Part shown: positions 1 to 64,000 of the stretch, piece by piece
How positions within the stretch are numbered: position 1 is the stretch's first letter
How the letters are laid out: each line of letters begins with the position of its first letter
From: the human T2T-CHM13v2.0 reference genome, Homo sapiens
Reading direction: 5' to 3'
DNA length: 64,000 nt
Assembly: GCA_009914755.4 (NCBI GenBank)
Contig: CP086569.2
Location: forward strand, 28,000,001 to 28,064,000
Notes under the pieces: model-generated
Database searches by the model: none
What the model saw: the letters and a program-made list of their open reading frames with translations, nothing else
What the model was told of the DNA's origin: nothing
Made by a program: the position numbers and the translations under genes

Positions 1-440
1 CTCGAATATCATGAAACGGAATGGAATGAATTGGAACGGAATGGACTCGAATGGAATGGAATGTCATGGAATGGCATCAAATGGAATGGCATCAAATGGA
101 ATGGAATCGAATGCAATGGAATGCTATGGAATGGAATGGAATGCATTGGAATGGAATGTCCTCTAATGGAATGGATTCGAGTGGAATGGAATCGAATATA
201 ATGGAGTCGAATGAAATGGAATTGAAAGGAATGGGATCGAATACAATGGAATATACTGGAATGTAACGCAATGAACTCGAATGTAATTGACTGGAATTGA
301 ATGTACATGAATGGAATGTAATCGAATGGAAAGTAATCCAATGGAATAGAATCTAATGCAATAAAATCGACTCAGATAGAGTAGAATGTAATGGAATGGA
401 GTGCAGTGCAATGGAATGGAATGGAATGGAATGCAATGGA

Positions 441-520
441 ATGGAATGGAATGGGATGGAATGGTATGGAATGGAATGGAATGGAATGGAATGGGATGGA
501 ATGGTATGGAATGGATAGTA
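441..520 (+). repeat. 40-bp (8-pentamer) tandem duplication that defines the 3574-bp HOR variant. This is the representative copy; the same duplication is present in units 1 and 3-8.
   Basis: The sequence 'atggaatggaatgggatggaatggtatggaatgg...' occurs twice in succession. Units 2 and 9-19 have a single copy, which accounts exactly for the 3574 versus 3534 length difference. Confidence 0.85.
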
Positions 521-721
521 ATGGACTGGAATGAAGTGGACAGGAAAGGAATGGACTCAAATTGAAAGGGCTCGAAAGGAATGGAGTCAAATGGAATGGT
601 CTGGAATGGAATGAACACGAATGTAATGCAATCCAATAGAATGGAATCGAATGGCATGGAATATAAAGAAATGGAATCGAAGAGAATGGAAACAAACGGA
701 ATGGAATTGAATGGAATGGAA

Positions 722-875
722 TTGAATGGAATGGGAACGAATGGAGTAAAATTGTATGCAGTAGAAGAGAATAGAATGGAATGCAAGCGAAAGGAAAGGA
801 ATGGATTGGAATGGAATGGAATTCATTGGAATGGAAGGGAATGTAGTGTAATGGACAGGCCTGGAATAAAGTGGA
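722..875 (+). other. 154-bp segment flanked by sequences matching, from my memory, the widely used DYZ1 Y-specific PCR primers. It is present in every full-length unit.
   Basis: 'ttgaatggaatgggaacgaatgg' lies at 722-744. 'ggacaggcctggaataaagtgga', the reverse complement of TCCACTTTATTCCAGGCCTGTCC, lies at 853-875. The span is 154 bp. The primer sequences are recalled, not looked up. Confidence 0.6.
858..861. other. GGCC (HaeIII) site, one per full-length HOR unit. This is the representative copy.
   Basis: The site lies in the context 'atggacaggcctggaataaag'. By offset arithmetic it falls at 858, 4402, 7961, 11535, 15109, 18683, 22257, 25831, 29364, 32898, 36431, 41809, 45343, 48872, 52406, 55940, 59474 and 63008. 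There is none in truncated unit 12. I saw no other GGCC in the window by eye. Confidence 0.8.
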
Positions 876-3574
876 ATGCTACGGTCTCGAATGGAATAAA
901 AATGTATGGAATGGAATGCAATGAAACGGAATCGAATGTCATAGAATGTAATGGAATGCAAAAAAATGGACTCCGAAATCATTGACTGGAAAGGCTGGGT
1001 GTCGAAAGGAATTGACTCCAATGGAATGGAATCGAATGGAATGGAAGTGAATAGAATCGAACTAAATCGAATGGAATGGAATTGATAGGAACGGAATGGA
1101 AAGGAATGAAATGATTTGGCATGGAATGGAATCGAATGGCATCGAATGGAATGGAATGGAATGCAATGCAATGGAATGTATTAGAATGTAATGAACTTTA
1201 ATGGAATGTACTCGAATGGATTCGACTGGAATGGAATGTTCTGGAAGTGAATGGACTCCAATGGAATGGATTGAAAAGGAATGGAATCGTACGGAATGGA
1301 ATCTAATGGAATGGAATTAAATGGAAATGAATCAAATTGAATAGCACGGAATTGAATTGAATGGAATCGAATGCAATGGAATCTAATGAAACGGAAAGGA
1401 AAGGAATGGAATGGAATGGAATGGGCTGGAATGGAAAGGAATCGAAACGAATGGAATGGAATCGAACTGAAGAGACTGGAATGGAATGCACTGGAATGGA
1501 AGGGAGTGTAATGGAAGGTTCTCGAAAAAAATGGAATCGAATGGAATGGAATTGAATGGAACGGAATAGAGTCGAATGGAATTGAATGGAATGGAATGGA
1601 CTAGAGTGAAATGGAATCGAACCACAAGGAATGGACAGGAATAGAATGGTCTCGAATTGAATGGAATCGTATGGAATGGCATCAAACGGAATGGAATGGA
1701 CAGCCACGGAATGGAATGCACTCGAATGCAATGGAGTCGAAACTAATGGACTGGAATAGAATGGACTCGACTGGTACGGACTCCAATGGAATGGAATCGA
1801 ATGGAAGGGAATCGAACGGAATGGACTCGAAGGGAAAAGACTGCAATGGAAAGGTCTCGAATGGAATGGAAATTAATGGAATGGAATGGAATCGAATGAA
1901 ATGGAGTCAAAAGGAATGGAATCGAATGGCAAGAAATCGAATGTAATGGAATCGCAAGGAATTGATGTGAACGGAACGGAATGGAATGGAATCCAAAGAA
2001 ATGGAATAGAATGGAATGGAATCGAATGGAAAGAACTCGAATGGAAATCACTCGAATAGAATGCAATTTAATAAAATAGGATGAAATGTAATGGAATGGA
2101 ATGGAAAGGAATCGAAACGAAAGGAATGGAGACAGATGGAATGGAATGGAACAGAGAGCAATGGTATAGAATGGAATGGAATCATCTGGAATGGAATTGA
2201 ATGGAATGGAATAATATGAAATGGAATGGAATGGAATGGAATGCCCTTGAATTAAATGGACTGGAATGGAATGGACTCGAACAGAGTGGAATGGAAAGTG
2301 TTGAGATAGAATGGAATGGACTCCTTTGGAATGGTCTAGTATGCAATGCAATGGACTGGCAGGGAATCAAAAGGAATGTAATCGAATGGATTGGACTGGA
2401 ATGCAATGGACTCGAATAGATTGGAAACGGAATGCAAAGGAATGGAATGGAATAGTATGGAATGGAATGGAAAGGAATGGAGTGGAATAGACTAGAGTGG
2501 AATGGAATGGACTCGAAAGCAATGGACTGGAATGGAACTTTCTTGAATGGACTGGAATCAAACGGAATGGAATGCAATGCAATCAAATGGCATGGAATAA
2601 AATAGAATGAAAGAGAATCAAATGGAATTGAATCGAATGGAATCGAATGGATTGGAAAGGAATAGAATGGAATGGAATGGAATTGACTCAAATGGAATGG
2701 ACTAGAATGGAATGGATTCGAATGGAAGGCAAAGGAATGGAATCTATTGGAATGGACTGCAATGGAATGGAATGGAAGGGATTGGAATGGACTCGAATGG
2801 AATAGACTGCAATAGAAAGGATTCGAATGGAATGAAAAAGAATTGAATGGAATAGAACAGAATGGAATCAAATCGAATGAAATGGAATGGAATAGAAAGG
2901 AATGGAATGAAATGGAATGGAAAGGATTCGAATGGAATGCAATCGAATGGAATGGAATCGAACGGAATGGAATAAAATGGAAGCAAACTGGCAAGAAATG
3001 GAATCGAAATGAATGGAGTGTTATGGAACGGACTCCAAAGGAATTGAATGTAATAGAATGGAGTGGAGTGGACTCGAATATAATGGACTGCAATGGAATG
3101 AAATCACATGGAATGGGAACGAATGGAATGGAATGGAAAGGAATGGAATCGAATGGAAAGGAATCGAATGGAAGGGAATGAAATTGAATCAACAGGAATG
3201 GAAGGGAATAGAATAGACGGTAATGGAATGGACTCGAATAGAATGGACACGAATGCTCAAATTGAATGGACTCGAATGGAATGGAAACGAAAGGAATGTC
3301 ATCGAATGGAATTGAATCGATTGGAATAAAATCGCATAGAATAGAGTGGAATCAAATGGAATTGAATCGAAAGGAAAGGAAGCGAATGGACTGAAATGAA
3401 ATGGAATGGAATTGAATGGAAAGTAAAGCAATGGAATAGAATGGAACAAAATTTCACGGAATGGAATCAAACTGAATGGAATCAAATCAATGGAATCTAA
3501 TCAAATGGAATGGAAAGGAATTGAATGGAGTAGATGGGATTGGATGGGATTGGAATGAAATGTACTGGAAAGGA

Positions 3575-6500
3575 CTCGAATTTCATGAAACGGAATGGAA
3601 TGAATTGGAACGGAATGGACTCGAATGGAATGGAATGTCATGGAATGGCATCAAATGGAATGGCATCAAATGGAATGGAATCGAATGCAATGGAATGCTA
3701 TGGAATGGAATGGAATGCATTGGAATGGAATGTCCTCTAATGGAATGGATTCGAGTGGAATGGAATCGAATATAATGGAGTCGAATGAAATGGAATTGAA
3801 AGGAATGGGATCGAATACAATGGAATATACTGGAATGTAATGTAATGAACTCGAATGTAATTGACTGGAATGGAATGTACATGAATGGAATGTAATCGAA
3901 TGGAAAGTAATCCAATGGAATAGAATTTAATGCAATAAAATCGACTCAGATAGAGTAGAATGTAATGGAATGGAGTGCAGTGCAATGGAATGGAATGGAA
4001 TGGAATGGAATGGAATGGAATGGAATGGAATGGAATGGGATGGAATGGTATGGAATGGATAGTAATGGACTGGAGTGAAATGGACTGGAAAGGAATAGAC
4101 TCAAATTGAAAGGGCTCGAAAGGAATGGAGTCAAATGGAATGGTCTGGAATGGAATGAACACGAATGTAATGCAATCCAATAGAATGGAATCGAATGGCA
4201 TGGAATATAAAGAAATGGAATCGAAGAGAATGGAAACAAACGGAATGGAATTGAATGGAATGGAATTGAATGGAATGGGAACGAATGGAGTGAAATTGTA
4301 TGCAGTAGAAGAGAATAGAATGCAATGCAAGCGAAAGGAAAGGAATGGATTGGAATGGAATGGAATTCATTGGAATGGAAGGGAATGTAGTGTAATGGAC
4401 AGGCCTGGAATAAAGTGGAATGCTACGGTCTCGAATGGAATAAAAATGTATGGAATGGAATGCAATGAAACGGAATCGAATGTCATAGAATGTAATGGAA
4501 TGCAAAAAAATGGACTCCAAAATCATTGACTGGAAAGGCTGGGTGTCGAAAGGAATTGACTCCAATGGAATGGAATCGAATGGAATGGAAGTGAATAGAA
4601 TCGAACTAAATCGAATGGAATGGAATTGATAGGAACGGAATGGAAAGGAATGAAATGATTTGGCATGGAATGGAATCGAATGGCATCGAATGGAATGGAA
4701 TGGAATGCAATGCAATGGAATGTATTAGAATGTAATGAACTTTAATGGAATGTACTCGAATGGATTCGACTGGAATGGAATGTTCTGGAAGTGAATGGAC
4801 TCCAATGGAATGGATTGAAAAGGAATGGAATCGTACGGAATGGAATCTAATGGAATGGAATTAAATGGAAATGAATCAAATTGAACAGCACGGAATTGAA
4901 TTGAATGGAATCGAATGCAATGGAATCTAATGAAACGGAAAGTAAAGGAATGGAATGGAATGGAATGGGCTGGAATGGAAAGGAATCGAAAGGAATGGAA
5001 TGGAATCGAACTGAGGAGACTGGAATGGAATGCACTTCAACGGAAGGGAGTGTAATGGAAGGTTCTCGAAAAAAATGGAAACGAATGCAATGGAATTGAA
5101 TGGAACGGTATAGAGTCGAATGGAATTGAATGGAATGGAATGGACTAGAGTGAAATGGAATCGAACCACAAGGAATGGACAGGAATAGAATGGTCTCGAA
5201 TTGAATGGAATCGTATGGAATGGCATCAAACGGAATGGAATGGACAGCCACGGAATGGAATGCACTCGAATGCAATGGAGTCGAAACTAATGGACTGGAA
5301 TAGAATGGACTCGACTGGTATGGACTCCAATGGAATGGAATCGAATGGAAGGGAATCGAACGGAATGGACTCGAAGGGAAAAGACTGCAATGGAAAGGTC
5401 TCGAATGGAATGGAAATTAATGGAATGGAATGGAATCGAATGAAATGGAGTCAAAAGGAATGGAATTGAATGGCAAGAAATCGAATGTAATGGAATCACA
5501 AGGAATTGATGTGAACGGAATGGAATGGAATGGAATCCAAAGGAATGGAATAGAATGGAATGGAATCGAATGGAAAGGACTCGAATGGAAATCACTCGAA
5601 TAGAATGCAATTTAATAAAATAGGATGAAATGTAATGGAATGGAATGGAAAGGAATCGAAACGAAAGGAATGGAGACAGATGGAATGGAATGGAACAGAG
5701 AGCAATGGTATAGAATGGAATGGAATCATCTGGAATGGAATTGAATGGAATGGAATAATATGAAATGGAATGGAATGGAATGGAATGCCCTTGAATTAAA
5801 TGGACTGGAATGGAATGGACTCGAACAGAGTGGAATGGAAAGTGTTGAGATAGAATGGAATGGACTCCTTTGGAATGGTCTAGTATGCAATGCAATGGAC
5901 TGGCAGGGAATCAAAAGGAATGTAATCGAATGGATTGGACTGGAATGCAATGGACTCGAATAGATTGGAAACGGAATGCAAAGGAATGGAATGGAATAGT
6001 ATGGAATGGAATGGAAAGGAATGGAGTGGAATAGACTAGAGTGGAATGGAATGGACTGGAAAGCAATGGACTGGAATGGAACTTTCTTGAATGGACTGGA
6101 ATCAAACGGAATGGAATGCAATGCAATCAAATGGCATGGAATAAAATAGAATGAAAGAGAATCAAATGGAATTGAATCGAATGGAATCGAATGGATTGGA
6201 AAGGAATAGAATGGAATGGAATGGAATTGACTCAAATGGAATGGACTAGAATGGAATGGATTCGAATGGAAGGCAAAGGAATGGAATCTATCGGAATGGA
6301 CAGCAATGGAATGGAAAGGAAGGGATTGGAATGGACTCGAATGGAATGGACTGCAATAGAAAGGATTCGAATGGAATGAAAAAGAATTGAATGGAATAGA
6401 ACAGAATGGAATCAAATCGAATGAAATGGAATGGAATAGAAAGGAATGGAATGAAATGGAATGGAAAGGATTCGAATGGAATGGAATCGAACGGAATGGA

Positions 6501-7103
6501 ATAAAATGGAAGCAAACTGGCAAGAAATGGAATCGAAATGAATGGAGTGTTATGGAACGGACTCAAAAGGAATTGAATGTAATAGAATGGAGTGGAGTGG
6601 ACTCGAATATAATGGACTGGAATGGAATGAAATCACATGGAATGGGAACGAATGGAATTGAATGGAAAGGAATGGAATCGAATGGAAAGGAATCGAATGG
6701 AAGGGAATGAAATTGAATCAACAGGAATGGAAGGGAATAGAATAGACGGTAATGGAATGGACTCGAATAGAATGGACACGAATGCTCAAATTGAATGGAC
6801 TCGAATGGAATGGAAACGAAAGGAATGTCATCGAATGGAATTGAATCGATTGGAATGAAATGGCATAGAATGGAGTGGAATCAAATGGAATTGAATCGAA
6901 AGGAAAGGAAGCGAATGGACTGAAATGAAATGGAATGGAATTGAATGGAAAGTAAAGCAATGGAATAGAATGGAACGAAATTTCACGGAATGGTATCAAA
7001 CTGAATGGAATCAAATCAATGGAATATAATCAAATGGAATGGAAAGGAATTGAATGGAGTAGATGGGATTGGATGGGATTGGAATGAAATGTACTGGAAA
7101 GGA
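3575..7103 (+). repeat. HOR unit 2, 3529 bp, an outlier short variant inside the 3574-bp block.
   Basis: It lacks the 40-bp duplication. It has a longer pure (ggaat)n run at about 3975-4030. It lacks 15 bp, 'aatgcaatcgaatgg', at about 6478 when compared with about 2935-2950 in unit 1. Confidence 0.9.
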
Positions 7104-10100
7104 CTCGAATTTCATGAAACGGAATGGAATGAATTGGAACGGAATGGACTCGAATGGAATGGAATGTCATGGAATGGCATCAAATGGAATGGCATCAAAT
7201 GGAATGGAATCGAATGCAATGGAATGCTATGGAATGGAATGGAATGCATTGGAATGGAATGTCCTCTAATGGAATGGATTCGAGTGGAATGGAATCGAAT
7301 ATAATGGAGTCGAATGAAATGGAATTGAAAGGAATGGGATCGAATACAATGGAATATACTGGAATGTAACGTAATGAACTCGAATGTAATTGACTGGAAT
7401 GGAATGTACATGAATGGAATGTAATCAAATGGAAAGTAATCCAATGGAATAGAATCTAATGCAATAAAATCGACTCAGATAGAGTAGAATGTAATGGAAT
7501 GGAGTGCAGTGCAATGGAATGGAATGGAATGGAATGCAATGGAATGGAATGGAATGGGATGGAATGGTATGGAATGGAATGGAATGGAATGGAATGGGAT
7601 GGAATGGTATGGAATGGATAGTAATGGATTGGAATGAAGTGGACAGGAAAGGAATGGACTCAAATTGAAAGGGCTCGAAAGGAATGGAGTCAAATGGAAT
7701 GGTCTGGAATGGAATGAACACGAATGTAATGCAATCCAATAGAATGGAATCGAATGGCATGGAATATAAAGAAATGGAATCGAAGAGAATGGAAACAAAC
7801 GGAATGGAATTGAATGGAATGGAATTGAATGGAATGGGAACGAATGGAGTGAAATTGTATGCAGTAGAAGAGAATAGAATGGAATGCAAGCGAAAGGAAA
7901 GGAATGGATTGGAATGGAATGGAATTCATTGGAATGGAAGGGAATGTAGTGTAATGGACAGGCCTGGAATAAAGTGGAATGCTACGGTCTCGAATGGAAT
8001 AAAAATGTATGGAATGGAATGCAATGAAACGGAATCGAATGTCATAGAATGTAATGGAATGCAAAAAAATGGACTCCGAAATCATTGACTGGAAAGGCTG
8101 GGTGTCGAAAGGAATTGACTCCAATGGAATGGAATCGAATGGAATGGAAGTGAATAGAATCGAACTAAATCGAATGGAATGGAATTGATAGGAACGGAAT
8201 GGAAAGGAATGAAATGATTTGGCATGGAATGGAATCGAATGGCATCGAATGGAATGGAATGGAATGCAATGCAATGGAATGTATTAGAATGTAATGAACT
8301 TTAATGGAATGTACTCGAATGGATTCGACTGGAATGGAATGTTCTGGAAGTGAATGGACTCCAATGGAATGGATTGAAAAGGAATGGAATCGTACGGAAT
8401 GGAATCTAATGGAATGGAATTAAATGGAAATGAATGAAATTGAATAGCACGGAATTGAATTGAATGGAATCGAATGCAATGGAATCTAATGAAACGGAAA
8501 GAAAAGGAATGGAATGGAATGGAATGGGCTGGAATGGAAAGGAATCGAAACGAATGGAATGGAATCGAACTGAGGAGACTGGAATGGAATGCACTTCAAC
8601 GGAAGGGAGTGTAATGGAAGGTTCTCGAAAAAAATGGAAACGAATGGAATGGAATTGAATGGAACGGAATAGAGTCGAATGGAATTGAATGGAATGGAAT
8701 GGACTAGAGTGAAATGGAATCGAACCACAAGGAATGGACAGGAATAGAATGGTCTCGAATTGAATGGAATCGTATGGAATGGCATCAAACGGAATGGAAT
8801 GGACAGCCACGGAATGGAATGCACTCGAATGCAATGGAGTCGAAACTAATGGACTGGAATAGAATGGACTCGACTGGTACGGACTCCAATGGAATGGAAT
8901 CGAATGGAAGGGAATCGAACGCAATGGACTCGAAGGGAAAAGACTGCAATGGAAAGGTCTCGAATGGAATGGAAATTAATGGAATGGAATGGAATCGAAT
9001 GAAATGGAGTCAAAAGGAATGGAATTGAATGGCAAGAAATCGAATGTAATGGAATCACAAGGAATTGATGTGAACGGAACGGAATGGAATGGAATCCAAA
9101 GGAATGGAATAGAATGGAATGGAATCGAATGGAAAGGACTCGAATGGAAATCACTCGAATAGAATGCAATTTAATAAAATAGGATGAAATGTAATGGAAT
9201 GGAATGGAAAGGAATCGAAACGAAAGGAATGGAGACAGATGGAATGGAATGGAACAGAGAGCAATGGTATAGAATGGAATGGAATCATCTGGAATGGAAT
9301 TGAATGGAATGGAATAATATGAAATGGAATGGAATGGAATGGAATGCCCTTGAATTAAATGGACTGGAATGGAATGGACTCGAACAGAGTGGAATGGAAA
9401 GTGTTGAGATAGAATGGAATGGACTCCTTTGGAATGGTCTAGTATGCAATGCAATGGACTGGCAGGGAATCAAAAGGAATGTAATCGAATGGATTGGACT
9501 GGAATGCAATGGACTCGAATAGATTGGAAACGGAATGCAAAGGAATGGAATGGAATAGTATGGAATGGAATGGAAAGGAATGGAGTGGAATAGACTAGAG
9601 TGGAATGGAATGGACTCGAAAGCAATGGACTGGAATGGAACTTTCTTGAATGGACTGGAATCAAACGGAATGGAATGCAATGCAATCAAATGGCATGGAA
9701 TAAAATAGAATGAAAGAGAATCAAATGGAATTGAATCGAATGGAATCGAATGGATTGGAAAGGAATAGAATGGAATGGAATGGAATTGACTCAAATGGAA
9801 TGGACTAGAATGGAATGGATTCGAATGGAAGGCAAAGGAATGGAATCTATTGGAATGGACAGCAATGGAATGGAAAGGAAGGGATTGGAATGGACTCGAA
9901 TGGAATGGACTGCAATAGAAACGATTCGAATGGAATGAAAAAGAATTGAATGGAATAGAACAGAATGGAATCAAATCGAATGAAATGGAATGGAATAGAA
10001 AGGAATGGAATGAAATGGAATGGAAAGGATTCGAATGGAATGCAATCGAATGGAATGGAATCGAACGGAATGGAATAAAATGGAAGAAAACTGGCAAGAA

Positions 10101-10677
10101 ATGGAATCGAAATGAATGGAGTGTTATGGAACGGACTCCAAAGGAATTGAATGTAATAGAATGGAGTGGAGTGGACTCGAATATAATGGACTGGAATGGA
10201 ATGAAATCACATGGAATGGGAACGAATGGAATGGAATGGAAAGGAATGGAATCGAATGGAAAGGAATCGAATGGAAGGGAATGAAATTGAATCAACAGGA
10301 ATGGAAGGGAATAGAATAGACGGTAATGGAATGGACTCGAATAGAATGGACACGAATGCTCAAATTGAATGGACTCGAATGGAATGGAAACGAAAGGAAT
10401 GTCATCGAATGGAATTGAATCGATTGGAATGAAATGGCATAGAATGGAGTGGAATCAAATGGAATTGAATCGAAAGGAAAGGAAGCGAATGGACTGAAAT
10501 GAAATGGAATGGAATTGAATGGAAAGGAAAGCAATGGAATAGAATGGAACGAAATTTCACGGAATGGAATCAAACTGAATGGAATCAAATCAATGGAATA
10601 TAATCAAATGGAATGGAAAGGAATTGAATGGAGTAGATGGGATTGGATGGGATTGGAATGAAATGTACTGGAAAGGA
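7104..10677 (+). repeat. HOR unit 3, 3574 bp (long variant).
   Basis: Landmark spacing is 3574 bp. The 40-bp duplication lies at about 7545-7625. Confidence 0.9.
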
Positions 10678-13600
10678 CTCGAATTTCATGAAACGGAATG
10701 GAATGAATTGGAACGGAATGGACTCGAATGGAATGGAATGTCATGGAATGGCATCAAATGGAATGGCATCAAATGGAATGGAATCGAATGCAATGGAATG
10801 CTATGGAATGGAATGGAATGCATTGGAATGGAATGTCCTCTAATGGAATGGATTCGAGTGGAATGGAATCGAATATAATGGAGTCGAATGAAATGGAATT
10901 GAAAGGAATGGGATCGAATACAATGGAATATACTGGAATGTAATGTAATGAAGTCGAATGTAATTGACTGGAATGGAATGTACATGAATGGAATGTAATC
11001 AAATGGAAAGTAATCCAATGGAATAGAATCTAATGCAATAAAATCGACTCAGATAGAGTAGAATGTAATGGAATGGAGTGCAGTGCAATGGAATGGAATG
11101 GAATGGAATGCAATGGAATGGAATGGAATGGGATGGAATGGTATGGAATGGAATGGAATGGAATGGAATGGGATGGAATGGTATGGAATGGATAGTAATG
11201 GATTGGAATGAAGTGGACAGGAAAGGAATGGACTCAAATTGAAAGGGCTCGAAAGGAATGGAGTCAAATGGAATGGTCTGGAATGGAATGAACACGAATG
11301 TAATGCAATCCAATAGAATGGAATCGAATGGCATGGAATATAAAGAAATGGAATCGAAGAGAATGGAAACAAACGGAATGGAATTGATTGGAATGGAATT
11401 GAATGGAATGGGAACGAATGGAGTGAAATTGTATGCAGTAGAAGAGAATAGAATGGAATGCAAGCGAAAGGAAAGGAATGGATTGGAATGGAATGGAATT
11501 CATTGGAATGGAAGGGAATGTAGTGTAATGGACAGGCCTGGAATAAAGTGGAATGCTACGGTCTCGAATGGAATAAAAATGTATGGAATGGAATGCAATG
11601 AAACGGAATCGAATGTCATAGAATGTAATGGAATGCAAAAAAATGGACTCCGAAATCATTGACTGGAAAGGCTGGGTGTCGAAAGGAATTGACTCCAATG
11701 GAATGGAATCGAATGGAATGGAAGTGAATAGAATCGAACTAAATCGAATGGAATGGAATTGATAGGAACTGAATGGAAAGGAATGAAATGATTTGGCATG
11801 GAATGGAATCGAATGGCATCGAATGGAATGGAATGGAATGCAATGCAATGGAATGTATTAGAATGTAATGAACTTTAATGGAATGTACTCGAATGGATTC
11901 GACTGGAATGGAATGTTCTGGAAGTGAATGGACTCCAATGGAATGGATTGAAAAGGAATGGAATCGTACGGAATGGAATCTAATGGAATGGAATTAAATG
12001 GAAATGAATGAAATTGAATAGCACGGAATTGAATTGAATGGAATCGAATGCAATGGAATCTAATGAAACGGAAAGAAAAGGAATGGAATGGAATGGAATG
12101 GGCTGGAATGGAAAGGAATCGAAACGAATGGAATGGAATCGAACTGAGGAGACTGGAATGGAATGCACTTCAACGGAAGGGAGTGTAATGGAAGGTTCTC
12201 GAAAAAAATGGAAACGAATGGAATGGAATTGAATGGAACGGAATAGAGTCGAATGGAATTGAATGGAATGGAATAGACTAGAGTGAAATGGAATCGAACC
12301 ACAAGGAATGGACAGGAATAGAATGGTCTCGAATTGAATGGAATCGTATGGAATGGCATCAAACGGAATGGAATGGACAGCCACGGAATGGAATGCACTC
12401 GAATGCAATGGAGTCGAAACTAATGGACTGGAATAGAATGGACTCGACTGGTACGGACTCCAATGGAATGGAATCGAATGGAAGGGAATCGAACGCAATG
12501 GACTCGAAGGGAAAAGACTGCAATGGAAAGGTCTCGAATGGAATGGAAATTAATGGAATGGAATGGAATCGAATGAAATGGAGTCAAAAGGAATGGAATT
12601 GAATGGCAAGAAATCGAATGTAATGGAATCACAAGGAATTGATGTGAACGGAACGGAATGGAATGGAATCCAAAGGAATGGAATAGAATGGAATGGAATC
12701 GAATGGAAAGGACTCGAATGGAAATCACTCGAATAGAATGCAATTTAATAAAATAGGATGAAATGTAATGGAATGGAATGGAAAGGAATCGAAACGAAAG
12801 GAATGGAGACAGATGGAATGGAATGGAACAGAGAGCAATGGTATAGAATGGAATGGAATCATCTGGAATGGAATTGAATGGAATGGAATAATATGAAATG
12901 GAATGGAATGGAATGGAATGCCCTTGAATTAAATGGACTGGAATGGAATGGACTCGAACAGAGTGGAATGGAAAGTGTTGAGATAGAATGGAATGGACTC
13001 CTTTGGAATGGTCTAGTATGCAATGCAATGGACTGGCAGGGAATCAAAAGGAATGTAATCGAATGGATTGGACTGGAATGCAATGGACTCGAATAGATTG
13101 GAAACGGAATGCAAAGGAATGGAATGGAATAGTATGGAATGGAATGGAAAGGAATGGAGTGGAATAGACTAGAGTGGAATGGAATGGACTCGAAAGCAAT
13201 GGACTGGAATGGAACTTTCTTGAATGGACTGGAATCAAACGGAATGGAATGCAATGCAATCAAATGGCATGGAATAAAATAGAATGAAAGAGAATCAAAT
13301 GGAATTGAATCGAATGGAATCGAATGGATTGGAAAGGAATAGAATGGAATGGAATGGAATTGACTCAAATGGAATGGACTAGAATGGAATGGATTCGAAT
13401 GGAAGGCAAAGGAATGGAATCTATTGGAATGGACAGCAATGGAATGGAAAGGAAGGGATTGGAATGGACTCGAATGGAATGGACTGCAATAGAAAGGATT
13501 CGAATGGAATGAAAAAGAATTGAATGGAATAGAACAGAATGGAATCAAATCGAATGAAATGGAATGGAATAGAAAGGAATGGAATGAAATGGAATGGAAA

Positions 13601-14251
13601 GGATTCGAATGGAATGCAATCGAATGGAATGGAATCAAACGGAATGGAATAAAATGGAAGCAAACTGGCAAGAAATGGAATCGAAATGAATGGAGTGTTA
13701 TGGAACGGACTCAAAAGGAATTGAATGTAATAGAATGGAGTGGAGTGGACTCGAATATAATGGACTGGAATGGAATGAAATCACATGGAATGGGAACGAA
13801 TGGAATGGAATGGAAAGGAATGGAATCGAATGGAAAGGAATCGAATGGAAGGGAATGAAATTGAATCAACAGGAATGGAAGGGAATAGAATAGACGGTAA
13901 AGGAATGGACTCGAATAGAATGGACACGAATGCTCAAATTGAATGGACTCGAATGGAATGGAAACGAAAGGAATGTCATCGAATGGAATTGAATCGATTG
14001 GAATGAAATCGCATAGAATGGAGTGGAATCAAATGGAATTGAATCGAAAGGAAAGGAAGCGAATGGACTGAAATGAAATGGAATGGAATTGAATGGAAAG
14101 TAAAGCAATGGAATAGAATGGAACGAAATTTCACGGAATGGTATCAAACTGAATGGAATCAAATCAATGGAATATAATCAAATGGAATGGAAAGGAATTG
14201 AATGGAGTAGATGGGATTGGATGGGATTGGAATGAAATGTACTGGAAAGGA
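10678..14251 (+). repeat. HOR unit 4, 3574 bp (long variant).
   Basis: Landmark spacing is 3574 bp. It is near-identical to units 3 and 5. Confidence 0.9.
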
Positions 14252-17200
14252 CTCGAATTTCATGAAACGGAATGGAATGAATTGGAACGGAATGGACTCG
14301 AATGGAATGGAATGTCATGGAATGGCATCAAATGGAATGGCATCAAATGGAATGGAATCGAATGCAATGGAATGCTATGGAATGGAATGGAATGCATTGG
14401 AATGGAATGTCCTCTAATGGAATGGATTCGAGTGGAATGGAATCGAATATAATGGAGTCGAATGAAATGGAATTGAAAGGAATGGGATCGAATACAATGG
14501 AATATACTGGAATGTAACGTAATGAAGTCGAATGTAATTGACTGGAATGGAATGTACATGAATGGAATGTAATCAAATGGAAAGTAATCCAATGGAATAG
14601 AATCTAATGCAATAAAATCGACTCAGATAGAGTAGAATGTAATGGAATGGAGTGCAGTGCAATGGAATGGAATGGAATGGAATGCAATGGAATGGAATGG
14701 AATGGGATGGAATGGTATGGAATGGAATGGAATGGAATGGAATGGGATGGAATGGTATGGAATGGATAGTAATGGATTGGAATGAAGTGGACAGGAAAGG
14801 AATGGACTCAAATTGAAAGGGCTCGAAAGGAATGGAGTCAAATGGAATGGTCTGGAATGGAATGAACACGAATGTAATGCAATCCAATAGAATGGAATCG
14901 AATGGCATGGAATATAAAGAAATGGAATCGAAGAGAATGGAAACAAACGGAATGGAATTGAATGGAATGGAATTGAATGGAATGGGAACGAATGGAGTGA
15001 AATTGTATGCAGTAGAAGAGAATAGAATGGAATGCAAGCGAAAGGAAAGGAATGGATTGGAATGGAATGGAATTCATTGGAATGGAAGGGAATGTAGTGT
15101 AATGGACAGGCCTGGAATAAAGTGGAATGCTACGGTCTCGAATGGAATAAAAATGTATGGAATGGAATGCAATGAAACGGAATCGAATGTCATAGAATGT
15201 AATGGAATGCAAAAAAATGGACTCCGAAATCATTGACTGGAAAGGCTGGGTGTCGAAAGGAATTGACTCCAATGGAATGGAATCGAATGGAATGGAAGTG
15301 AATAGAATCGAACTAAATCGAATGGAATGGAATTGATAGGAACTGAATGGAAAGGAATGAAATGATTTGGCATGGAATGGAATCGAATGGCATCGAATGG
15401 AATGGAATGGAATGCAATGCAATGGAATGTATTAGAATGTAATGAACTTTAATGGAATGTACTCGAATGGATTCGACTGGAATGGAATGTTCTGGAAGTG
15501 AATGGACTCCAATGGAATGGATTGAAAAGGAATGGAATCGTACGGAATGGAATCTAATGGAATGGAATTAAATGGAAATGAATGAAATTGAATAGCACGG
15601 AATTGAATTGAATGGAATCGAATGCAATGGAATCTAATGAAACGGAAAGAAAAGGAATGGAATGGAATGGAATGGGCTGGAATGGAAAGGAATCGAAACG
15701 AATGGAATGGAATCGAACTGAGGAGACTGGAATGGAATGCACTTCAACGGAAGGGAGTGTAATGGAAGGTTCTCGAAAAAAATGGAAACGAATGGAATGG
15801 AATTGAATGGAACGGAATAGAGTCGAATGGAATTGAATGGAATGGAATGGACTAGAGTGAAATGGAATCGAACCACAAGGAATGGACAGGAATAGAATGG
15901 TCTCGAATTGAATGGAATCGTATGGAATGGCATCAAACGGAATGGAATGGACAGCCACGGAATGGAATGCACTCGAATGCAATGGAGTCGAAACTAATGG
16001 ACTGGAATAGAATGGACTCGACTGGTACGGACTCCAATGGAATGGAATCGAATGGAAGGGAATCGAACGCAATGGACTCGAAGGGAAAAGACTGCAATGG
16101 AAAGGTCTCGAATGGAATGGAAATTAATGGAATGGAATGGAATCGAATGAAATGGAGTCAAAAGGAATGGAATTGAATGGCAAGAAATCGAATGTAATGG
16201 AATCACAAGGAATTGATGTGAACGGAACGGAATGGAATGGAATCCAAAGGAATGGAATAGAATGGAATGGAATCGAATGGAAAGGACTCGAATGGAAATC
16301 ACTCGAATAGAATGCAATTTAATAAAATAGGATGAAATGTAATGGAATGGAATGGAAAGGAATCGAAACGAAAGGAATGGAGACAGATGGAATGGAATGG
16401 AACAGAGAGCAATGGTATAGAATGGAATGGAATCATCTGGAATGGAATTGAATGGAATGGAATAATATGAAATGGAATGGAATGGAATGGAATGCCCTTG
16501 AATTAAATGGACTGGAATGGAATGGACTCGAACAGAGTGGAATGGAAAGTGTTGAGATAGAATGGAATGGACTCCTTTGGAATGGTCTAGTATGCAATGC
16601 AATGGACTGGCAGGGAATCAAAAGGAATGTAATCGAATGGATTGGACTGGAATGCAATGGACTCGAATAGATTGGAAACGGAATGCAAAGGAATGGAATG
16701 GAATAGTATGGAATGGAATGGAAAGGAATGGAGTGGAATAGACTAGAGTGGAATGGAATGGACTCGAAAGCAATGGACTGGAATGGAACTTTCTTGAATG
16801 GACTGGAATCAAACGGAATGGAATGCAATGCAATCAAATGGCATGGAATAAAATAGAATGAAAGAGAATCAAATGGAATTGAATCGAATGGAATCGAATG
16901 GATTGGAAAGGAATAGAATGGAATGGAATGGAATTGACTCAAATGGAATGGACTAGAATGGAATGGATTCGAATGGAAGGCAAAGGAATGGAATCTATTG
17001 GAATGGACAGCAATGGAATGGAAAGGAAGGGATTGGAATGGACTCGAATGGAATGGACTGCAATAGAAAGGATTCGAATGGAATGAAAAAGAATTGAATG
17101 GAATAGAACAGAATGGAATCAAATCGAATGAAATGGAATGGAATAGAAAGGAATGGAATGAAATGGAATGGAAAGGATTCGAATGGAATGCAATCGAATG

Positions 17201-17825
17201 GAATGGAATCGAACGGAATGGAATAAAATGGAAGCAAACTGGCAAGAAATGGAATCGAAATGAATGGAGTGTTATGGAACGGACTCCAAAGGAATTGAAT
17301 GTAATAGAATGGAGTGGAGTGGACTCGAATATAATGGACTGGAATGGAATGAAATCACATGGAATGGGAACGAATGGAATGGAATGGAAAGGAATGGAAT
17401 CGAATGGAAAGGAATCGAATGGAAGGGAATGAAATTGAATCAACAGGAATGGAAGGGAATAGAATAGACGGTAATGGAATGGACTCGAATAGAATGGACA
17501 CGAATGCTCAAATTGAATGGACTCGAATGGAATGGAAACGAAAGGAATGTCATCGAATGGAATTGAATCGATTGGAATGAAATGGCATAGAATGGAGTGG
17601 AATCAAATGGAATTGAATCGAAAGGAAAGGAAGCGAATGGACTGAAATGAAATGGAATGGAATTGAATGGAAAGGAAAGCAATGGAATAGAATGGAACGA
17701 AATTTCACGGAATGGAATCAAACTGAATGGAATCAAATCAATGGAATATAATCAAATGGAATGGAAAGGAATTGATTGGAGTAGATGGGATTGGATGGGA
17801 TTGGAATGAAATGTACTGGAAAGGA
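14252..17825 (+). repeat. HOR unit 5, 3574 bp (long variant).
   Basis: Landmark spacing is 3574 bp. Confidence 0.9.
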
Positions 17826-20800
17826 CTCGAATTTCATGAAACGGAATGGAATGAATTGGAACGGAATGGACTCGAATGGAATGGAATGTCATGGAATGGC
17901 ATCAAATGGAATGGCATCAAATGGAATGGAATCGAATGCAATGGAATGCTATGGAATGGAATGGAATGCATTGGAATGGAATGTCCTCTAATGGAATGGA
18001 TTCGAGTGGAATGGAATCGAATATAATGGAGTCGAATGAAATGGAATTGAAAGGAAAGGGATCGAATACAATGGAATATACTGGAATGTAATGTAATGAA
18101 CTCGAATGTAATTGACTGGAATGGAATGTACATAAATGGAATGTAATCAAATGGAAAGTAATCCAATGGAATAGAATCTAATGCAATAAAATCGACTCAG
18201 ATAGAGTAGAATGTAATGGAATGGAGTGCAGTGCAATGGAATGGAATGGAATGGAATGCAATGGAATGGAATGGAATGGGATGGAATTGTATGGAATGGA
18301 ATGGAATGGAATGGAATGGGATGGAATGGTATGGAATGGATAGAAATGGACTGGAGTGAAATGGACTGGAAAGGAATGGACTCAAATTGAAAGGGCTCGA
18401 AAGGAATGGAGTCAAATGGAATGGTCTGGAATGGAATGAACACGAATGTAATGCAATCCAATAGAATGGAATCGAATGGCATGGAATATAAAGAAATGGA
18501 ATCGAAGAGAATGGAAACAAACGGAATGGAATTGAATGGAATGGAATTGAATGGAATGGGAACGAATGGAGTGAAATTGTATGCAGTAGAAGAGAATACA
18601 ATGGAATGCAAGCGAAAGGAAAGGAATGGATTGGAATGGAATGGAATTCATTGGAATGGAAGGGAATGTAGTGTAATGGACAGGCCTGGAATAAAGTGGA
18701 ATGCTACGGTCTCGAATGGAATAAAAATGTATGGAATGGAATGCAATGAAACGGAATCGAATGTCATAGAATGTAATGGAATGCAAAAAAATGGACTCCG
18801 AAATCATTGACTGGAAAGGCTGGGTGTCGAAAGGAATTGACTCCAATGGAATGGAATCGAATGGAATGGAAGTGAATAGAATCGAACTAAATCGAATGGA
18901 ATGGAATTGATAGGAACTGAATGGAAAGGAATGAAATGATTTGGCATGGAATGGAATCGAATGGCATCGAATGGAATGGAATGGAATGCAATGCAATGGA
19001 ATGTATTAGAATGTAATGAACTTTAATGGAATGTACTCGAATGGATTCGACTGGAATGGAATGTTCTGGAAGTGAATGGACTCCAATGGAATGGATTGAA
19101 AAGGAATGGAATCGTACGGAATGGAATCTAATGGAATGGAATTAAATGGAAATGAATCAAATTGAATAGCACGGAATTGAATTGAATGGAATCGAATGCA
19201 ATGGAATCTAATGAAACGGAAAGAAAAGGAATGGAATGGAATGGAATGGGCTGGAATGGAAAGGAATCGAAACGAATGGAATGGAATCGAACTGAGGAGA
19301 CTGGAATGGAATGCACTTCAACGGAAGGGAGTGTAATGGAAGGTTCTCGAAAAAAATGGAAACGAATGGAATGGAATTGAATGGAACGGAATAGAGTCGA
19401 ATGGAATTGAATGGAATGGAATGGACTAGAGTGAAATGGAATCGAACCACAAGGAATGGACAGGAATAGAATGGTCTCGAATTGAATGGAATCGTATGGA
19501 ATGGCATCAAACGGAATGGAATGGACAGCCACGGAATGGAATGCACTCGAATGCAATGGAGTCGAAACTAATGGACTGGAATAGAATGGACTCGACTGGT
19601 ACGGACTCCAATGGAATGGAATCGAATGGAAGGGAATCGAACGCAATGGACTCGAAGGGAAAAGACTGCAATGGAAAGGTCTCGAATGGAATGGAAATTA
19701 ATGGAATGGAATGGAATCGAATGAAATGGAGTCAAAAGGAATGGAATTGAATGGCAAGAAATCGAATGTAATGGAATCACAAGGAATTGATGTGAACGGA
19801 ACGGAATGGAATGGAATCCAAAGGAATGGAATAGAATGGAATGGAATCGAATGGAAAGGACTCGAATGGAAATCACTCGAATAGAATGCAATTTAATAAA
19901 ATAGGATGAAATGTAATGGAATGGAATGGAAAGGAATCGAAACGAAAGGAATGGAGACAGATGGAATGGAATGGAACAGAGAGCAATGGTATAGAATGGA
20001 ATGGAATCATCTGGAATGGAATTGAATGGAATGGAATAATATGAAATGGAATGGAATGGAATGGAATGCCCTTGAATTAAATGGACTGGAATGGAATGGA
20101 CTCGAACAGAGTGGAATGGAAAGTGTTGAGATAGAATGGAATGGACTCCTTTGGAATGGTCTAGTATGCAATGCAATGGACTGGCAGGGAATCAAAAGGA
20201 ATGTAATCGAATGGATTGGACTGGAATGCAATGGACTCGAATAGATTGGAAACGGAATGCAAAGGAATGGAATGGAATAGTATGGAATGGAATGGAAAGG
20301 AATGGAGTGGAATAGACTAGAGTGGAATGGAATGGACTCGAAAGCAATGGACTGGAATGGAACTTTCTTGAATGGACTGGAATCAAACGGAATGGAATGC
20401 AATGCAATCAAATGGCATGGAATAAAATAGAATGAAAGAGAATCAAATGGAATTGAATCGAATGGAATCGAATGGATTGGAAAGGAATAGAATGGAATGG
20501 AATGGAATTGACTCAAATGGAATGGACTAGAATGGAATGGATTCGAATGGAAGGCAAAGGAATGGAATCTATTGGAATGGACAGCAATGGAATGGAAAGG
20601 AAGGGATTGGAATGGACTCGAATGGAATGGACTGCAATAGAAAGGATTCGAATGGAATGAAAAAGAATTGAATGGAATAGAACAGAATGGAATCAAATCG
20701 AATGAAATGGAATGGAATAGAAAGGAATGGAATGAAATGGAATGGAAAGGATTCGAATGGAATGCAATCGAATGGAATGGAATCGAACGGAATGGAATAA

Positions 20801-21399
20801 AATGGAAGCAAACTGGCAAGAAATGGAATCGAAATGAATGGAGTGTTATGGAACGGACTCCAAAGGAATTGAATGTAATAGAATGGAGTGGAGTGGACTC
20901 GAATATAATGGACTGGAATGGAATGAAATCACATGGAATGGGAACGAATGGAATGGAATGGAAAGGAATGGAATCGAATGGAAAGGAATCGAATGGAAGG
21001 GAATGAAATTGAATCAACAGGAATGGAAGGGAATAGAATAGACGGTAATGGAATGGACTCGAATAGAATGGACACGAATGCTCAAATTGAATGGACTCGA
21101 ATGGAATGGAAACGAAAGGAATGTCATCGAATGGAATTGAATCGATTGGAATGAAATGGCATAGAATGGAGTGGAATCAAATGGAATTGAATCGAAAGGA
21201 AAGGAAGCGAATGGACTGAAATGAAATGGAATGGAATTGAATGGAAAGGAAAGCAATGGAATAGAATGGAACGAAATTTCACGGAATGGAATCAAACTGA
21301 ATGGAATCAAATCAATGGAATATAATCAAATGGAATGGAAAGGAATTGATTGGAGTAGATGGGATTGGATGGGATTGGAATGAAATGTACTGGAAAGGA
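17826..21399 (+). repeat. HOR unit 6, 3574 bp (long variant, sub-block 6-8).
   Basis: Landmark spacing is 3574 bp. It shares private variants with units 7 and 8: 'cataaatgg', 'aaaggaaaggg', 'gaatacaatgg' and 'ggaattgtatgg'. Confidence 0.9.
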
Positions 21400-24300
21400 C
21401 TCGAATTTCATGAAACGGAATGGAATGAATTGGAACGGAATGGACTCGAATGGAATGGAATGTCATGGAATGGCATCAAATGGAATGGCATCAAATGGAA
21501 TGGAATCGAATGCAATGGAATGCTATGGAATGGAATGGAATGCATTGGAATGGAATGTCCTCTAATGGAATGGATTCGAGTGGAATGGAATCGAATATAA
21601 TGGAGTCGAATGAAATGGAATTGAAAGGAAAGGGATCGAATACAATGGAATATACTGGAATGTAATGTAATGAACTCGAATGTAATTGACTGGAATGGAA
21701 TGTACATAAATGGAATGTAATCAAATGGAAAGTAATCCAATGGAATAGAATCTAATGCAATAAAATCGACTCAGATAGAGTAGAATGTAATGGAATGGAG
21801 TGCAGTGCAATGGAATGGAATGGAATGGAATGCAATGGAATGGAATGGAATGGGATGGAATTGTATGGAATGGAATGGAATGGAATGGAATGGGATGGAA
21901 TGGTATGGAATGGATAGAAATGGACTGGAGTGAAGTGGACTGGAAAGGAATGGACTCAAATTGAAAGGGCTCGAAAGGAATGGAGTCAAATGGAATGGTC
22001 TGGAATGGAATGAACACGAATGTAATGCAATCCAATAGAATGGAATCGAATGGCATGGAATATAAAGAAATGGAATCGAAGAGAATGGAAACAAACGGAA
22101 TAGAATTGAATGGAATGGAATTGAATGGAATGGGAACGAATGGAGTGAAATTGTATGCAGTAGAAGAGAATACAATGGAATGCAAGCGAAAGGAAAGGAA
22201 TGGATTGGAATGGAATGGAATTCATTGGAATGGAAGGGAATGTAGTGTAATGGACAGGCCTGGAATAAAGTGGAATGCTACGGTCTCGAATGGAATAAAA
22301 ATGTATGGAATGGAATGCAATGAAACGGAATCGAATGTCATAGAATGTAATGGAATGCAAAAAAATGGACTCCGAAATCATTGACTGGAAAGGCTGGGTG
22401 TCGAAAGGAATTGACTCCAATGGAATGGAATCGAATGGAATGGAAGTGAATAGAATCGAACTAAATCGAATGGAATGGAATTGATAGGAACTGAATGGAA
22501 AGGAATGAAATGATTTGGCATGGAATGGAATCGAATGGCATCGAATGGAATGGAATGGAATGCAATGCAATGGAATGTATTAGAATGTAATGAACTTTAA
22601 TGGAATGTACTCGAATGGATTCGACTGGAATGGAATGTTCTGGAAGTGAATGGACTCCAATGGAATGGATTGAAAAGGAATGGAATCGTACGGAATGGAA
22701 TCTAATGGAATGGAATTAAATGGAAATGAATGAAATTGAATAGCACGGAATTGAATTGAATGGAATCGAATGCAATGGAATCTAATGAAACGGAAAGAAA
22801 AGGAATGGAATGGAATGGAATGGGCTGGAATGGAAAGGAATCGAAACGAATGGAATGGAATCGAACTGAGGAGACTGGAATGGAATGCACTTCAACGGAA
22901 GGGAGTGTAATGGAAGGTTCTCGAAAAAAATGGAAACGAATGGAATGGAATTGAATGGAACGGAATAGAGTCGAATGGAATTGAATGGAATGGAATGGAC
23001 TAGAGTGAAATGGAATCGAACCACAAGGAATGGACAGGAATAGAATGGTCTCGAATTGAATGGAATCGTATGGAATGGCATCAAACGGAATGGAATGGAC
23101 AGCCACGGAATGGAATGCACTCGAATGCAATGGAGTCGAAACTAATGGACTGGAATAGAATGGACTCGACTGGTACGGACTCCAATGGAATGGAATCGAA
23201 TGGAAGGGAATCGAACGCAATGGACTCGAAGGGAAAAGACTGCAATGGAAAGGTCTCGAATGGAATGGAAATTAATGGAATGGAATGGAATCGAATGAAA
23301 TGGAGTCAAAAGGAATGGAATTGAATGGCAAGAAATCGAATGTAATGGAATCACAAGGAATTGATGTGAACGGAACGGAATGGAATGGAATCCAAAGGAA
23401 TGGAATAGAATGGAATGGAATCGAATGGAAAGGACTCGAATGGAAATCACTCGAATAGAATGCAATTTAATAAAATAGGATGAAATGTAATGGAATGGAA
23501 TGGAAAGGAATCGAAACGAAAGGAATGGAGACAGATGGAATGGAATGGAACAGAGAGCAATGGTATAGAATGGAATGGAATCATCTGGAATGGAATTGAA
23601 TGGAATGGAATAATATGAAATGGAATGGAATGGAATGGAATGCCCTTGAATTAAATGGACTGGAATGGAATGGACTCGAACAGAGTGGAATGGAAAGTGT
23701 TGAGATAGAATGGAATGGACTCCTTTGGAATGGTCTAGTATGCAATGCAATGGACTGGCAGGGAATCAAAAGGAATGTAATCGAATGGATTGGACTGGAA
23801 TGCAATGGACTCGAATAGATTGGAAACGGAATGCAAAGGAATGGAATGGAATAGTATGGAATGGAATGGAAAGGAATGGAGTGGAATAGACTAGAGTGGA
23901 ATGGAATGGACTCGAAAGCAATGGACTGGAATGGAACTTTCTTGAATGGACTGGAATCAAACGGAATGGAATGCAATGCAATCAAATGGCATGGAATAAA
24001 ATAGAATGAAAGAGAATCAAATGGAATTGAATCGAATGCAATCGAATGGATTGGAAAGGAATAGAATGGAATGGAATGGAATTGACTCAAATGGAATGGA
24101 CTAGAATGGAATGGATTCGAATGGAAGGCAAAGGAATGGAATCTATTGGAATGGACAGCAATGGAATGGAAAGGAAGGGATTGGAATGGACTCGAATGGA
24201 ATGGACTGCAATAGAAAGGATTCGAATGGAATGAAAAAGAATTGAATGGAATAGAACAGAATGGAATCAAATCGAATGAAATGGAATGGAATAGAAAGGA

Positions 24301-24973
24301 ATGGAATGAAATGGAATGGAAAGGATTCGAATGGAATGCAATCGAATGGAATGGAATCGAACGGAATGGAATAAAATGGAAGCAAACTGGCAAGAAATGG
24401 AATCGAAATGAATGGAGTGTTATGGAACGGACTCCAAAGGAATTGAATGTAATAGAATGGAGTGGAGTGGACTCGAATATAATGGACTGGAATGGAATGA
24501 AATCACATGGAATGGGAACGAATGGAATGGAATGGAAAGGAATGGAATCGAATGGAAAGGAATCGAATGGAAGGGAATGAAATTGAATCAACAGGAATGG
24601 AAGGGAATAGAATAGACGGTAATGGAATGGACTCGAATAGAATGGACACGAATGCTCAAATTGAATGGACTCGAATGGAATGGAAACGAAAGGAATGTCA
24701 TCGAATGGAATTGAATCGATTGGAATGAAATGGCATAGAATGGAGTGGAATCAAATGGAATTGAATCGAAAGGAAAGGAAGCGAATGGACTGAAATGAAA
24801 TGGAATGGAATTGAATGGAAAGGAAAGCAATGGAATAGAATGGAACGAAATTTCACGGAATGGAATCAAACTGAATGGAATCAAATCAATGGAATATAAT
24901 CAGATGGAATGGAAAGGAATTGATTGGAGTAGATGGGATTGGATGGGATTGGAATGAAATGTACTGGAAAGGA
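21400..24973 (+). repeat. HOR unit 7, 3574 bp (long variant, sub-block 6-8).
   Basis: Landmark spacing is 3574 bp. Confidence 0.9.
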
Positions 24974-27900
24974 CTCGAATTTCATGAAACGGAATGGAAT
25001 GAATTGGAACGGAATGGACTCGAATGGAATGGAATGTCATGGAATGGCATCAAATGGAATGGCATCAAATGGAATGGAATCGAATGCAATGGAATGCTAT
25101 GGAATGGAATGGAATGCATTGGAATGGAATGTCCTCTAATGGAATGGATTCGAGTGGAATGGAATCGAATATAATGGAGTCGAATGAAATGGAATTGAAA
25201 GGAAAGGGATCGAATACAATGGAATATACTGGAATGTAATGTAATGAACTCGAATGTAATTGACTGGAATGGAATGTACATAAATGGAATGTAATCAAAT
25301 GGAAAGTAATCCAATGGAATAGAATCTAATGCAATAAAATCGACTCAGATAGAGTAGAATGTAATGGAATGGAGTGCAGTGCAATGGAATGGAATGGAAT
25401 GGAATGCAATGGAATGGAATGGAATGGGATGGAATTGTATGGAATGGAATGGAATGGAATGGAATGGGATGGAATGGTATGGAATGGATAGAAATGGACT
25501 GGAGTGAAATGGACTGGAAAGGAATGGACTCAAATTGAAAGGGCTCGAAAGGAATGGAGTCAAATGGAATGGTCTGGAATGGAATGAACACGAATGTAAT
25601 GCAATCCAATAGAATGGAATCGAATGGCATGGAATATAAAGAAATGGAATCGAAGAGAATGGAAACAAACGGAATGGAATTGAATGGAATGGAATTGAAT
25701 GGAATGGGAACGAATGGAGTGAAATTGTATGCAGTAGAAGAGAATACAATGGAATGCAAGCGAAAGGAAAGGAATGGATTGGAATGGAATGGAATTCATT
25801 GGAATGGAAGGGAATGTAGTGTAATGGACAGGCCTGGAATAAAGTGGAATGCTACGGTCTCGAATGGAATAAAAATGTATGGAATGGAATGCAATGAAAC
25901 GGAATCGAATGTCATAGAATGTAATGGAATGCAAAAAAATTTACTCCAAAATCATTGACTGGAAAGGCTGGGTGTCGAAAGGAATTGACTCCAATGGAAT
26001 GGAATCGAATGGAATGGAAGTGAATAGAATCGAACTAAATCGAATGGAATGGAATTGATAGGAACGGAATGGAAAGGAATGAAATGATTTGGCATGGAAT
26101 GGAATCGAATGGCATCGAATGGAATGGAATGGAATGCAATGCAATGGAATGTATTAGAATGTAATGAACTTTAATGGAATGTACTCGAATGGATTCGACT
26201 GGAATGGAATGTTCTGGAAGTGAATGGACTCCAATGGAATGGATTGAAAAGGAATGGAATCGTACGGAATGGAATCTAATGGAATGGAATTAAATGGAAA
26301 TGAATGAAATTGAATACCACGGAATTGAATTGAATGGAATCGAATGCAATGCAATCTAATGAAACGGAAAGGAAAGGAATGGAATGGAATGGAATGGGCT
26401 GGAATGGAAAGGAATCGAAACGAATGGAATGGAATCGAACTGAAGAGACTGGAATGGAATGCACTGGAATGGAAGGGAGTGTAATGGAAGGTTCTCGAAA
26501 AAAATGGAATCGAATGGAATGGAATTGAATGGAACGGAATAGAGTCGAATGGAATTGAATGGAATGGAATGGACTAGAGTGAAATGGAATCGAACCACAA
26601 GGAATGGACAGGAACAGAATGGTCTCGAATTGAATGGAATCGTATGGAATGGCATCAAACGGAATGGAATGGACAGCCACGGAATGGAATGCACTCGAAT
26701 GCAATGGAGTCGAAACTAATGGACTGGAATAGAATGGACTCGACTGGTACGGACTCCAATGGAATGGAATCGAATGGAAGGGAATCGAACGGAATGGACT
26801 CGAAGGGAAAAGACTGCAATGGAAAGGTCTCGAATGGAATGGAAATTAATGGAATGGAATGGAATCGAATGAAATGGAGTCAATAGGAATGGAATCGAAT
26901 GGCAAGAAATCGAATGTAATGGAATCGCAAGGAATTGATGTGAATGGAACGGAATGGAATGGAATTCAAAGAAATGGAATAGAATGGAATGGAATCGAAT
27001 GGAAAGAACTCGAATGGAAATCACTCGAACAGAATGCAATTTAATAAAATAGGATGAAATGTAATGGAATGGAATGGAAAGGAATCGAAACGAAAGGAAT
27101 GGAGACAGATGGAATGGAATGGAACAGATAGCAATGGTATAGAATGGAATGGAATCATCTGGAATGGAATTGAATGGAATGGAATAATATGAAATGGAAT
27201 GGAATGGAATGGAATGCCCTTGAATTAAATGGACTGGAATGGAATGGACTCGAACAGAGTGGAATGGAAAGTGTTGAGATAGAATGGAATGGACTCCTTT
27301 GGAATGTCTAGTATGCAATGCAATGGACTGGCAGGGAATCAAAAGGAATGTAATCGAATGGATTGGACTGGAATGCAATGGACTCGAATAGATTGGAAAC
27401 GGAATGCAAAGGAATGGAATGGAATAGTATGGAATGGAATGGAAAGGAATGGAGTGGAATAGACTAGAGTGGAATGGAATGGACTCGAAAGCAATGGACT
27501 GGAATGGAACTTTCTTGAATGGACTGGAATCAAACGGAATGGAATGCAATGCAATCAAATGGCATGGAATAAAATAGAATGAAAGAGAATCAAATGGAAT
27601 TGAATCGAATGCAATCGAATGGATTGGAAAGGAATAGAATGGAATGGAATGGAATTGACTCAAATGGAATGGACTAGAATGGAATGGATTCGAATGGAAG
27701 GCAAAGGAATGGAATCTATTGGAATGGACAGCAATGGAATGGAAAGGAAGGGATTGGAATGGACTCGAATGGAATGGACTGCAATAGAAAGGATTCGAAT
27801 GGAATGAAAAAGAATTGAATGGAATAGAACAGAATGGAATCAAATCGAATGAAATGGAATGGAATAGAAAGGAATGGAATGAAATGGAATGGAAAGGATT

Positions 27901-28546
27901 CGAATGGAATGCAATCGAATGGAATGGAATCGAACGGAATGGAATAAAATGGAAGCAAACTGGCAAGAAATGGAATCGAAATGAATGGAGTGTTATGGAA
28001 CGGACTCCAAAGGAATTGAATGTAATAGAATGGAGTGGAGTGGACTCGAATATAATGGACTGGAATGGAATGAAATCACATGGAATGGGAACGAATGGAA
28101 TGGAATGGAAAGGAATGGAATCGAATGGAAAGGAATCGAATGGAAGGGAATGAAATTGAATCAACAGGAATGGAAGGGAATAGAATAGACGGTAATGGAA
28201 TGGACTCGAATAGAATGGACACGAATGCTCAAATTGAATGGACTCGAATGGAATGGAAACGAAAGGAATGTCATCGAATGGAATTGAATCGATTGGAATG
28301 AAATCGCATAGAATGGAGTGGAATCAAATGGAATTGAATCGAAAGGAAAGGAAGCGAATGGACTGAAATGAAATGGAATGGAATTGAATGGAAAGTAAAG
28401 CAATGGAATAGAATGGAACGAAATTTCACGGAATGGAATCAAACTGAATGGAATCAAATCAATGGAATATAATCAAATGGAATGGAAAGGAATTGAATGG
28501 AGTAGATGGGATTGGATGGGATTGGAATGAAATGTACTGGAAAGGA
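24974..28546 (+). repeat. HOR unit 8, 3573 bp (long variant with a 1-bp deletion).
   Basis: Landmark spacing is 3573 bp. It reads 'tttggaatgtctag' at about 27301-27310 where the other units read 'tttggaatggtctag'. It is the last unit carrying the 40-bp duplication. Confidence 0.9.
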
Positions 28547-31500
28547 CTCGAATTTCATGAAACGGAATGGAATGAATTGGAACGGAATGGACTCGAATGG
28601 AATGGAATGTCATGGAATGGCATCAAATGGAATGGCATCAAATGGAATGGAATCGAATGCAATGGAATGCTATGGAATGGAATGGAATGCATTGGAATGG
28701 AATGTCCTCTAATGGAATGGATTCGAGTGGAATGGAATCGAATATAATGGAGTCGAATGAAATGGAATTGAAAGGAATGGGATCGAATATAATGGAATAT
28801 ACTGGAATGTAATGTAATGAACTCGAATGTAATTGACTGGAATGGAATGTACATGAATGGAATGTAATCGAATGGAAAGTAATCCAATGGAATAGAATCT
28901 AATGCAATAAAATCGACTCAGATAGAGTAGAATGTAATGGAATGGAGTGCAGTGCAATGGAATGGAAAGGAATGGAATGCAATGGAATGGAATGGAATTG
29001 GATGGAATGGTATGGAATGGATAGTAATGGACTGGAATGAAATGGACTGGAAAGGAATGGACTCAAATTGAAAGGGCTCGAAAGGAATGGAGTCAAATGG
29101 AATGGTCTGGAATGGAATGAACACGAATGTAATGCAATCCAATAGAATGGAATCGAATGGCATGGAATATAAAGAAATGGAATCGAAGAGAATGGAAACA
29201 AACGGAATGGAATTGAATGGAATGGAATGGAATGGAATGGGAACGAATGGAGTGAAATTGTATGCAGTAGAAGAGAATAGAATGGAATGCAAGCGAAAGG
29301 AAAGGAATGGATTGGATTGGAATGGAATTCATTGGAATGGAAGGGAATGTAGTGTAATGGACAGGCCTGGAATAAAGTGGAATGCTACGGTCTCGAATGG
29401 AATAAAAATGTATGGAATGGAATGCAATGAAACGGAATCGAATGTCATAGAATGTAATGGAATGCAAAAAAATGGACTCCAAAATCATTGACTGGAAAGG
29501 CTGGGTGTCAAAAGGAATTGACTCCAATGGAATGGAATCGAATGGAATGGAAGTGAATAGAATCGAACTAAATCGAATGGAATGGAATTGATAGGAACGG
29601 AATGGAAAGGAATGAAATGATTTGGCATGGAATGGAATCGAATGGCATCGAATGGAATGGAATGGAATGCAATGCAATGGAATGTATTAGAATGTAATGA
29701 ACTTTAATGGAATGTACTCGAATGGATTCGACTGGAATGGAATGTTCTGGAAGTGAATGGACTCCAATGGAATGGATTCAAAAGGAATGGAATCGTACGG
29801 AATGGAATCTAATGGAATGGAATTAAATGGAAATGAATCAAATTGAATAGCACGGAATTGAATTGAATGGAATCGAATGCAATGCAATCTAATGAAACGG
29901 AAAGGAAAGGAATGGAATGGAATGGAATGGGCTGGAATGGAAAGGAATCGAAACGAATGGAATGGAATCGAACTGAAGAGACTGGAATGGAATGCACTGG
30001 AATGGAAGGGAGTGTAATGGAAGGTTCTCGAAATAAATGGAATCGAATGGAATGGAATTGAATGGAATGGAATAGAGTCGAATGGAATTGAATGGAATGG
30101 AATGGACTAGAGTGAAATGGAATCGAACCACAAGGAATGGACAGGAATAGAATGGTCTCGAATTGAATGGAATCGTATGGAATGGCATCAAACGGAATGG
30201 AATGGACAGCCACGGAATGGAATGCACTCGAATGCAATGGAGTCGAAACTAATGGACTGGAATAGAATGGACTCGACTGGTACGGACTCCAATGGAATGG
30301 AATCGAATGGAAGGGAATCGAACGGAATGGACTCGAAGGGAAAAGACTGCAATGGAAAGGTCTCGAATGGAATGGAAATTAATGGAATGGAATGGAATCG
30401 AATGAAATGGAGTCAAAAGGAATGGAATCGAATGGCAAGAAATCGAATGTAATGGAATCGCAAGGAATTGATGTGAACGGAACGGAATGGAATGGAATCC
30501 AAAGAAATGGAATAGAATGGAATGGAATCGAATGGAAAGAACTCGAATGGAAATCACTCGAATAGAATGCAATTTAATAAAATAGGATGAAATGTAATGG
30601 AATGGAATGGAAAGGAATCGAAACGAAAGGAATGGAGACAGATGGAATGGAATGGAACAGAGAGCAATGGTATAGAATGGAATGGAATCATCTGGAATGG
30701 AATTGAATGGAATGGAATAATATGAAATGGAATGGAATGGAATGGAATGCCCTTGAATTAAATGGACTGGAATGGAATGGACTCGAACAGAGTGGAATGG
30801 AAAGTGTTGAGATAGAATGGAATGGACTCCTTTGGAATGGTCTAGTATGCAATGCAATGGACTGGCAGGGAATCAAAAGGAATGTAATCGAATGGATTGG
30901 ACTGGAATGCAATGGACTCGAATAGATTGGAAACGGAATGCAAAGGAATGGAATGGAATAGTATGGAATGGAATGGAAAGGAATGGAGTGGAATAGACTA
31001 GAGTGGAATGGAATGGACTCGAAAGCAATGGACTGGAATGGAACTTTCTTGAATGGACTGGAATCAAACGGAATGGAATGCAATGCAATCAAATGGCATG
31101 GAATAAAATAGAATGAAAGAGAATCAAATGGAATTGAATCGAATGCAATCGAATGGATTGGAAAGGAATAGAATGGAATGGAATGGAATTGACTCAAATG
31201 GAATGGACTAGAATGGAATGGATTCGAATGGAAGGCAAAGGAATGGAATCTATCGGAATGGACAGCAATGGAATGGAAAGGAAGGGATTGGAATGGACTC
31301 GAATGGAATGGACTGCAATAGAAAGGATTCGAATGGAATGAAAAAGAATTGAATGGAATAGAACAGAATGGAATCAAATCGAATGAAATGGAATGGAATA
31401 GAAAGGAATGGAATGAAATGGAATGGAAAGGATTCGAATGGAATGCAATCGAATGGAATGGAATCGAACGGAATGGAATAAAATGGAAGCAAACTGGCAA

Positions 31501-32080
31501 GAAATGGAATCGAAATGAATGGAGTGTTATGGAACGGACTCCAAAGGAATTGAATGTAATAGAATGGAGTGGAGTGGACTCGAATATAATGGACTGGAAT
31601 GGAATGAAATCACATGGAATGGGAACGAATGGAATGGAATGGAAAGGAATGGAATCGAATGGAAAGGAATCGAATGGAAGGGAATGAAATTGAATCAACA
31701 GGAATGGAAGGGAATAGAATAGACGGTAATGGAATGGACTCGAATAGAATGGACACGAATGCTCAAATTGAATGGACTCGAATGGAATGGAAACGAAAGG
31801 AATGTCATCGAATGGAATGGAATCGATTGGAATGAAATCGCATAGAATGGAGTGGAATCAAATGGAATTGAATCGAAAGGAAAGGAAGCGAATGGACTGA
31901 AATGAAATGGAATGGAATTGAATGGAAAGTAAAGCAATGGAATAGAATGGAACGAAATTTCACGGAATGGAATCAAACTGAATGGAATCAAATCAATGGA
32001 ATATAATCAAATGGAATGGAAAGGAATTGAATGGAGTAGATGGGATTGGATGGGATTGGAATGAAATGTACTGGAAAGGA
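28547..32080 (+). repeat. HOR unit 9, 3534 bp (short variant, no 40-bp duplication).
   Basis: Landmark spacing is 3534 bp. There is a single copy of 'gggatggaatggtatggaatggatag' at about 28990-29030. Confidence 0.9.
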
Positions 32081-35000
32081 CTCGAATTTCATGAAACGGA
32101 ATGGAATGAATTGGAACGGAATGGACTCGAATGGAATGGAATGTCATGGAATGGCATCAAATGGAATGGCATCAAATGGAATGGAATCGAATGCAATGGA
32201 ATGCTATGGAATGGAATGGAATGCATTGGAATGGAATGTCCTCTAATGGAATGGATTCGAGTGGAATGGAATCGAATATAATGGAGTCGAATGAAATGGA
32301 ATTGAAAGGAATGGGATCGAATACAATGGAATATACTGGAATGTAATGTAATGAAGTCGAATGTAATTGACTGGAATGGAATGTACATGAATGGAATGTA
32401 ATCGAATGGAAAGTAATCCAATGGAATAGAATCTAATGCAATAAAATCGACTCAGATAGAGTAGAATGTAATGGAATGGAGTGCAGTGCAATGGAATGGA
32501 ATGGAATGGAATGCAATGGAATGGAATAGAATGGGATGGAATGGTATGGAATGGATAGTAATGGACTGGAGTGAAATGGACTGGAAAGGAATGGACTCAA
32601 ATTGAAAGGGCTCGAAAGGAATGGAGTCAAATGGAATGGTCTGGAATGGAATGAACACGAATGTAATGCAATCCAATAGAATGGAATCGAATGGCATGGA
32701 ATATAAAGAAATGGAATCGAAGAGAATGGAAACAAACGGAATGGAATTGAATGGAATGGAATTGAATGGAATGGGAACGAATGGAGTGAAATTGTATGCA
32801 GTAGAAGAGAATAGAATGGAATGCAAGCGAAAGGAAAGGAATGGATTGGAATGGAATGGAATTCATGGGAATGGAAGGGAATGTAGTGTAATGGACAGGC
32901 CTGGAATAAAGTGGAATGCTACGGTCTCGAATGGAATAAAAATGTATGGAATGGAATGCAAAGAAACGGAATCGAATGTCATAGAATGTAATGGAATGCT
33001 AAAAAATGGACTCCAAAATCATTGACTGGAAAGGCTGGGTGTCGAAAGGAATTGACTCCAATGGAATGGAATCGAATGGAATGGAAGTGAATAGAATCGA
33101 ACTAAATCGAATGGAATGGAATTGATAGGAACGGAATGGAAAGGAATGCAATGATTTGGCATGGAATGGAATCGAATGGCATCGAATGGAATGGAATGGA
33201 ATGCAATGGAATGGAATGTATTAGAATGTATGAACTTTAATGGAATGTACTCGAATGGATTCGACTGGAATGGAATGTTCTGGAAGTGAATGGACTCCAA
33301 TGGAATGGATTGAAAAGGAATGGAATCGTACGGAATGGAATCTAATGGAATGGAATTAAATGGAAATGAATCAAATTGAATAACACGGAATTGAATTGAA
33401 TGGAATCGAATGCAATGGAATCTAATGAAACGGAAAGGAAAGGAATGGAATGGAATGGAATGGGCTGGAATGGAAAGGAATCGAAACGAATGGAATAGAA
33501 TCGAACTGAAGAGACTGGAATGGAATGCACTGGAATGGAAGGGAGTGTAATGGAAGGTTCTCGAAAAAAATGGAATCGAATGGAATGGAATTGAATGGAA
33601 CGGAATAGAGTCGAATGGAATTGAATGGAATGGAATGGACTAGAGTGAAATGGAATCGAACCACAAGGAATGGACAGGAATAGAATGGTCTCGAATTGAA
33701 TGGAATCGTATGGAATGGCATCAAACGGAATGGAATGGACAGCCACGGAATGGAATGCACTCGAATGCAATGGAGTCGAAACTAATGGACTGGAATAGAA
33801 TGGACTCGACTGGTACGGACTCCAATGGAATGGAATCGAATGGAAGGGAATCGAACGGAATGGACTCGAAGGGAGAAGACTGCAATGGAAAGGTCTCGAA
33901 TGGAATGGAAATTAATGGAATGGAATGGCATCGAATGAAATGGAGTCACAAGGAATGGAATCGAATGGCAAGAAATCGAATGTAATGGAATCGCAAGGAA
34001 TTGATGTGAACGGAACGGAATGGAATGGAATCCAAAGAAATGGAATAGAATGGAATGGAATCGAATGGAAAGAACTCGAATGGAAATCACTCGAATAGAA
34101 TGCAATTTAATAAAATAGGATGAAATGTAATGGAATGGAATGGAAAGGAATCGAAACGAAAGGAATGGAGACAGATGGAATGGAATGGAACAGAGAGCAA
34201 TGGTATAGAATGGAATGGAATCATCTGGAATGGAATTGAATGGAATGGAATAATATGAAATGGAATGGAATGGAATGGAATGCCCTTGAATTAAATGGAC
34301 TGGAATGGAATGGACTCGAACAGAGTGGAATGGAAAGTGTTGAGATAGAATGGAATGGACTCCTTTGGAATGGTCTAGTATGCAATGCAATGGACTGGCA
34401 GGGAATCAAAAGGAATGTAATCGAATGGATTGGACTGGAATGCAATGGACTCGAATAGATTGGAAACGGAATGCAAAGGAATGGAATGGAATAGTATGGA
34501 ATGGAATGGAAAGGAATGGAGTGGAATAGACTAGAGTGGAATGGAATGGACTCGAAAGCAATGGACTGGAATGGAACTTTCTTGAATGGACTGGAATCAA
34601 ACGGAATGGAATGCAATGCAATCAAATGGCATGGAATAAAATAGAATGAAAGAGAATCAAATGGAATTGAATCGAATGCAATCGAATGGATTGGAAAGGA
34701 ATAGAATGGAATGGAATGGAATTGACTCAAATGGAATGGACTAGAATGGAATGGATTCGAATGGAAGGCAAAGGAATGGAATCTATTGGAATGGACAGCA
34801 ATGGAATGGAAAGGAAGGGATTGGAATGGACTCGAATGGAATGGACTGCAATAGAAAGGATTCGAATGGAATGAAAAAGAATTGAATGGAATAGAACAGA
34901 ATGGAATCAAATCGAATGAAATGGAATGGAATAGAAAGGAATGGAATGAAATGGAATGGAAAGGATTCGAATGGAATGCAATCGAATGGAATGGAATCGA

Positions 35001-35613
35001 ACGGAATGGAATAAAATGGAAGCAAACTGGCAAGAAATGGAATCGAAATGAATGGAGTGTTTTGGAACGGACTCAAAAGGAATTGAATGTAATAGAATGG
35101 AGTGGAGTGGACTCGAATATAATGGACTGGAATGGAATGAAATCACATGGAATGGGAACGAATGGAATGGAATGGAAAGGAATGGAATCGAATGGAAAGG
35201 AATCGAATGGAAGGGAATGAAATTGAATCAACAGGAATGGAAGGGAATAGAATAGACGGTAATGGAATGGACTCGAATAGAATGGACACGAATGCTCAAA
35301 TTGAATGGACTCGAATGGAATGGAAACGAAAGGAATGTCATCGAATGGAATGGAATCGATTGGAATGAAATCGCATAGAATGGAGTGGAATCAAATGGAA
35401 TTGAATCGAAAGGAAAGGAAGCGAATGGACTGAAATGAAATGGAATGGAATTGAATGGAAAGTAAAGCAATGGAATAGAATGGAACGAAATTTCACGGAA
35501 TGGAATCAAACTGAATGGAATCAAATCAATGGAATATAATCAAATGGAATGGAAAGGAATTGAATGGAGTAGATGGGATTGGATGGGATTGGAATGAAAT
35601 GTACTGGAAAGGA
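32081..35613 (+). repeat. HOR unit 10, 3533 bp (short variant with a 1-bp deletion).
   Basis: Landmark spacing is 3533 bp. It reads 'gaatgtatgaacttt' at about 33225-33240 where the other units read 'gaatgtaatgaacttt'. Confidence 0.9.
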
Positions 35614-38600
35614 CTCGAATTTCATGAAACGGAATGGAATGAATTGGAACGGAATGGACTCGAATGGAATGGAATGTCATGGAATGGCATCAAATGGAAT
35701 GGCATCAAATGGAATGGAATCGAATGCAATGGAATGCTATGGAATGGAATGGAATGCATTGGAATGGAATGTCCTCTAATGGAATGGATTCGAGTGGAAT
35801 GGAATCGAATATAATGGAGTCGAATGAAATGGAATTGAAAGGAATGGGATCGAATACAATGGAATATACTGGAATGTAATGTAATGAAGTCGAATGTAAT
35901 TGACTGGAATGGAATGTACATGAATGGAATGTAATCGAATGGAAAGTAATCCAATGGAATAGAATCAAATGCAATAAAATCGACTCAGATAGAGTAGAAT
36001 GTAATGGAATGGAGTGCAGTGCAATGGAATGGAATGGAATGGAATGCAATGGAATGGAATAGAATGGGATGGAATGGTATGGAATGGATAGTAATGGACT
36101 GGAGTGAAATGGACTGGAAAGGAATGGACTCAAATTGAAAGGGCTCGAAAGGAATGGAGTCAAATGGAATGGTCTGGAATGGAATGAACACGAATGTAAT
36201 GCAATCCAATAGAATGGAATCGAATGGCATGGAATATAAAGAAATGGAATCGAAGAGAATGGAAACAAACGGAATGGAATTGAATGGAATGGAATTGAAT
36301 GGAATGGGAACGAATGGAGTGAAATTGTATGCAGTAGAAGAGAATAGAATGGAATGCAAGCGAAAGGAAAGGAATGGATTGGAATGGAATGGAATTCATG
36401 GGAATGGAAGGGAATGTAGTGTAATGGACAGGCCTGGAATAAAGTGGAATGCTACGGTCTCGAATGGAATAAAAATGTATGGAATGGAATGCAAAGAAAC
36501 GGAATCGAATGTCATAGAATGTAATGGAATGCAAAAAAATGGACTCCAAAATCATTGACTGGAAAGGCTGGGTGTCGAAAGGAATTGACTCCAATGGAAT
36601 GGAATCGAATGGAATGGAAGTGAATAGAATCGAACTAAATCGAATGGAATGGAATTGATAGGAACGGAATGGAAAGGAATGAAATGATTTGGCATGGAAT
36701 GGAATCGAATGGCATCGAATGGAATGGAATGGAATGCAATGCAATGGAATGTATTAGAATGTAATGAACTTTAATGGAATGTACTCGAATGGATTCGACT
36801 GGAATGGAATGTTCTGGAAGTGAATGGACTCCAATGGAATGGATTGAAAAGGAATGGAATCGTACGGAATGGAATCTAATGGAATGGAATTAAATGGAAA
36901 TGAATGAAATTGAATAGCACGGAATTGAATTGAATGGAATCGAATGCAGTGGAATCTAATGAAACGGAAAGGAAAGGAATGGAATGGAATGGAATGGGCT
37001 GGAATGGAAAGGAATCGAAACGAATGGAATGGAATCGAACTGAAGAGACTGGAATGGAATGCACTGGAATGGAAGGGAGTGTAATGGAAGGTTCTCGAAA
37101 AAAATGGAATCGAATGGAATGGAATTGAATGGAACGGAATAGAGTCGAATGGAATTCAATGGAATGGAATGGACTAGAGTGAAATGGAATCGAACCAGAA
37201 GGAATGGACAGGAATAGAATGGTATCGAATTGAATGGAATCGTATGGAATGGCATCAAACGGAATGGAATGGACAGCCACGGAATGGAATGCACTCGAAT
37301 GCAATGGAGTCGAAACTAATGGACTGGAATAGAATGGACTCGACTGGTACGGACTCCAATGGAATGGAATCGAATGGAAGGGAATCGAACGGAATGGACT
37401 CGAAGGGAAAAGACTGCAATGGAAAGGTCTCGAATGGAATGGAAATTAATGGAATGGAATGGAATCGAATGAAATGGAGTCAAAAGGAATGGAATCGAAT
37501 GGCAAGAAATCGAATGTAATGGAATCGCAAGGAATTGATGTGAACGGAACGGAATGGAATGGAATCCAAAGAAATGGAATAGAATGGAATGGAATCGAAT
37601 GGAAAGAACTCGAATGGAAATCACTCGAATAGAATGCAATTTAATAAAATAGGATGAAATGTAACGGAATGGAATGGAAAGGAATCGAAACGAAAGGAAT
37701 GGAGACAGATGGAATGGAATGGAACAGAGAGCAATGGTATAGAATGGAATGGAATCATCTGGAATGGAATTGAATGGAATGGAATAATATGAAATGGAAT
37801 GGAATGGAATGGAATGCCCTTGAATTAAATGGACTGGAATGGAATGGACTCTAACAGAGTGGAATGGAAAGTGTTGAGATAGAATGGAATGGACTCCTTT
37901 GGAATGGTCTAGTATGCAATGCAATGGACTGGCAGGGAATCAAAAGGAATGTAATCGAATGGATTGGACTGGAATGCAATGGACTCGAATAGATTGGAAA
38001 CGGAATGCAAAGGAATGGAATGGAATAGTATGGAATGGAATGGAAAGGAATGGAGTGGAATAGACTAGAGTGGAATGGAATGGACTCGAAAGCAATGGAC
38101 TGGAATGGAACTTTCTTGAATGGACTGGAATCAAACGGAATGGAATGCAATGCAATCAAATGGCATGGAATAAAATAGAATGAAAGAGAATCAAATGGAA
38201 TTGAATCGAATGCAATCGAATGGATTGGAAAGGAATAGAATGGAATGGAATGGAATTGACTCAAATGGAATGGACTAGAATGGAATGGATTCGAATGGAA
38301 GGCAAAGGAATGGAATCTATCGGAATGGACAGCAATGGAATGGAAAGGAAGGGATTGGAATGGACTCGAATGGAATGGACTGCAATAGAAAGGATTCGAA
38401 TGGAATGAAAAAGAATTGAATGGAATAGAACAGAATGGAATCAAATCGAATGAAATGGAATGGAATAGAAAGGAATGGAATGAAATGGAATGGAAAGGAT
38501 TCGAATGGAATGCAATCGAATGGAATGGAATCGAACGGAATGGAATAAAATGGAAGCAAACTGGCAAGAAATGGAATCGAAATGAATGGAGTGTTATGGA

Positions 38601-39147
38601 ACGGACTCCAAAGGAATTGAATGTAATAGAATGGAGTGGAGTGGACTCGAATATAATGGACTGGAATGGAATGAAATCACATGGAATGGGAACGAATGGA
38701 ATGGAATGGAAAGGAATGGAATCGAATGGAAAGGAATCGAATGGAAGGGAATGAAATTGAATCAACAGGAATGGAAGGGAATAGAATAGACGGTAATGGA
38801 ATGGACTCGAATAGAATGGACACGAATGCTCAAATTGAATGGACTCGAATGGAATGGAAACGAAAGGAATGTCATCGAATGGAATTGAATCGATTGGAAT
38901 GAAATCGCATAGAATGGAGTGGAATCAAATGGAATTGAATCGAAAGGAAAGGAAGCGAATGGACTGAAATGAAATGGAATGGAATTGAATGGAAAGTAAA
39001 GCAATGGAATAGAATGGAACGAAATTTCACGGAATGGAATCAAACTGAATGGAATCAAATCAATGGAATATAATCAAATGGAATGGAAAGGAATTGAATG
39101 GAGTAGATGGGATTGGATGGGATTGGAATGAAATGTACTGGAAAGGA
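35614..39147 (+). repeat. HOR unit 11, 3534 bp (short variant).
   Basis: Landmark spacing is 3534 bp. Confidence 0.9.
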
Positions 39148-40991
39148 CTCGAATTTCATGAAACGGAATGGAATGAATTGGAACGGAATGGACTCGAATG
39201 GAATGGAATGTCATGGAATGGCATCAAATGGAATGGCATCAAATGGAATGGAATCGAATGCAATGGAATGCTATGGAATGGAATGGAATGCATTGGAATG
39301 GAATGTCCTCTAATGGAATGGATTCGAGTGGAATGGAATCGAATATAATGGAGTCGAATGAAATGGAATCTCAAGGAATTGATGTGAACGGAACGGAATG
39401 GAATGGAATCCAAAGAAATGGAATAGAATGGAATGGAATCGAATGGAAAGAACTCGAATGGAAATCACTCGAATAGAATGCAATTTAATAAAATAGGATG
39501 AAATGTAACGGAATGGAATGGAAAGGAATCGAAACGAAAGGAATGGAGACAGATGGAATGGAATGGAACAGAGAGCAATGGTATAGAATGGAATGGAATC
39601 ATCTGGAATGGAATTGAATGGAATGGAATAATATGAAATGGAATGGAATGGAATGGAATGCCCTTGAATTAAATGGACTGGAATGGAATGGACTCGAACA
39701 GAGTGGAATGGAAAGTGTTGAGATAGAATGGAATGGACTCCTTTGGAATGGTCTAGTATGCAATGCAATGGACTGGCAGGGAATCAAAAGGAATGTAATC
39801 GAATGGATTGGACTGGAATGCAATGGACTCGAATAGATTGGAAACGGAATGCAAAGGAATGGAATGGAATAGTATGGAATGGAATGGAAAGGAATGGAGT
39901 GGAATAGACTAGAGTGGAATGGAATGGACTCGAAAGCAATGGACTGGAATGGAACTTTCTTGAATGGACTGGAATCAAACGGAATGGAATGCAATGCAAT
40001 CAAATGGCATGGAATAAAATAGAATGAAAGAGAATCAAATGGAATTGAATCGAATGCAATCGAATGGATTGGAAAGGAATAGAATGGAATGGAATGGAAT
40101 TGACTCAAATGGAATGGACTAGAATGGAATGGATTCGAATGGAAGGCAAAGGAATGGAATCTATCGGAATGGACAGCAATGGAATGGAAAGGAAGGGATT
40201 GGAATGGACTCGAATGGAATGGACTGCAATAGAAAGGATTCGAATGGAATGAAAAAGAATTGAATGGAATAGAACAGAATGGAATCAAATCGAATGAAAT
40301 GGAATGGAATAGAAAGGAATGGAATGAAATGGAATGGAAAGGATTCGAATGGAATGCAATCGAATGGAATGGAATCGAACGGAATGGAATAAAATGGAAG
40401 CAAACTGGCAAGAAATGGAATCGAAATGAATGGAGTGTTATGGAACGGACTCCAAAGGAATTGAATGTAATAGAATGGAGTGGAGTGGACTCGAATATAA
40501 TGGACTGGAATGGAATGAAATCACATGGAATGGGAACGAATGGAATGGAATGGAAAGGAATGGAATCGAATGGAAAGGAATCGAATGGAAGGGAATGAAA
40601 TTGAATCAACAGGAATGGAAGGGAATAGAATAGACGGTAATGGAATGGACTCGAATAGAATGGACACGAATGCTCAAATTGAATGGACTCGAATGGAATG
40701 GAAACGAAAGGAATGTCATCGAATGGAATTGAATCGATTGGAATGAAATGGCATAGAATGGAGTGGAATCAAATGGAATTGAATCGAAAGGAAAGGAAGC
40801 GAATGGACTGAAATGAAATGGAATGGAATTGAATGGAAAGTAAAGCAATGGAATAGAATGGAACGAAATTTCACGGAATGGAATCAAACTGAATGGAATC
40901 AAATCAATGGAATATAATCAAATGGAATGGAAAGGAATTGAATGGAGTAGATGGGATTGGATGGGATTGGAATGAAATGTACTGGAAAGGA
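39148..40991 (+). repeat. HOR unit 12, truncated to 1844 bp by a ~1690-bp internal deletion.
   Basis: Landmark spacing is only 1844 bp. At about 39363-39375, 'cgaatgaaatggaatc|tcaaggaattgatgtgaacgg' joins unit offset ~220 directly to offset ~1911. This unit has no GGCC site. Confidence 0.85.
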
Positions 40992-43900
40992 CTCGAATTT
41001 CATGAAACGGAATGGAATGAATTGGAACGGAATGGACTCGAATGGAATGGAATGTCATGGAATGGCATCAAATGGAATGGCATCAAATGGAATGGAATCG
41101 AATGCAATGGAATGCTATGGAATGGAATGGAATGCATTGGAATGGAATGTCCTCTAATGGAATGGATTCGAGTGGAATGGAATCGAATATAATGGAGTCG
41201 AATGAAATGAAATTGAAAGGAATGGGATCGAATACAATGGAATATACTGGAATGTAATGTAATGAACTCGAATGTAATTGACTGGAATGGAATGTACATG
41301 AATGGAATGTAATCGAATGGAAAGTAATCCAATGGAATAGAATCTAATGCAATAAAATCGACTCAGATAGAGTAGAATGTAATGGAATGGAGTGCAGTGC
41401 AATGGAATGGAATGGAATGGAATGCAATGGAATGGAATGGAATGGGATGGAATGGTATGGAATGGATAGTAATGGACTGGAGTGAAATGGACTGGAAAGG
41501 AATGGACTCAAATTGAAAGGGCTCGAAAGGAATGGAGTCAAATGGAATGGTCTGGAATGAAATGAACACGAATGTAATGCAATCCAATAGAATGGAATCG
41601 AATGGCATGGAATATAAAGAAATGGAATCGAAGAGAATGGAAACAAACGGAATGGAATTGAATGGAATGGAATTGAATGGAATGGGAACGAATGGAGTGA
41701 AATTGTATGCAGTAGAAGAGAATAGAATGGAATGCAAGCGAAAGGAAAGGAATGGATTGGAATGGAATGGAATTCATTGGAATGGAAGGGAATGTAGTGT
41801 AATGGACAGGCCTGGAATAAAGTGGAATGCTACGGTCTCGAATGGAATAAAAATGTATGGAATGGAATGCAAAGAAACGGAATCGAATGTCATAGAATGT
41901 AATGGAATGCAAAAAAATGGACTCCAAAATCATTGACTGGAAAGGCTGGGTGTCGAAAGGAATTGACTCCAATGGAATGGAATCGAATGGAATGGAAGTG
42001 AATAGAATCGAACTAAATCGAATGGAATGGAATTGATAGGAACGGAATGGAAAGGAATGAAATGATTTGGCATGGAATGGAATCGAATGGCATCGAATGG
42101 AATGGAATGGAATGCAATGCAATGGAATGTATTAGAATGTAATGAACTTTAATGGAATGTACTCGAATGGATTCGACTGGAATGGAATGTTCTGGAAGTG
42201 AATGGACTCCAATGGAATGGATTCAAAAGGAATGGAATCGTACGGAATGGAATCTAATGGAATGGAATTAAATGGAAATGAATCAAATTGAATAGCACGG
42301 AATTGAATTGAATGGAATCGAATGCAATGGAATCTAATGAAACGGAAAGGAAAGGAATGGAATGGAATGGAATGGGCTGGAATGGAAAGGAATCGAAACG
42401 AATGGAATGGAATCGAACTGAAGAGACTGGAATGGAATGCACTGGAATGGAAGGGAGTGTAATGGAAGGTTCTCGAAAAAAATGGAATCGAATGGAATGG
42501 AATTGAATGGAACGGAATAGAGTCGAATGGAATTGAATGGAATGGAATGGACTAGAGTGAAATGGAATCGAACCACAAGGAATGGACAGGAATAGAATGG
42601 TCTCGAATTGAATGGAATCGTATGGAATGGCATCAAACGGAATGGAATGGACAGCCACGGAATGGAATGCACTCGAATGCAATGGAGTCGAAACTAATGG
42701 ACTGGAATAGAATGGACTCGACTGGTACGGACTCCAATGGAATGGAATCGAATTGAAGGGAATCGAACGGAATGGACTCGAAGGGAAAAGACTGCAATGG
42801 AAAGGTCTCGAATGGAATGGAAATTAATGGAATGGAATGGAATCGAATGAAATGGAGTCAAAAGGAATGGAATCGAATGGCAAGAAATCGAATGTAATGG
42901 AATCGCAAGGAATTGATGTGAACGGAACGGAATGGAATGGAATCCAAAGAAATGGAATAGAATGGAATGGAATCGAATGGAAAGAACTCGAATGGAAATC
43001 ACTCGAATAGAATGCAATTTAATAAAATAGGATGAAATGTAATGGAATGGAATGGAAAGGAATCGAAACGAAAGGAATGGAGACAGATGGAATGGAATGG
43101 AACAGAGAGCAATGGTATAGAATGGAATGGAATCATCTGGAATGGAATTGAATGGAATGGAATAATATGAAATGGAATGGAATGGAATGGAATGCCCTTG
43201 AATTAAATGGACTGGAATGGAATGGACTCGAACAGAGTGGAATGGAAAGTGTTGAGATAGAATGGAATGGACTCCTTTGGAATGGTCTAGTATGCAATGC
43301 AATGGACTGGCAGGGAATCAAAAGGAATGTAATCGAATGGATTGGACTGGAATGCAATGGACTCGAATAGATTGGAAACGGAATGCAAAGGAATGGAATG
43401 GAATAGTATGGAATGGAATGGAAAGGAATGGAGTGGAATAGACTAGAGTGGAATGGAATGGACTCGAAAGCAATGGACTGGAATGGAACTTTCTTGAATG
43501 GACTGGAATCAAACGGAATGGAATGCAATGCAATCAAATGGCATGGAATAAAATAGAATGAAAGAGAATCAAATGGAATTGAATCGAATGGAATCGAATG
43601 GATTGGAAAGGAATAGAATGGAATGGAATGGAATTGACTCAAATGGAATGGACTAGAATGGAATGGATTCGAATGGAAGGCAAAGGAATGGAATCTATCG
43701 GAATGGACAGCAATGGAATGGAAAGGAAGGGATTGGAATGGACTCGAATGGAATGGACTGCAATAGAAAGGATTCGAATGGAATGAAAAAGAATTGAATG
43801 GAATAGAACAGAATGGAATCAAATCGAATGAAATGGAATGGAATAGAAAGGAATGGAATGAAATGGAATGGAAAGGATTCGAATGGAATGCAATCGAATG

Positions 43901-44525
43901 GAATGGAATCGAACGGAATGGAATAAAATGGAAGCAAACTGGCAAGAAATGGAATCGAAATGAATGGAGTGTTATGGAACGGACTCAAAAGGAATTGAAT
44001 GTAATAGAATGGAGTGGAGTGGACTCGAATATAATGGACTGGAATGGAATGAAATCACATGGAATGGGAACGAATGGAATGGAATGGAAAGGAATGGAAT
44101 CGAATGGAAAGGAATCGAATGGAAGGGAATGAAATTGAATCAACAGGAATGGAAGGGAATAGAATAGACGGTAATGGAATGGACTCGAATAGAATGGACA
44201 CGAATGCTCAAATTGAATGGACTCGAATGGAATGGAAACGAAAGGAATGTCATCGAATGGAATTGAATCGATTGGAATGAAATCGCATAGAATGGAGTGG
44301 AATCAAATGGAATTGAATCGAAAGGAAAGGAAGCGAATGGACTGAAATGAAATGGAATGGAATTGAATGGAAAGTAAAGCAATGGAATAGAATGGAACGA
44401 AATTTCACGGAATGGAATCAAACTGAATGGAATCAAATCAATGGAATATAATCAAATGGAATGGAAAGGAATTGAATGGAGTAGATGGGATTGGATGGGA
44501 TTGGAATGAAATGTACTGGAAAGGA
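40992..44525 (+). repeat. HOR unit 13, 3534 bp (short variant).
   Basis: Landmark spacing is 3534 bp. Confidence 0.9.
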
Positions 44526-47500
44526 CTCGAATTTCATGAAACGGAATGGAATGAATTGGAACGGAATGGACTCGAATGGAATGGAATGTCATGGAATGGC
44601 ATCAAATGGAATGGCATCAAATGGAATGGAATCGAATGCAATGGAATGCTATGGAATGGAATGGAATGCATTGGAATGGAATGTCCTCTAATGGAATGGA
44701 TTCGAGTGGAATGGAATCGAATATAATGGAGTCGAATGAAATGGAATTGAAAGGAATGGGATCGAATACAATGGAATATACTGGAATGTAATGTAATGAA
44801 CTCGAATGTAATTGACTGGAATGGAATGTACATGAATGGAATGTAATCGAATGGAAAGTAATCCAATGGAATAGAATCTAATGCAATAAAATCGACTCAG
44901 ATAGAGTAGAATGTAATGGAATGGAGTGCAGTGCAATGGAATGGAATGGAATGGAATGCAATGGAATGGAATGGAATGGGATGGAATGGTATGGAATGGA
45001 TAGTAATGGACTGGAGTGAAATGGACTGGAAAGGAATGGACTCAAATTGAAAGGGCTCGAAAGGAATGGAGTCAAATGGAATGGTCTGGAATGGAATGAA
45101 CACGAATGTAATGCAATCCAATAGAATGGAATCGAATGGCATGGAATATAAAGAAATGGAATCGAAGAGAATGGAAACAAACGGAATGGAATTGAATGGA
45201 ATGGAATTGAATGGAATGGGAACGAATGGAGTGAAATTGTATGCAGTAGAAGAGAATAGAATGGAATGCAAGCGAAAGGAAAGGAATGGATTGGAATGGA
45301 ATGGAATTCATGGGAATGGAAGGGAATGTAGTGTAATGGACAGGCCTGGAATAAAGTGGAATGCTACGGTCTCGAATGGAATAAAAATGTATGGAATGGA
45401 ATGCAAAGAAACGGAATCGAATGTCATAGAATGTAATGGAATGCAAAAAAATGGACTCCAAAATCATTGACTGGAAAGGCTGGGTGTCGAAAGGAATTGA
45501 CTCCAATGGAATGGAATCGAATGGAATGGAAGTGAATAGAATCGAACTAAATCGAATGGAATGGAATTGATAGGAACGGAATGGAAAGGAATGAAATGAT
45601 TTGGCATGGAATGGAATCGAATGGCATCGAATGGAATGGAATGGAATGCAATGCAATGGAATGTATTAGAATGTAATGAACTTTAATGGAATGTACTCGA
45701 ATGGATTCGACTGGAATGGAATGTTCTGGAAGTGAATGGACTCCAATGGAATGGATTGAAAAGGAATGGAATCGTACGGAATGGAATCTAATGGAATGGA
45801 ATTAAATGGAAATGAATGAAATTGAATAGCACGGAATTGAATTGAATGGAATCGAATGCAATGGAATCTAATGAAACGGAAAGGAAAGGAATGGAATGGA
45901 AAGGAATGGGCTGGAATGGAAAGGAATCGAAACGAATGGAATGGAATCGAACTGAGGAGACTGGAATGGAATGCACTTCAACGGAAGGGAGTGTAATGGA
46001 AGGTTCTCGAAAAAAATGGAATCGAATGGAATGGAATTGAATGGAACGGAATAGAGTCGAATGGAATTGAATGGAATGGAATGGACTAGAGTGAAATGGA
46101 ATCGAACCACAAGGAATGGACAGGAATAGAATGGTCTCGAATTGAATGGAATCGTATGGAATGGCATCAAACGGAATGGAATGGACAGCCACGGAATGGA
46201 ATGCACTCGAATGCAATGGAGTCGAAACTAATGGACTGGAATAGAATGGACTCGACTGGTACGGACTCCAATGGAATGGAATCGAATGGAAGGGATTCGA
46301 ACGGAATGGACTCGAAGGGAAAAGACTGCAATGGAAAGGTCTCGAATGGAATGGAAATTAATGGAATGGAATGGAATCGAATGAAATGGAGTCAAAAGGA
46401 ATGGAATCGAATGGCAAGAAATCGAATGTAATGGAATCGCAAGGAATTGATGTGAACGGAACGGAATGGAATGGAATCCAAAGAAATGGAATAGAATGGA
46501 ATGGAATCGAATGGAAAGAACTCGAATGGAAATCACTCGAATAGAATGCAATTTAATAAAATAGGATGAAATGTAACGGAATGGAATGGAAAGGAATCGA
46601 AACGAAAGGAATGGAGACAGATGGAATGGAATGGAACAGAGAGCAATGGTATAGAATGGAATGGAATCATCTGGAATGGAATTGAATGGAATGGAATAAT
46701 ATGAAATGGAATGGAATGGAATGGAATGCCCTTGAATTAAATGGACTGGAATGGAATGGACTCGAACAGAGTGGAATGGAAAGTGTTGAGATAGAATGGA
46801 ATGGACTCCTTTGGAATGGTCTAGTATGCAATGCAATGGACTGGCAGGGAATCAAAAGGAATGTAATCGAATGGATTGGACTGGAATGCAATGGACTCGA
46901 ATAGATTGGAAACGGAATGCAAAGGAATGGAATGGAATAGTATGGAATGGAATGGAAAGGAATGGAGTGGAATAGACTAGAGTGGAATGGAATGGACTCG
47001 AAAGCAATGGACTGGAATGGAACTTTCTTGAATGGACTGGAATCAAACGGAATGGAATGCAATGCAATCAAATGGCATGGAATAAAATAGAATGAAAGAG
47101 AATCAAATGGAATTGAATCGAATGGAATCGAATGGATTGGAAAGGAATAGAATGGAATGGAATGGAATTGACTCAAATGGAATGGACTAGAATGGAATGG
47201 ATTCGAATGGAAGGCAAAGGAATGGAATCTATCGGAATGGACAGCAATGGAATGGAAAGGAAGGGATTGGAATGGACTCGAATGGAATGGACTGCAATAG
47301 AAAGGATTCGAATGGAATGAAAAAGAATTGAATGGAATAGAACAGAATGGAATCAAATCGAATGAAATGGAATGGAATAGAAAGGAATGGAATGAAATGG
47401 AATGGAAAGGATTCGAATGGAATGCAATCGAATGGAATGGAATCGAACGGAATGGAATAAAATGGAAGCAAACTGGCAAGAAATGGAATCGAAATGAATG

Positions 47501-48059
47501 GAGTGTTATGGAACGGACTCCAAAGGAATTGAATGTAATAGAATGGAGTGGAGTGGACTCGAATATAATGGACTGGAATGGAATGAAATCACATGGAATG
47601 GGAACGAATGGAATGGAATGGAAAGGAATGGAATCGAATGGAAAGGAATCGAATGGAAGGGAATGAAATTGAATCAACAGGAATGGAAGGGAATAGAATA
47701 GACGGTAATGGAATGGACTCGAATAGAATGGACACGAATGCTCAAATTGAATGGACTCGAATGGAATGGAAACGAAAGGAAAGTCAACAAATGGAATTGA
47801 ATCGATTGGAATGAAATCGCATAGAATGGAGTGGAATCAAATGGAATTGAATCGAAAGGAAAGGAAGCGAATGGACTGAAATGAAATGGAATGGAATTGA
47901 ATGGAAAGTAAAGCAATGGAATAGAATGGAACGAAATTTCACGGAATGGAATCAAACTGAATGGAATCAAATCAATGGAATATAATCAAATGGAATGGAA
48001 AGGAATTGAATGGAGTAGATGGGATTGGATGGGATTGGAATGAAATGTACTGGAAAGGA
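44526..48059 (+). repeat. HOR unit 14, 3534 bp (short variant).
   Basis: Landmark spacing is 3534 bp. Confidence 0.9.
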
Positions 48060-51000
48060 CTCGAATTTCATGAAACGGAATGGAATGAATTGGAACGGAA
48101 TGGACTCGAATGGAATGGAATGTCATGGAATGGCATCAAATGGAATGGAATCGAATGCAATGGAATGCTATGGAATGGAATGGAATGCATTGGAATGGAA
48201 TGTCCTCTAATGGAATGGATTCGAGTGGAATGGAATCGAATATAATGGAGTCGAATGAAATGGAATTGAAAGGAATGGGATCGAATACAATGGAATATAC
48301 TGGAATGTAATGTAATGAACTCGAATGTAATTGACTGGAATGGAATGTACATGAATGGAATGTAATCGAATGGAAAGTAATCCAATGGAATAGAATCTAA
48401 TGCAATAAAATCGACTCAGATAGAGTAGAATGTAATGGAATGGAGTGCAGTGCAATGGAATGGAATGGAATGGAATGCAATGGAATGGAATGGAATGGAA
48501 TGGAATGGGATGGAATGGTATGGAATGGATAGTAATGGACTGGAGTGAAATGGACTGGAAAGGAATGGACTCAAATTGAAAGGGCTCGAAAGGAATGGAG
48601 TCAATTGGAATGGTCTGGAATGGAATGAACACGAATGTAATGCAATCCAATAGAATGGAATCGAATGGCATGGAATATAAAGAAATGGAATCGAAGAGAA
48701 TGGAAACAAATGGAATGGAATTGAATGGAATGGAATTGAATGGAATGGGAACGAATGGAGTGAAATTGTATGCAGTAGAAGAGAATAGAATGGAATGCAA
48801 GCGAAAGGAAAGGAATGGATTGGAATGGAATGGAATTCATTGGAATGGAAGGGAATGTAGTGTAATGGACAGGCCTGGAATAAAGTGGAATGCTACGGTC
48901 TCGAATGGAATAAAAATGTATGGAATGGAATGCAATGAAACGGAATCGAATGTCATAGAATGTAATGGAATGCAAAAAAATGGACTCCAAAATCATTGAC
49001 TGGAAAGGCTGGGTGTCGAAAGGAATTGACTCCAATGGAATGGAATCGAATGGAATGGAAGTGAATAGAATCGAACTAAATCGAATGGAATGGAATTGAT
49101 AGGAACGGAATGGAAAGGAATGAAATGATTTGGCATGGAATGGAATCGAATGGCATCGAATGGAATGGAATGGAATGCAATGCAATGGAATGTATTAGAA
49201 TGTAATGAACTTTAATGGAATGTACTCGAATGGATTCGACTGGAATGGAATGTTCTGGAAGTGAATGGACTCCAATGGAATGGATTCAAAAGGAATGGAA
49301 TCGTACGGAATGGAATCTAATGGAATGGAATTAAATGGAAATGAATGAAATTGAATAGCACGGAATTGAATTGAATGGAATCGAATGCAATGGAATCTAA
49401 TGAAACGGAAAGGAAAGGAATGGAATGGAATGGAATGGGCTGGAATGGAAAGGAATCGAAACGAATGGAATGGAATCGAACTGAAGAGACTGGAATGGAA
49501 TGCACTGGAATGGAAGGGAGTGTAATGGAAGGTTCTCGAAAAAAATGGAATCGAATGGAATGGAATTGAATGGAACGGAATAGAGTCGAATGGAATTGAA
49601 TGGAATGGAATGGACTAGAGTGAAATGGAATCGAACCACAAGGAATGGACAGGAATAGAATGGTCTCGAATTGAATGGAATCGTATGGAATGGCATCAAA
49701 CGGAATGGAATGGACAGCCACGGAATGGAATGCACTCGAATGCAATGGAGTCGAAACTAATGGACTGGAATAGAATGGACTCGACTGGTACGGACTCCAA
49801 TGGAATGGAATCGAATGGAAGGGAATCGAACGGAATGGACTCGAAGGGAAAAGATTGCAATGGAAAGGTCTCGAATGGAATGGAAATTAATGGAATGGAA
49901 TGGAATCGAATGAAATGGAGTCAAAAGGAATGGAATCGAATGGCAAGAAATCGAATGTAATGGAATCGCAAGGAATTGATGTGAACGGAACGGAATGGAA
50001 TGGAATCCAAAGAAATGGAATAGAATGGAATGGAATCGAATGGAAAGAACTCGAATGGAAATCACTCGAATAGAATGCAATTTAATAAAATAGGATGAAA
50101 TGTAATGGAATGGAATGGAAAGGAATCGAAACGAAAGGAATGGAGACAGATGGAATGGAATGGAACAGAGAGCAATGGTATAGAATGGAATGGAATCATC
50201 TGGAATGGAATTGAATGGAATGGAATAATATGAAATGGAATGGAATGGAATGGAATGCCCTTGAATTAAATGGACTGGAATGGAATGGACTCGAACAGAG
50301 TGGAATGGAAAGTGTTGAGATAGAATGGAATGGACTCCTTTGGAATGGTCTAGTATGCAATGCAATGGACTGGCAGGGAATCAAAAGGAATGTAATCGAA
50401 TGGATTGGACTGGAATGCAATGGACTCGAATAGATTGGAAACGGAATGCAAAGGAATGGAATGGAATAGTATGGAATGGAATGGAAAGGAATGGAGTGGA
50501 ATAGACTAGAGTGGAATGGAATGGACTCGAAAGCAATGGACTGGAATGGAACTTTCTTGAATGGACTGGAATCAAACGGAATGGAATGCAATGCAATCAA
50601 ATGGCATGGAATAAAATAGAATGAAAGAGAATCAAATGGAATTGAATCGAATGGAATCGAATGGATTGGAAAGGAATAGAATGGAATGGAATGGAATTGA
50701 CTCAAATGGAATGGACTACAATGGAATGGATTCGAATGGAAGGCAAAGGAATGGAATCTATCGGAATGGACAGCAATGGAATGGAAAGGAAGGGATTGGA
50801 ATGGACTCGAATGGAATGGACTGCAATAGAAAGGATTCGAATGGAATGAAAAAGAATTGAATGGAATAGAACAGAATGGAATCAAATCGAATGAAATGGA
50901 ATGGAATAGAAAGGAATGGAATGAAATGGAATGGAAAGGATTCGAATGGAATGCAATCGAATGGAATGGAATCGAACGGAATGGAATAAAATGGAAGCAA

Positions 51001-51588
51001 ACTGGCAAGAAATGGAATCGAAATGAATGGATTGTTATGGAACGGACTCCAAAGGAATTGAATGTAATAGAATGGAGTGGAGTGGACTCGAATATAATGG
51101 ACTGGAATGGAATGAAATCACATGGAATGGGAACGAATGGAATGGAATGGAAAGGAATGGAATCGAATGGAAAGGAATCGAATGGAAGGGAATGAAATTG
51201 AATCAACAGGAATGGAAGGGAATAGAATAGACGGTAATGGAATGGACTCGAATAGAATGGACACGAATGCTCAAATTGAATGGACTCGAATGGAATGGAA
51301 ACGAAAGGAATGTCATCGAATGGAATTGAATCGATTGGAATGAAATCGCATAGAATGGAGTGGAATCAAATGGAATTGAATCGAAAGGAAAGGAAGCGAA
51401 TGGACTGAAATGAAATGGAATGGAATTGAATGGAAAGTAAAGCAATGGAATAGAATGGAACGAAATTTCACGGAATGGAATCAAACTGAATGGAATCAAA
51501 TCAATGGAATATAATCAAATGGAATGGAAAGGAATTGAATGGAGTAGATGGGATTGGATGGGATTGGAATGAAATGTACTGGAAAGGA
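48060..51588 (+). repeat. HOR unit 15, 3529 bp (short variant with a 15-bp deletion and a 10-bp expansion).
   Basis: It has one copy rather than two of 'ggcatcaaatggaat' at about 48125-48140. It has two extra ggaat pentamers at about 48470-48500. Confidence 0.9.
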
Positions 51589-54500
51589 CTCGAATTTCAT
51601 GAAACGGAATGGAATGAATTGGAACGGAATGGACTCGAATGGAATGGAATGTCATGGAATGGCATCAAATGGAATGGCATCAAATGGAATGGAATCGAAT
51701 GCAATGGAATGCTATGGAATGGAATGGAATGCATTGGAATGGAATGTCCTCTAATGGAATGGATTCGAGTGGAATGGAATCGAATATAATGGAGTCGAAT
51801 GAAATGGAATTGAAAGGAATGGGATCGAATACAATGGAATATACTGGAATGTAATGTAATGAACTCGAATGTAATTGACTGGAATGGAATGTACATGAAT
51901 GGAATGTAATCGAATGGAAAGTAATCCAATGGAATAGAATCTAATGCAATAAAATCGACTCAGATAGAGTAGAATGTAATGGAATGGAGTGCAGTGCAAT
52001 GGAATGGAATGGAATGGAATGCAATGGAATGGAATGGAATGGGATGGAATGGTATGGAATGGATAGTAATGGACTGGAGTGAAATGGACTGGAAAGGAAT
52101 GGACTCAAATTGAAAGGGCTCGAAAGGAATGGAGTCAAATGGAATGGTCTGGAATGGAATGAACACGAATGTAATGCAATCCAATAGAATGGAATCGAAT
52201 GGCATGGAATATAAAGAAATGGAATCGAAGAGAATGGAAACAAACGGAATGGAATTGAATGGAATGGAATTGAATGGAATGGGAACGAATGGAGTGAAAT
52301 TGTATGCAGTAGAAGAGAATAGAATGGAATGCAAGCGAAAGGAAAGGAATGGATTGGAATGGAATGGAATTCATGGGAATGGAAGGGAATGTAGTGTAAT
52401 GGACAGGCCTGGAATAAAGTGGAATGCTACGGTCTCGAATGGAATAAAAATGTATGGAATGGAATGCAAAGAAACGGAATCGAATGTCATAGAATGTAAT
52501 GGAATGCAAAAAAATGGACTCCAAAATCATTGACTGGAAAGGCTGGGTGTCGAAAGGAATTGACTCCAATGGAATGGAATCGAATGGAATGGAAGTGAAT
52601 AGAATCGAACTAAATCGAATGGAATGGAATTGATAGGAACGGAATGGAAAGGAATGAAATGATTTGGCATGGAATGGAATCGAATGGCATCGAATGGAAT
52701 GGAATGGAATGGAATGCAATGGAATGTATTAGAATGTAATGAACTTTAATGGAATGTACTCGAATGGATTCGACTAGAATGGAATGTTCTGGAAGTGAAT
52801 GGACTCCAATGGAATGGATTGAAAAGGAATGGAATCGTACGGAATGGAATCTAATGGAATGGAATTAAATGGAAATGAATGAAATTGAATAGCACGGAAT
52901 TGAATTGAATGGAATCGAATGCAATGGAATCTAATGAAACGGAAAGGAAAGGAATGGAATGGAATGGAATGGGCTGGAATGGAAAGGAATCGAAACGAAT
53001 GGAATGGAATCGAACTGAAGAGACTGGAATGGAATGCACTGGAATGGAAGGGAGTGTAATGGAAGGTTCTCGAAAAAAATGGAATCGAATGGAATGGAAT
53101 TGAATGGAACGGAATAGAGTCGAATGGAATTGAATGGAATGGAATGGACTAGAGTGAAATGGAATCGAACCACAAGGAATGGACAGGAATAGAATGGTCT
53201 CGAATTGAATGGAATCGTATGGAATGGCATCAAACGGAATGGAATGGACAGCCACGGAATGGAATGCACTCGAATGCAATGGAGTCGAAACTAATGGACT
53301 GGAATAGAATGGACTCGACTGGTACGGACTCCAATGGAATGGAATCGAATGGAAGGGAATCGAACGGAATGGACTCGAAGGGAAAAGACTGCAATGGAAA
53401 GGTCTCGAATGGAATGGAAATTAATGGAATGGAATGGAATCGAATGAAATGGAGTCAAAAGGAATGGAATCGAATGGCAAGAAATCGAATGTAATGGAAT
53501 CGCAAGGAATTGATGTGAACGGAACGGAATGGAATGGAATCCAAAGAAATGGAATAGAATGGAATGGAATCGAATGGAAAGAACTCGAATGGAAATCACT
53601 CGAATAGAATGCAATTTAATAAAATAGGATGAAATGTAACGGAATGGAATGGAAAGGAATCGAAACGAAAGGAATGGAGACAGATGGAATGGAATGGAAC
53701 AGAGAGCAATGGTATAGAATGGAATGGAATCATCTGGAATGGAATTGAATGGAATGGAATAATATGAAATGGAATGGAATGGAATGGAATGCCCTTGAAT
53801 TAAATGGACTGGAATGGAATGGACTCGAACAGAGTGGAATGGAAAGTGTTGAGATAGAATGGAATGGACTCCTTTGGAATGGTCTAGTATGCAATGCAAT
53901 GGACTGGCAGGGAATCAAAAGGAATGTAATCGAATGGATTGGACTGGAATGCAATGGACTCGAATAGATTGGAAACGGAATGCAAAGGAATGGAATGGAA
54001 TAGTATGGAATGGAATGGAAAGGAATGGAGTGGAATAGACTAGAGTGGAATGGAATGGACTCGAAAGCAATGGACTGGAATGGAACTTTCTTGAATGGAC
54101 TGGAATCAAACGGAATGGAATGCAATGCAATCAAATGGCATGGAATAAAATAGAATGAAAGAGAATCAAATGGAATTGAATCGAATGCAATCGAATGGAT
54201 TGGAAAGGAATAGAATGGAATGGAATGGAATTGACTCAAATGGAATGGACTAGAATGGAATGGATTCGAATGGAAGGCAAAGGAATGGAATCTATCGGAA
54301 TGGACAGCAATGGAATGGAAAGGAAGGGATTGGAATGGACTCGAATGGAATGGACTGCAATAGAAAGGATTCGAATGGAATGAAAAAGAATTGAATGGAA
54401 TAGAACAGAATGGAATCAAATCGAATGAAATGGAATGGAATAGAAAGGAATGGAATGAAATGGAATGGAAAGGATTCGAATGGAATGCAATCGAATGGAA

Positions 54501-56367
54501 TGGAATCGAACGGAATGGAATAAAATGGAAGAAAACTGGCAAGAAATGGAATCGAAATGAATGGAGTGTTATGGAACGGACTCCAAAGGAATTGAATGTA
54601 ATAGAATGGAGTGGAGTGGACTCGAATATAATGGACTGGAATGGAATGAAATCACATGGAATGGGAACGAATGGAATGGAATGGAAAGGAATGGAATCGA
54701 ATGGAAAGGAATCGAATGGAAGGGAATGAAATTGAATCAACAGGAATGGAAGGGAATAGAATAGACGGTAATGGAATGGACTCGAATAGAATGGACACGA
54801 ATGCTCAAATTGAATGGACTCGAATGGAATGGAAACGAAAGGAATGTCATGGAATGGAATTGAATCGATTGGAATGAAATGGCATAGAATGGAGTGGAAT
54901 CAAATGGAATTGAATCGAAAGGAAAGGAAGCGAATGGACTGAAATGAAATGGAATGGAATTGAATGGAAAGTAAAGCAATGGAATAGAATGGAACGAAAT
55001 TTCACGGAATGGAATCAAACTGAATGGAATCAAATCAATGGAATATAATCAAATGGAATGGAAAGGAATTGAATGGAGTAGATGGGATTGGATGGGATTG
55101 GAATGAAATGTACTGGAAAGGACTCGAATTTCATGAAACGGAATGGAATGAATTGGAACGGAATGGACTCGAATGGAATGGAATGTCATGGAATGGCATC
55201 AAATGGAATAGCATCAAATGGAATGGAATCGAATGCAATGGAATGCTATGGAATGGAATGGAATGCATTGGAATGGAATGTCCTCTAATGGAATGGATTC
55301 GAGTGGAATGGAATCGAATATAATGGAGTCGAATGAAATGGAATTGAAAGGAATGGGATCGAATACAATGGAATATACTGGAATGTAATGTAATGAACTC
55401 GAATGTAATTGACTGGAATGGAATGTACATGAATGGAATGTAATCGAATGGAAAGTAATCCAATGGAATAGAATCTAATGCAATAAAATCGACTCAGATA
55501 GAGTAGAATGTAATGGAATGGAGTGCAGTGCAATGGAATGGAATGGAATGGAATGCAATGGAATGGAATGGAATGGGATGGAATGGTATGGAATGGATAG
55601 TAATGGACTGGAGTGAAATGGACTGGAAAGGAATGGACTCAAATTGAAAGGGCTCGAAAGGAATGGAGTCAAATGGAATGGTCTGGAATGGAATGAACAC
55701 GAATGTAATGCAATCCAATAGAATGGAATCGAATGGCATGGAATATAAAGAAATGGAATCGAAGAGAATGGAAACAAACGGAATGGAATTGAATGGAATG
55801 GAATTGAATGGAATGGGAACGAATGGAGTGAAATTGTATGCAGTAGAAGAGAATAGAATGGAATGCAAGCGAAAGGAAAGGAATGGATTGGAATGGAATG
55901 GAATTCATGAGAATGGAAGGGAATGTAGTTTAATGGACAGGCCTGGAATAAAGTGGAATGCTACGGTCTCGAATGGAATAAAAATGTATGGAATGGAATG
56001 CAAAGAAACGGAATCGAATGTCATAGAATGTAATGGAATGCAAAAAAATGGACTCCAAAATCATTGACTGGAAAGGCTGGGTGTCGAAAGGAATTGACTC
56101 CAATGGAATGGAATCGAATGGAATGGAAGTGAATAGAATCGAACTAAATCGAATGGAATGGAATTGATAGGAACGGAATGGAAAGGAATGAAATGATTTG
56201 GCATGGAATGGAATCGAATGGCATCGAATGGAATGGAATGGAATGCAATGCAATGGAATGTATTAGAATGTAATGAACTTTAATGGAATGTACTCGAATG
56301 GATTCGACTGGAATGGAATGTTCTGGAAGTGAATGGACTCCAATGGAATGGATTCAAAAGGAATGGA
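49300..56367 (+). repeat. Copy A of a 7068-bp two-unit super-repeat. Boundaries are approximate.
   Basis: Unit-specific variant patterns across about 49.3-56.4 kb recur at +7068 bp in about 56.4-63.4 kb. These include 'IHENGRECSLMDRPG' against 'IHGNG', 'KKTGKKW', 'EWIVMERT', 'ECHGMELNRLE', 'HLMLFH', 'AIFSL' and 'HCSPFH'. Translated ORF pairs at 7068-bp spacing match. Confidence 0.75.
51589..55122 (+). repeat. HOR unit 16, 3534 bp (short variant).
   Basis: Landmark spacing is 3534 bp. Confidence 0.9.
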
Positions 56368-58656
56368 ATCGTACGGAATGGAATCTAATGGAATGGAATT
56401 AAATGGAAATGAATGAAATTGAATAGCACGGAATTGAATTGAATGGAATCGAATGCAATGGAATCTAATGAAACGGAAAGGAAAGGAATGGAATGGAATG
56501 GAATGGGCTGGAATGGAAAGGAATCGAAACGAATGGAATGGAATCGAACTGAAGAGACTGGAATGGAATGCACTGGAATGGAAGGGAGTGTAATGGAAGG
56601 TTCTCGAAAAAAATGGAATCGAATGGAATGGAATTGAATGGAACGGAATAGAGTCGAATGGAATTGAATGGAATGGAATGGACTAGAGTGAAATGGAATC
56701 GAACCACAAGGAATGGACAGGAATAGAATGGTCTCGAATTGAATGGAATCGTATGGAATGGCATCAAACGGAATGGAATGGACAGCCACGGAATGGAATG
56801 CACTCGAATGCAATGGAGTCGAAACTAATGGACTGGAATAGAATGGACTCGACTGGTACGGACTCCAATGGAATGGAATCGAATGGAAGGGAATCGAACG
56901 GAATGGACTCGAAGGGAAAAGATTGCAATGGAAAGGTCTCGAATGGAATGGAAATTAATGGAATGGAATGGAATCGAATGAAATGGAGTCAAAAGGAATG
57001 GAATCGAATGGCAAGAAATCGAATGTAATGGAATCGCAAGGAATTGATGTGAACGGAACGGAATGGAATGGAATCCAAAGAAATGGAATAGAATGGAATG
57101 GAATCGAATGGAAAGAACTCGAATGGAAATCACTCGAATAGAATGCAATTTAATAAAATAGGATGAAATGTAATGGAATGGAATGGAAAGGAATCGAAAT
57201 GAAAGGAATGGAGACAGATGGAATGGAATGGAACAGAGAGCAATGGTATAGAATGGAATGGAATCATCTGGAATGGAATTGAATGGAATGGAATAATATG
57301 AAATGGAATGGAATGGAATGGAATGCCCTTGAATTAAATGGACTGGAATGGAATGGACTCGAACAGAGTGGAATGGAAAGTGTTGAGATAGAATGGAATG
57401 GACTCCTTTGGAATGGTCTAGTATGCAATGCAATGGACTGGCAGGGAATCAAAAGGAATGTAATCGAATGGATTGGACTGGAATGCAATGGACTCGAATA
57501 GATTGGAAACGGAATGCAAAGGAATGGAATGGAATAGTATGGAATGGAATGGAAAGGAATGGAGTGGAATAGACTAGAGTGGAATGGAATGGACTCGAAA
57601 GCAATGGACTGGAATGGAACTTTCTTGAATGGACTGGAATCAAACGGAATGGAATGCAATGCAATCAAATGGCATGGAATAAAATAGAATGAAAGAGAAT
57701 CAAATGGAATTGAATCGAATGGAATCGAATGGATTGGAAAGGAATAGAATGGAATGGAATGGAATTGACTCAAATGGAATGGACTACAATGGAATGGATT
57801 CGAATGGAAGGCAAAGGAATGGAATCTATCGGAATGGACAGCAATGGAATGGAAAGGAAGGGATTGGAATGGACTCGAATGGAATGGACTGCAATAGAAA
57901 GGATTCGAATGGAATGAAAAAGAATTGAATGGAATAGAACAGAATGGAATCAAATCGAATGAAATGGAATGGAATAGAAAGGAATGGAATGAAATGGAAT
58001 GGAAAGGATTCGAATGGAATGCAATCGAATGGAATGGAATCGAACGGAATGGAATAAAATGGAAGCAAACTGGCAAGAAATGGAATCGAAATGAATGGAT
58101 TGTTATGGAACGGACTCCAAAGGAATTGAATGTAATAGAATGGAGTGGAGTGGACTCGAATATAATGGACTGGAATGGAATGAAATCACATGGAATGGGA
58201 ACGAATGGAATGGAATGGAAAGGAATGGAATCGAATGGAAAGGAATCGAATGGAAGGGAATGAAATTGAATCAACAGGAATGGAAGGGAATAGAATAGAC
58301 GGTAATGGAATGGACTCGAATAGAATGGACACGAATGCTCAAATTGAATGGACTCGAATGGAATGGAAACGAAAGGAATGTCATCGAATGGAATTGAATC
58401 GATTGGAATGAAATCGCATAGAATGGAGTGGAATCAAATGGAATTGAATCGAAAGGAAAGGAAGCGAATGGACTGAAATGAAATGGAATGGAATTGAATG
58501 GAAAGTAAAGCAATGGAATAGAATGGAACGAAATTTCACGGAATGGAATCAAACTGAATGGAATCAAATCAATGGAATATAATCAAATGGAATGGAAAGG
58601 AATTGAATGGAGTAGATGGGATTGGATGGGATTGGAATGAAATGTACTGGAAAGGA
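55123..58656 (+). repeat. HOR unit 17, 3534 bp (short variant).
   Basis: Landmark spacing is 3534 bp. Confidence 0.9.
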
Positions 58657-61600
58657 CTCGAATTTCATGAAACGGAATGGAATGAATTGGAACGGAATGG
58701 ACTCGAATGGAATGGAATGTCATGGAATGGCATCAAATGGAATGGCATCAAATGGAATGGAATCGAATGCAATGGAATGCTATGGAATGGAATGGAATGC
58801 ATTGGAATGGAATGTCCTCTAATGGAATGGATTCGAGTGGAATGGAATCGAATATAATGGAGTCGAATGAAATGGAATTGAAAGGAATGGGATCGAATAC
58901 AATGGAATATACTGGAATGTAATGTAATGAACTCGAATGTAATTGACTGGAATGGAATGTACATGAATGGAATGTAATCGAATGGAAAGTAATCCAATGG
59001 AATAGAATCTAATGCAATAAAATCGACTCAGATAGAGTAGAATGTAATGGAATGGAGTGCAGTGCAATGGAATGGAATGGAATGGAATGCAATGGAATGG
59101 AATGGAATGGGATGGAATGGTATGGAATGGATAGTAATGGACTGGAGTGAAATGGACTGGAAAGGAATGGACTCAAATTGAAAGGGCTCGAAAGGAATGG
59201 AGTCAAATGGAATGGTCTGGAATGGAATGAACACGAATGTAATGCAATCCAATAGAATGGAATCGAATGGCATGGAATATAAAGAAATGGAATCGAAGAG
59301 AATGGAAACAAACGGAATGGAATTGAATGGAATGGAATTGAATGGAATGGGAACGAATGGAGTGAAATTGTATGCAGTAGAAGAGAATAGAATGGAATGC
59401 AAGCGAAAGGAAAGGAATGGATTGGAATGGAATGGAATTCATGGGAATGGAAGGGAATGTAGTGTAATGGACAGGCCTGGAATAAAGTGGAATGCTACGG
59501 TCTCGAATGGAATAAAAATGTATGGAATGGAATGCAAAGAAACGGAATCGAATGTCATAGAATGTAATGGAATGCAAAAAAATGGACTCCAAAATCATTG
59601 ACTGGAAAGGCTGGGTGTCGAAAGGAATTGACTCCAATGGAATGGAATCGAATGGAATGGAAGTGAATAGAATCGAACTAAATCGAATGGAATGGAATTG
59701 ATAGGAACGGAATGGAAAGGAATGAAATGATTTGGCATGGAATGGAATCGAATGGCATCGAATGGAATGGAATGGAATGGAATGCAATGGAATGTATTAG
59801 AATGTAATGAACTTTAATGGAATGTACTCGAATGGATTCGACTAGAATGGAATGTTCTGGAAGTGAATGGACTCCAATGGAATGGATTGAAAAGGAATGG
59901 AATCGTACGGAATGGAATCTAATGGAATGGAATTAAATGGAAATGAATGAAATTGAATAGCACGGAATTGAATTGAATGGAATCGAATGCAATGGAATCT
60001 AATGAAACGGAAAGGAAAGGAATGGAATGGAATGGAATGGGCTGGAATGGAAAGGAATCGAAACGAATGGAATGGAATCGAACTGAAGAGACTGGAATGG
60101 AATGCACTGGAATGGAAGGGAGTGTAATGGAAGGTTCTCGAAAAAAATGGAATCGAATGGAATGGAATTGAATGGAACGGAATAGAGTCGAATGGAATTG
60201 AATGGAATGGAATGGACTAGAGTGAAATGGAATCGAACCACAAGGAATGGACAGGAATAGAATGGTCTCGAATTGAATGGAATCGTATGGAATGGCATCA
60301 AACGGAATGGAATGGACAGCCACGGAATGGAATGCACTCGAATGCAATGGAGTCGAAACTAATGGACTGGAATAGAATGGACTCGACTGGTACGGACTCC
60401 AATGGAATGGAATCGAATGGAAGGGAATCGAACGGAATGGACTCGAAGGGAAAAGACTGCAATGGAAAGGTCTCGAATGGAATGGAAATTAATGGAATGG
60501 AATGGAATCGAATGAAATGGAGTCAAAAGGAATGGAATCGAATGGCAAGAAATCGAATGTAATGGAATCGCAAGGAATTGATGTGAACGGAACGGAATGG
60601 AATGGAATCCAAAGAAATGGAATAGAATGGAATGGAATCGAATGGAAAGAACTCGAATGGAAATCACTCGAATAGAATGCAATTTAATAAAATAGGATGA
60701 AATGTAACGGAATGGAATGGAAAGGAATCGAAACGAAAGGAATGGAGACAGATGGAATGGAATGGAACAGAGAGCAATGGTATAGAATGGAATGGAATCA
60801 TCTGGAATGGAATTGAATGGAATGGAATAATATGAAATGGAATGGAATGGAATGGAATGCCCTTGAATTAAATGGACTGGAATGGAATGGACTCGAACAG
60901 AGTGGAATGGAAAGTGTTGAGATAGAATGGAATGGACTCCTTTGGAATGGTCTAGTATGCAATGCAATGGACTGGCAGGGAATCAAAAGGAATGTAATCG
61001 AATGGATTGGACTGGAATGCAATGGACTCGAATAGATTGGAAACGGAATGCAAAGGAATGGAATGGAATAGTATGGAATGGAATGGAAAGGAATGGAGTG
61101 GAATAGACTAGAGTGGAATGGAATGGACTCGAAAGCAATGGACTGGAATGGAACTTTCTTGAATGGACTGGAATCAAACGGAATGGAATGCAATGCAATC
61201 AAATGGCATGGAATAAAATAGAATGAAAGAGAATCAAATGGAATTGAATCGAATGCAATCGAATGGATTGGAAAGGAATAGAATGGAATGGAATGGAATT
61301 GACTCAAATGGAATGGACTAGAATGGAATGGATTCGAATGGAAGGCAAAGGAATGGAATCTATCGGAATGGACAGCAATGGAATGGAAAGGAAGGGATTG
61401 GAATGGACTCGAATGGAATGGACTGCAATAGAAAGGATTCGAATGGAATGAAAAAGAATTGAATGGAATAGAACAGAATGGAATCAAATCGAATGAAATG
61501 GAATGGAATAGAAAGGAATGGAATGAAATGGAATGGAAAGGATTCGAATGGAATGCAATCGAATGGAATGGAATCGAACGGAATGGAATAAAATGGAAGA

Positions 61601-63435
61601 AAACTGGCAAGAAATGGAATCGAAATGAATGGAGTGTTATGGAACGGACTCCAAAGGAATTGAATGTAATAGAATGGAGTGGAGTGGACTCGAATATAAT
61701 GGACTGGAATGGAATGAAATCACATGGAATGGGAACGAATGGAATGGAATGGAAAGGAATGGAATCGAATGGAAAGGAATCGAATGGAAGGGAATGAAAT
61801 TGAATCAACAGGAATGGAAGGGAATAGAATAGACGGTAATGGAATGGACTCGAATAGAATGGACACGAATGCTCAAATTGAATGGACTCGAATGGAATGG
61901 AAACGAAAGGAATGTCATGGAATGGAATTGAATCGATTGGAATGAAATGGCATAGAATGGAGTGGAATCAAATGGAATTGAATCGAAAGGAAAGGAAGCG
62001 AATGGACTGAAATGAAATGGAATGGAATTGAATGGAAAGTAAAGCAATGGAATAGAATGGAACGAAATTTCACGGAATGGAATCAAACTGAATGGAATCA
62101 AATCAATGGAATATAATCAAATGGAATGGAAAGGAATTGAATGGAGTAGATGGGATTGGATGGGATTGGAATGAAATGTACTGGAAAGGACTCGAATTTC
62201 ATGAAACGGAATGGAATGAATTGGAACGGAATGGACTCGAATGGAATGGAATGTCATGGAATGGCATCAAATGGAATAGCATCAAATGGAATGGAATCGA
62301 ATGCAATGGAATGCTATGGAATGGAATGGAATGCATTGGAATGGAATGTCCTCTAATGGAATGGATTCGAGTGGAATGGAATCGAATATAATGGAGTCGA
62401 ATGAAATGGAATTGAAAGGAATGGGATCGAATACAATGGAATATACTGGAATGTAATGTAATGAACTCGAATGTAATTGACTGGAATGGAATGTACATGA
62501 ATGGAATGTAATCGAATGGAAAGTAATCCAATGGAATAGAATCTAATGCAATAAAATCGACTCAGATAGAGTAGAATGTAATGGAATGGAGTGCAGTGCA
62601 ATGGAATGGAATGGAATGGAATGCAATGGAATGGAATGGAATGGGATGGAATGGTATGGAATGGATAGTAATGGACTGGAGTGAAATGGACTGGAAAGGA
62701 ATGGACTCAAATTGAAAGGGCTCGAAAGGAATGGAGTCAAATGGAATGGTCTGGAATGGAATGAACACGAATGTAATGCAATCCAATAGAATGGAATCGA
62801 ATGGCATGGAATATAAAGAAATGGAATCGAAGAGAATGGAAACAAACGGAATGGAATTGAATGGAATGGAATTGAATGGAATGGGAACGAATGGAGTGAA
62901 ATTGTATGCAGTAGAAGAGAATAGAATGGAATGCAAGCGAAAGGAAAGGAATGGATTGGAATGGAATGGAATTCATGAGAATGGAAGGGAATGTAGTTTA
63001 ATGGACAGGCCTGGAATAAAGTGGAATGCTACGGTCTCGAATGGAATAAAAATGTATGGAATGGAATGCAAAGAAACGGAATCGAATGTCATAGAATGTA
63101 ATGGAATGCAAAAAAATGGACTCCAAAATCATTGACTGGAAAGGCTGGGTGTCGAAAGGAATTGACTCCAATGGAATGGAATCGAATGGAATGGAAGTGA
63201 ATAGAATCGAACTAAATCGAATGGAATGGAATTGATAGGAACGGAATGGAAAGGAATGAAATGATTTGGCATGGAATGGAATCGAATGGCATCGAATGGA
63301 ATGGAATGGAATGCAATGCAATGGAATGTATTAGAATGTAATGAACTTTAATGGAATGTACTCGAATGGATTCGACTGGAATGGAATGTTCTGGAAGTGA
63401 ATGGACTCCAATGGAATGGATTCAAAAGGAATGGA
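56368..63435 (+). repeat. Copy B of the 7068-bp two-unit super-repeat. Boundaries are approximate.
   Basis: See copy A. Example ORF-track pairs at exactly +7068 bp are 52135/59203, 53730/60798, 55663/62731 and 55930/62998. Confidence 0.75.
58657..62190 (+). repeat. HOR unit 18, 3534 bp (short variant).
   Basis: Landmark spacing is 3534 bp. Confidence 0.9.
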
Positions 63436-64000
63436 ATCGTACGGAATGGAATCTAATGGAATGGAATTAAATGGAAATGAATGAAATTGAATAGCACGGA
63501 ATTGAATTGAATGGAATCGAATGCAATGGAATCTAATGAAACGGAAAGGAAAGGAATGGAATGGAATGGGCTGGAATGGAAAGGAATCGAAACGAATGGA
63601 ATGGAATCGAACTGAAGAGACTGGAATGGAATGCACTGGAATGGAAGGGAGTGTAATGGAAGGTTCTCGAAAAAAATGGAATCGAATGGAATGGAATTGA
63701 ATGGAACGGAATAGAGTCGAATGGAATTGAATGGAATGGAATGGACTAGAGTGAAATGGAATCGAACCACAAGGAATGGACAGGAATAGAATGGTCTCGA
63801 ATTGAATGGAATCGTATGGAATGGCATCAAACGGAATGGAATGGACAGCCACGGAATGGAATGCACTCGAATGCAATGGAGTCGAAACTAATGGACTGGA
63901 ATAGAATGGACTCGACTGGTACGGACTCCAATGGAATGGAATCGAATGGAAGGGAATCGAACGGAATGGACTCGAAGGGAAAAGACTGCAATGGAAAGGT
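62191..64000 (+). repeat. HOR unit 19, partial (1810 bp to the window end).
   Basis: It starts at the landmark and the window ends inside the unit. It has a 5-bp (one pentamer) loss at about 63560 compared with the corresponding region at about 56490. Confidence 0.85.

What the first reader, a model, noticed from the sequence alone, without database searches (positions are those of the whole stretch)
1..64000. The whole window is a GGAAT-pentamer satellite higher-order-repeat array, most likely human Y DYZ1
Every line of the window is (ggaat)n or a degenerate derivative of it. A ~3.53-3.57 kb higher-order period is exact to the base pair across most neighbouring units. There is no interruption by unique sequence and there are no inversions. 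The purine-rich strand is + throughout. The unit length, the pentamer composition and the single HaeIII site per unit all match what is known of DYZ1, the 3.56-kb male-specific HaeIII repeat. There are no genes here, so this region should be annotated as heterochromatic satellite and not mined for ORFs.
Basis: partly seen in the sequence, partly recalled or inferred. Interest (0 to 1): 0.5.

Follow-up and report, generated by a model that had tools for sequence, protein, structure and literature searches.

The report
Human Y-chromosome DYZ1 satellite array

Summary
The observation and the interpretation both hold. The window is a single-orientation (GGAAT)n-derived satellite: GGAAT occurs 4195 times and ATTCC never. 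It holds 17 complete higher-order units plus two partial ones. HaeIII sites lie 3529-3574 bp apart, one per unit, and units are 98.7-100 % identical.

Four tests identify it as DYZ1, subfamily HSat3A6:
- A cloned human DYZ1 unit from the literature aligns HaeIII site to HaeIII site with every unit at 97.8-98.6 %. Out-of-register alignments give about 70 %.
- Eight published DYZ1 primers sit at their expected offsets.
- Of 14 published HSat2/3 subfamily marker 24-mers, only the Y marker is present (34 exact hits). The markers for 9q12, 15p, 1q12 and 16q11 have none.
- GC (38.8 %) and CpG density (1 per 34.7 bp) equal the published DYZ1 values.

All fit unequal exchange. Long ORFs are compositional artefacts. 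Placement on Yq12 could not be tested by mapping. This is already known and of low interest.

The parts
1..64000 (-). Uninterrupted DYZ1 (HSat3A6) array. The conventional DYZ1 strand (TTCCA, numbered from the HaeIII site) is the window's minus strand; the purine-rich GGAAT strand is +.
   Evidence: composition, periodicity; cloned DYZ1 aligns on the minus strand at 97.8-98.6 %; HSat3A6 marker only.
1..859 (-). Partial unit 0, cut by the window edge. It carries the undeleted (A-type) state of the variable (GGAAT)n tract at 410-449.
   Evidence: (primer B lies 797 bp from the HaeIII cut).
860..4403 (-). Unit U1, 3544 bp. B-type at 10 of 11 diagnostic substitutions, with a 30-bp deletion in the variable tract.
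4404..25832 (-). Block of A-type units U2-U7. U2 is 3559 bp, has a 15-bp deletion and is mosaic at the A/B diagnostic sites. U3-U7 are 3574 bp each, with boundaries at 7963, 11537, 15111, 18685, 22259; U5-U7 are 99.9 % identical.
   Evidence: the lag-3574 identity run 6472-23734.
25833..63009 (-). Block of B-type units U8-U17 (3533/3534/3529 bp, plus the 5378-bp U11). Compared with A-type they have a 40-bp deletion in the (GGAAT)n tract and 11 fixed substitutions. Boundaries at 29366, 32900, 36433, 41811, 45345, 48874, 52408, 55942, 59476.
37518..41205 (-). Out-of-register tandem duplication inside U11: copy 1 is 37518-39361 and copy 2 is 39362-41205, 1844 bp each. They are joined at the 8-bp microhomology AATGGAAT (39362-39369) and differ at about 10 sites.
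   Evidence: lag 1844; 99.5 % over 1874 bp; colinearity breakpoints; junction 40-mer unique in the window.
48874..63009 (-). Recent two-unit (7068 bp) duplication. U14-U15 (48874-55941) and U16-U17 (55942-63009) differ at only 2 positions (48936, 50132), whereas adjacent units differ at about 14.
63010..64000 (-). Partial unit 18, cut by the window edge.
858..861 (.). HaeIII site (GGCC), the first of 18, one per unit. The others start at 4402, 7961, 11535, 15109, 18683, 22257, 25831, 29364, 32898, 36431, 41809, 45343, 48872, 52406, 55940, 59474, 63008.
722..875 (.). 154-bp segment bounded by the primer pair TTGAATGGAATGGGAACGAATGG (+) and TCCACTTTATTCCAGGCCTGTCC (-), which I recall as a classic Y-specific DYZ1 sexing amplicon. 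It is repeated once per unit (18 times; 35 of the 36 primer sites are exact).
   Evidence: The primers' identity rests on my memory; no paper in the library holds them.

Best explanation
The window lies wholly inside one block of DYZ1, the Y-specific HSat3 subfamily HSat3A6. DYZ1 is a ~3.5-kb higher-order repeat built from degenerate TTCCA/GGAAT pentamers, and together with DYZ2 it makes up the Yq12 heterochromatin of the human Y chromosome. It is non-coding constitutive heterochromatin.

Its structure is maintained and changed by unequal exchange and gene conversion between misaligned repeat units, most likely between sister chromatids, because this region does not recombine with a homologue. 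In-register exchange spreads variants locally, which gives the blocks of 3574-bp and 3534-bp units and the near-identical two-unit duplicate. Pentamer-phase slippage gives the 15-, 30- and 40-bp indels. A rare out-of-register event at a short microhomology gave the 5378-bp unit.

Shown here: the identity with DYZ1/HSat3A6, and the variant architecture. Inferred: the Yq12 location, the heterochromatic and methylated state, and the exchange mechanism.
For: Identity:
- Full-length in-register alignment to a cloned human DYZ1 unit at 97.8-98.6 %, against about 70 % out of register.
- Eight published DYZ1 primers at their expected offsets.
- Only the HSat3A6 marker among 14 subfamily 24-mers.
- Unit length and a single HaeIII site, compared with the 3564-bp HaeIII unit (PMC3925983), the ~3.6-kb Y-specific HSat3 nested repeat (Rhie preprint) and the commonest HaeIII fragment of 3569 bp (Hallast preprint).
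- GC and CpG density equal to the published DYZ1 values.
- TTCCA counts of 221-228 and TTCGA counts of 57-62 per unit, inside the published ranges of 184-235 and 50-62.
- Independent DYZ1 copies recovered as human contaminants are up to 98.6-99.0 % identical to the window units, with HaeIII spacings of 3539-3562.

Mechanism:
- Mean identity falls with distance, from 99.45 % for neighbouring units to about 99.05 % at ten units apart.
- Variants sit in blocks, with 11 fixed differences and a mosaic boundary unit.
- The 7068-bp duplicate has 2 mismatches.
- The large indels are multiples of 5.
- The 1844-bp duplication has an 8-bp microhomology junction.
- The literature reaches the same conclusion for Yq12: unequal exchange, sister-chromatid exchanges seen in Strand-seq, and homogenisation within arrays.
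Against: No human assembly was available, so the chromosomal position was not tested directly. Altemose 2014 lists a minor chromosome 7 localisation for HSat3A6 besides Y. The window's unit lengths (3534 and 3574) are not the modal 3564/3569 bp given in the papers, although the differences are small pentamer-phase indels within documented DYZ1 variability. The reference clone was assembled from four PCR fragments, so part of the ~2 % difference may be clone or PCR error rather than real divergence. No DYZ2 flank is visible in the window.
Confidence: 0.95

Rival explanations
1. An autosomal HSat3 or HSat2 array (9q12, 15p, 1q12, 16q11 or an acrocentric short arm) that merely shares the GGAAT pentamer.
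For: All HSat2/3 arrays share the pentamer, and out-of-register alignments to DYZ1 already give about 70 % identity.
Against: The marker 24-mers of all 13 non-HSat3A6 subfamilies have 0 hits at up to 1 mismatch, while the HSat3A6 marker has 34 exact hits. A 3.5-kb HOR in register with cloned DYZ1 at ~98 % is not a generic pentamer property.
Confidence: 0.01
2. A genuine DYZ1-type (HSat3A6) array that lies off Yq12: either Yq12 heterochromatin translocated to an acrocentric short arm or another autosome, or the minor chromosome 7 site listed for HSat3A6.
For: Altemose 2014 Table 1 gives 'Y, 7' for HSat3A6. Y-autosome translocations that carry DYZ1 are reported in case reports listed by the literature search. 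Sequence alone cannot distinguish such a copy.
Against: Yq12 holds more than 20 Mb of DYZ1 in T2T-Y, so the prior overwhelmingly favours Yq12. The units are highly homogeneous (98.7-100 %) and carry very recent duplications, as expected inside a large, active array.
Confidence: 0.03
3. A related Y repeat that is not DYZ1 proper: the 2.7-kb or 3.1-kb arrays of the DYZ18 subregion, or the pericentromeric HSat3/DYZ17.
For: The 2.7-kb unit is 77 % DYZ1-derived at 97 % identity (Hallast preprint), so short DYZ1 markers could also hit it.
Against: The window units are 3529-3574 bp and align end to end with the 3564-bp DYZ1 clone, with no foreign segment. No 2.7- or 3.1-kb period appears in the lag histogram.
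Confidence: 0.01
4. A great-ape (non-human) Y or autosomal (AATGG)n satellite.
For: (AATGG)n repeats are male-biased or Y-located in other great apes as well. No ape sequence was available for comparison.
Against: Identity of about 98-99 % in HOR register to a human clone and to human contaminant copies, with the same HaeIII site and all eight human primers. Satellite HORs turn over rapidly between ape species, and Yq heterochromatin is virtually absent in chimpanzee.
Confidence: 0.01
5. A rival about function, not identity: the units are templates of a functional lncRNA (linc-SPRY3 / lnc-RAINY, the testis cDNAs of Jehan et al.) or act as a transcription-factor binding platform (TEAD/NFAT-type GGAATG motifs), rather than being inert heterochromatin.
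For: PMC11999364 reports a >3-kb lncRNA transcribed from DYZ1. A preprint reports TF-motif enrichment on HSat3, including motifs specific to HSat3A6. The window has 2211 GGAATG cores, 34.5 per kb.
Against: No lnc-RAINY sequence was available to align. There are no Rfam hits. The motif density follows automatically from the pentamer. DYZ1 is reported as constitutively hypermethylated heterochromatin. Nothing in the window marks a promoter or a transcript boundary.
Confidence: 0.15

Closest known systems
DYZ1 / HSat3A6 (human Yq12; 3.56-kb HaeIII repeat; Nakahori 1986 as cited; clones KF941192-KF941199 of PMC3925983)
   Same: Pentamer base, one HaeIII site per unit, a unit of about 3.5 kb, 97.8-98.6 % full-length in-register identity, the primer map, the HSat3A6 24-mer, GC and CpG density, TTCCA and TTCGA counts per unit, and head-to-tail single orientation.
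   Different: Only minor, expected variants: units of 3534 and 3574 bp rather than the 3564/3569 bp reference lengths, one 5378-bp unit with a 1844-bp internal duplication, and about 1.4-2.2 % difference from the one clone compared.
HSat3B5 (9q12) and other autosomal HSat3/HSat2 subfamilies (Altemose 2014)
   Same: The ancestral GGAAT/CATTC pentamer, purine/pyrimidine strand asymmetry, and megabase heterochromatic arrays.
   Different: Their subfamily marker 24-mers are absent, and the window has the DYZ1 3.5-kb HOR, which those arrays do not share.
2.7-kb DYZ18-subregion repeat (Hallast et al.)
   Same: It is partly DYZ1-derived, with 77 % of the unit at 97 % identity to DYZ1.
   Different: Unit length is 2.7 kb with a DYZ18-derived part. 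The window units are full-length DYZ1.
DYZ2 / HSat1B
   Same: It is the partner satellite that alternates with DYZ1 blocks in Yq12.
   Different: It is unrelated in sequence (AT-rich, ~2.4 kb, with an Alu fragment, 24 % GC). None is present in the window, where GC is uniformly 38-40 %.

Membership tests
DYZ1 / HSat3A6 | Built from tandem TTCCA/GGAAT pentamers and their derivatives, in a single orientation | tested here: met
   4195 GGAAT and 0 ATTCC; lag-5 self-match 0.64; 72.8 % of bases in GGAAT with at most 1 mismatch. TTCCA counts of 221-228 per unit against the published 184-235.
DYZ1 / HSat3A6 | Higher-order unit of about 3.5-3.6 kb released by a single HaeIII site | tested here: met
   18 GGCC sites; 16 of 17 spacings are 3529-3574 bp and one is 5378 bp. 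Published: 3564 bp, ~3.6 kb, 3569 bp modal.
DYZ1 / HSat3A6 | Full-length, in-register sequence identity to a cloned DYZ1 unit | tested here: met
   97.8-98.6 % over positions 1-3564 for each of the 16 normal-length units; about 70 % out of register.
DYZ1 / HSat3A6 | Published DYZ1 primer sites in the published order and at the published positions | tested here: met
   All 8 primers of PMC3925983 Table 5 match with at most 1 error, about once per unit (15-19 hits each). Their offsets from the HaeIII cut agree with the table to within the known indels.
DYZ1 / HSat3A6 | Presence of the HSat3A6-specific 24-mer and absence of the other subfamilies' 24-mers | tested here: met
   34 exact hits for HSat3A6; 0 hits at up to 1 mismatch for the 13 others. 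Only one marker per subfamily was available, out of 2,696 for HSat3A6.
DYZ1 / HSat3A6 | Base composition of about 38 % GC and about 1 CpG per 35 bp | tested here: met
   38.8 % GC and 1 CpG per 34.7 bp, against the Hallast preprint values.
DYZ1 / HSat3A6 | Male-specific, located in Yq12 | not testable with these tools
   No human assembly and no male/female read sets were available. This is inferred from the documented Y specificity of the subfamily.
DYZ1 / HSat3A6 | Blocks alternate with DYZ2 (HSat1B) arrays | not testable with these tools
   The window (64 kb) is smaller than most DYZ1 blocks (50 kb-3.6 Mb) and contains no boundary.
Autosomal HSat3 (e.g. HSat3B5 at 9q12, HSat3A5 at 15) and HSat2 (1q12, 16q11) | Subfamily-specific 24-mers of Altemose 2014 Table 1 | tested here: not met
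   0 exact or 1-mismatch hits for every one.
2.7-kb / 3.1-kb DYZ18-subregion repeats | Unit length of 2.7 or 3.1 kb with a DYZ18-derived segment | tested here: not met
   No such period appears, and the units are colinear with DYZ1 over their full length.
Protein-coding or structured-RNA gene | A conserved ORF with a recognisable domain, or an Rfam family match | tested here: not met
   All ORFs of at least 150 aa are on the minus strand, start with TTG, and vary in length between units. The translation is a pentapeptide-periodic FHSIP-like repeat. The only Pfam hits are far below the curated cut-offs: 28 against 105 bits and 24 against 38 bits. Rfam gives 0 matches.

The most novel reading that the evidence does not exclude
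The evidence does not exclude that these DYZ1 units are more than inert heterochromatin. They could be among the copies that template the reported lnc-RAINY / linc-SPRY3 lncRNA, or could act as a TEAD/NFAT-type binding platform. Alternatively, this particular array, with its 3534/3574 sub-variants and its 5378-bp unit, could lie off Yq12 on an autosome. None of these readings is supported by anything specific in the window.
Probability: 0.08. Interest if true: 0.3.

Novelty: already known. Interest (0 to 1): 0.07.

Why it matters
In practice the region should be annotated or masked as HSat3A6/DYZ1 satellite and kept out of gene or ORF mining. Its stop-poor minus strand yields ORFs of up to 482 aa by composition alone. 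The same repeat is present as human contamination in contigs deposited as bacterial genomes and in metagenomes, where such ORFs can turn into spurious proteins. Biologically, the window is a clean small-scale example of how Yq12 evolves: variant blocks, a two-unit duplicate with 2 differences, pentamer-phase indels, and one out-of-register duplication. This adds nothing beyond what the T2T-Y and population Y-assembly studies already describe.

Tried and rejected
- Literature support for the 154-bp primer pair. Three searches with different spellings found no paper that holds the primers. Their exact 18-fold match is therefore reported, but the claim that they are 'Y-specific sexing primers' rests on my memory only. 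I replaced it with the eight primers and the clone sequence of PMC3925983.
- Nakahori 1986 (PMC311781) and Jehan 2007 (PMC1832090) are not held.
- The lnc-RAINY paper has no supplement held and no sequences in its text, so the link to the lncRNA could not be tested.
- Provenance probe. The unique U11 junction 40-mer is absent from viral contigs, genome contigs and metagenome contigs, so the window is not a contig from those collections. Its source assembly remains unknown.
- Rfam at gathering threshold gave no matches.
- Pfam on the longest ORFs gave only sub-threshold low-complexity hits, Extensin_1 and Pentapeptide_4. I rejected these as artefacts of translating a 5-nt repeat.
- Autosomal HSat3/HSat2, the 2.7-kb DYZ18-side repeat and an ape origin were considered and rejected, as listed under the rival explanations.
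- I did not run the expensive protein-database, structure-prediction or homologue searches, because nothing in the window warrants them.

Full report
**1. The observation**

Reading the first 3 kb shows degenerate GGAAT pentamers throughout.
- GGAAT occurs 4195 times on the + strand, and its reverse complement ATTCC never occurs.
- GC skew is +0.54 to +0.61 and GC is 38-40 % in every 2-kb window.
- TRF reports one array covering 18-63996.
- Self-match at lag 5 is 0.64, against 0.11-0.33 at neighbouring lags. No 100-bp window drops below 0.43. The longest stretch without a GGAAT at up to 1 mismatch is 30 bp.

So there is no inversion and no unique-sequence interruption.

The 20-mer lag histogram is dominated by 3534 (18801 k-mers) and 3574 (15306). 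GGCC (HaeIII) occurs 18 times, once per unit, with spacings of 3544, 3559, 3574 x5, 3533, 3534, 3533, 5378, 3534, 3529 and 3534 x4. The 17 complete units are 98.7-100 % identical.

**2. Identity**

No human assembly is available among the tools, so I used sequence markers taken from papers.

(a) Primers. PMC3925983 (Yadav et al. 2014) lists eight primers for the 3564-bp DYZ1 HaeIII unit, with coordinates. All eight match the window with at most one error, about once per unit. Their distances from the HaeIII cut on the window's minus strand agree with the table to within the small indels described below. Examples: primer C at 1668-1685 against 1670-1715 observed, primer D at 2564-2583 against 2563-2608, primer E at 861-880 against 850-895.

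(b) A cloned unit. The paper's Additional file 1 gives complete cloned DYZ1 units. I transcribed MZT1a blood (3564 bp, KF941192 according to the paper) and aligned it with BLAST. Each normal-length unit aligns over positions 1-3564 of the clone, HaeIII site to HaeIII site, at 97.8-98.6 % on the minus strand. Every out-of-register alignment is about 70 %. This separates identity at the level of the higher-order repeat from generic pentamer similarity.

(c) Subfamily markers. Altemose et al. 2014 (PMC4022460) classify HSat2/3 into 14 subfamilies. They equate HSat3A6 with DYZ1 on the Y and print one diagnostic 24-mer per subfamily. Only the HSat3A6 24-mer is present, with 34 exact hits, about two per unit, the same as in the clone. 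The other 13 have no hit even with one mismatch. They include HSat3B5 (chr 9), HSat3A5 (chr 15), HSat2A2 (chr 1) and HSat2B (chr 16).

(d) Composition. GC is 38.8 % with one CpG per 34.7 bp, which equals the DYZ1 values of Hallast et al. (38 %, 1 per 35 bp). TTCCA counts of 221-228 and TTCGA counts of 57-62 per normal unit lie inside the published ranges of 184-235 and 50-62.

(e) A recalled primer pair. The pair TCCACTTTATTCCAGGCCTGTCC / TTGAATGGAATGGGAACGAATGG, which I recall as a classic Y-sexing pair, matches 18 times each. It brackets 154 bp across the HaeIII site. No paper in the library contains these primers, so this point rests on my memory.

**3. Independent copies and provenance**

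The 40-mer across the U11 duplication junction is unique in the window. It is absent from the viral, bacterial/archaeal genome and metagenome collections, so the window is not one of their contigs.

A generic 23-mer across the DYZ1 HaeIII site finds 6 contigs deposited as bacterial genomes (for example Actinomadura cremea JCM 3308 BMRF01000076.1, 3637 bp) and 33 metagenome stretches, one of them labelled human gut. It finds none in viral contigs. The best of these are 98.6-99.0 % identical to the window units, and where two sites are present the spacings are 3539-3562 bp. They are independent human DYZ1 copies. Their presence in microbial records is the contamination already described by Rhie et al..

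**4.

Two unit variants are arranged in blocks.
- A-type: U2-U7 at 4404-25832 (3574 bp; U2 is 3559 bp with a 15-bp deletion).
- B-type: U8-U17 at 25833-63009 (3534 bp).
- They differ by a 40-bp indel in a pure (GGAAT)n tract and by 11 fixed substitutions.
- U1 is B-like at 10 of the 11 sites and has a 30-bp deletion in the same tract. U2 is mosaic. The left partial unit has the undeleted tract.
- The indels are 15, 30 or 40 bp, that is, in pentamer phase. The exceptions are two 1-bp deletions, in U8 and U10.

Mean identity declines from 99.45 % between neighbouring units to about 99.05 % at ten units apart.

U14-U15 and U16-U17 (7068 bp each) differ at 2 positions, whereas adjacent units differ at about 14. 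This is a very recent two-unit duplication.

U11 (36433-41810, 5378 bp) follows a normal unit for 2937 bp from its left end and for 2449 bp from its right end. It therefore contains a 1844-bp out-of-register tandem duplication (37518-39361 and 39362-41205). The copies are joined within the 8-bp microhomology AATGGAAT and differ at about 10 sites.

**5. Mechanism**

These patterns are what unequal exchange and gene conversion between misaligned units produce: local variant blocks, multi-unit duplicates, in-phase indels and a rare out-of-register junction. Rhie et al. conclude the same for Yq12, citing iterative tandem duplications, unequal exchange, and sister-chromatid exchanges in about 15 % of Strand-seq libraries. 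Hallast et al. describe homogenisation within arrays. A 2026 preprint reports that Yq12 carries most de novo Y variants, some of them consistent with gene conversion.

The variant architecture is shown here. The exchange mechanism, the heterochromatic and methylated state, and the Yq12 position are inferred from the literature.

**6. Genes**

All 65 ORFs of at least 150 aa lie on the minus strand, start with TTG, recur with the unit, and change length between units (336, 270, 265 and 482 aa). The minus strand has only about 1.5 stops per 100 codons, for compositional reasons. The translation is a pentapeptide-periodic FHSIP-like repeat. The only Pfam hits are low-complexity matches far below the curated cut-offs, and Rfam finds nothing.

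'No genes' is therefore correct for coding and structured-RNA genes. The caveat is that lncRNAs (linc-SPRY3 / lnc-RAINY, and Jehan's testis cDNAs) are reported to be transcribed from DYZ1 (PMC11999364). HSat3, including HSat3A6, has also been proposed as a transcription-factor binding platform; the window has 34.5 GGAATG cores per kb. No transcript sequence was available to test the lncRNA link.

**7. Verdict**

The finding is a correct identification of a long-known element. My confidence that this is DYZ1/HSat3A6 is about 0.95. The residual doubt is whether this particular copy lies in Yq12, which needs mapping to a Y assembly. Novelty: already known. Interest: low.

Noticed in passing
L001-L006 (genome contigs), e.g. 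L001 = BMRF01000076.1 Actinomadura cremea JCM 3308, 3637 bp; L006 = CAYVXY010000078.1 Polyangiaceae MAG, 3604 bp: Contigs deposited as bacterial genomes or MAGs are DYZ1 units, 97-99 % identical to the window. Several are about 3.6 kb, which is one collapsed unit. This is human male DNA contamination, a phenomenon Rhie et al. already reported for HSat3/HSat1B.
   Followed up: partly
L010/L011 (BNJT01001888.1, 55.5 kb contig), L019/L027/L033 (BNJU01… contigs of 52-55 kb), L029: Long metagenome contigs carry multi-unit DYZ1-like arrays. HaeIII spacings are 3558, 3562, 3539, 3553 and 3559; in L027 they are 3454 and 3458, at only about 90 % identity. Long-read metagenome assemblies therefore contain tens of kb of human Y satellite, including a more diverged variant.
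   Followed up: partly
L016, L037 (about 74-75 % identity), L012, L013, L028, L036 (82-88 %): These loci hold the exact 23-mer across the DYZ1 HaeIII site but are otherwise much more diverged from the window units. They may be peripheral or older DYZ1 copies, or related HSat3 repeats such as those on the DYZ18 side. They were not classified.
   Followed up: no
L035 (2392 bp), L014, L019: Only part of each locus aligns to DYZ1 (for example 680 of 2392 bp in L035), and the rest has several GGCC sites and few pentamers. These may be DYZ1 block boundaries or chimeric contigs.
   Followed up: no
window 36433-41810 (U11), junction 39362-39369: This is the one 5378-bp unit. It contains a 1844-bp out-of-register tandem duplication joined at the 8-bp microhomology AATGGAAT. 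Its junction 40-mer is a unique tag for locating this window in a Y assembly.
   Followed up: yes
window 48874-63009: A two-unit (7068-bp) block is duplicated with only 2 differences (at 48936 and 50132), which is far closer than adjacent units are to each other.
   Followed up: yes
window minus strand, e.g. 26716-28164, 9285-10295: The stop-poor TTCCA strand yields ORFs of up to 482 aa. They translate to a pentapeptide-periodic FHSIP-like repeat and give weak sub-threshold Pfam hits (Pentapeptide_4, Extensin_1). In contaminated microbial assemblies these could be called as hypothetical proteins.
   Followed up: partly
window 25833-29365 (U8) and 32900-36432 (U10): Two units are 3533 bp because of single-base deletions. 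These are the only indels not in pentamer phase, and they could be real variants or homopolymer-type sequencing or assembly errors.
   Followed up: no

What the first reader, a model, noticed from the sequence alone, without database searches (positions are those of the whole stretch)
722..875. Each unit carries one HaeIII site and a 154-bp interval flanked by recalled DYZ1 primer sequences
GGCC occurs once per full-length unit, in the context 'acaggcctgg'. HaeIII digestion would therefore give a ladder of 3529-3574-bp fragments: 3544, 3559, 3574 five times, 3533, 3534, 3533, one 5378-bp fragment spanning the truncated unit, and then 3534, 3529 and 3534 four times. Within each unit, 'ttgaatggaatgggaacgaatgg' and the reverse complement of 'tccactttattccaggcctgtcc' lie exactly 154 bp apart. 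I recall both that primer pair and that amplicon size as the standard Y-specific DYZ1 assay. This is the strongest single piece of evidence for the chromosomal assignment.
Basis: partly seen in the sequence, partly recalled or inferred. Interest (0 to 1): 0.55.

Follow-up and report, generated by a model that had tools for sequence, protein, structure and literature searches.

The report
Human Y satellite DYZ1 array

Summary
The window has 18 GGCC sites. The HaeIII fragments are exactly those listed: 3544, 3559, 3574 x5, 3533, 3534, 3533, 5378, 3534, 3529, 3534 x4. The reverse-primer site is exact in all 18 site-bearing units. The forward-primer site is exact in 17, with one T>G mismatch at 29229. 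All 17 exact pairs give 154 bp.

Evidence independent of the recalled primers shows the array is DYZ1 (HSat3A6, Yq12):
- 400 nt of the published Nakahori clone X06228 aligns to every unit at 97.5-98.2%.
- Eight other published DYZ1 primers map once per unit, in the published order.
- GC (38.8%) and CpG density (1 per 34.7 bp) equal published DYZ1 values.
- A published study ran the same virtual HaeIII digest on DYZ1.

A variable-gap search found the primer pair in 31 further public loci, which are human contamination; 31 of 33 spacings were 154 bp.

I could not verify the primers' attribution to a published assay: no paper in the held library prints them. I could not test Y-specificity, because no human genome was searchable.

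The 5378-bp fragment comes from one 1690-bp deletion. The periodic sites follow from concerted evolution of a tandem array. Already known; low interest.

The parts
1..64000 (+). Uninterrupted DYZ1 (HSat3A6) satellite array, GGAAT-rich on the + strand. It holds 16 complete HaeIII units of 3529-3574 bp, one doubled fragment with an internal deletion, and two partial end units.
   Evidence: TRF finds a 5/10/15-bp base periodicity across 18-63996. The 16 full units are 98.7-100% identical pairwise. GC is 38.8% and CpG 1 per 34.7 bp, against 38% and 1 per 35 bp published for DYZ1.
722..875 (+).
   Evidence: In-silico PCR.
722..744 (+). Forward-primer site TTGAATGGAATGGGAACGAATGG.
   Evidence: Exact in 17 units, 1 mismatch in one unit, and 135 further sites at 3 mismatches.
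853..875 (-). Reverse-primer site TCCACTTTATTCCAGGCCTGTCC. It covers the non-pentameric island that holds the HaeIII site.
   Evidence: Exact in 18 of 18 site-bearing units, with the next best site at 5 mismatches. Its complement is exact in the published Nakahori clone fragment.
858..861 (.). HaeIII site GGCC inside a StuI site AGGCCT, once per unit.
819..824 (.). EcoRI site GAATTC inside the amplicon, once per unit. Single-unit extra sites lie at 26962 and 37152.
29228..29250 (+). Forward-primer site with one mismatch (T>G at primer position 2, base 29229).
36433..41810 (+). The 5378-bp HaeIII fragment. It equals two units minus one 1690-bp deletion (338 pentamers). The junction is at 39361/39362 with 8 bp of microhomology (AATGGAAT). 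The deletion removes one HaeIII site, one EcoRI site and both primer sites.
   Evidence: Alignment to a unit dimer gives blocks of 2929 bp (11 mismatches) and 2449 bp (8 mismatches) around a single 1690-bp gap. The junction can slide by 8 bp.
4404..25832 (+). Block of six long-form units (3559 bp, then 3574 x5), 99.2-99.9% identical to each other.
25833..63009 (+). Block of short-form units (3529-3534 bp). Most share a 40-bp deletion at alignment columns 3125-3164; one unit (u13) has a 30-bp plus a 15-bp deletion instead.
48874..63009 (+). Very recent tandem duplication of a two-unit (7068-bp) block. The two copies differ at 2 of 7068 positions.
1234..1246 (+). Perfect trimeric heat-shock element GAAnnTTCnnGAA. 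There are three per unit, at +376, +656 and +1677 from GGCC.
   Evidence: The first falls on the GAATGTTCTGGAA at the end of the Fig. S4 sequence of PMC7889540, which I take to be that paper's putative HSF1 site.

Best explanation
The window is a 64-kb piece of one DYZ1 block from the heterochromatic long arm (Yq12) of a human Y chromosome. DYZ1 is the Y-specific subfamily of human satellite 3 (HSat3A6). It is a nested repeat: a diverged (GGAAT)n pentamer array organised into a higher-order unit of about 3.5-3.6 kb. The HaeIII site and the two primer sites each occur once in that unit. They recur with unit periodicity because the array is kept homogeneous by unequal exchange and tandem duplication (concerted evolution). 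That is why HaeIII gives the classical male-specific '3.4-kb' band and why a primer pair inside the unit gives a strong 154-bp product from thousands of templates.

Length variants arise by gain or loss of whole pentamers: 15-, 30- and 40-bp indels, and one 1690-bp deletion at an 8-bp microhomology. Neighbouring units form locally homogenised blocks.

Shown here: the sites, their phasing, unit identities, indels, the deletion junction, the two-unit duplication, the match to published DYZ1 sequence and primers, and the 154-bp spacing in independent copies. Inferred: the exchange mechanism, from the pattern and from the T2T-Y description; and the chromosomal location, from published statements that this subfamily is Y-specific.
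For: Sites and fragments were reproduced. Units are 98.7-100% identical and differ by indels that are multiples of 5 bp. There is a single 1690-bp deletion with 8-bp microhomology and a two-unit duplication with 2 differences in 7068 bp.

The Nakahori X06228 fragment aligns at 97.5-98.2% to all 18 units. Eight published DYZ1 primers map once per unit, in order. GC 38.8% and CpG 1 per 34.7 bp match the 38% and 1 per 35 bp published for DYZ1.

The T2T-Y preprint describes DYZ1 as a Y-specific HSat3 subfamily of ~3.6-kb nested repeats derived from CATTC, with most units over 98% identical and evolving by unequal exchange. The 43-Y assembly preprint cut DYZ1 into units by virtual HaeIII digestion.

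A search allowing spacings of 139-169 bp found the exact primer pair in 31 independent public loci. 31 of 33 spacings were 154 bp, and collapsed contigs imply periods of 3574, 3569, 3544 and 7138 bp. No Rfam family was found. Only sub-threshold low-complexity Pfam hits were found in the stop-free ORFs.
Against: No human genome assembly could be searched, so Y-specificity and the exact position in Yq12 rest on the literature. The modal HaeIII unit reported for 6 of 7 assembled Y chromosomes is 3,569 bp, and no unit of that length occurs in this window. This fits local length-variant blocks, since 3574 and 3544 bp also appear in independent contigs, but it was not compared with a reference. The primer pair's published provenance and product size were not verified.
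Confidence: 0.96

Rival explanations
1. The array is a DYZ1-related repeat from the Yq11/Yq12 transition zone (the DYZ18, 3.1-kb or 2.7-kb repeats) rather than from the main DYZ1 blocks.
For: The 43-Y assembly preprint reports a 2.7-kb repeat in which 77% of the unit is 97% identical to DYZ1. Partial similarity to DYZ1 alone would therefore not exclude it.
Against: Units here are 3529-3574 bp, not 2.7 or 3.1 kb. All eight published DYZ1 primers, spread over the whole 3.56-kb unit, map once per unit at the published coordinates. Independent collapsed contigs give the same full-length periods.
Confidence: 0.02
2. The array is a DYZ1-like HSat3 array outside the Y chromosome, for example Yq12 heterochromatin translocated to an acrocentric short arm, or an autosomal HSat3 subfamily with a similar higher-order unit. 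It could also come from a non-human great ape.
For: [quoted passage not shown] No tool here can search a human or ape genome.
Against: The T2T-Y preprint describes the ~3.6-kb nested HSat3 repeat as a Y-specific subfamily. Identity to the Y-derived Nakahori clone is about 98%, inside the range reported among DYZ1 units on one Y chromosome. The primer pair is exact in 17 of 18 units.
Confidence: 0.02
3. The periodic GGCC sites and primer pairs are chance features or an assembly artefact, such as a collapsed or artificially tiled repeat.
For: The total GGCC count (18) equals the shuffle expectation of 19 +/- 4.3. The last two 7068-bp blocks are almost identical.
Against: Both primers have a shuffle expectation near zero. 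Units differ from one another by 0-1.3% plus distinct indels, in a structured block pattern, which artificial tiling would not give. The same features recur in 31 independent public loci.
Confidence: 0.005

Closest known systems
DYZ1 (HSat3A6), the 3.4/3.56-kb HaeIII/EcoRI repeat of human Yq12. The first sequenced unit is the 3564-bp clone of Nakahori et al. 1986 (GenBank X06228).
   Same: Pentamer-derived nested repeat with one HaeIII and one EcoRI site per unit. About 98% identity to the published clone fragment. Published primers map in order. Same GC and CpG density. Units over 98% identical to each other.
   Different: Unit lengths here are 3529-3574 bp, not the 3564 bp of the clone or the 3,569-bp mode reported in assembled Y chromosomes. 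These are ordinary length variants in multiples of 5 bp.
Other HSat3 arrays, such as DYZ17 near the Y centromere and the chromosome 9, 15 and acrocentric HSat3 arrays.
   Same: The same ancestral CATTC/GGAAT pentamer and the same kind of heat-shock elements as those discussed for SATIII.
   Different: The T2T-Y preprint describes the ~3.6-kb nested repeat as a Y-specific HSat3 subfamily. I did not compare other HSat3 arrays here, so whether they lack this higher-order unit, HaeIII site and primer island was not tested.
The 2.7-kb and 3.1-kb DYZ1/DYZ18-derived repeats at the Yq11/Yq12 boundary.
   Same: Partly derived from DYZ1: 77% of the 2.7-kb unit is 97% identical to DYZ1.
   Different: Different unit length. 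The window's units are full-length DYZ1.

Membership tests
DYZ1 (HSat3A6) of human Yq12 | Tandem higher-order unit of about 3.5-3.6 kb released by HaeIII, one site per unit. | tested here: met
   18 GGCC sites. 16 internal fragments of 3529-3574 bp, plus one of 5378 bp explained by a 1690-bp deletion.
DYZ1 (HSat3A6) of human Yq12 | The unit is built from diverged copies of the pentamer TTCCA/GGAAT. | tested here: met
   TRF finds a 5/10/15-bp periodicity over 18-63996. Rotations of GGAAT dominate the 5-mer counts, and apart from two 1-bp deletions all indels are multiples of 5 bp.
DYZ1 (HSat3A6) of human Yq12 | Sequence identity to the reference DYZ1 clone (Nakahori X06228). | tested here: met
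   The 400 nt of the clone printed in PMC7889540 Fig. S4 align to all 18 units at 97.5-98.2% (one single-base gap in one unit). Only about 11% of the unit could be compared, because the full clone is not held.
DYZ1 (HSat3A6) of human Yq12 | Published DYZ1 unit primers map once per unit at the published coordinates. | tested here: met
   Primers A-H of PMC3925983 Table 5: C, E and F are exact in 18 units and D in 15. A, B, G and H match with one error, constant across units for A, B and H; one D site and one G site carry 2. Order and strand are as published.
DYZ1 (HSat3A6) of human Yq12 | Base composition of about 38% GC and about 1 CpG per 35 bp. | tested here: met
   38.8% GC and 1 CpG per 34.7 bp, against published values.
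DYZ1 (HSat3A6) of human Yq12 | Male-specific: located on the Y chromosome, in blocks that alternate with DYZ2. | not testable with these tools
   No human assembly can be searched. The window contains no DYZ2 boundary, which fits DYZ1 blocks of 50 kb to 3.6 Mb.
Published Y-specific DYZ1 PCR assay (recalled as Kogan et al. 1987, primers Y1.1/Y1.2, 154 bp) | The two primer sequences and the product size are as published. | tested here: inconclusive
   Both sequences are present, 154 bp apart, in 17 units and in 31 independent loci. The reverse primer's complement is exact in the Nakahori clone fragment. No held paper prints the primers, and Kogan 1987 is not held. PMC3776702 confirms only that Kogan 1987 gives primers for the 3.4-kb DYZ1 repeat.

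The most novel reading that the evidence does not exclude
This stretch is not in the canonical Yq12 location. It would be a DYZ1 block carried elsewhere (for example a Yq12-to-acrocentric short-arm transfer), or a lineage-specific DYZ1 variant block. The variant would be marked by the absence of the modal 3,569-bp unit and by the 3574/3534-bp pair with a shared 40-bp deletion, which could serve as a Y-haplogroup marker.
Probability: 0.04. Interest if true: 0.3.

Novelty: already known. Interest (0 to 1): 0.08.

Why it matters
It matters little as a discovery. DYZ1, its HaeIII periodicity and its use for PCR sexing have been known since the 1970s and 1980s, and complete Yq12 sequences are now published. 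The check has three practical uses.

- It fixes the identity of the window, human Y heterochromatin, on evidence stronger than a recalled primer pair.
- It shows that the pair's specificity rests on the reverse primer, which sits on the one non-pentameric island of the unit.
- It shows that the same human sequence sits in records labelled as bacterial genomes and in metagenome assemblies. Anyone screening such data should keep this in mind.

Tried and rejected
Six of the ten literature searches were aimed at the primers or the assay: full primer strings, triplet-spaced forms, 13-17-mer fragments of both primers and their complements, and combinations of DYZ1, Kogan, Y1.1/Y1.2 and 154 bp. Three more combined DYZ1 with 154 bp, Kogan or primer names. 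None found a paper that prints the pair.

- The '154 bp' in PMC9187067 refers to an STS gene amplicon.
- The '154-bp' Y SATIII amplicon of PMC7889540 is a different interval, starting at the HaeIII site.
- Kogan 1987, Nakahori 1986 and the journal version of the T2T-Y paper are not held. Preprints were used instead.

An Rfam scan of the whole window found nothing. There are 109 stop-free ORFs of 120 aa or more. I rejected them as genes because (GGAAT)n has no stop codon in five of the six reading frames. Three representatives gave only sub-threshold low-complexity Pfam matches, to the Extensin-like and pentapeptide-repeat families.

I rejected enrichment of GGCC as an argument, because the count equals the shuffle expectation. 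I did not use the large protein-database searches, because there is no protein question here.

Full report
**1. Checking the observation**

GGCC occurs 18 times in the window, at 858, 4402, 7961, 11535, 15109, 18683, 22257, 25831, 29364, 32898, 36431, 41809, 45343, 48872, 52406, 55940, 59474 and 63008. There are no other sites.

An in-silico HaeIII digest gives internal fragments of 3544, 3559, 3574 x5, 3533, 3534, 3533, 5378, 3534, 3529 and 3534 x4. The end pieces are 859 and 991 bp. The context is ACAGGCCTGG in all 18 units, so each site is also a StuI site.

The total number of GGCC sites is what composition predicts: shuffles give 19 +/- 4.3. Only the phasing is non-random.

The complement of TCCACTTTATTCCAGGCCTGTCC is exact at all 18 sites, and nothing else in the window comes within 4 mismatches. 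TTGAATGGAATGGGAACGAATGG is exact 17 times. The ninth unit (29228-29250) has T>G at primer position 2.

All 17 exact pairs span 154 bp, in six sequence variants. Shuffles expect essentially no match to either primer.

The forward primer is close to generic satellite sequence, with 135 further sites at 3 mismatches. The specificity of the pair therefore comes from the reverse primer, which covers the one non-pentameric island of the unit.

**2. What the array is**

Tandem Repeats Finder sees one continuous array with a 5/10/15-bp base period from 18 to 63996. Cutting at HaeIII gives 16 complete units that are 98.7-100% identical pairwise (mean 99.2%). They differ in length only by indels of 15, 30 and 40 bp, plus two single-base deletions.

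The units fall into blocks:
- Six long-form units (3559 bp, then 3574 x5) at 4404-25832.
- Short-form units (3529-3534 bp) from 25833 onward. All but one share a 40-bp deletion; that unit (u13) has a 30-bp and a 15-bp deletion instead.
- The first complete unit (3544 bp) resembles the second block.

The 5378-bp fragment is two units minus a single 1690-bp deletion, equal to 338 pentamers. Its junction lies at 39361/39362 within 8 bp of microhomology (AATGGAAT). The deletion removes one HaeIII site, one EcoRI site and both primer sites.

The last four units are a tandem duplication of a two-unit, 7068-bp block. The two copies differ at 2 positions.

**3. Evidence from outside the window**

*(a) Published clone.* Supplementary Fig. 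S4 of PMC7889540 prints part of the Nakahori DYZ1 clone (GenBank X06228), beginning at the HaeIII site. The 400 nt held as text align to each of the 18 units at 97.5-98.2%, with one single-base gap in one unit. They contain the reverse primer's complement exactly.

*(b) Published primers.* PMC3925983 lists eight DYZ1 primers with their coordinates in the 3564-bp HaeIII unit. All eight map once per unit, on the expected strand and in the published order. The counts are:
- C, E and F are exact in 18 units, and D in 15.
- A, B, G and H match with one error, constant across units for A, B and H.
- One D site and one G site carry 2 errors.

*(c) Composition.* The window's GC content is 38.8% and its CpG density is 1 per 34.7 bp. 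The 43-Y assembly preprint gives 38% and 1 CpG per 35 bp for DYZ1.

*(d) Published descriptions.* That preprint used the same virtual HaeIII digest to split DYZ1 arrays into units, and found 3,569 bp to be the commonest length in 6 of 7 genomes. The T2T-Y preprint describes DYZ1 as a Y-specific HSat3 subfamily of ~3.6-kb nested repeats derived from CATTC. It reports that most units are over 98% identical and that the array is shaped by unequal exchange.

*(e) Independent copies.* I searched public bacterial-genome and metagenome collections for both primers with a variable gap that accepted products of 139-169 bp. This returned 5 contigs labelled as bacterial genomes and 26 metagenome loci.
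- 31 of 33 products are 154 bp. The two exceptions (153 and 152 bp) lie in two ~55-kb contigs whose HaeIII spacings are irregular, possibly from assembly indel errors; I did not test this.
- The loci align to a window unit at 79-98.7%.
- Contigs collapsed to about one unit have terminal overlaps that imply periods of 3574, 3569, 3544 and 7138 bp.
- These records are human contamination of the kind the T2T-Y preprint reports for HSat3 and HSat1B.

**4. What could not be confirmed**

None of the searches for the primer strings or fragments of them found a held paper that prints the pair. Keyword searches also failed. Kogan et al. 1987 and Nakahori et al. 1986 are not held.

PMC3776702 confirms only that Kogan 1987 provides PCR primers for part of the 3.4-kb DYZ1 repeat. 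The attribution and the 154-bp product size agree with my own recollection, but that is a lead, not a test.

The '154-bp' Y SATIII amplicon of PMC7889540 is a different interval. Y-specificity could not be tested, because no human assembly can be searched.

**5. How it works**

Each unit carries one copy of every unit-specific feature. Concerted evolution of the array keeps the units nearly identical, through unequal sister-chromatid exchange and tandem duplication. The window shows direct traces of this process: the near-identical two-unit duplication, the blocks of like neighbours, the pentamer-multiple indels and the microhomology deletion.

A single restriction site therefore gives a unit-length band, and an intra-unit primer pair amplifies from thousands of templates. 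The exchange mechanism is inferred from these patterns and from the published description. The patterns themselves are shown here.

**6. Rivals considered**

- The Yq11/Yq12 transition repeats have the wrong unit length.
- A non-Y or non-human HSat3 array cannot be excluded with these tools, but it conflicts with the published Y-specificity of this subfamily and with the ~98% identity to the Y clone.
- Chance or assembly artefact is excluded by the structured variation between units and by the independent copies.

No RNA family was found. The many stop-free ORFs are a by-product of the pentamer repeat.

**7. Verdict**

The feature is already known, and interest is low.

Noticed in passing
L001-L005 (BMRF01000076.1 Actinomadura cremea; CALPCJ010000043.1 Senimuribacter sp.; NZ_JBFAJD010000109.1 Streptomyces sp.; BNBB01000077.1 Streptosporangium violaceochromogenes; CAYVXY010000078.1 Polyangiaceae MAG) and L006-L031: Contigs filed as bacterial genomes, and 26 metagenome loci, carry the exact primer pair and align to a window unit at 79-98.7%. 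They are human Y-satellite contamination, as the T2T-Y preprint predicted for HSat3.
   Followed up: partly
L001, L005, L019, L024: Assemblies collapsed the tandem repeat into contigs about one unit long. Their terminal overlaps (63, 35, 127 and 48 bp) imply periods of 3574, 3569, 3544 and 7138 bp. The window's length variants therefore occur in other samples too.
   Followed up: partly
window 48874-55941 and 55942-63009: Two consecutive two-unit blocks of 7068 bp differ at only 2 positions (48936 and 50132), which points to a very recent tandem duplication.
   Followed up: yes
window 39361-39362 (within 36433-41810): A 1690-bp deletion (338 pentamers) between two adjacent units, at an 8-bp microhomology AATGGAAT. 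It leaves an 1844-bp truncated unit without HaeIII, EcoRI or primer sites.
   Followed up: yes
whole window: No unit has the 3,569-bp length reported as modal in 6 of 7 assembled Y chromosomes. The window has a 3559/3574-bp block followed by a 3529-3534-bp block marked by a 40-bp deletion at unit columns 3125-3164. I could not test whether this is position- or lineage-specific.
   Followed up: no
window 1234-1246, 1514-1526, 2535-2547 and the same phases in every unit: Three perfect trimeric heat-shock elements GAAnnTTCnnGAA per unit (54 in all), at +376, +656 and +1677 from GGCC. The first falls on the GAATGTTCTGGAA at the end of the Fig. S4 sequence of PMC7889540, which I take to be the putative HSF1 site that paper tested by ChIP on Yq12 SATIII.
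   Followed up: partly
window 26962 and 37152: Extra EcoRI sites in single units. An EcoRI digest would give 1170 + 2363 bp and 760 + 4618 bp there instead of unit-length fragments.
   Followed up: no
whole window, e.g. 581-985 (+) and 26716-28164 (-): 109 stop-free ORFs of 120-482 aa on both strands, because the pentamer repeat rarely creates stop codons. Three tested ORFs gave no hit or only sub-threshold Extensin-like and pentapeptide-repeat Pfam matches. A gene caller would produce spurious proteins here.
   Followed up: partly
L009, L010 and L016 (BNJT01001888.1 and BNJU01004413.1, ~55-kb contigs): Metagenome contigs carrying several DYZ1 units. Their HaeIII spacings are 3539, 3562, 3558 and 3553 bp, and two amplicons are 153 and 152 bp. 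These lengths are not multiples of 5 apart, which may reflect assembly indel errors rather than real variants; I did not test this.
   Followed up: no

What the first reader, a model, noticed from the sequence alone, without database searches (positions are those of the whole stretch)
39148..40991. One HOR unit is truncated by a ~1690-bp internal deletion at pentamer microhomology
The landmark spacing from 39148 to 40992 is 1844 bp instead of 3534 bp. At about 39363-39375 the junction 'gaaatggaatc|tcaaggaattgatgtgaacgg' joins unit offset ~220 to offset ~1911. In intact units the left flank continues 'ggaattgaaaggaatggg' and the right flank is 'gtaatggaatcgcaaggaattgatg'. Both breakpoints lie in 'aatggaat(c)', which gives 8-9 bp of microhomology. 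This is consistent with intra-unit slippage or unequal exchange. The deleted segment contains the unit's HaeIII site and the 154-bp amplicon, so the deletion would produce an atypical restriction fragment of about 5.4 kb.
Basis: seen in the sequence. Interest (0 to 1): 0.5.

Follow-up and report, generated by a model that had tools for sequence, protein, structure and literature searches.

The report
Truncated DYZ1 satellite unit, microhomology deletion
One copy of the human Y-chromosome DYZ1 satellite repeat has lost 1,690 bp through a clean join at an 8-bp repeated motif, with a one-base scar beside the join; it is real but an ordinary kind of satellite variant.

Summary
The window is a tandem array of 18 complete human DYZ1 (HSat3A6) units of 3,529-3,574 bp. 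The unit at 39148-40991 is 1,844 bp. It aligns to its neighbours with a single 1,690-bp gap (338 pentamers, register kept) and no inserted sequence. The join lies in an exact 8-bp microhomology, AATGGAAT (39362-39369). The missing segment holds the unit's only HaeIII site and the 154-bp Y1.1/Y1.2 amplicon, so the HaeIII fragment across it is 5,378 bp.

T39371, two bases past the microhomology, matches neither parental flank, since both have G there. It is the unit's only private substitution and is absent from 70 other DYZ1 copies examined. This suggests, but does not prove, error-prone synthesis during the joining (chance about 0.007-0.02).

The two breakpoints share only the generic pentamer similarity of about 70%, and the 1,690-bp offset is not a special self-similarity offset. 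Out-of-register homologous exchange is therefore unlikely. A microhomology-guided template switch or annealing-based break repair fits best.

Short DYZ1 units are already documented: published sizes run from 1,165 to 3,608 bp, with about 5% under 3 kb. Recurrence and assembly correctness could not be tested. Interest is low.

The parts
39148..40991 (.). Truncated DYZ1 unit U12, 1,844 bp instead of 3,534 bp
   Evidence: Landmark spacing. Two-block alignment to four intact units with a single 1,690-bp gap. MAFFT of all 18 units shows one gap at alignment columns 215-1944.
39148..39361 (.). Left retained segment, unit offsets 1-214, unambiguously of left-parent origin
   Evidence: 0 mismatches to the four intact units aligned. 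Across all 18 units, U1, U15 and U17 differ in this segment.
39362..39369 (.). Junction microhomology AATGGAAT, 8 bp, present at both parental breakpoints; the crossover point is ambiguous within it
   Evidence: Three-way alignment A1, columns 53-60. P(>=8 bp by chance) is 0.028-0.105 depending on the null.
39370..39370 (.). C, the first base that is right-parent specific (the left parent has T)
   Evidence: column 61.
39371..39371 (.). T that matches neither parent (G in both flanks); the only private substitution of this unit; candidate repair scar
   Evidence: column 62; alignment column 1954 reads GAAAAAAGGGGTGGGGGG across the units, and this is the unit's sole singleton. 53 external DYZ1 copies carry 52 G and 1 A, no T. 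The 8-mer ATCTCAAG is unique in the window.
39372..40991 (.). Right retained segment, equivalent to unit offsets 1915-3534
   Evidence: Apart from T39371 it differs from U11, U16 and U18 at 2 positions each.
35836..37525 (.). Equivalent, in the preceding intact unit U11, of the 1,690-bp segment missing from U12; placement is ambiguous by 8 bp (35828-37517 to 35836-37525)
36295..36448 (.). 154-bp Y1.2/Y1.1 amplicon and the HaeIII site (GGCC at 36431) of intact unit U11; both lie inside the segment deleted from U12
   Evidence: Primer and GGCC scan.
36431..41812 (.). Predicted atypical HaeIII fragment of 5,378 bp spanning the short unit (GGCC at 36431 to GGCC at 41809)
   Evidence: GGCC site list and spacings.

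Best explanation
The window is human Y-chromosome DYZ1 (HSat3A6) satellite. Unit 39148-40991 is a genuine derivative of a neighbouring 3,534-bp-type unit that lost 1,690 bp (338 pentamers, GGAAT register kept) in one event. The two ends were joined by pairing of an 8-bp microhomology, AATGGAAT, which sits in a 28-nt patch of 24/28 identity. The process did not depend on long homology. It was either a replication template switch or slippage over about 1.7 kb (FoSTeS/MMBIR-like), or annealing-based repair of a double-strand break after resection (MMEJ or homeologous single-strand annealing). The G>T change two bases beyond the microhomology is most simply a misincorporation made during fill-in or restart synthesis in that event. 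Shown: the deletion structure, the microhomology, the lack of long homology, the uniqueness of the T, and the loss of the HaeIII site and amplicon. Inferred: the mechanism class, the link between the T and the deletion, and that the deletion is biological rather than an assembly error. No function is expected. The unit is a neutral structural marker in heterochromatin.
For: - Identity as DYZ1. Units are 3.53-3.57 kb and built of GGAAT pentamers, with one HaeIII site per unit and exact Y1.1/Y1.2 primer sites 154 bp apart. 52 public contaminant contigs match, 51 of them with a BLAST hit to U11 at a median identity of 97%. The literature describes DYZ1 in the same terms.
- Simple deletion. There is one 1,690-bp gap and no inserted bases, and the flanks are near-identical to the neighbours.
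- Microhomology. AATGGAAT is present at both parental sites.
- No long homology. Shift 1690 ranks 792 of 3,524 shifts for self-identity. The local alignment score of the flanks is 246, against 232+-15 for random segment pairs. The unit contains 408 exact direct repeats of 15-28 nt that a process selecting for homology length could have used instead.
- Scar. T39371 is the unit's only singleton in 1,844 bp, and both parental flanks have G there. It is absent from the 17 other copies in the window and from 53 external copies. No 6-mer spanning the T occurs within +-200 nt of either breakpoint, so it was not templated locally. The singleton density of about 0.00124 per site gives a probability of about 0.007-0.02 that a private change falls in the 12-nt junction zone by chance.
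- Literature. Pol theta has a high misincorporation rate, and BIR/MMBIR are described as error-prone, with point mutations acquired together with the rearrangement (PMC7407515; PMC4352052).
Against: - The microhomology is only modestly above chance in this pentameric sequence: P is 0.03 for random pairs, 0.08-0.105 in register, and 0.02-0.107 with a fair extension statistic.
- The T lies at a CpG that is also polymorphic (G/A) among the units, so the site is mutable, and an independent later mutation is not excluded. CpG transversions are only about 1.7-fold enriched per site here.
- Pol theta is reported to sample microhomology within about 25 nt of the ends (PMC7407515). A 1.7-kb deletion by classical TMEJ would therefore need two breaks or long resection, so the sub-mechanism stays open.
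- No reads were available to verify the assembly.
- Only one copy of the junction was seen anywhere.
Confidence: 0.72

Rival explanations
1. The two ends were joined by classical non-homologous end joining after one or two breaks. The 8-bp identity is incidental, because almost any in-register pair of positions in a pentamer satellite shares some bases. The T is a non-templated end-processing error or a later mutation.
For: Microhomology of 8 bp or more arises by chance in 3% of random and 8-10% of in-register breakpoint pairs. The extension statistic gives P = 0.02-0.107. The untemplated base next to the join is also typical of end processing.
Against: The median chance microhomology is 1 bp, so 8 bp lies in the upper tail. 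Classical NHEJ typically uses 0-4 bp (established knowledge). The join keeps the pentamer register and lies in the best 28-nt imperfect match available at that shift (24/28, the maximum for shift 1690; this statistic was chosen post hoc).
Confidence: 0.1
2. Out-of-register unequal sister-chromatid exchange or intrachromatid homologous recombination (NAHR) occurred between two parts of the repeat. It produced this 1,844-bp unit and a reciprocal 5,224-bp unit on the sister chromatid.
For: Yq12 arrays are thought to evolve by unequal exchange, and sister-chromatid exchanges are seen there (T2T-Y paper; Hallast et al. supplement). The deletion is in pentamer register.
Against: The misaligned flanks are only about 70-72% identical over +-20 to +-100 nt, and about 47% over the whole shift. 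Shift 1690 is not a favoured self-similarity offset, and the flank alignment score is within 1 SD of random segment pairs. That is far below the long, near-identical tracts that homologous recombination needs (established knowledge). No 5,224-bp reciprocal unit is present among the 18 units, although it need not lie on this chromatid.
Confidence: 0.06
3. The short unit is an assembly or consensus artefact, such as a misjoin, a chimeric read or a local collapse, and the T is a consensus error at the misjoin.
For: Yq12 is among the hardest regions to assemble and is frequently flagged in Y assemblies. The junction and the T were found nowhere else. No reads were available here.
Against: Collapses in tandem arrays normally remove whole units between near-identical sequences. 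They do not join two roughly 70%-identical positions at an 8-bp match. Flanking units are in perfect phase and otherwise normal. Short DYZ1 units are a documented feature of several independently assembled Y chromosomes.
Confidence: 0.06
4. The deletion is real and microhomology-mediated, but T39371 is an unrelated point mutation. Either it arose later at a mutable CpG, or it was already present in the unsampled parental unit.
For: The position is the G of a CpG and is polymorphic (G or A) among the units. CpG sites carry more variants per site than other sites in this array. Only 18 complete units, out of the roughly 3,000-4,300 copies cited for a normal Y (PMC3925983), were examined.
Against: G>T is not the CpG deamination transition. 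It is the only private change in 1,844 bp and lies 2 nt from the junction core (chance about 0.007-0.02). No T was seen in 70 other copies.
Confidence: 0.3

Closest known systems
Human DYZ1 / HSat3A6 satellite of Yq12 (about 3.56-kb HaeIII repeat)
   Same: Unit length is 3,529-3,574 bp. The unit is built of GGAAT/CATTC pentamers, has a single HaeIII site, and carries exact Y1.1/Y1.2 primer sites giving a 154-bp amplicon. These match the published descriptions.
   Different: This particular unit is 1,844 bp and lacks both the HaeIII site and the amplicon.
Short or variable-length DYZ1 units reported in complete Y assemblies (Hallast et al. 2023, supplement)
   Same: That study reports DYZ1 unit sizes of 1,165-3,608 bp, with about 5% under 3,000 bp, and virtual HaeIII fragments from under 25 bp to over 200 kbp. 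The present unit falls within that spectrum.
   Different: In the text I could read, that work gives size distributions only and does not characterise individual junctions, microhomology or junction-adjacent substitutions. Whether this exact 1,844-bp form is among them is unknown.
Microhomology-mediated deletions (MMEJ/TMEJ; FoSTeS/MMBIR template switching)
   Same: There is short exact homology at the join, no long homology, no inserted sequence, and a point change next to the junction, as described for error-prone Pol theta and MMBIR synthesis.
   Different: The sequence context is a pentameric satellite in which microhomology is cheap. The deletion of 1.7 kb is larger than typical Pol theta scars, which use microhomology within about 25 nt of the ends. 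Genetic requirements cannot be tested from sequence.
Small in-register indels of DYZ1 (5, 15, 20 bp and so on; Yadav et al. 2014, PMC3925983)
   Same: Register-preserving length changes in multiples of five, also seen in this window as 15-, 30- and 40-bp indels.
   Different: The present event is two orders of magnitude larger. It joins non-adjacent parts of the unit rather than slipping by a few pentamers.

Membership tests
DYZ1 / HSat3A6 satellite | Tandem unit of about 3.5-3.6 kb | tested here: met
   17 of 18 complete units are 3,529-3,574 bp. The literature gives about 3.5-3.6 kb, with 3,564/3,569 bp the most common.
DYZ1 / HSat3A6 satellite | Built from diverged GGAAT (CATTC/TTCCA) pentamers | tested here: met
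   The sequence shows it directly. Self-identity peaks at shifts that are multiples of 5.
DYZ1 / HSat3A6 satellite | One HaeIII (GGCC) site per unit | tested here: met
   18 GGCC sites, one in each of the 17 complete intact units and one in the partial unit at the window end, none in the short unit.
DYZ1 / HSat3A6 satellite | Y1.1/Y1.2 primer pair giving the 154-bp male-specific amplicon | tested here: met
   The primer sequences were recalled from memory. They match exactly (one site has 1 mismatch) in each of the 17 complete intact units and in the partial unit at the window end, with a span of 154 bp.
DYZ1 / HSat3A6 satellite | Location in Yq12, alternating with DYZ2 blocks | not testable with these tools
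   No human assemblies are available here, and the window contains only DYZ1.
Microhomology-mediated deletion (MMEJ/TMEJ or FoSTeS/MMBIR) | Short (about 2-20 bp) exact homology shared by both breakpoints, with one copy retained | tested here: met
   AATGGAAT, 8 bp. P by chance is 0.03-0.105.
Microhomology-mediated deletion (MMEJ/TMEJ or FoSTeS/MMBIR) | No long high-identity homology at the breakpoints | tested here: met
   Flanks are about 70% identical, and the flank alignment score is not different from random segment pairs.
Microhomology-mediated deletion (MMEJ/TMEJ or FoSTeS/MMBIR) | Junction-proximal errors (misincorporations or templated insertions) from low-fidelity synthesis | tested here: inconclusive
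   There is one untemplated G>T 2 nt from the microhomology, and it is the unit's sole private change. A coincidental CpG-site mutation is not excluded.
Microhomology-mediated deletion (MMEJ/TMEJ or FoSTeS/MMBIR) | Dependence on Pol theta, PARP1 and Lig3, or on a replicative template switch | not testable with these tools
   This requires genetics or experimental systems.
NAHR / unequal homologous exchange | Breakpoints inside long, near-identical paralogous tracts | tested here: not met
   Identity is 47% over the whole shift and 70-72% locally. Shift 1690 ranks 792 of 3,524.
NAHR / unequal homologous exchange | Reciprocal duplication product (a 5,224-bp unit) | tested here: not met
   None is present among the 18 units in the window. 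It could exist on another chromatid or lineage, so the test is weak.
Assembly collapse or misjoin | Excess read depth or clipped reads at the junction, with no spanning reads | not testable with these tools
   No read data are available.

The most novel reading that the evidence does not exclude
The junction-adjacent G>T is a true repair scar. Truncated DYZ1 units would then preserve, base by base, the signature of error-prone microhomology-mediated repair or template switching in the human male germline. A survey of the hundreds of sub-3-kb units implied by the published 5% figure, across complete Y assemblies, could then measure which pathway remodels Yq12 heterochromatin. This 1,844-bp unit would also serve as a lineage-specific structural marker.
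Probability: 0.4. Interest if true: 0.3.

Novelty: new member of a known kind. Interest (0 to 1): 0.15.

Why it matters
This is a single neutral variant in heterochromatin with no expected function. Its modest value is as a clean worked example. It shows that DYZ1 units change not only by whole-unit unequal exchange and pentamer slippage, but also by kilobase-scale microhomology-guided deletion with a possible mutagenic scar. Such units remove the HaeIII site and the classical 154-bp sexing amplicon from that copy, which is irrelevant in practice given thousands of intact copies. They could serve as rare landmarks for tracing duplication history within Yq12 arrays or Y lineages.

Tried and rejected
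- **Ancient half-unit duplication.** I tested whether the 1,690-bp offset reflects an ancient duplication of half the DYZ1 unit, which would make this a homologous exchange. It does not: circular self-identity at shift 1690 ranks 792 of 3,524, and the flank alignment score equals the random background.
- **24/28 imperfect homology patch.** At first this looked significant (top 0.5% at that shift), but the window was chosen post hoc. A fair extension statistic gives only P = 0.02-0.107, so I do not rely on it.
- **Templated (synthesis-dependent MMEJ) origin of the T.** No 6-mer spanning the T occurs within +-200 nt of either breakpoint on either strand. The only ATCTCAA in a unit is on the minus strand about 350 nt away, which I judged to be chance.
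- **Gene-conversion donor for the junction sequence.** ATCTCAAG is unique in the 64 kb. It is absent from the DYZ1 parts of 143 kb of external DYZ1 contigs; the two hits lie in non-satellite flanks.
- **Recurrence search.** The viral contig collection holds no DYZ1. The genome and metagenome collections gave 52 contaminant contigs with 53 copies of the site, all intact-type. Most are about one unit long or shorter, so I take them to be collapsed short-read consensus sequences that cannot reveal rare variants.
- **Whole units lost in the same event.** I looked at unit-to-unit variant patterns for evidence of this. The local alternation pattern is too irregular to decide.
- **Literature.** A search for DYZ1 plus microhomology found nothing relevant. 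One supplement search failed on term syntax.

Full report
**What is in the window.** A 40-nt landmark taken at 39148 recurs 19 times. It divides the window into 18 complete units of 3,574 bp (U1, U3-U7), 3,573 bp (U8), 3,534 or 3,533 bp (U9-U11, U13, U14, U16-U18) and 3,529 bp (U2, U15). The single outlier is U12, 39148-40991, at 1,844 bp. The sequence is built of diverged GGAAT pentamers, and self-identity peaks at shifts that are multiples of five. GGCC (HaeIII) occurs once in each of the 17 complete intact units and once in the partial unit at the window end. The classical DYZ1 sexing primers Y1.1 and Y1.2, whose sequences I recalled from memory, match at a 154-bp span in those same units, exactly at all but one site. 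This fits published descriptions of human DYZ1/HSat3A6 on Yq12: a HaeIII unit of about 3.5-3.6 kb, with 3,564/3,569 bp the most common, derived from a pentamer. A 36-nt DYZ1 pattern also retrieved 52 contaminant contigs from public bacterial 'genomes' and metagenomes; 51 gave a BLAST hit to U11, at a median identity of 97%.

**Checking the observation.** Global alignment of U12 to four intact units always gives two blocks, of 214 nt and 1,630 nt. They are separated by one gap of 1,690 bp, with no unaligned bases in U12 and 3-11 mismatches. A MAFFT alignment of all 18 units shows the same single gap. The deletion equals 338 pentamers, so the GGAAT register is preserved.

A three-way alignment of the junction with the two parental sites in U11 shows the following:
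- U12 follows the left parent through ...GAATGAAATGGAAT.
- AATGGAAT is shared by both parents: 39362-39369 in U12, 35828-35835 and 37518-37525 in U11.
- C39370 is right-parent specific.
- From 39372 onward U12 follows the right parent.

The deleted interval contains the HaeIII site (36431 in U11) and the amplicon (36295-36448). The HaeIII fragment across U12 is 5,378 bp, matching the predicted 'about 5.4 kb'.

Position 39371 is T, whereas both the left and the right parental flank have G at the aligned position (column 62). Among the other 17 copies in the window, this column is G 11 times and A 6 times. It is the only private (singleton) substitution of U12 in 1,844 bp. In 53 external DYZ1 copies the site is G 52 times and A once.

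The 8-mer ATCTCAAG is unique in the 64-kb window and absent from the DYZ1 portions of the external contigs. No 6-mer spanning the T occurs within +-200 nt of either breakpoint. The T was therefore neither copied from a nearby template nor obtained from a visible conversion donor.

Singletons number 79 across the 18 units, about 0.00124 per site. The chance that a private change falls in the 12-nt junction zone is about 0.007-0.02. The site is the G of a CpG, but G>T is not the deamination transition, and CpG transversions are only about 1.7-fold enriched per site here. I read the T as a probable scar of the joining event. That is suggestive, not proven.

**Is the microhomology more than chance?** Only modestly. 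In an intact unit, exact microhomology of 8 bp or more arises in 2.8% of random breakpoint pairs, 8% of in-register pairs and 10.5% of positions at shift 1690. The two sites also share 24 of 28 positions, which is the maximum at that shift and in the top 0.5%, but I chose that window after seeing the data. A fair statistic, extending each way until two consecutive mismatches, gives 27 matches, with P = 0.02, 0.05 and 0.107 under the three nulls. The join did use similarity, but in this satellite similarity is cheap.

**Mechanism.** Long homology is absent:
- Shift 1690 has 47% linear self-identity and ranks 792 of 3,524 shifts.
- The flanks are 70-74% identical over +-20 to +-100 nt.
- Their local alignment score is 246, against 232+-15 for random segment pairs.
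- The unit contains 408 exact direct repeats of 15-28 nt, which a process selecting for homology length could have used instead.

This argues against out-of-register homologous exchange (NAHR). It favours a microhomology-guided event, either a replicative template switch or slippage across about 1.7 kb, or annealing-based repair of a resected break. Both classes are described as error-prone. Pol theta has a high misincorporation rate (PMC7407515), and BIR/MMBIR generate point mutations together with rearrangements (PMC4352052). That is consistent with the T.

Pol theta is reported to sample microhomology within about 25 nt of the ends. A simple one-break TMEJ event is therefore not the most natural route to a 1.7-kb loss. 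I cannot discriminate between the sub-mechanisms from sequence.

Two caveats on size apply. The 40-bp indel that distinguishes 3,574- from 3,534-type units lies inside the deleted part, so the loss would be 1,730 bp if the parent was of the long type. U12's retained variants and its neighbours point to the short type. The simultaneous loss of additional whole units also cannot be excluded.

**Rivals.**
- Classical end joining with incidental microhomology remains possible (confidence about 0.1).
- NAHR is unlikely (about 0.06).
- An assembly artefact cannot be tested without reads, but it is an odd fit. Collapses normally remove whole units between near-identical copies, whereas this junction joins roughly 70%-identical positions and the flanking units are in perfect phase (about 0.06).
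- The T may be an unrelated mutation. I treat this as a separate question about the scar and give it about 0.3.

**Comparison with what is known, and novelty.** Hallast et al. report DYZ1 unit sizes from 1,165 to 3,608 bp, with 95% above 3,000 bp, and virtual HaeIII fragments from under 25 bp to over 200 kbp. Truncated units and atypical fragments are therefore an established feature of Yq12. Small in-register indels are also known and are present in this window. I found no paper describing individual junctions or DYZ1 microhomology. This is a new, well-resolved member of a known kind.

The exact junction was not found in any collection I could search. Most of those contigs are about one unit long or shorter, so I take them to be collapsed consensus sequences. 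The result therefore shows only that this is not a major form.

**Verdict.** It is biologically ordinary and of low interest (0.15). The decisive follow-ups are read-level validation and a junction search across complete Y assemblies.

Noticed in passing
window 51589-55122 and 58657-62190 (also 48060-51588 versus 55123-58656): Units U16 and U18 are 100% identical over 3,534 bp. U15 and U17 differ by one substitution in their right halves (plus indels). This indicates a very recent two-unit duplication of about 7.07 kb within the array.
   Followed up: partly
window about 24974-32080: The array switches from 3,574-bp-type units (U1, U3-U8) to 3,534-bp-type units (U9-U18). The difference is a 40-bp indel at unit offset 435-474. 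U8 looks transitional: it keeps the 40-bp segment but carries short-type alleles at alignment columns 1999 and 2034.
   Followed up: partly
window 3575-7103 (U2) and 48060-51588 (U15): Both units are 3,529 bp. Each has a 30-bp gap at offset 445-474 plus a different 15-bp deletion (columns 2928-2942 in U2, columns 74-88 in U15). Nearly all indels in the window are multiples of 5 bp; the exceptions are two 1-bp indels in U8 and U10.
   Followed up: no
window 14252-21399 (U5, U6): U5 and U6 are identical in the right half of the unit but differ at 12 positions in the middle part. This mosaic similarity suggests patchy conversion or exchange between neighbouring units.
   Followed up: no
L001-L007 (genome contigs) and L008-L052 (metagenome contigs): Human male DYZ1 is present as contamination in contigs deposited as bacterial or archaeal genomes. 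Examples are BMRF01000076.1 Actinomadura cremea JCM 3308, BMTH01000092.1 and BMUF01000112.1 (Streptomyces JCM strains), a Nitrosocosmicus MAG and a Polyangiaceae MAG. It is also present in 45 metagenome contigs. Several are about 3.6 kb, roughly the length of one unit.
   Followed up: partly
window column equivalent to 39371 in all units (e.g. 1954, 5498, 37527): The CpG next to the right breakpoint is itself polymorphic between unit types. It is G in U1 and U8-U18 and A in U2-U7, which is consistent with CpG deamination on the opposite strand.
   Followed up: yes
window about 39717 (TTGAGAT on the + strand): The reverse complement, ATCTCAA, matches 7 nt of the junction including the odd T. 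It lies about 350 nt downstream, too far for a snap-back template, and is probably chance.
   Followed up: partly

What the first reader, a model, noticed from the sequence alone, without database searches (positions are those of the whole stretch)
49300..64000. A 7068-bp two-unit super-repeat in the last ~15 kb
Units 16/18 and units 17/19 alternate in their private variants. Units 16 and 18 share 'KKTGKKW', 'ECHGMELNRLE', 'WNSIKWNG', 'HLMLFH', 'VFFHF' and 'IHGNG', while units 17 and 19 share 'IHENGRECSLMDRPG' and 'agtttaatgg'. The back half of unit 15 matches the back half of unit 17 through 'EWIVMERT', 'MDCYGTDS', 'TTMEW', 'SITIHSF', 'HCSPFH' and 'AIFSL'. More than a dozen ORF-track translations recur identically at a spacing of exactly 7068 bp, for example 52135/59203, 53730/60798 and 55663/62731. 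A block of two units was therefore amplified as a single unit, giving a higher tier of periodicity above the 3.5-kb HOR.
Basis: seen in the sequence. Interest (0 to 1): 0.55.

Follow-up and report, generated by a model that had tools for sequence, protein, structure and literature searches.

The report
Two-unit tandem duplication in DYZ1 satellite
The last 15 kb of this human Y-chromosome DYZ1 satellite array holds one very recent tandem duplication of exactly two 3534-bp repeat units (7068 bp), an ordinary footprint of out-of-register recombination rather than a new layer of repeat organisation.

Summary
49300-56367 and 56368-63435 differ at 1 of 7068 bases, while adjacent 3534-bp units differ at 14-15 of 3534. 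The near-identical stretch at lag 7068 runs from 48937 to 56501 (7565 bp) and contains the longest exact repeat in the window (6369 bp).

The whole window is DYZ1 (HSat3A6), the ~3.5-kb GGAAT-derived satellite of human Yq12. It has one HaeIII site per unit, and all 12 published DYZ1 primers map in order in each unit.

The anatomy is that of a single unequal exchange offset by two units: X(U14)-Y(U15)-H(U16)-Y(U17)-Z(U18). H is a clean hybrid. All 13 X/Z differences upstream of 56005 follow Z, and both differences downstream of 56501 follow X. Both edges return to background divergence inside the window.

So there are two copies from one event. This is not a demonstrated higher tier of periodicity, and the inferred ancestral array shows no two-unit alternation.

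The only difference between the copies is a CpG-to-TpG change. At the published Yq12 mutation rate, the event is roughly 5-1000 generations old.

Gains and losses of one or two whole units in Yq12 satellites, and turnover by unequal exchange, are already documented. Low interest; already known.

The parts
1..64000 (-). DYZ1 (HSat3A6) satellite array. It holds 19 units of 3529-3574 bp, two of them cut by the window ends and one internally truncated. The + strand reads GGAAT, so the window is antisense to the conventional TTCCA orientation.
   Evidence: TRF gives a GGAAT consensus across 18-63996, with one anchor per unit. Unit table. One GGCC site per unit. The 12 published DYZ1 primers map in order. 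GC is 0.38-0.40.
48937..56004 (.). Copy 1 of the 7068-bp two-unit block. The phase is arbitrary within the 497-bp crossover interval.
   Evidence: The lag-7068 identity stretch starts at 48937. The last mismatch before it is at 48936.
56005..63072 (.). Copy 2 of the 7068-bp block. It differs from copy 1 only at 57200.
47718..51246 (.). Unit X (U14, 3529 bp), the parental unit on the left. Its first 1219 bp lie outside the duplication.
   Evidence: It carries private variants and a 15-bp deletion at 48132, and has the 30-bp form of the pentamer-run indel.
51247..54780 (.). Unit Y (U15, 3534 bp).
   Evidence: Identical to U17, 0 differences in 3534.
54781..58314 (.). Hybrid unit H (U16). Its front matches Z and its back matches X. 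This is the junction unit created by the exchange.
   Evidence: At all 13 X/Z differences up to 56004, H matches Z. At both differences from 56495 on, H matches X. There is a single switch.
56005..56501 (.). Crossover interval, where X, H and Z are identical. The equivalent positions are 48937-49433 in X and 63073-63569 in Z.
   Evidence: It is bounded by the last Z-type site (56004) and the first X-type site, a 5-bp indel placed at 56495-56499 by MAFFT. The exact match runs on to 56501.
58315..61848 (.). Unit Y' (U17), the duplicate of Y.
   Evidence: 0 differences from U15.
61849..64000 (.). Unit Z (U18, cut by the window end), the parental unit on the right. Beyond 63569 it lies outside the duplication.
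   Evidence: It has a private 5-bp deletion after 63562 and the ancestral C at 63986, where X and H have T.
57200..57200 (.). The only difference between the two copies. It is T here and C at 50132 and in every other unit that covers this column. The context is ACG to ATG, a CpG transition that arose after the duplication.

Best explanation
The window is part of a DYZ1 (HSat3A6) array of human Yq12. In an ancestral stretch ...X-Y-Z..., two copies of the array paired two units (7068 bp) out of register. The most likely partners are sister chromatids, since Yq12 has no homologue. A homologous exchange took place in a 497-bp stretch where X and Z were identical. The product is X-Y-H-Y-Z, with H made of the front of Z and the back of X. 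This adds exactly 7068 bp. It makes private variants appear to alternate between units, and it makes everything between 48937 and 56501 recur 7068 bp later. One methyl-CpG transition (57200) has accumulated since. The block has no function of its own. It is a snapshot of the expansion and contraction by which this satellite turns over. Shown here: identity as DYZ1, the extent of the identity stretch, the single-switch hybrid unit, and both edges. Inferred: that the exchange was between sister chromatids rather than a replication template switch, and the age.
For: Identity as DYZ1:
- GGAAT-based array with units of 3529-3574 bp.
- One HaeIII site per unit.
- All 12 DYZ1 primers of PMC3660188 Table 3A map to each unit at the published offsets from the HaeIII site.
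- 94.9% identity to the stored text of the AC068123.5 DYZ1 unit. 137 of the 179 mismatches are G/C interchanges, which I read (by inference) as CG printed as GC in the stored text.
- GC of 38-40% against the published 38%.

The duplication:
- 1 mismatch in 7068 against 14-15 in 3534 for adjacent units.
- The identity stretch is 7565 bp, which is 7068 + 497. That is what one exchange offset by two units predicts: the offset plus the gap between the X/Z differences that flank the crossover.
- H follows Z at 13 of 13 upstream events and X at 2 of 2 downstream events, with one switch.
- Both flanks are at background divergence.

The process is documented for this region:
- T2T-Y reports iterative tandem duplications consistent with unequal exchange, and sister-chromatid exchanges in Yq12 in about 15% of Strand-seq libraries.
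- Pedigree data show about one de novo structural variant per Y transmission, each removing or adding one or two whole DYZ2 units.
Against: Only one haplotype and no reads are available, so copy-number gain cannot be told apart from long-tract conversion or from an assembler traversing a repeat loop twice. The right flank is only 431 bp long, so the claim that there are just two copies rests on two differences. Sister-chromatid exchange cannot be distinguished from replication slippage or a break-induced template switch on sequence alone.
Confidence: 0.78

Rival explanations
1. This is a real higher-order tier. The 7068-bp dimer is the repeating unit of a longer run that continues beyond the window.
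For: The window ends 431 bp after the right edge, so what follows Z is unseen. A weaker lag-2 affinity also exists upstream: U02/U04 differ by 5, against 12 and 9 for the adjacent pairs.
Against: Z departs from X and H at two sites within 431 bp (P = 0.0016 at the within-block rate). The identity stretch is 7068 + 497 bp, as expected for exactly two copies. The ancestral X-Y-Z array and units U08-U13 show no alternation. Elsewhere in the window the closest pairs are at lag 1 (U05/U06, 4 differences) as often as at lag 2.
Confidence: 0.08
2. Assembly artefact. The assembler went twice round a loop in the repeat graph, falsely duplicating a two-unit stretch of a near-identical satellite.
For: Near-perfect identity over 7.5 kb in a satellite is the typical look of a false duplication. 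A mis-join between X and Z would produce the same hybrid unit. Yq12 is described as the hardest region to assemble.
Against: The two copies are not identical. They differ by one CpG-to-TpG change, where every other unit in the window has C. That fits two physical copies better than one sequence written twice. Units differ by about 15 sites in 3.5 kb, which is enough for 15-20 kb accurate reads to phase across the block. No reads are available to test this.
Confidence: 0.07
3. Long-tract gene conversion. Five units were already present, and about 7.5 kb of sequence was overwritten from a donor two units away, with no change in copy number.
For: Conversion is active in Yq12. 29% of de novo SNVs match non-orthologous sites, and 17% of events in another pedigree analysis do so. 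The window itself has a conversion-like 27-bp patch in U13.
Against: The stretch would have to be about 7.1-7.6 kb long, and so coincide with two whole units plus one inter-difference gap. The patch seen here and the de novo events reported are single sites or tens of bases. From general knowledge, mammalian conversion tracts are mostly under 1 kb.
Confidence: 0.05

Closest known systems
DYZ1 / HSat3A6 arrays of human Yq12 (T2T-Y, bioRxiv 10.1101/2022.12.01.518724; 43 Y assemblies, bioRxiv 10.1101/2022.12.01.518658)
   Same: The pentamer base, the ~3.5-kb unit, the single HaeIII site, the primer map, the GC content and the more than 98% identity between units all match. The published interpretation of turnover by unequal exchange, slippage or NAHR also applies.
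   Different: Nothing in kind. The units here are 3574 and 3534 bp, not the most common 3569-bp HaeIII fragment or the 3564-bp reference unit. The differences are multiples of 5 bp in pentamer runs.
De novo whole-unit structural variants in Yq12 satellites (PMC12240836)
   Same: Gains or losses of one or two entire repeat units in one step (2,416-4,839 bp, which is 1-2 DYZ2 units), at about one per Y transmission.
   Different: Those were seen in DYZ2 and observed directly in a pedigree. Here the event is in DYZ1 and is inferred from its footprint.
Higher-order repeats and 'super-HOR' layers of alpha satellite
   Same: A multi-unit block in which copies of the block are more alike than the units inside it.
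   Different: An HOR tier means many homogenised copies. Here there are two copies from one event, with both breakpoints visible.

Membership tests
DYZ1 / HSat3A6 | Built from diverged GGAAT/CATTC pentamers | tested here: met
   TRF gives the consensus GGAATGGAAT(GGAAT) over 18-63996.
DYZ1 / HSat3A6 | Nested tandem unit of about 3.5-3.6 kb | tested here: met
   Units are 3529, 3533, 3534, 3573 and 3574 bp. The published figures are ~3.5 kbp and ~3.6 kb.
DYZ1 / HSat3A6 | One HaeIII (GGCC) site per unit, giving the classical ~3.5-kb fragment | tested here: met
   There are 18 GGCC sites, one per complete unit. The truncated U11 lacks it.
DYZ1 / HSat3A6 | Sequence match to published DYZ1 primers and to the reference unit | tested here: met
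   12 of 12 primers from PMC3660188 map in order at the stated offsets. Two DYZ1 sexing primers that I recalled from memory match exactly once per unit and face each other 154 bp apart. Identity to the stored AC068123.5 text is 94.9%, and most mismatches look like machine-reading CG/GC swaps.
DYZ1 / HSat3A6 | Located in Yq12, in blocks that alternate with DYZ2 | not testable with these tools
   The window is DYZ1 from end to end, and no human genome is searchable here.
Higher-order repeat tier (7068-bp period) | Three or more tandem copies of the block, homogenised relative to its internal units | tested here: not met
   There are two copies. The identity stretch is 7068 + 497 bp, and both flanks are at background divergence. 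The right flank is only 431 bp long.
Tandem duplication by out-of-register homologous exchange | A junction unit that is a single-switch hybrid of the two flanking parental units, with direct and contiguous copies | tested here: met
   H matches Z at 13 of 13 events up to 56004 and matches X at 2 of 2 events from 56495 on.

The most novel reading that the evidence does not exclude
The dimer is the first step, or the visible edge, of a new 7.07-kb period now spreading through this DYZ1 block. Alternatively, exchange at a two-unit offset is favoured in DYZ1. Either would make a second tier of periodicity a real and recurrent property of the array.
Probability: 0.07. Interest if true: 0.25.

Novelty: already known. 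Interest (0 to 1): 0.1.

Why it matters
It matters little beyond being a clean example. It shows, base by base, one unequal-exchange event in the Y heterochromatin: parental units, hybrid junction unit, a 497-bp crossover interval and one later CpG mutation. Because it is young, it is probably polymorphic among Y lineages. It could serve as a local marker, or as a check on assembly correctness in Yq12.

Tried and rejected
- **Coding potential.** The ORFs overlap on both strands and translate to pentamer-derived strings. Pfam gave only sub-threshold low-complexity hits (Extensin_1 at 28 bits against a cut-off of 105; Pentapeptide_4 at 23 against 38).
- **RNA families.** No Rfam match at gathering thresholds.
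- **Primer literature.** A search for the two recalled sexing primers found nothing, and a search for '154 bp' found only an irrelevant paper. Their attribution to DYZ1 therefore rests on memory. It was replaced as evidence by the 12 primers printed in PMC3660188.
- **Two-unit structure in other samples.** I looked in public contigs. L010 has 3 units from a 55-kb metagenome contig, which differ by 16-19 substitutions plus 57-81 gap positions, with no lag-2 signal. L029 has two units that differ by 1 in 3559 in a short-read assembly, probably a collapsed consensus. Neither is informative.
- **A third copy.** I first read the overhang of more than 7068 bp as the start of a third copy. I rejected this once the site table showed that the overhang is the X/Z-identical crossover interval, and that Z then departs from X and H.
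- **A general literature search** on dimers and tandem duplication in DYZ1 returned nothing specific.
Full report
**What the window is.** Tandem Repeats Finder reports one array from 18 to 63996 with the consensus GGAAT. A 23-bp landmark recurs every 3529-3574 bp. GC is 0.38-0.40 with strong G-over-C skew throughout. Cutting at the landmark gives 19 units:
- a head piece;
- units of 3529 bp, then 3574 bp five times, 3573, 3534, 3533 and 3534 bp;
- a truncated unit of 1844 bp;
- units of 3534, 3534, 3529 and then 3534 bp three times;
- a tail piece cut by the window end.

**Identification as DYZ1.** Each complete unit has exactly one GGCC (HaeIII) site. All 12 primers that PMC3660188 (Table 3A) lists for the 3564-bp HaeIII unit of DYZ1 map to every unit, on the opposite strand, at the published distances from the HaeIII site. 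Two DYZ1 sexing primers that I recalled from memory match exactly once per unit and face each other 154 bp apart. I could not find them in the paper library, so they count only as support.

A HaeIII unit from the window is 94.9% identical to the stored text of the AC068123.5 reference unit. Of the 179 mismatches, 137 are G/C interchanges, which look like CG printed as GC in the machine-read PDF. That last point is my inference.

The published descriptions fit. DYZ1 is HSat3A6, with a unit of about 3.5-3.6 kb derived from the pentamer CATTC. It has 38% GC, and copies are more than 98% alike. Location in Yq12 cannot be tested here.

**Checking the observation.** Adjacent 3534-bp units give 14, 15 and 15 mismatches. 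A scan for long exact repeats across the whole window puts a 6369-bp exact repeat at lag 7068 far ahead of the next one, 2776 bp at lag 3574.

The lag-7068 stretch runs from 48937 to 56501, which is 7565 bp with a single mismatch at 50132/57200. In the MAFFT alignment of units, U15 equals U17 (0 of 3534). U16 against the partial U18 has 1 substitution and one 5-bp indel. U15 against U16 has 15 substitutions.

The probability of 1 or fewer differences in 7565 bp is 4e-13 at the adjacent-unit rate, and 3e-4 at the lowest other lag-2 rate in the window. All 46 ORFs of at least 60 aa inside the stretch are identical at +7068, against 20 of 46 at +3534. The left edge moves to 48937, and there is a right edge at 63569.

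**Anatomy.** I call U14 X, U15 Y, U16 H, U17 Y' and U18 Z. X and Z differ at 15 events within the part of Z that the window shows. Up to column 1263 (56004 in H) there are 11 substitutions, a 15-bp indel and a 10-bp indel, and at all 13 of these H carries the Z state. From the 5-bp indel at 56495 on, and at 56923, H carries the X state. So H is a hybrid with a single switch, and X, H and Z are identical across 56005-56501.

This is the product expected when two copies of an array ...X-Y-Z... pair two units out of register and exchange within X/Z. The result is X-Y-(front of Z + back of X)-Y-Z. The model also predicts the length of the identity stretch. It should be the offset (7068) plus the gap between the X/Z differences that flank the crossover (497), and 7565 is what is observed.

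Outside the stretch, divergence returns to background. There are 13 events in the 1219 bp to the left and 2 events in the 431 bp to the right. The latter has P = 0.0016 at the within-block rate.

The inferred ancestral array shows no two-unit alternation. X and Z are no closer to each other than X and Y, and U08-U13 show none either. There are therefore two copies from one event.

**Age.** The one difference is ACG (50132, and every other unit that covers this column) against ATG (57200). That is a CpG transition in copy 2, in a satellite reported as constitutively hypermethylated.
- At the pedigree-based Yq12 rate of 3.86e-7 per bp per generation, two 7068-bp copies gain about 5.5e-3 differences per generation. 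One difference then corresponds to roughly 180 generations, with a Poisson range of about 5-1000. This is my inference.
- At a euchromatic Y rate of about 0.8e-9 per bp per year (from my own knowledge), the figure would be about 90 thousand years.

Either way the event is recent and plausibly polymorphic among men.

**Mechanism and rivals.** Out-of-register homologous exchange is the best fit, and it is the process already proposed for this region. It most likely occurred between sister chromatids. [quoted passage not shown] Hallast et al. invoke replication slippage and NAHR for expansions within arrays. A four-generation pedigree shows about one de novo structural variant per Y transmission, each of one or two whole DYZ2 units.

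A replication template switch would leave the same footprint and cannot be separated from exchange here. The three rivals stand as follows.
- **Long-tract conversion** is disfavoured, because the tract would have to coincide with two whole units.
- **A false duplication by the assembler** cannot be excluded without reads. The CpG difference between the copies argues mildly against it.
- **A multi-copy 7-kb tier** that continues past the window end is disfavoured by the two differences in the last 431 bp.

**Not a gene.** The ORFs overlap on both strands and translate into pentamer-derived strings such as SIPFH and MEWNG. Pfam gives only sub-threshold compositional hits, and Rfam gives nothing.

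**Related sequence elsewhere.** An exact 23-mer from the unit finds 6 contigs in 'bacterial' genome assemblies and 33 metagenome contigs. Many are 96-99% identical to the window's units. This matches the human Y satellite contamination that the T2T-Y paper describes. None is long and accurate enough to test for two-unit structure.

**Verdict.** The satellite, the process and its rate are already described, so interest is low.

Noticed in passing
window 24632-28204 (U07); switch between 25438 and 25948: U07 is a second hybrid unit. It carries the states and length form of the 3574-bp class (U02-U06) up to 25437, and the states of the 3534-bp class from 25948 on. It marks the boundary between two DYZ1 sub-blocks.
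   Followed up: partly
window 38806-40649 (U11); junction after 39361: This unit is truncated by a 1690-bp internal deletion. Both deletion edges are followed by the same 8 bases, AATGGAAT, a microhomology in pentamer register. The unit lacks the HaeIII site, so a virtual digest gives a 5378-bp fragment.
   Followed up: partly
window ~45956-45982 (U13, alignment columns 1812-1838): Four variants within 27 bp are shared only with U01-U06, 20-40 kb away, and with no neighbouring unit. This looks like a short gene-conversion patch.
   Followed up: no
window 6762-24631 (U02-U06): There are older local affinities at mixed offsets. U02/U04 differ by 5, against 12 and 9 for the adjacent pairs, and U05/U06 differ by 4. 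Exact repeats of 1.7-1.9 kb occur at lag 7148 and of 2.8 kb at lag 3574.
   Followed up: partly
alignment columns 776-815, e.g. window 48479-48488, 28980, 4018: A pure GGAAT run is length-polymorphic between units: full length, 30 bp shorter (U01 and U14) or 40 bp shorter (the rest of the 3534 class). This accounts for most of the differences in unit length.
   Followed up: no
L002-L006 (genome contigs) and L007-L039 (metagenome contigs): DYZ1 at 97-99% identity sits in assemblies labelled Senimuribacter sp. DSM 106208, Streptomyces sp. NPDC050549, Streptosporangium violaceochromogenes JCM 3281, Streptomyces kurssanovii JCM 4388 and a Polyangiaceae MAG. It also sits in many metagenome contigs. 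This is contamination with human male DNA. About a dozen loci, including L001 from Actinomadura cremea JCM 3308, are only about 71% identical. They were not examined and may be other HSat3 subfamilies or misassemblies.
   Followed up: partly
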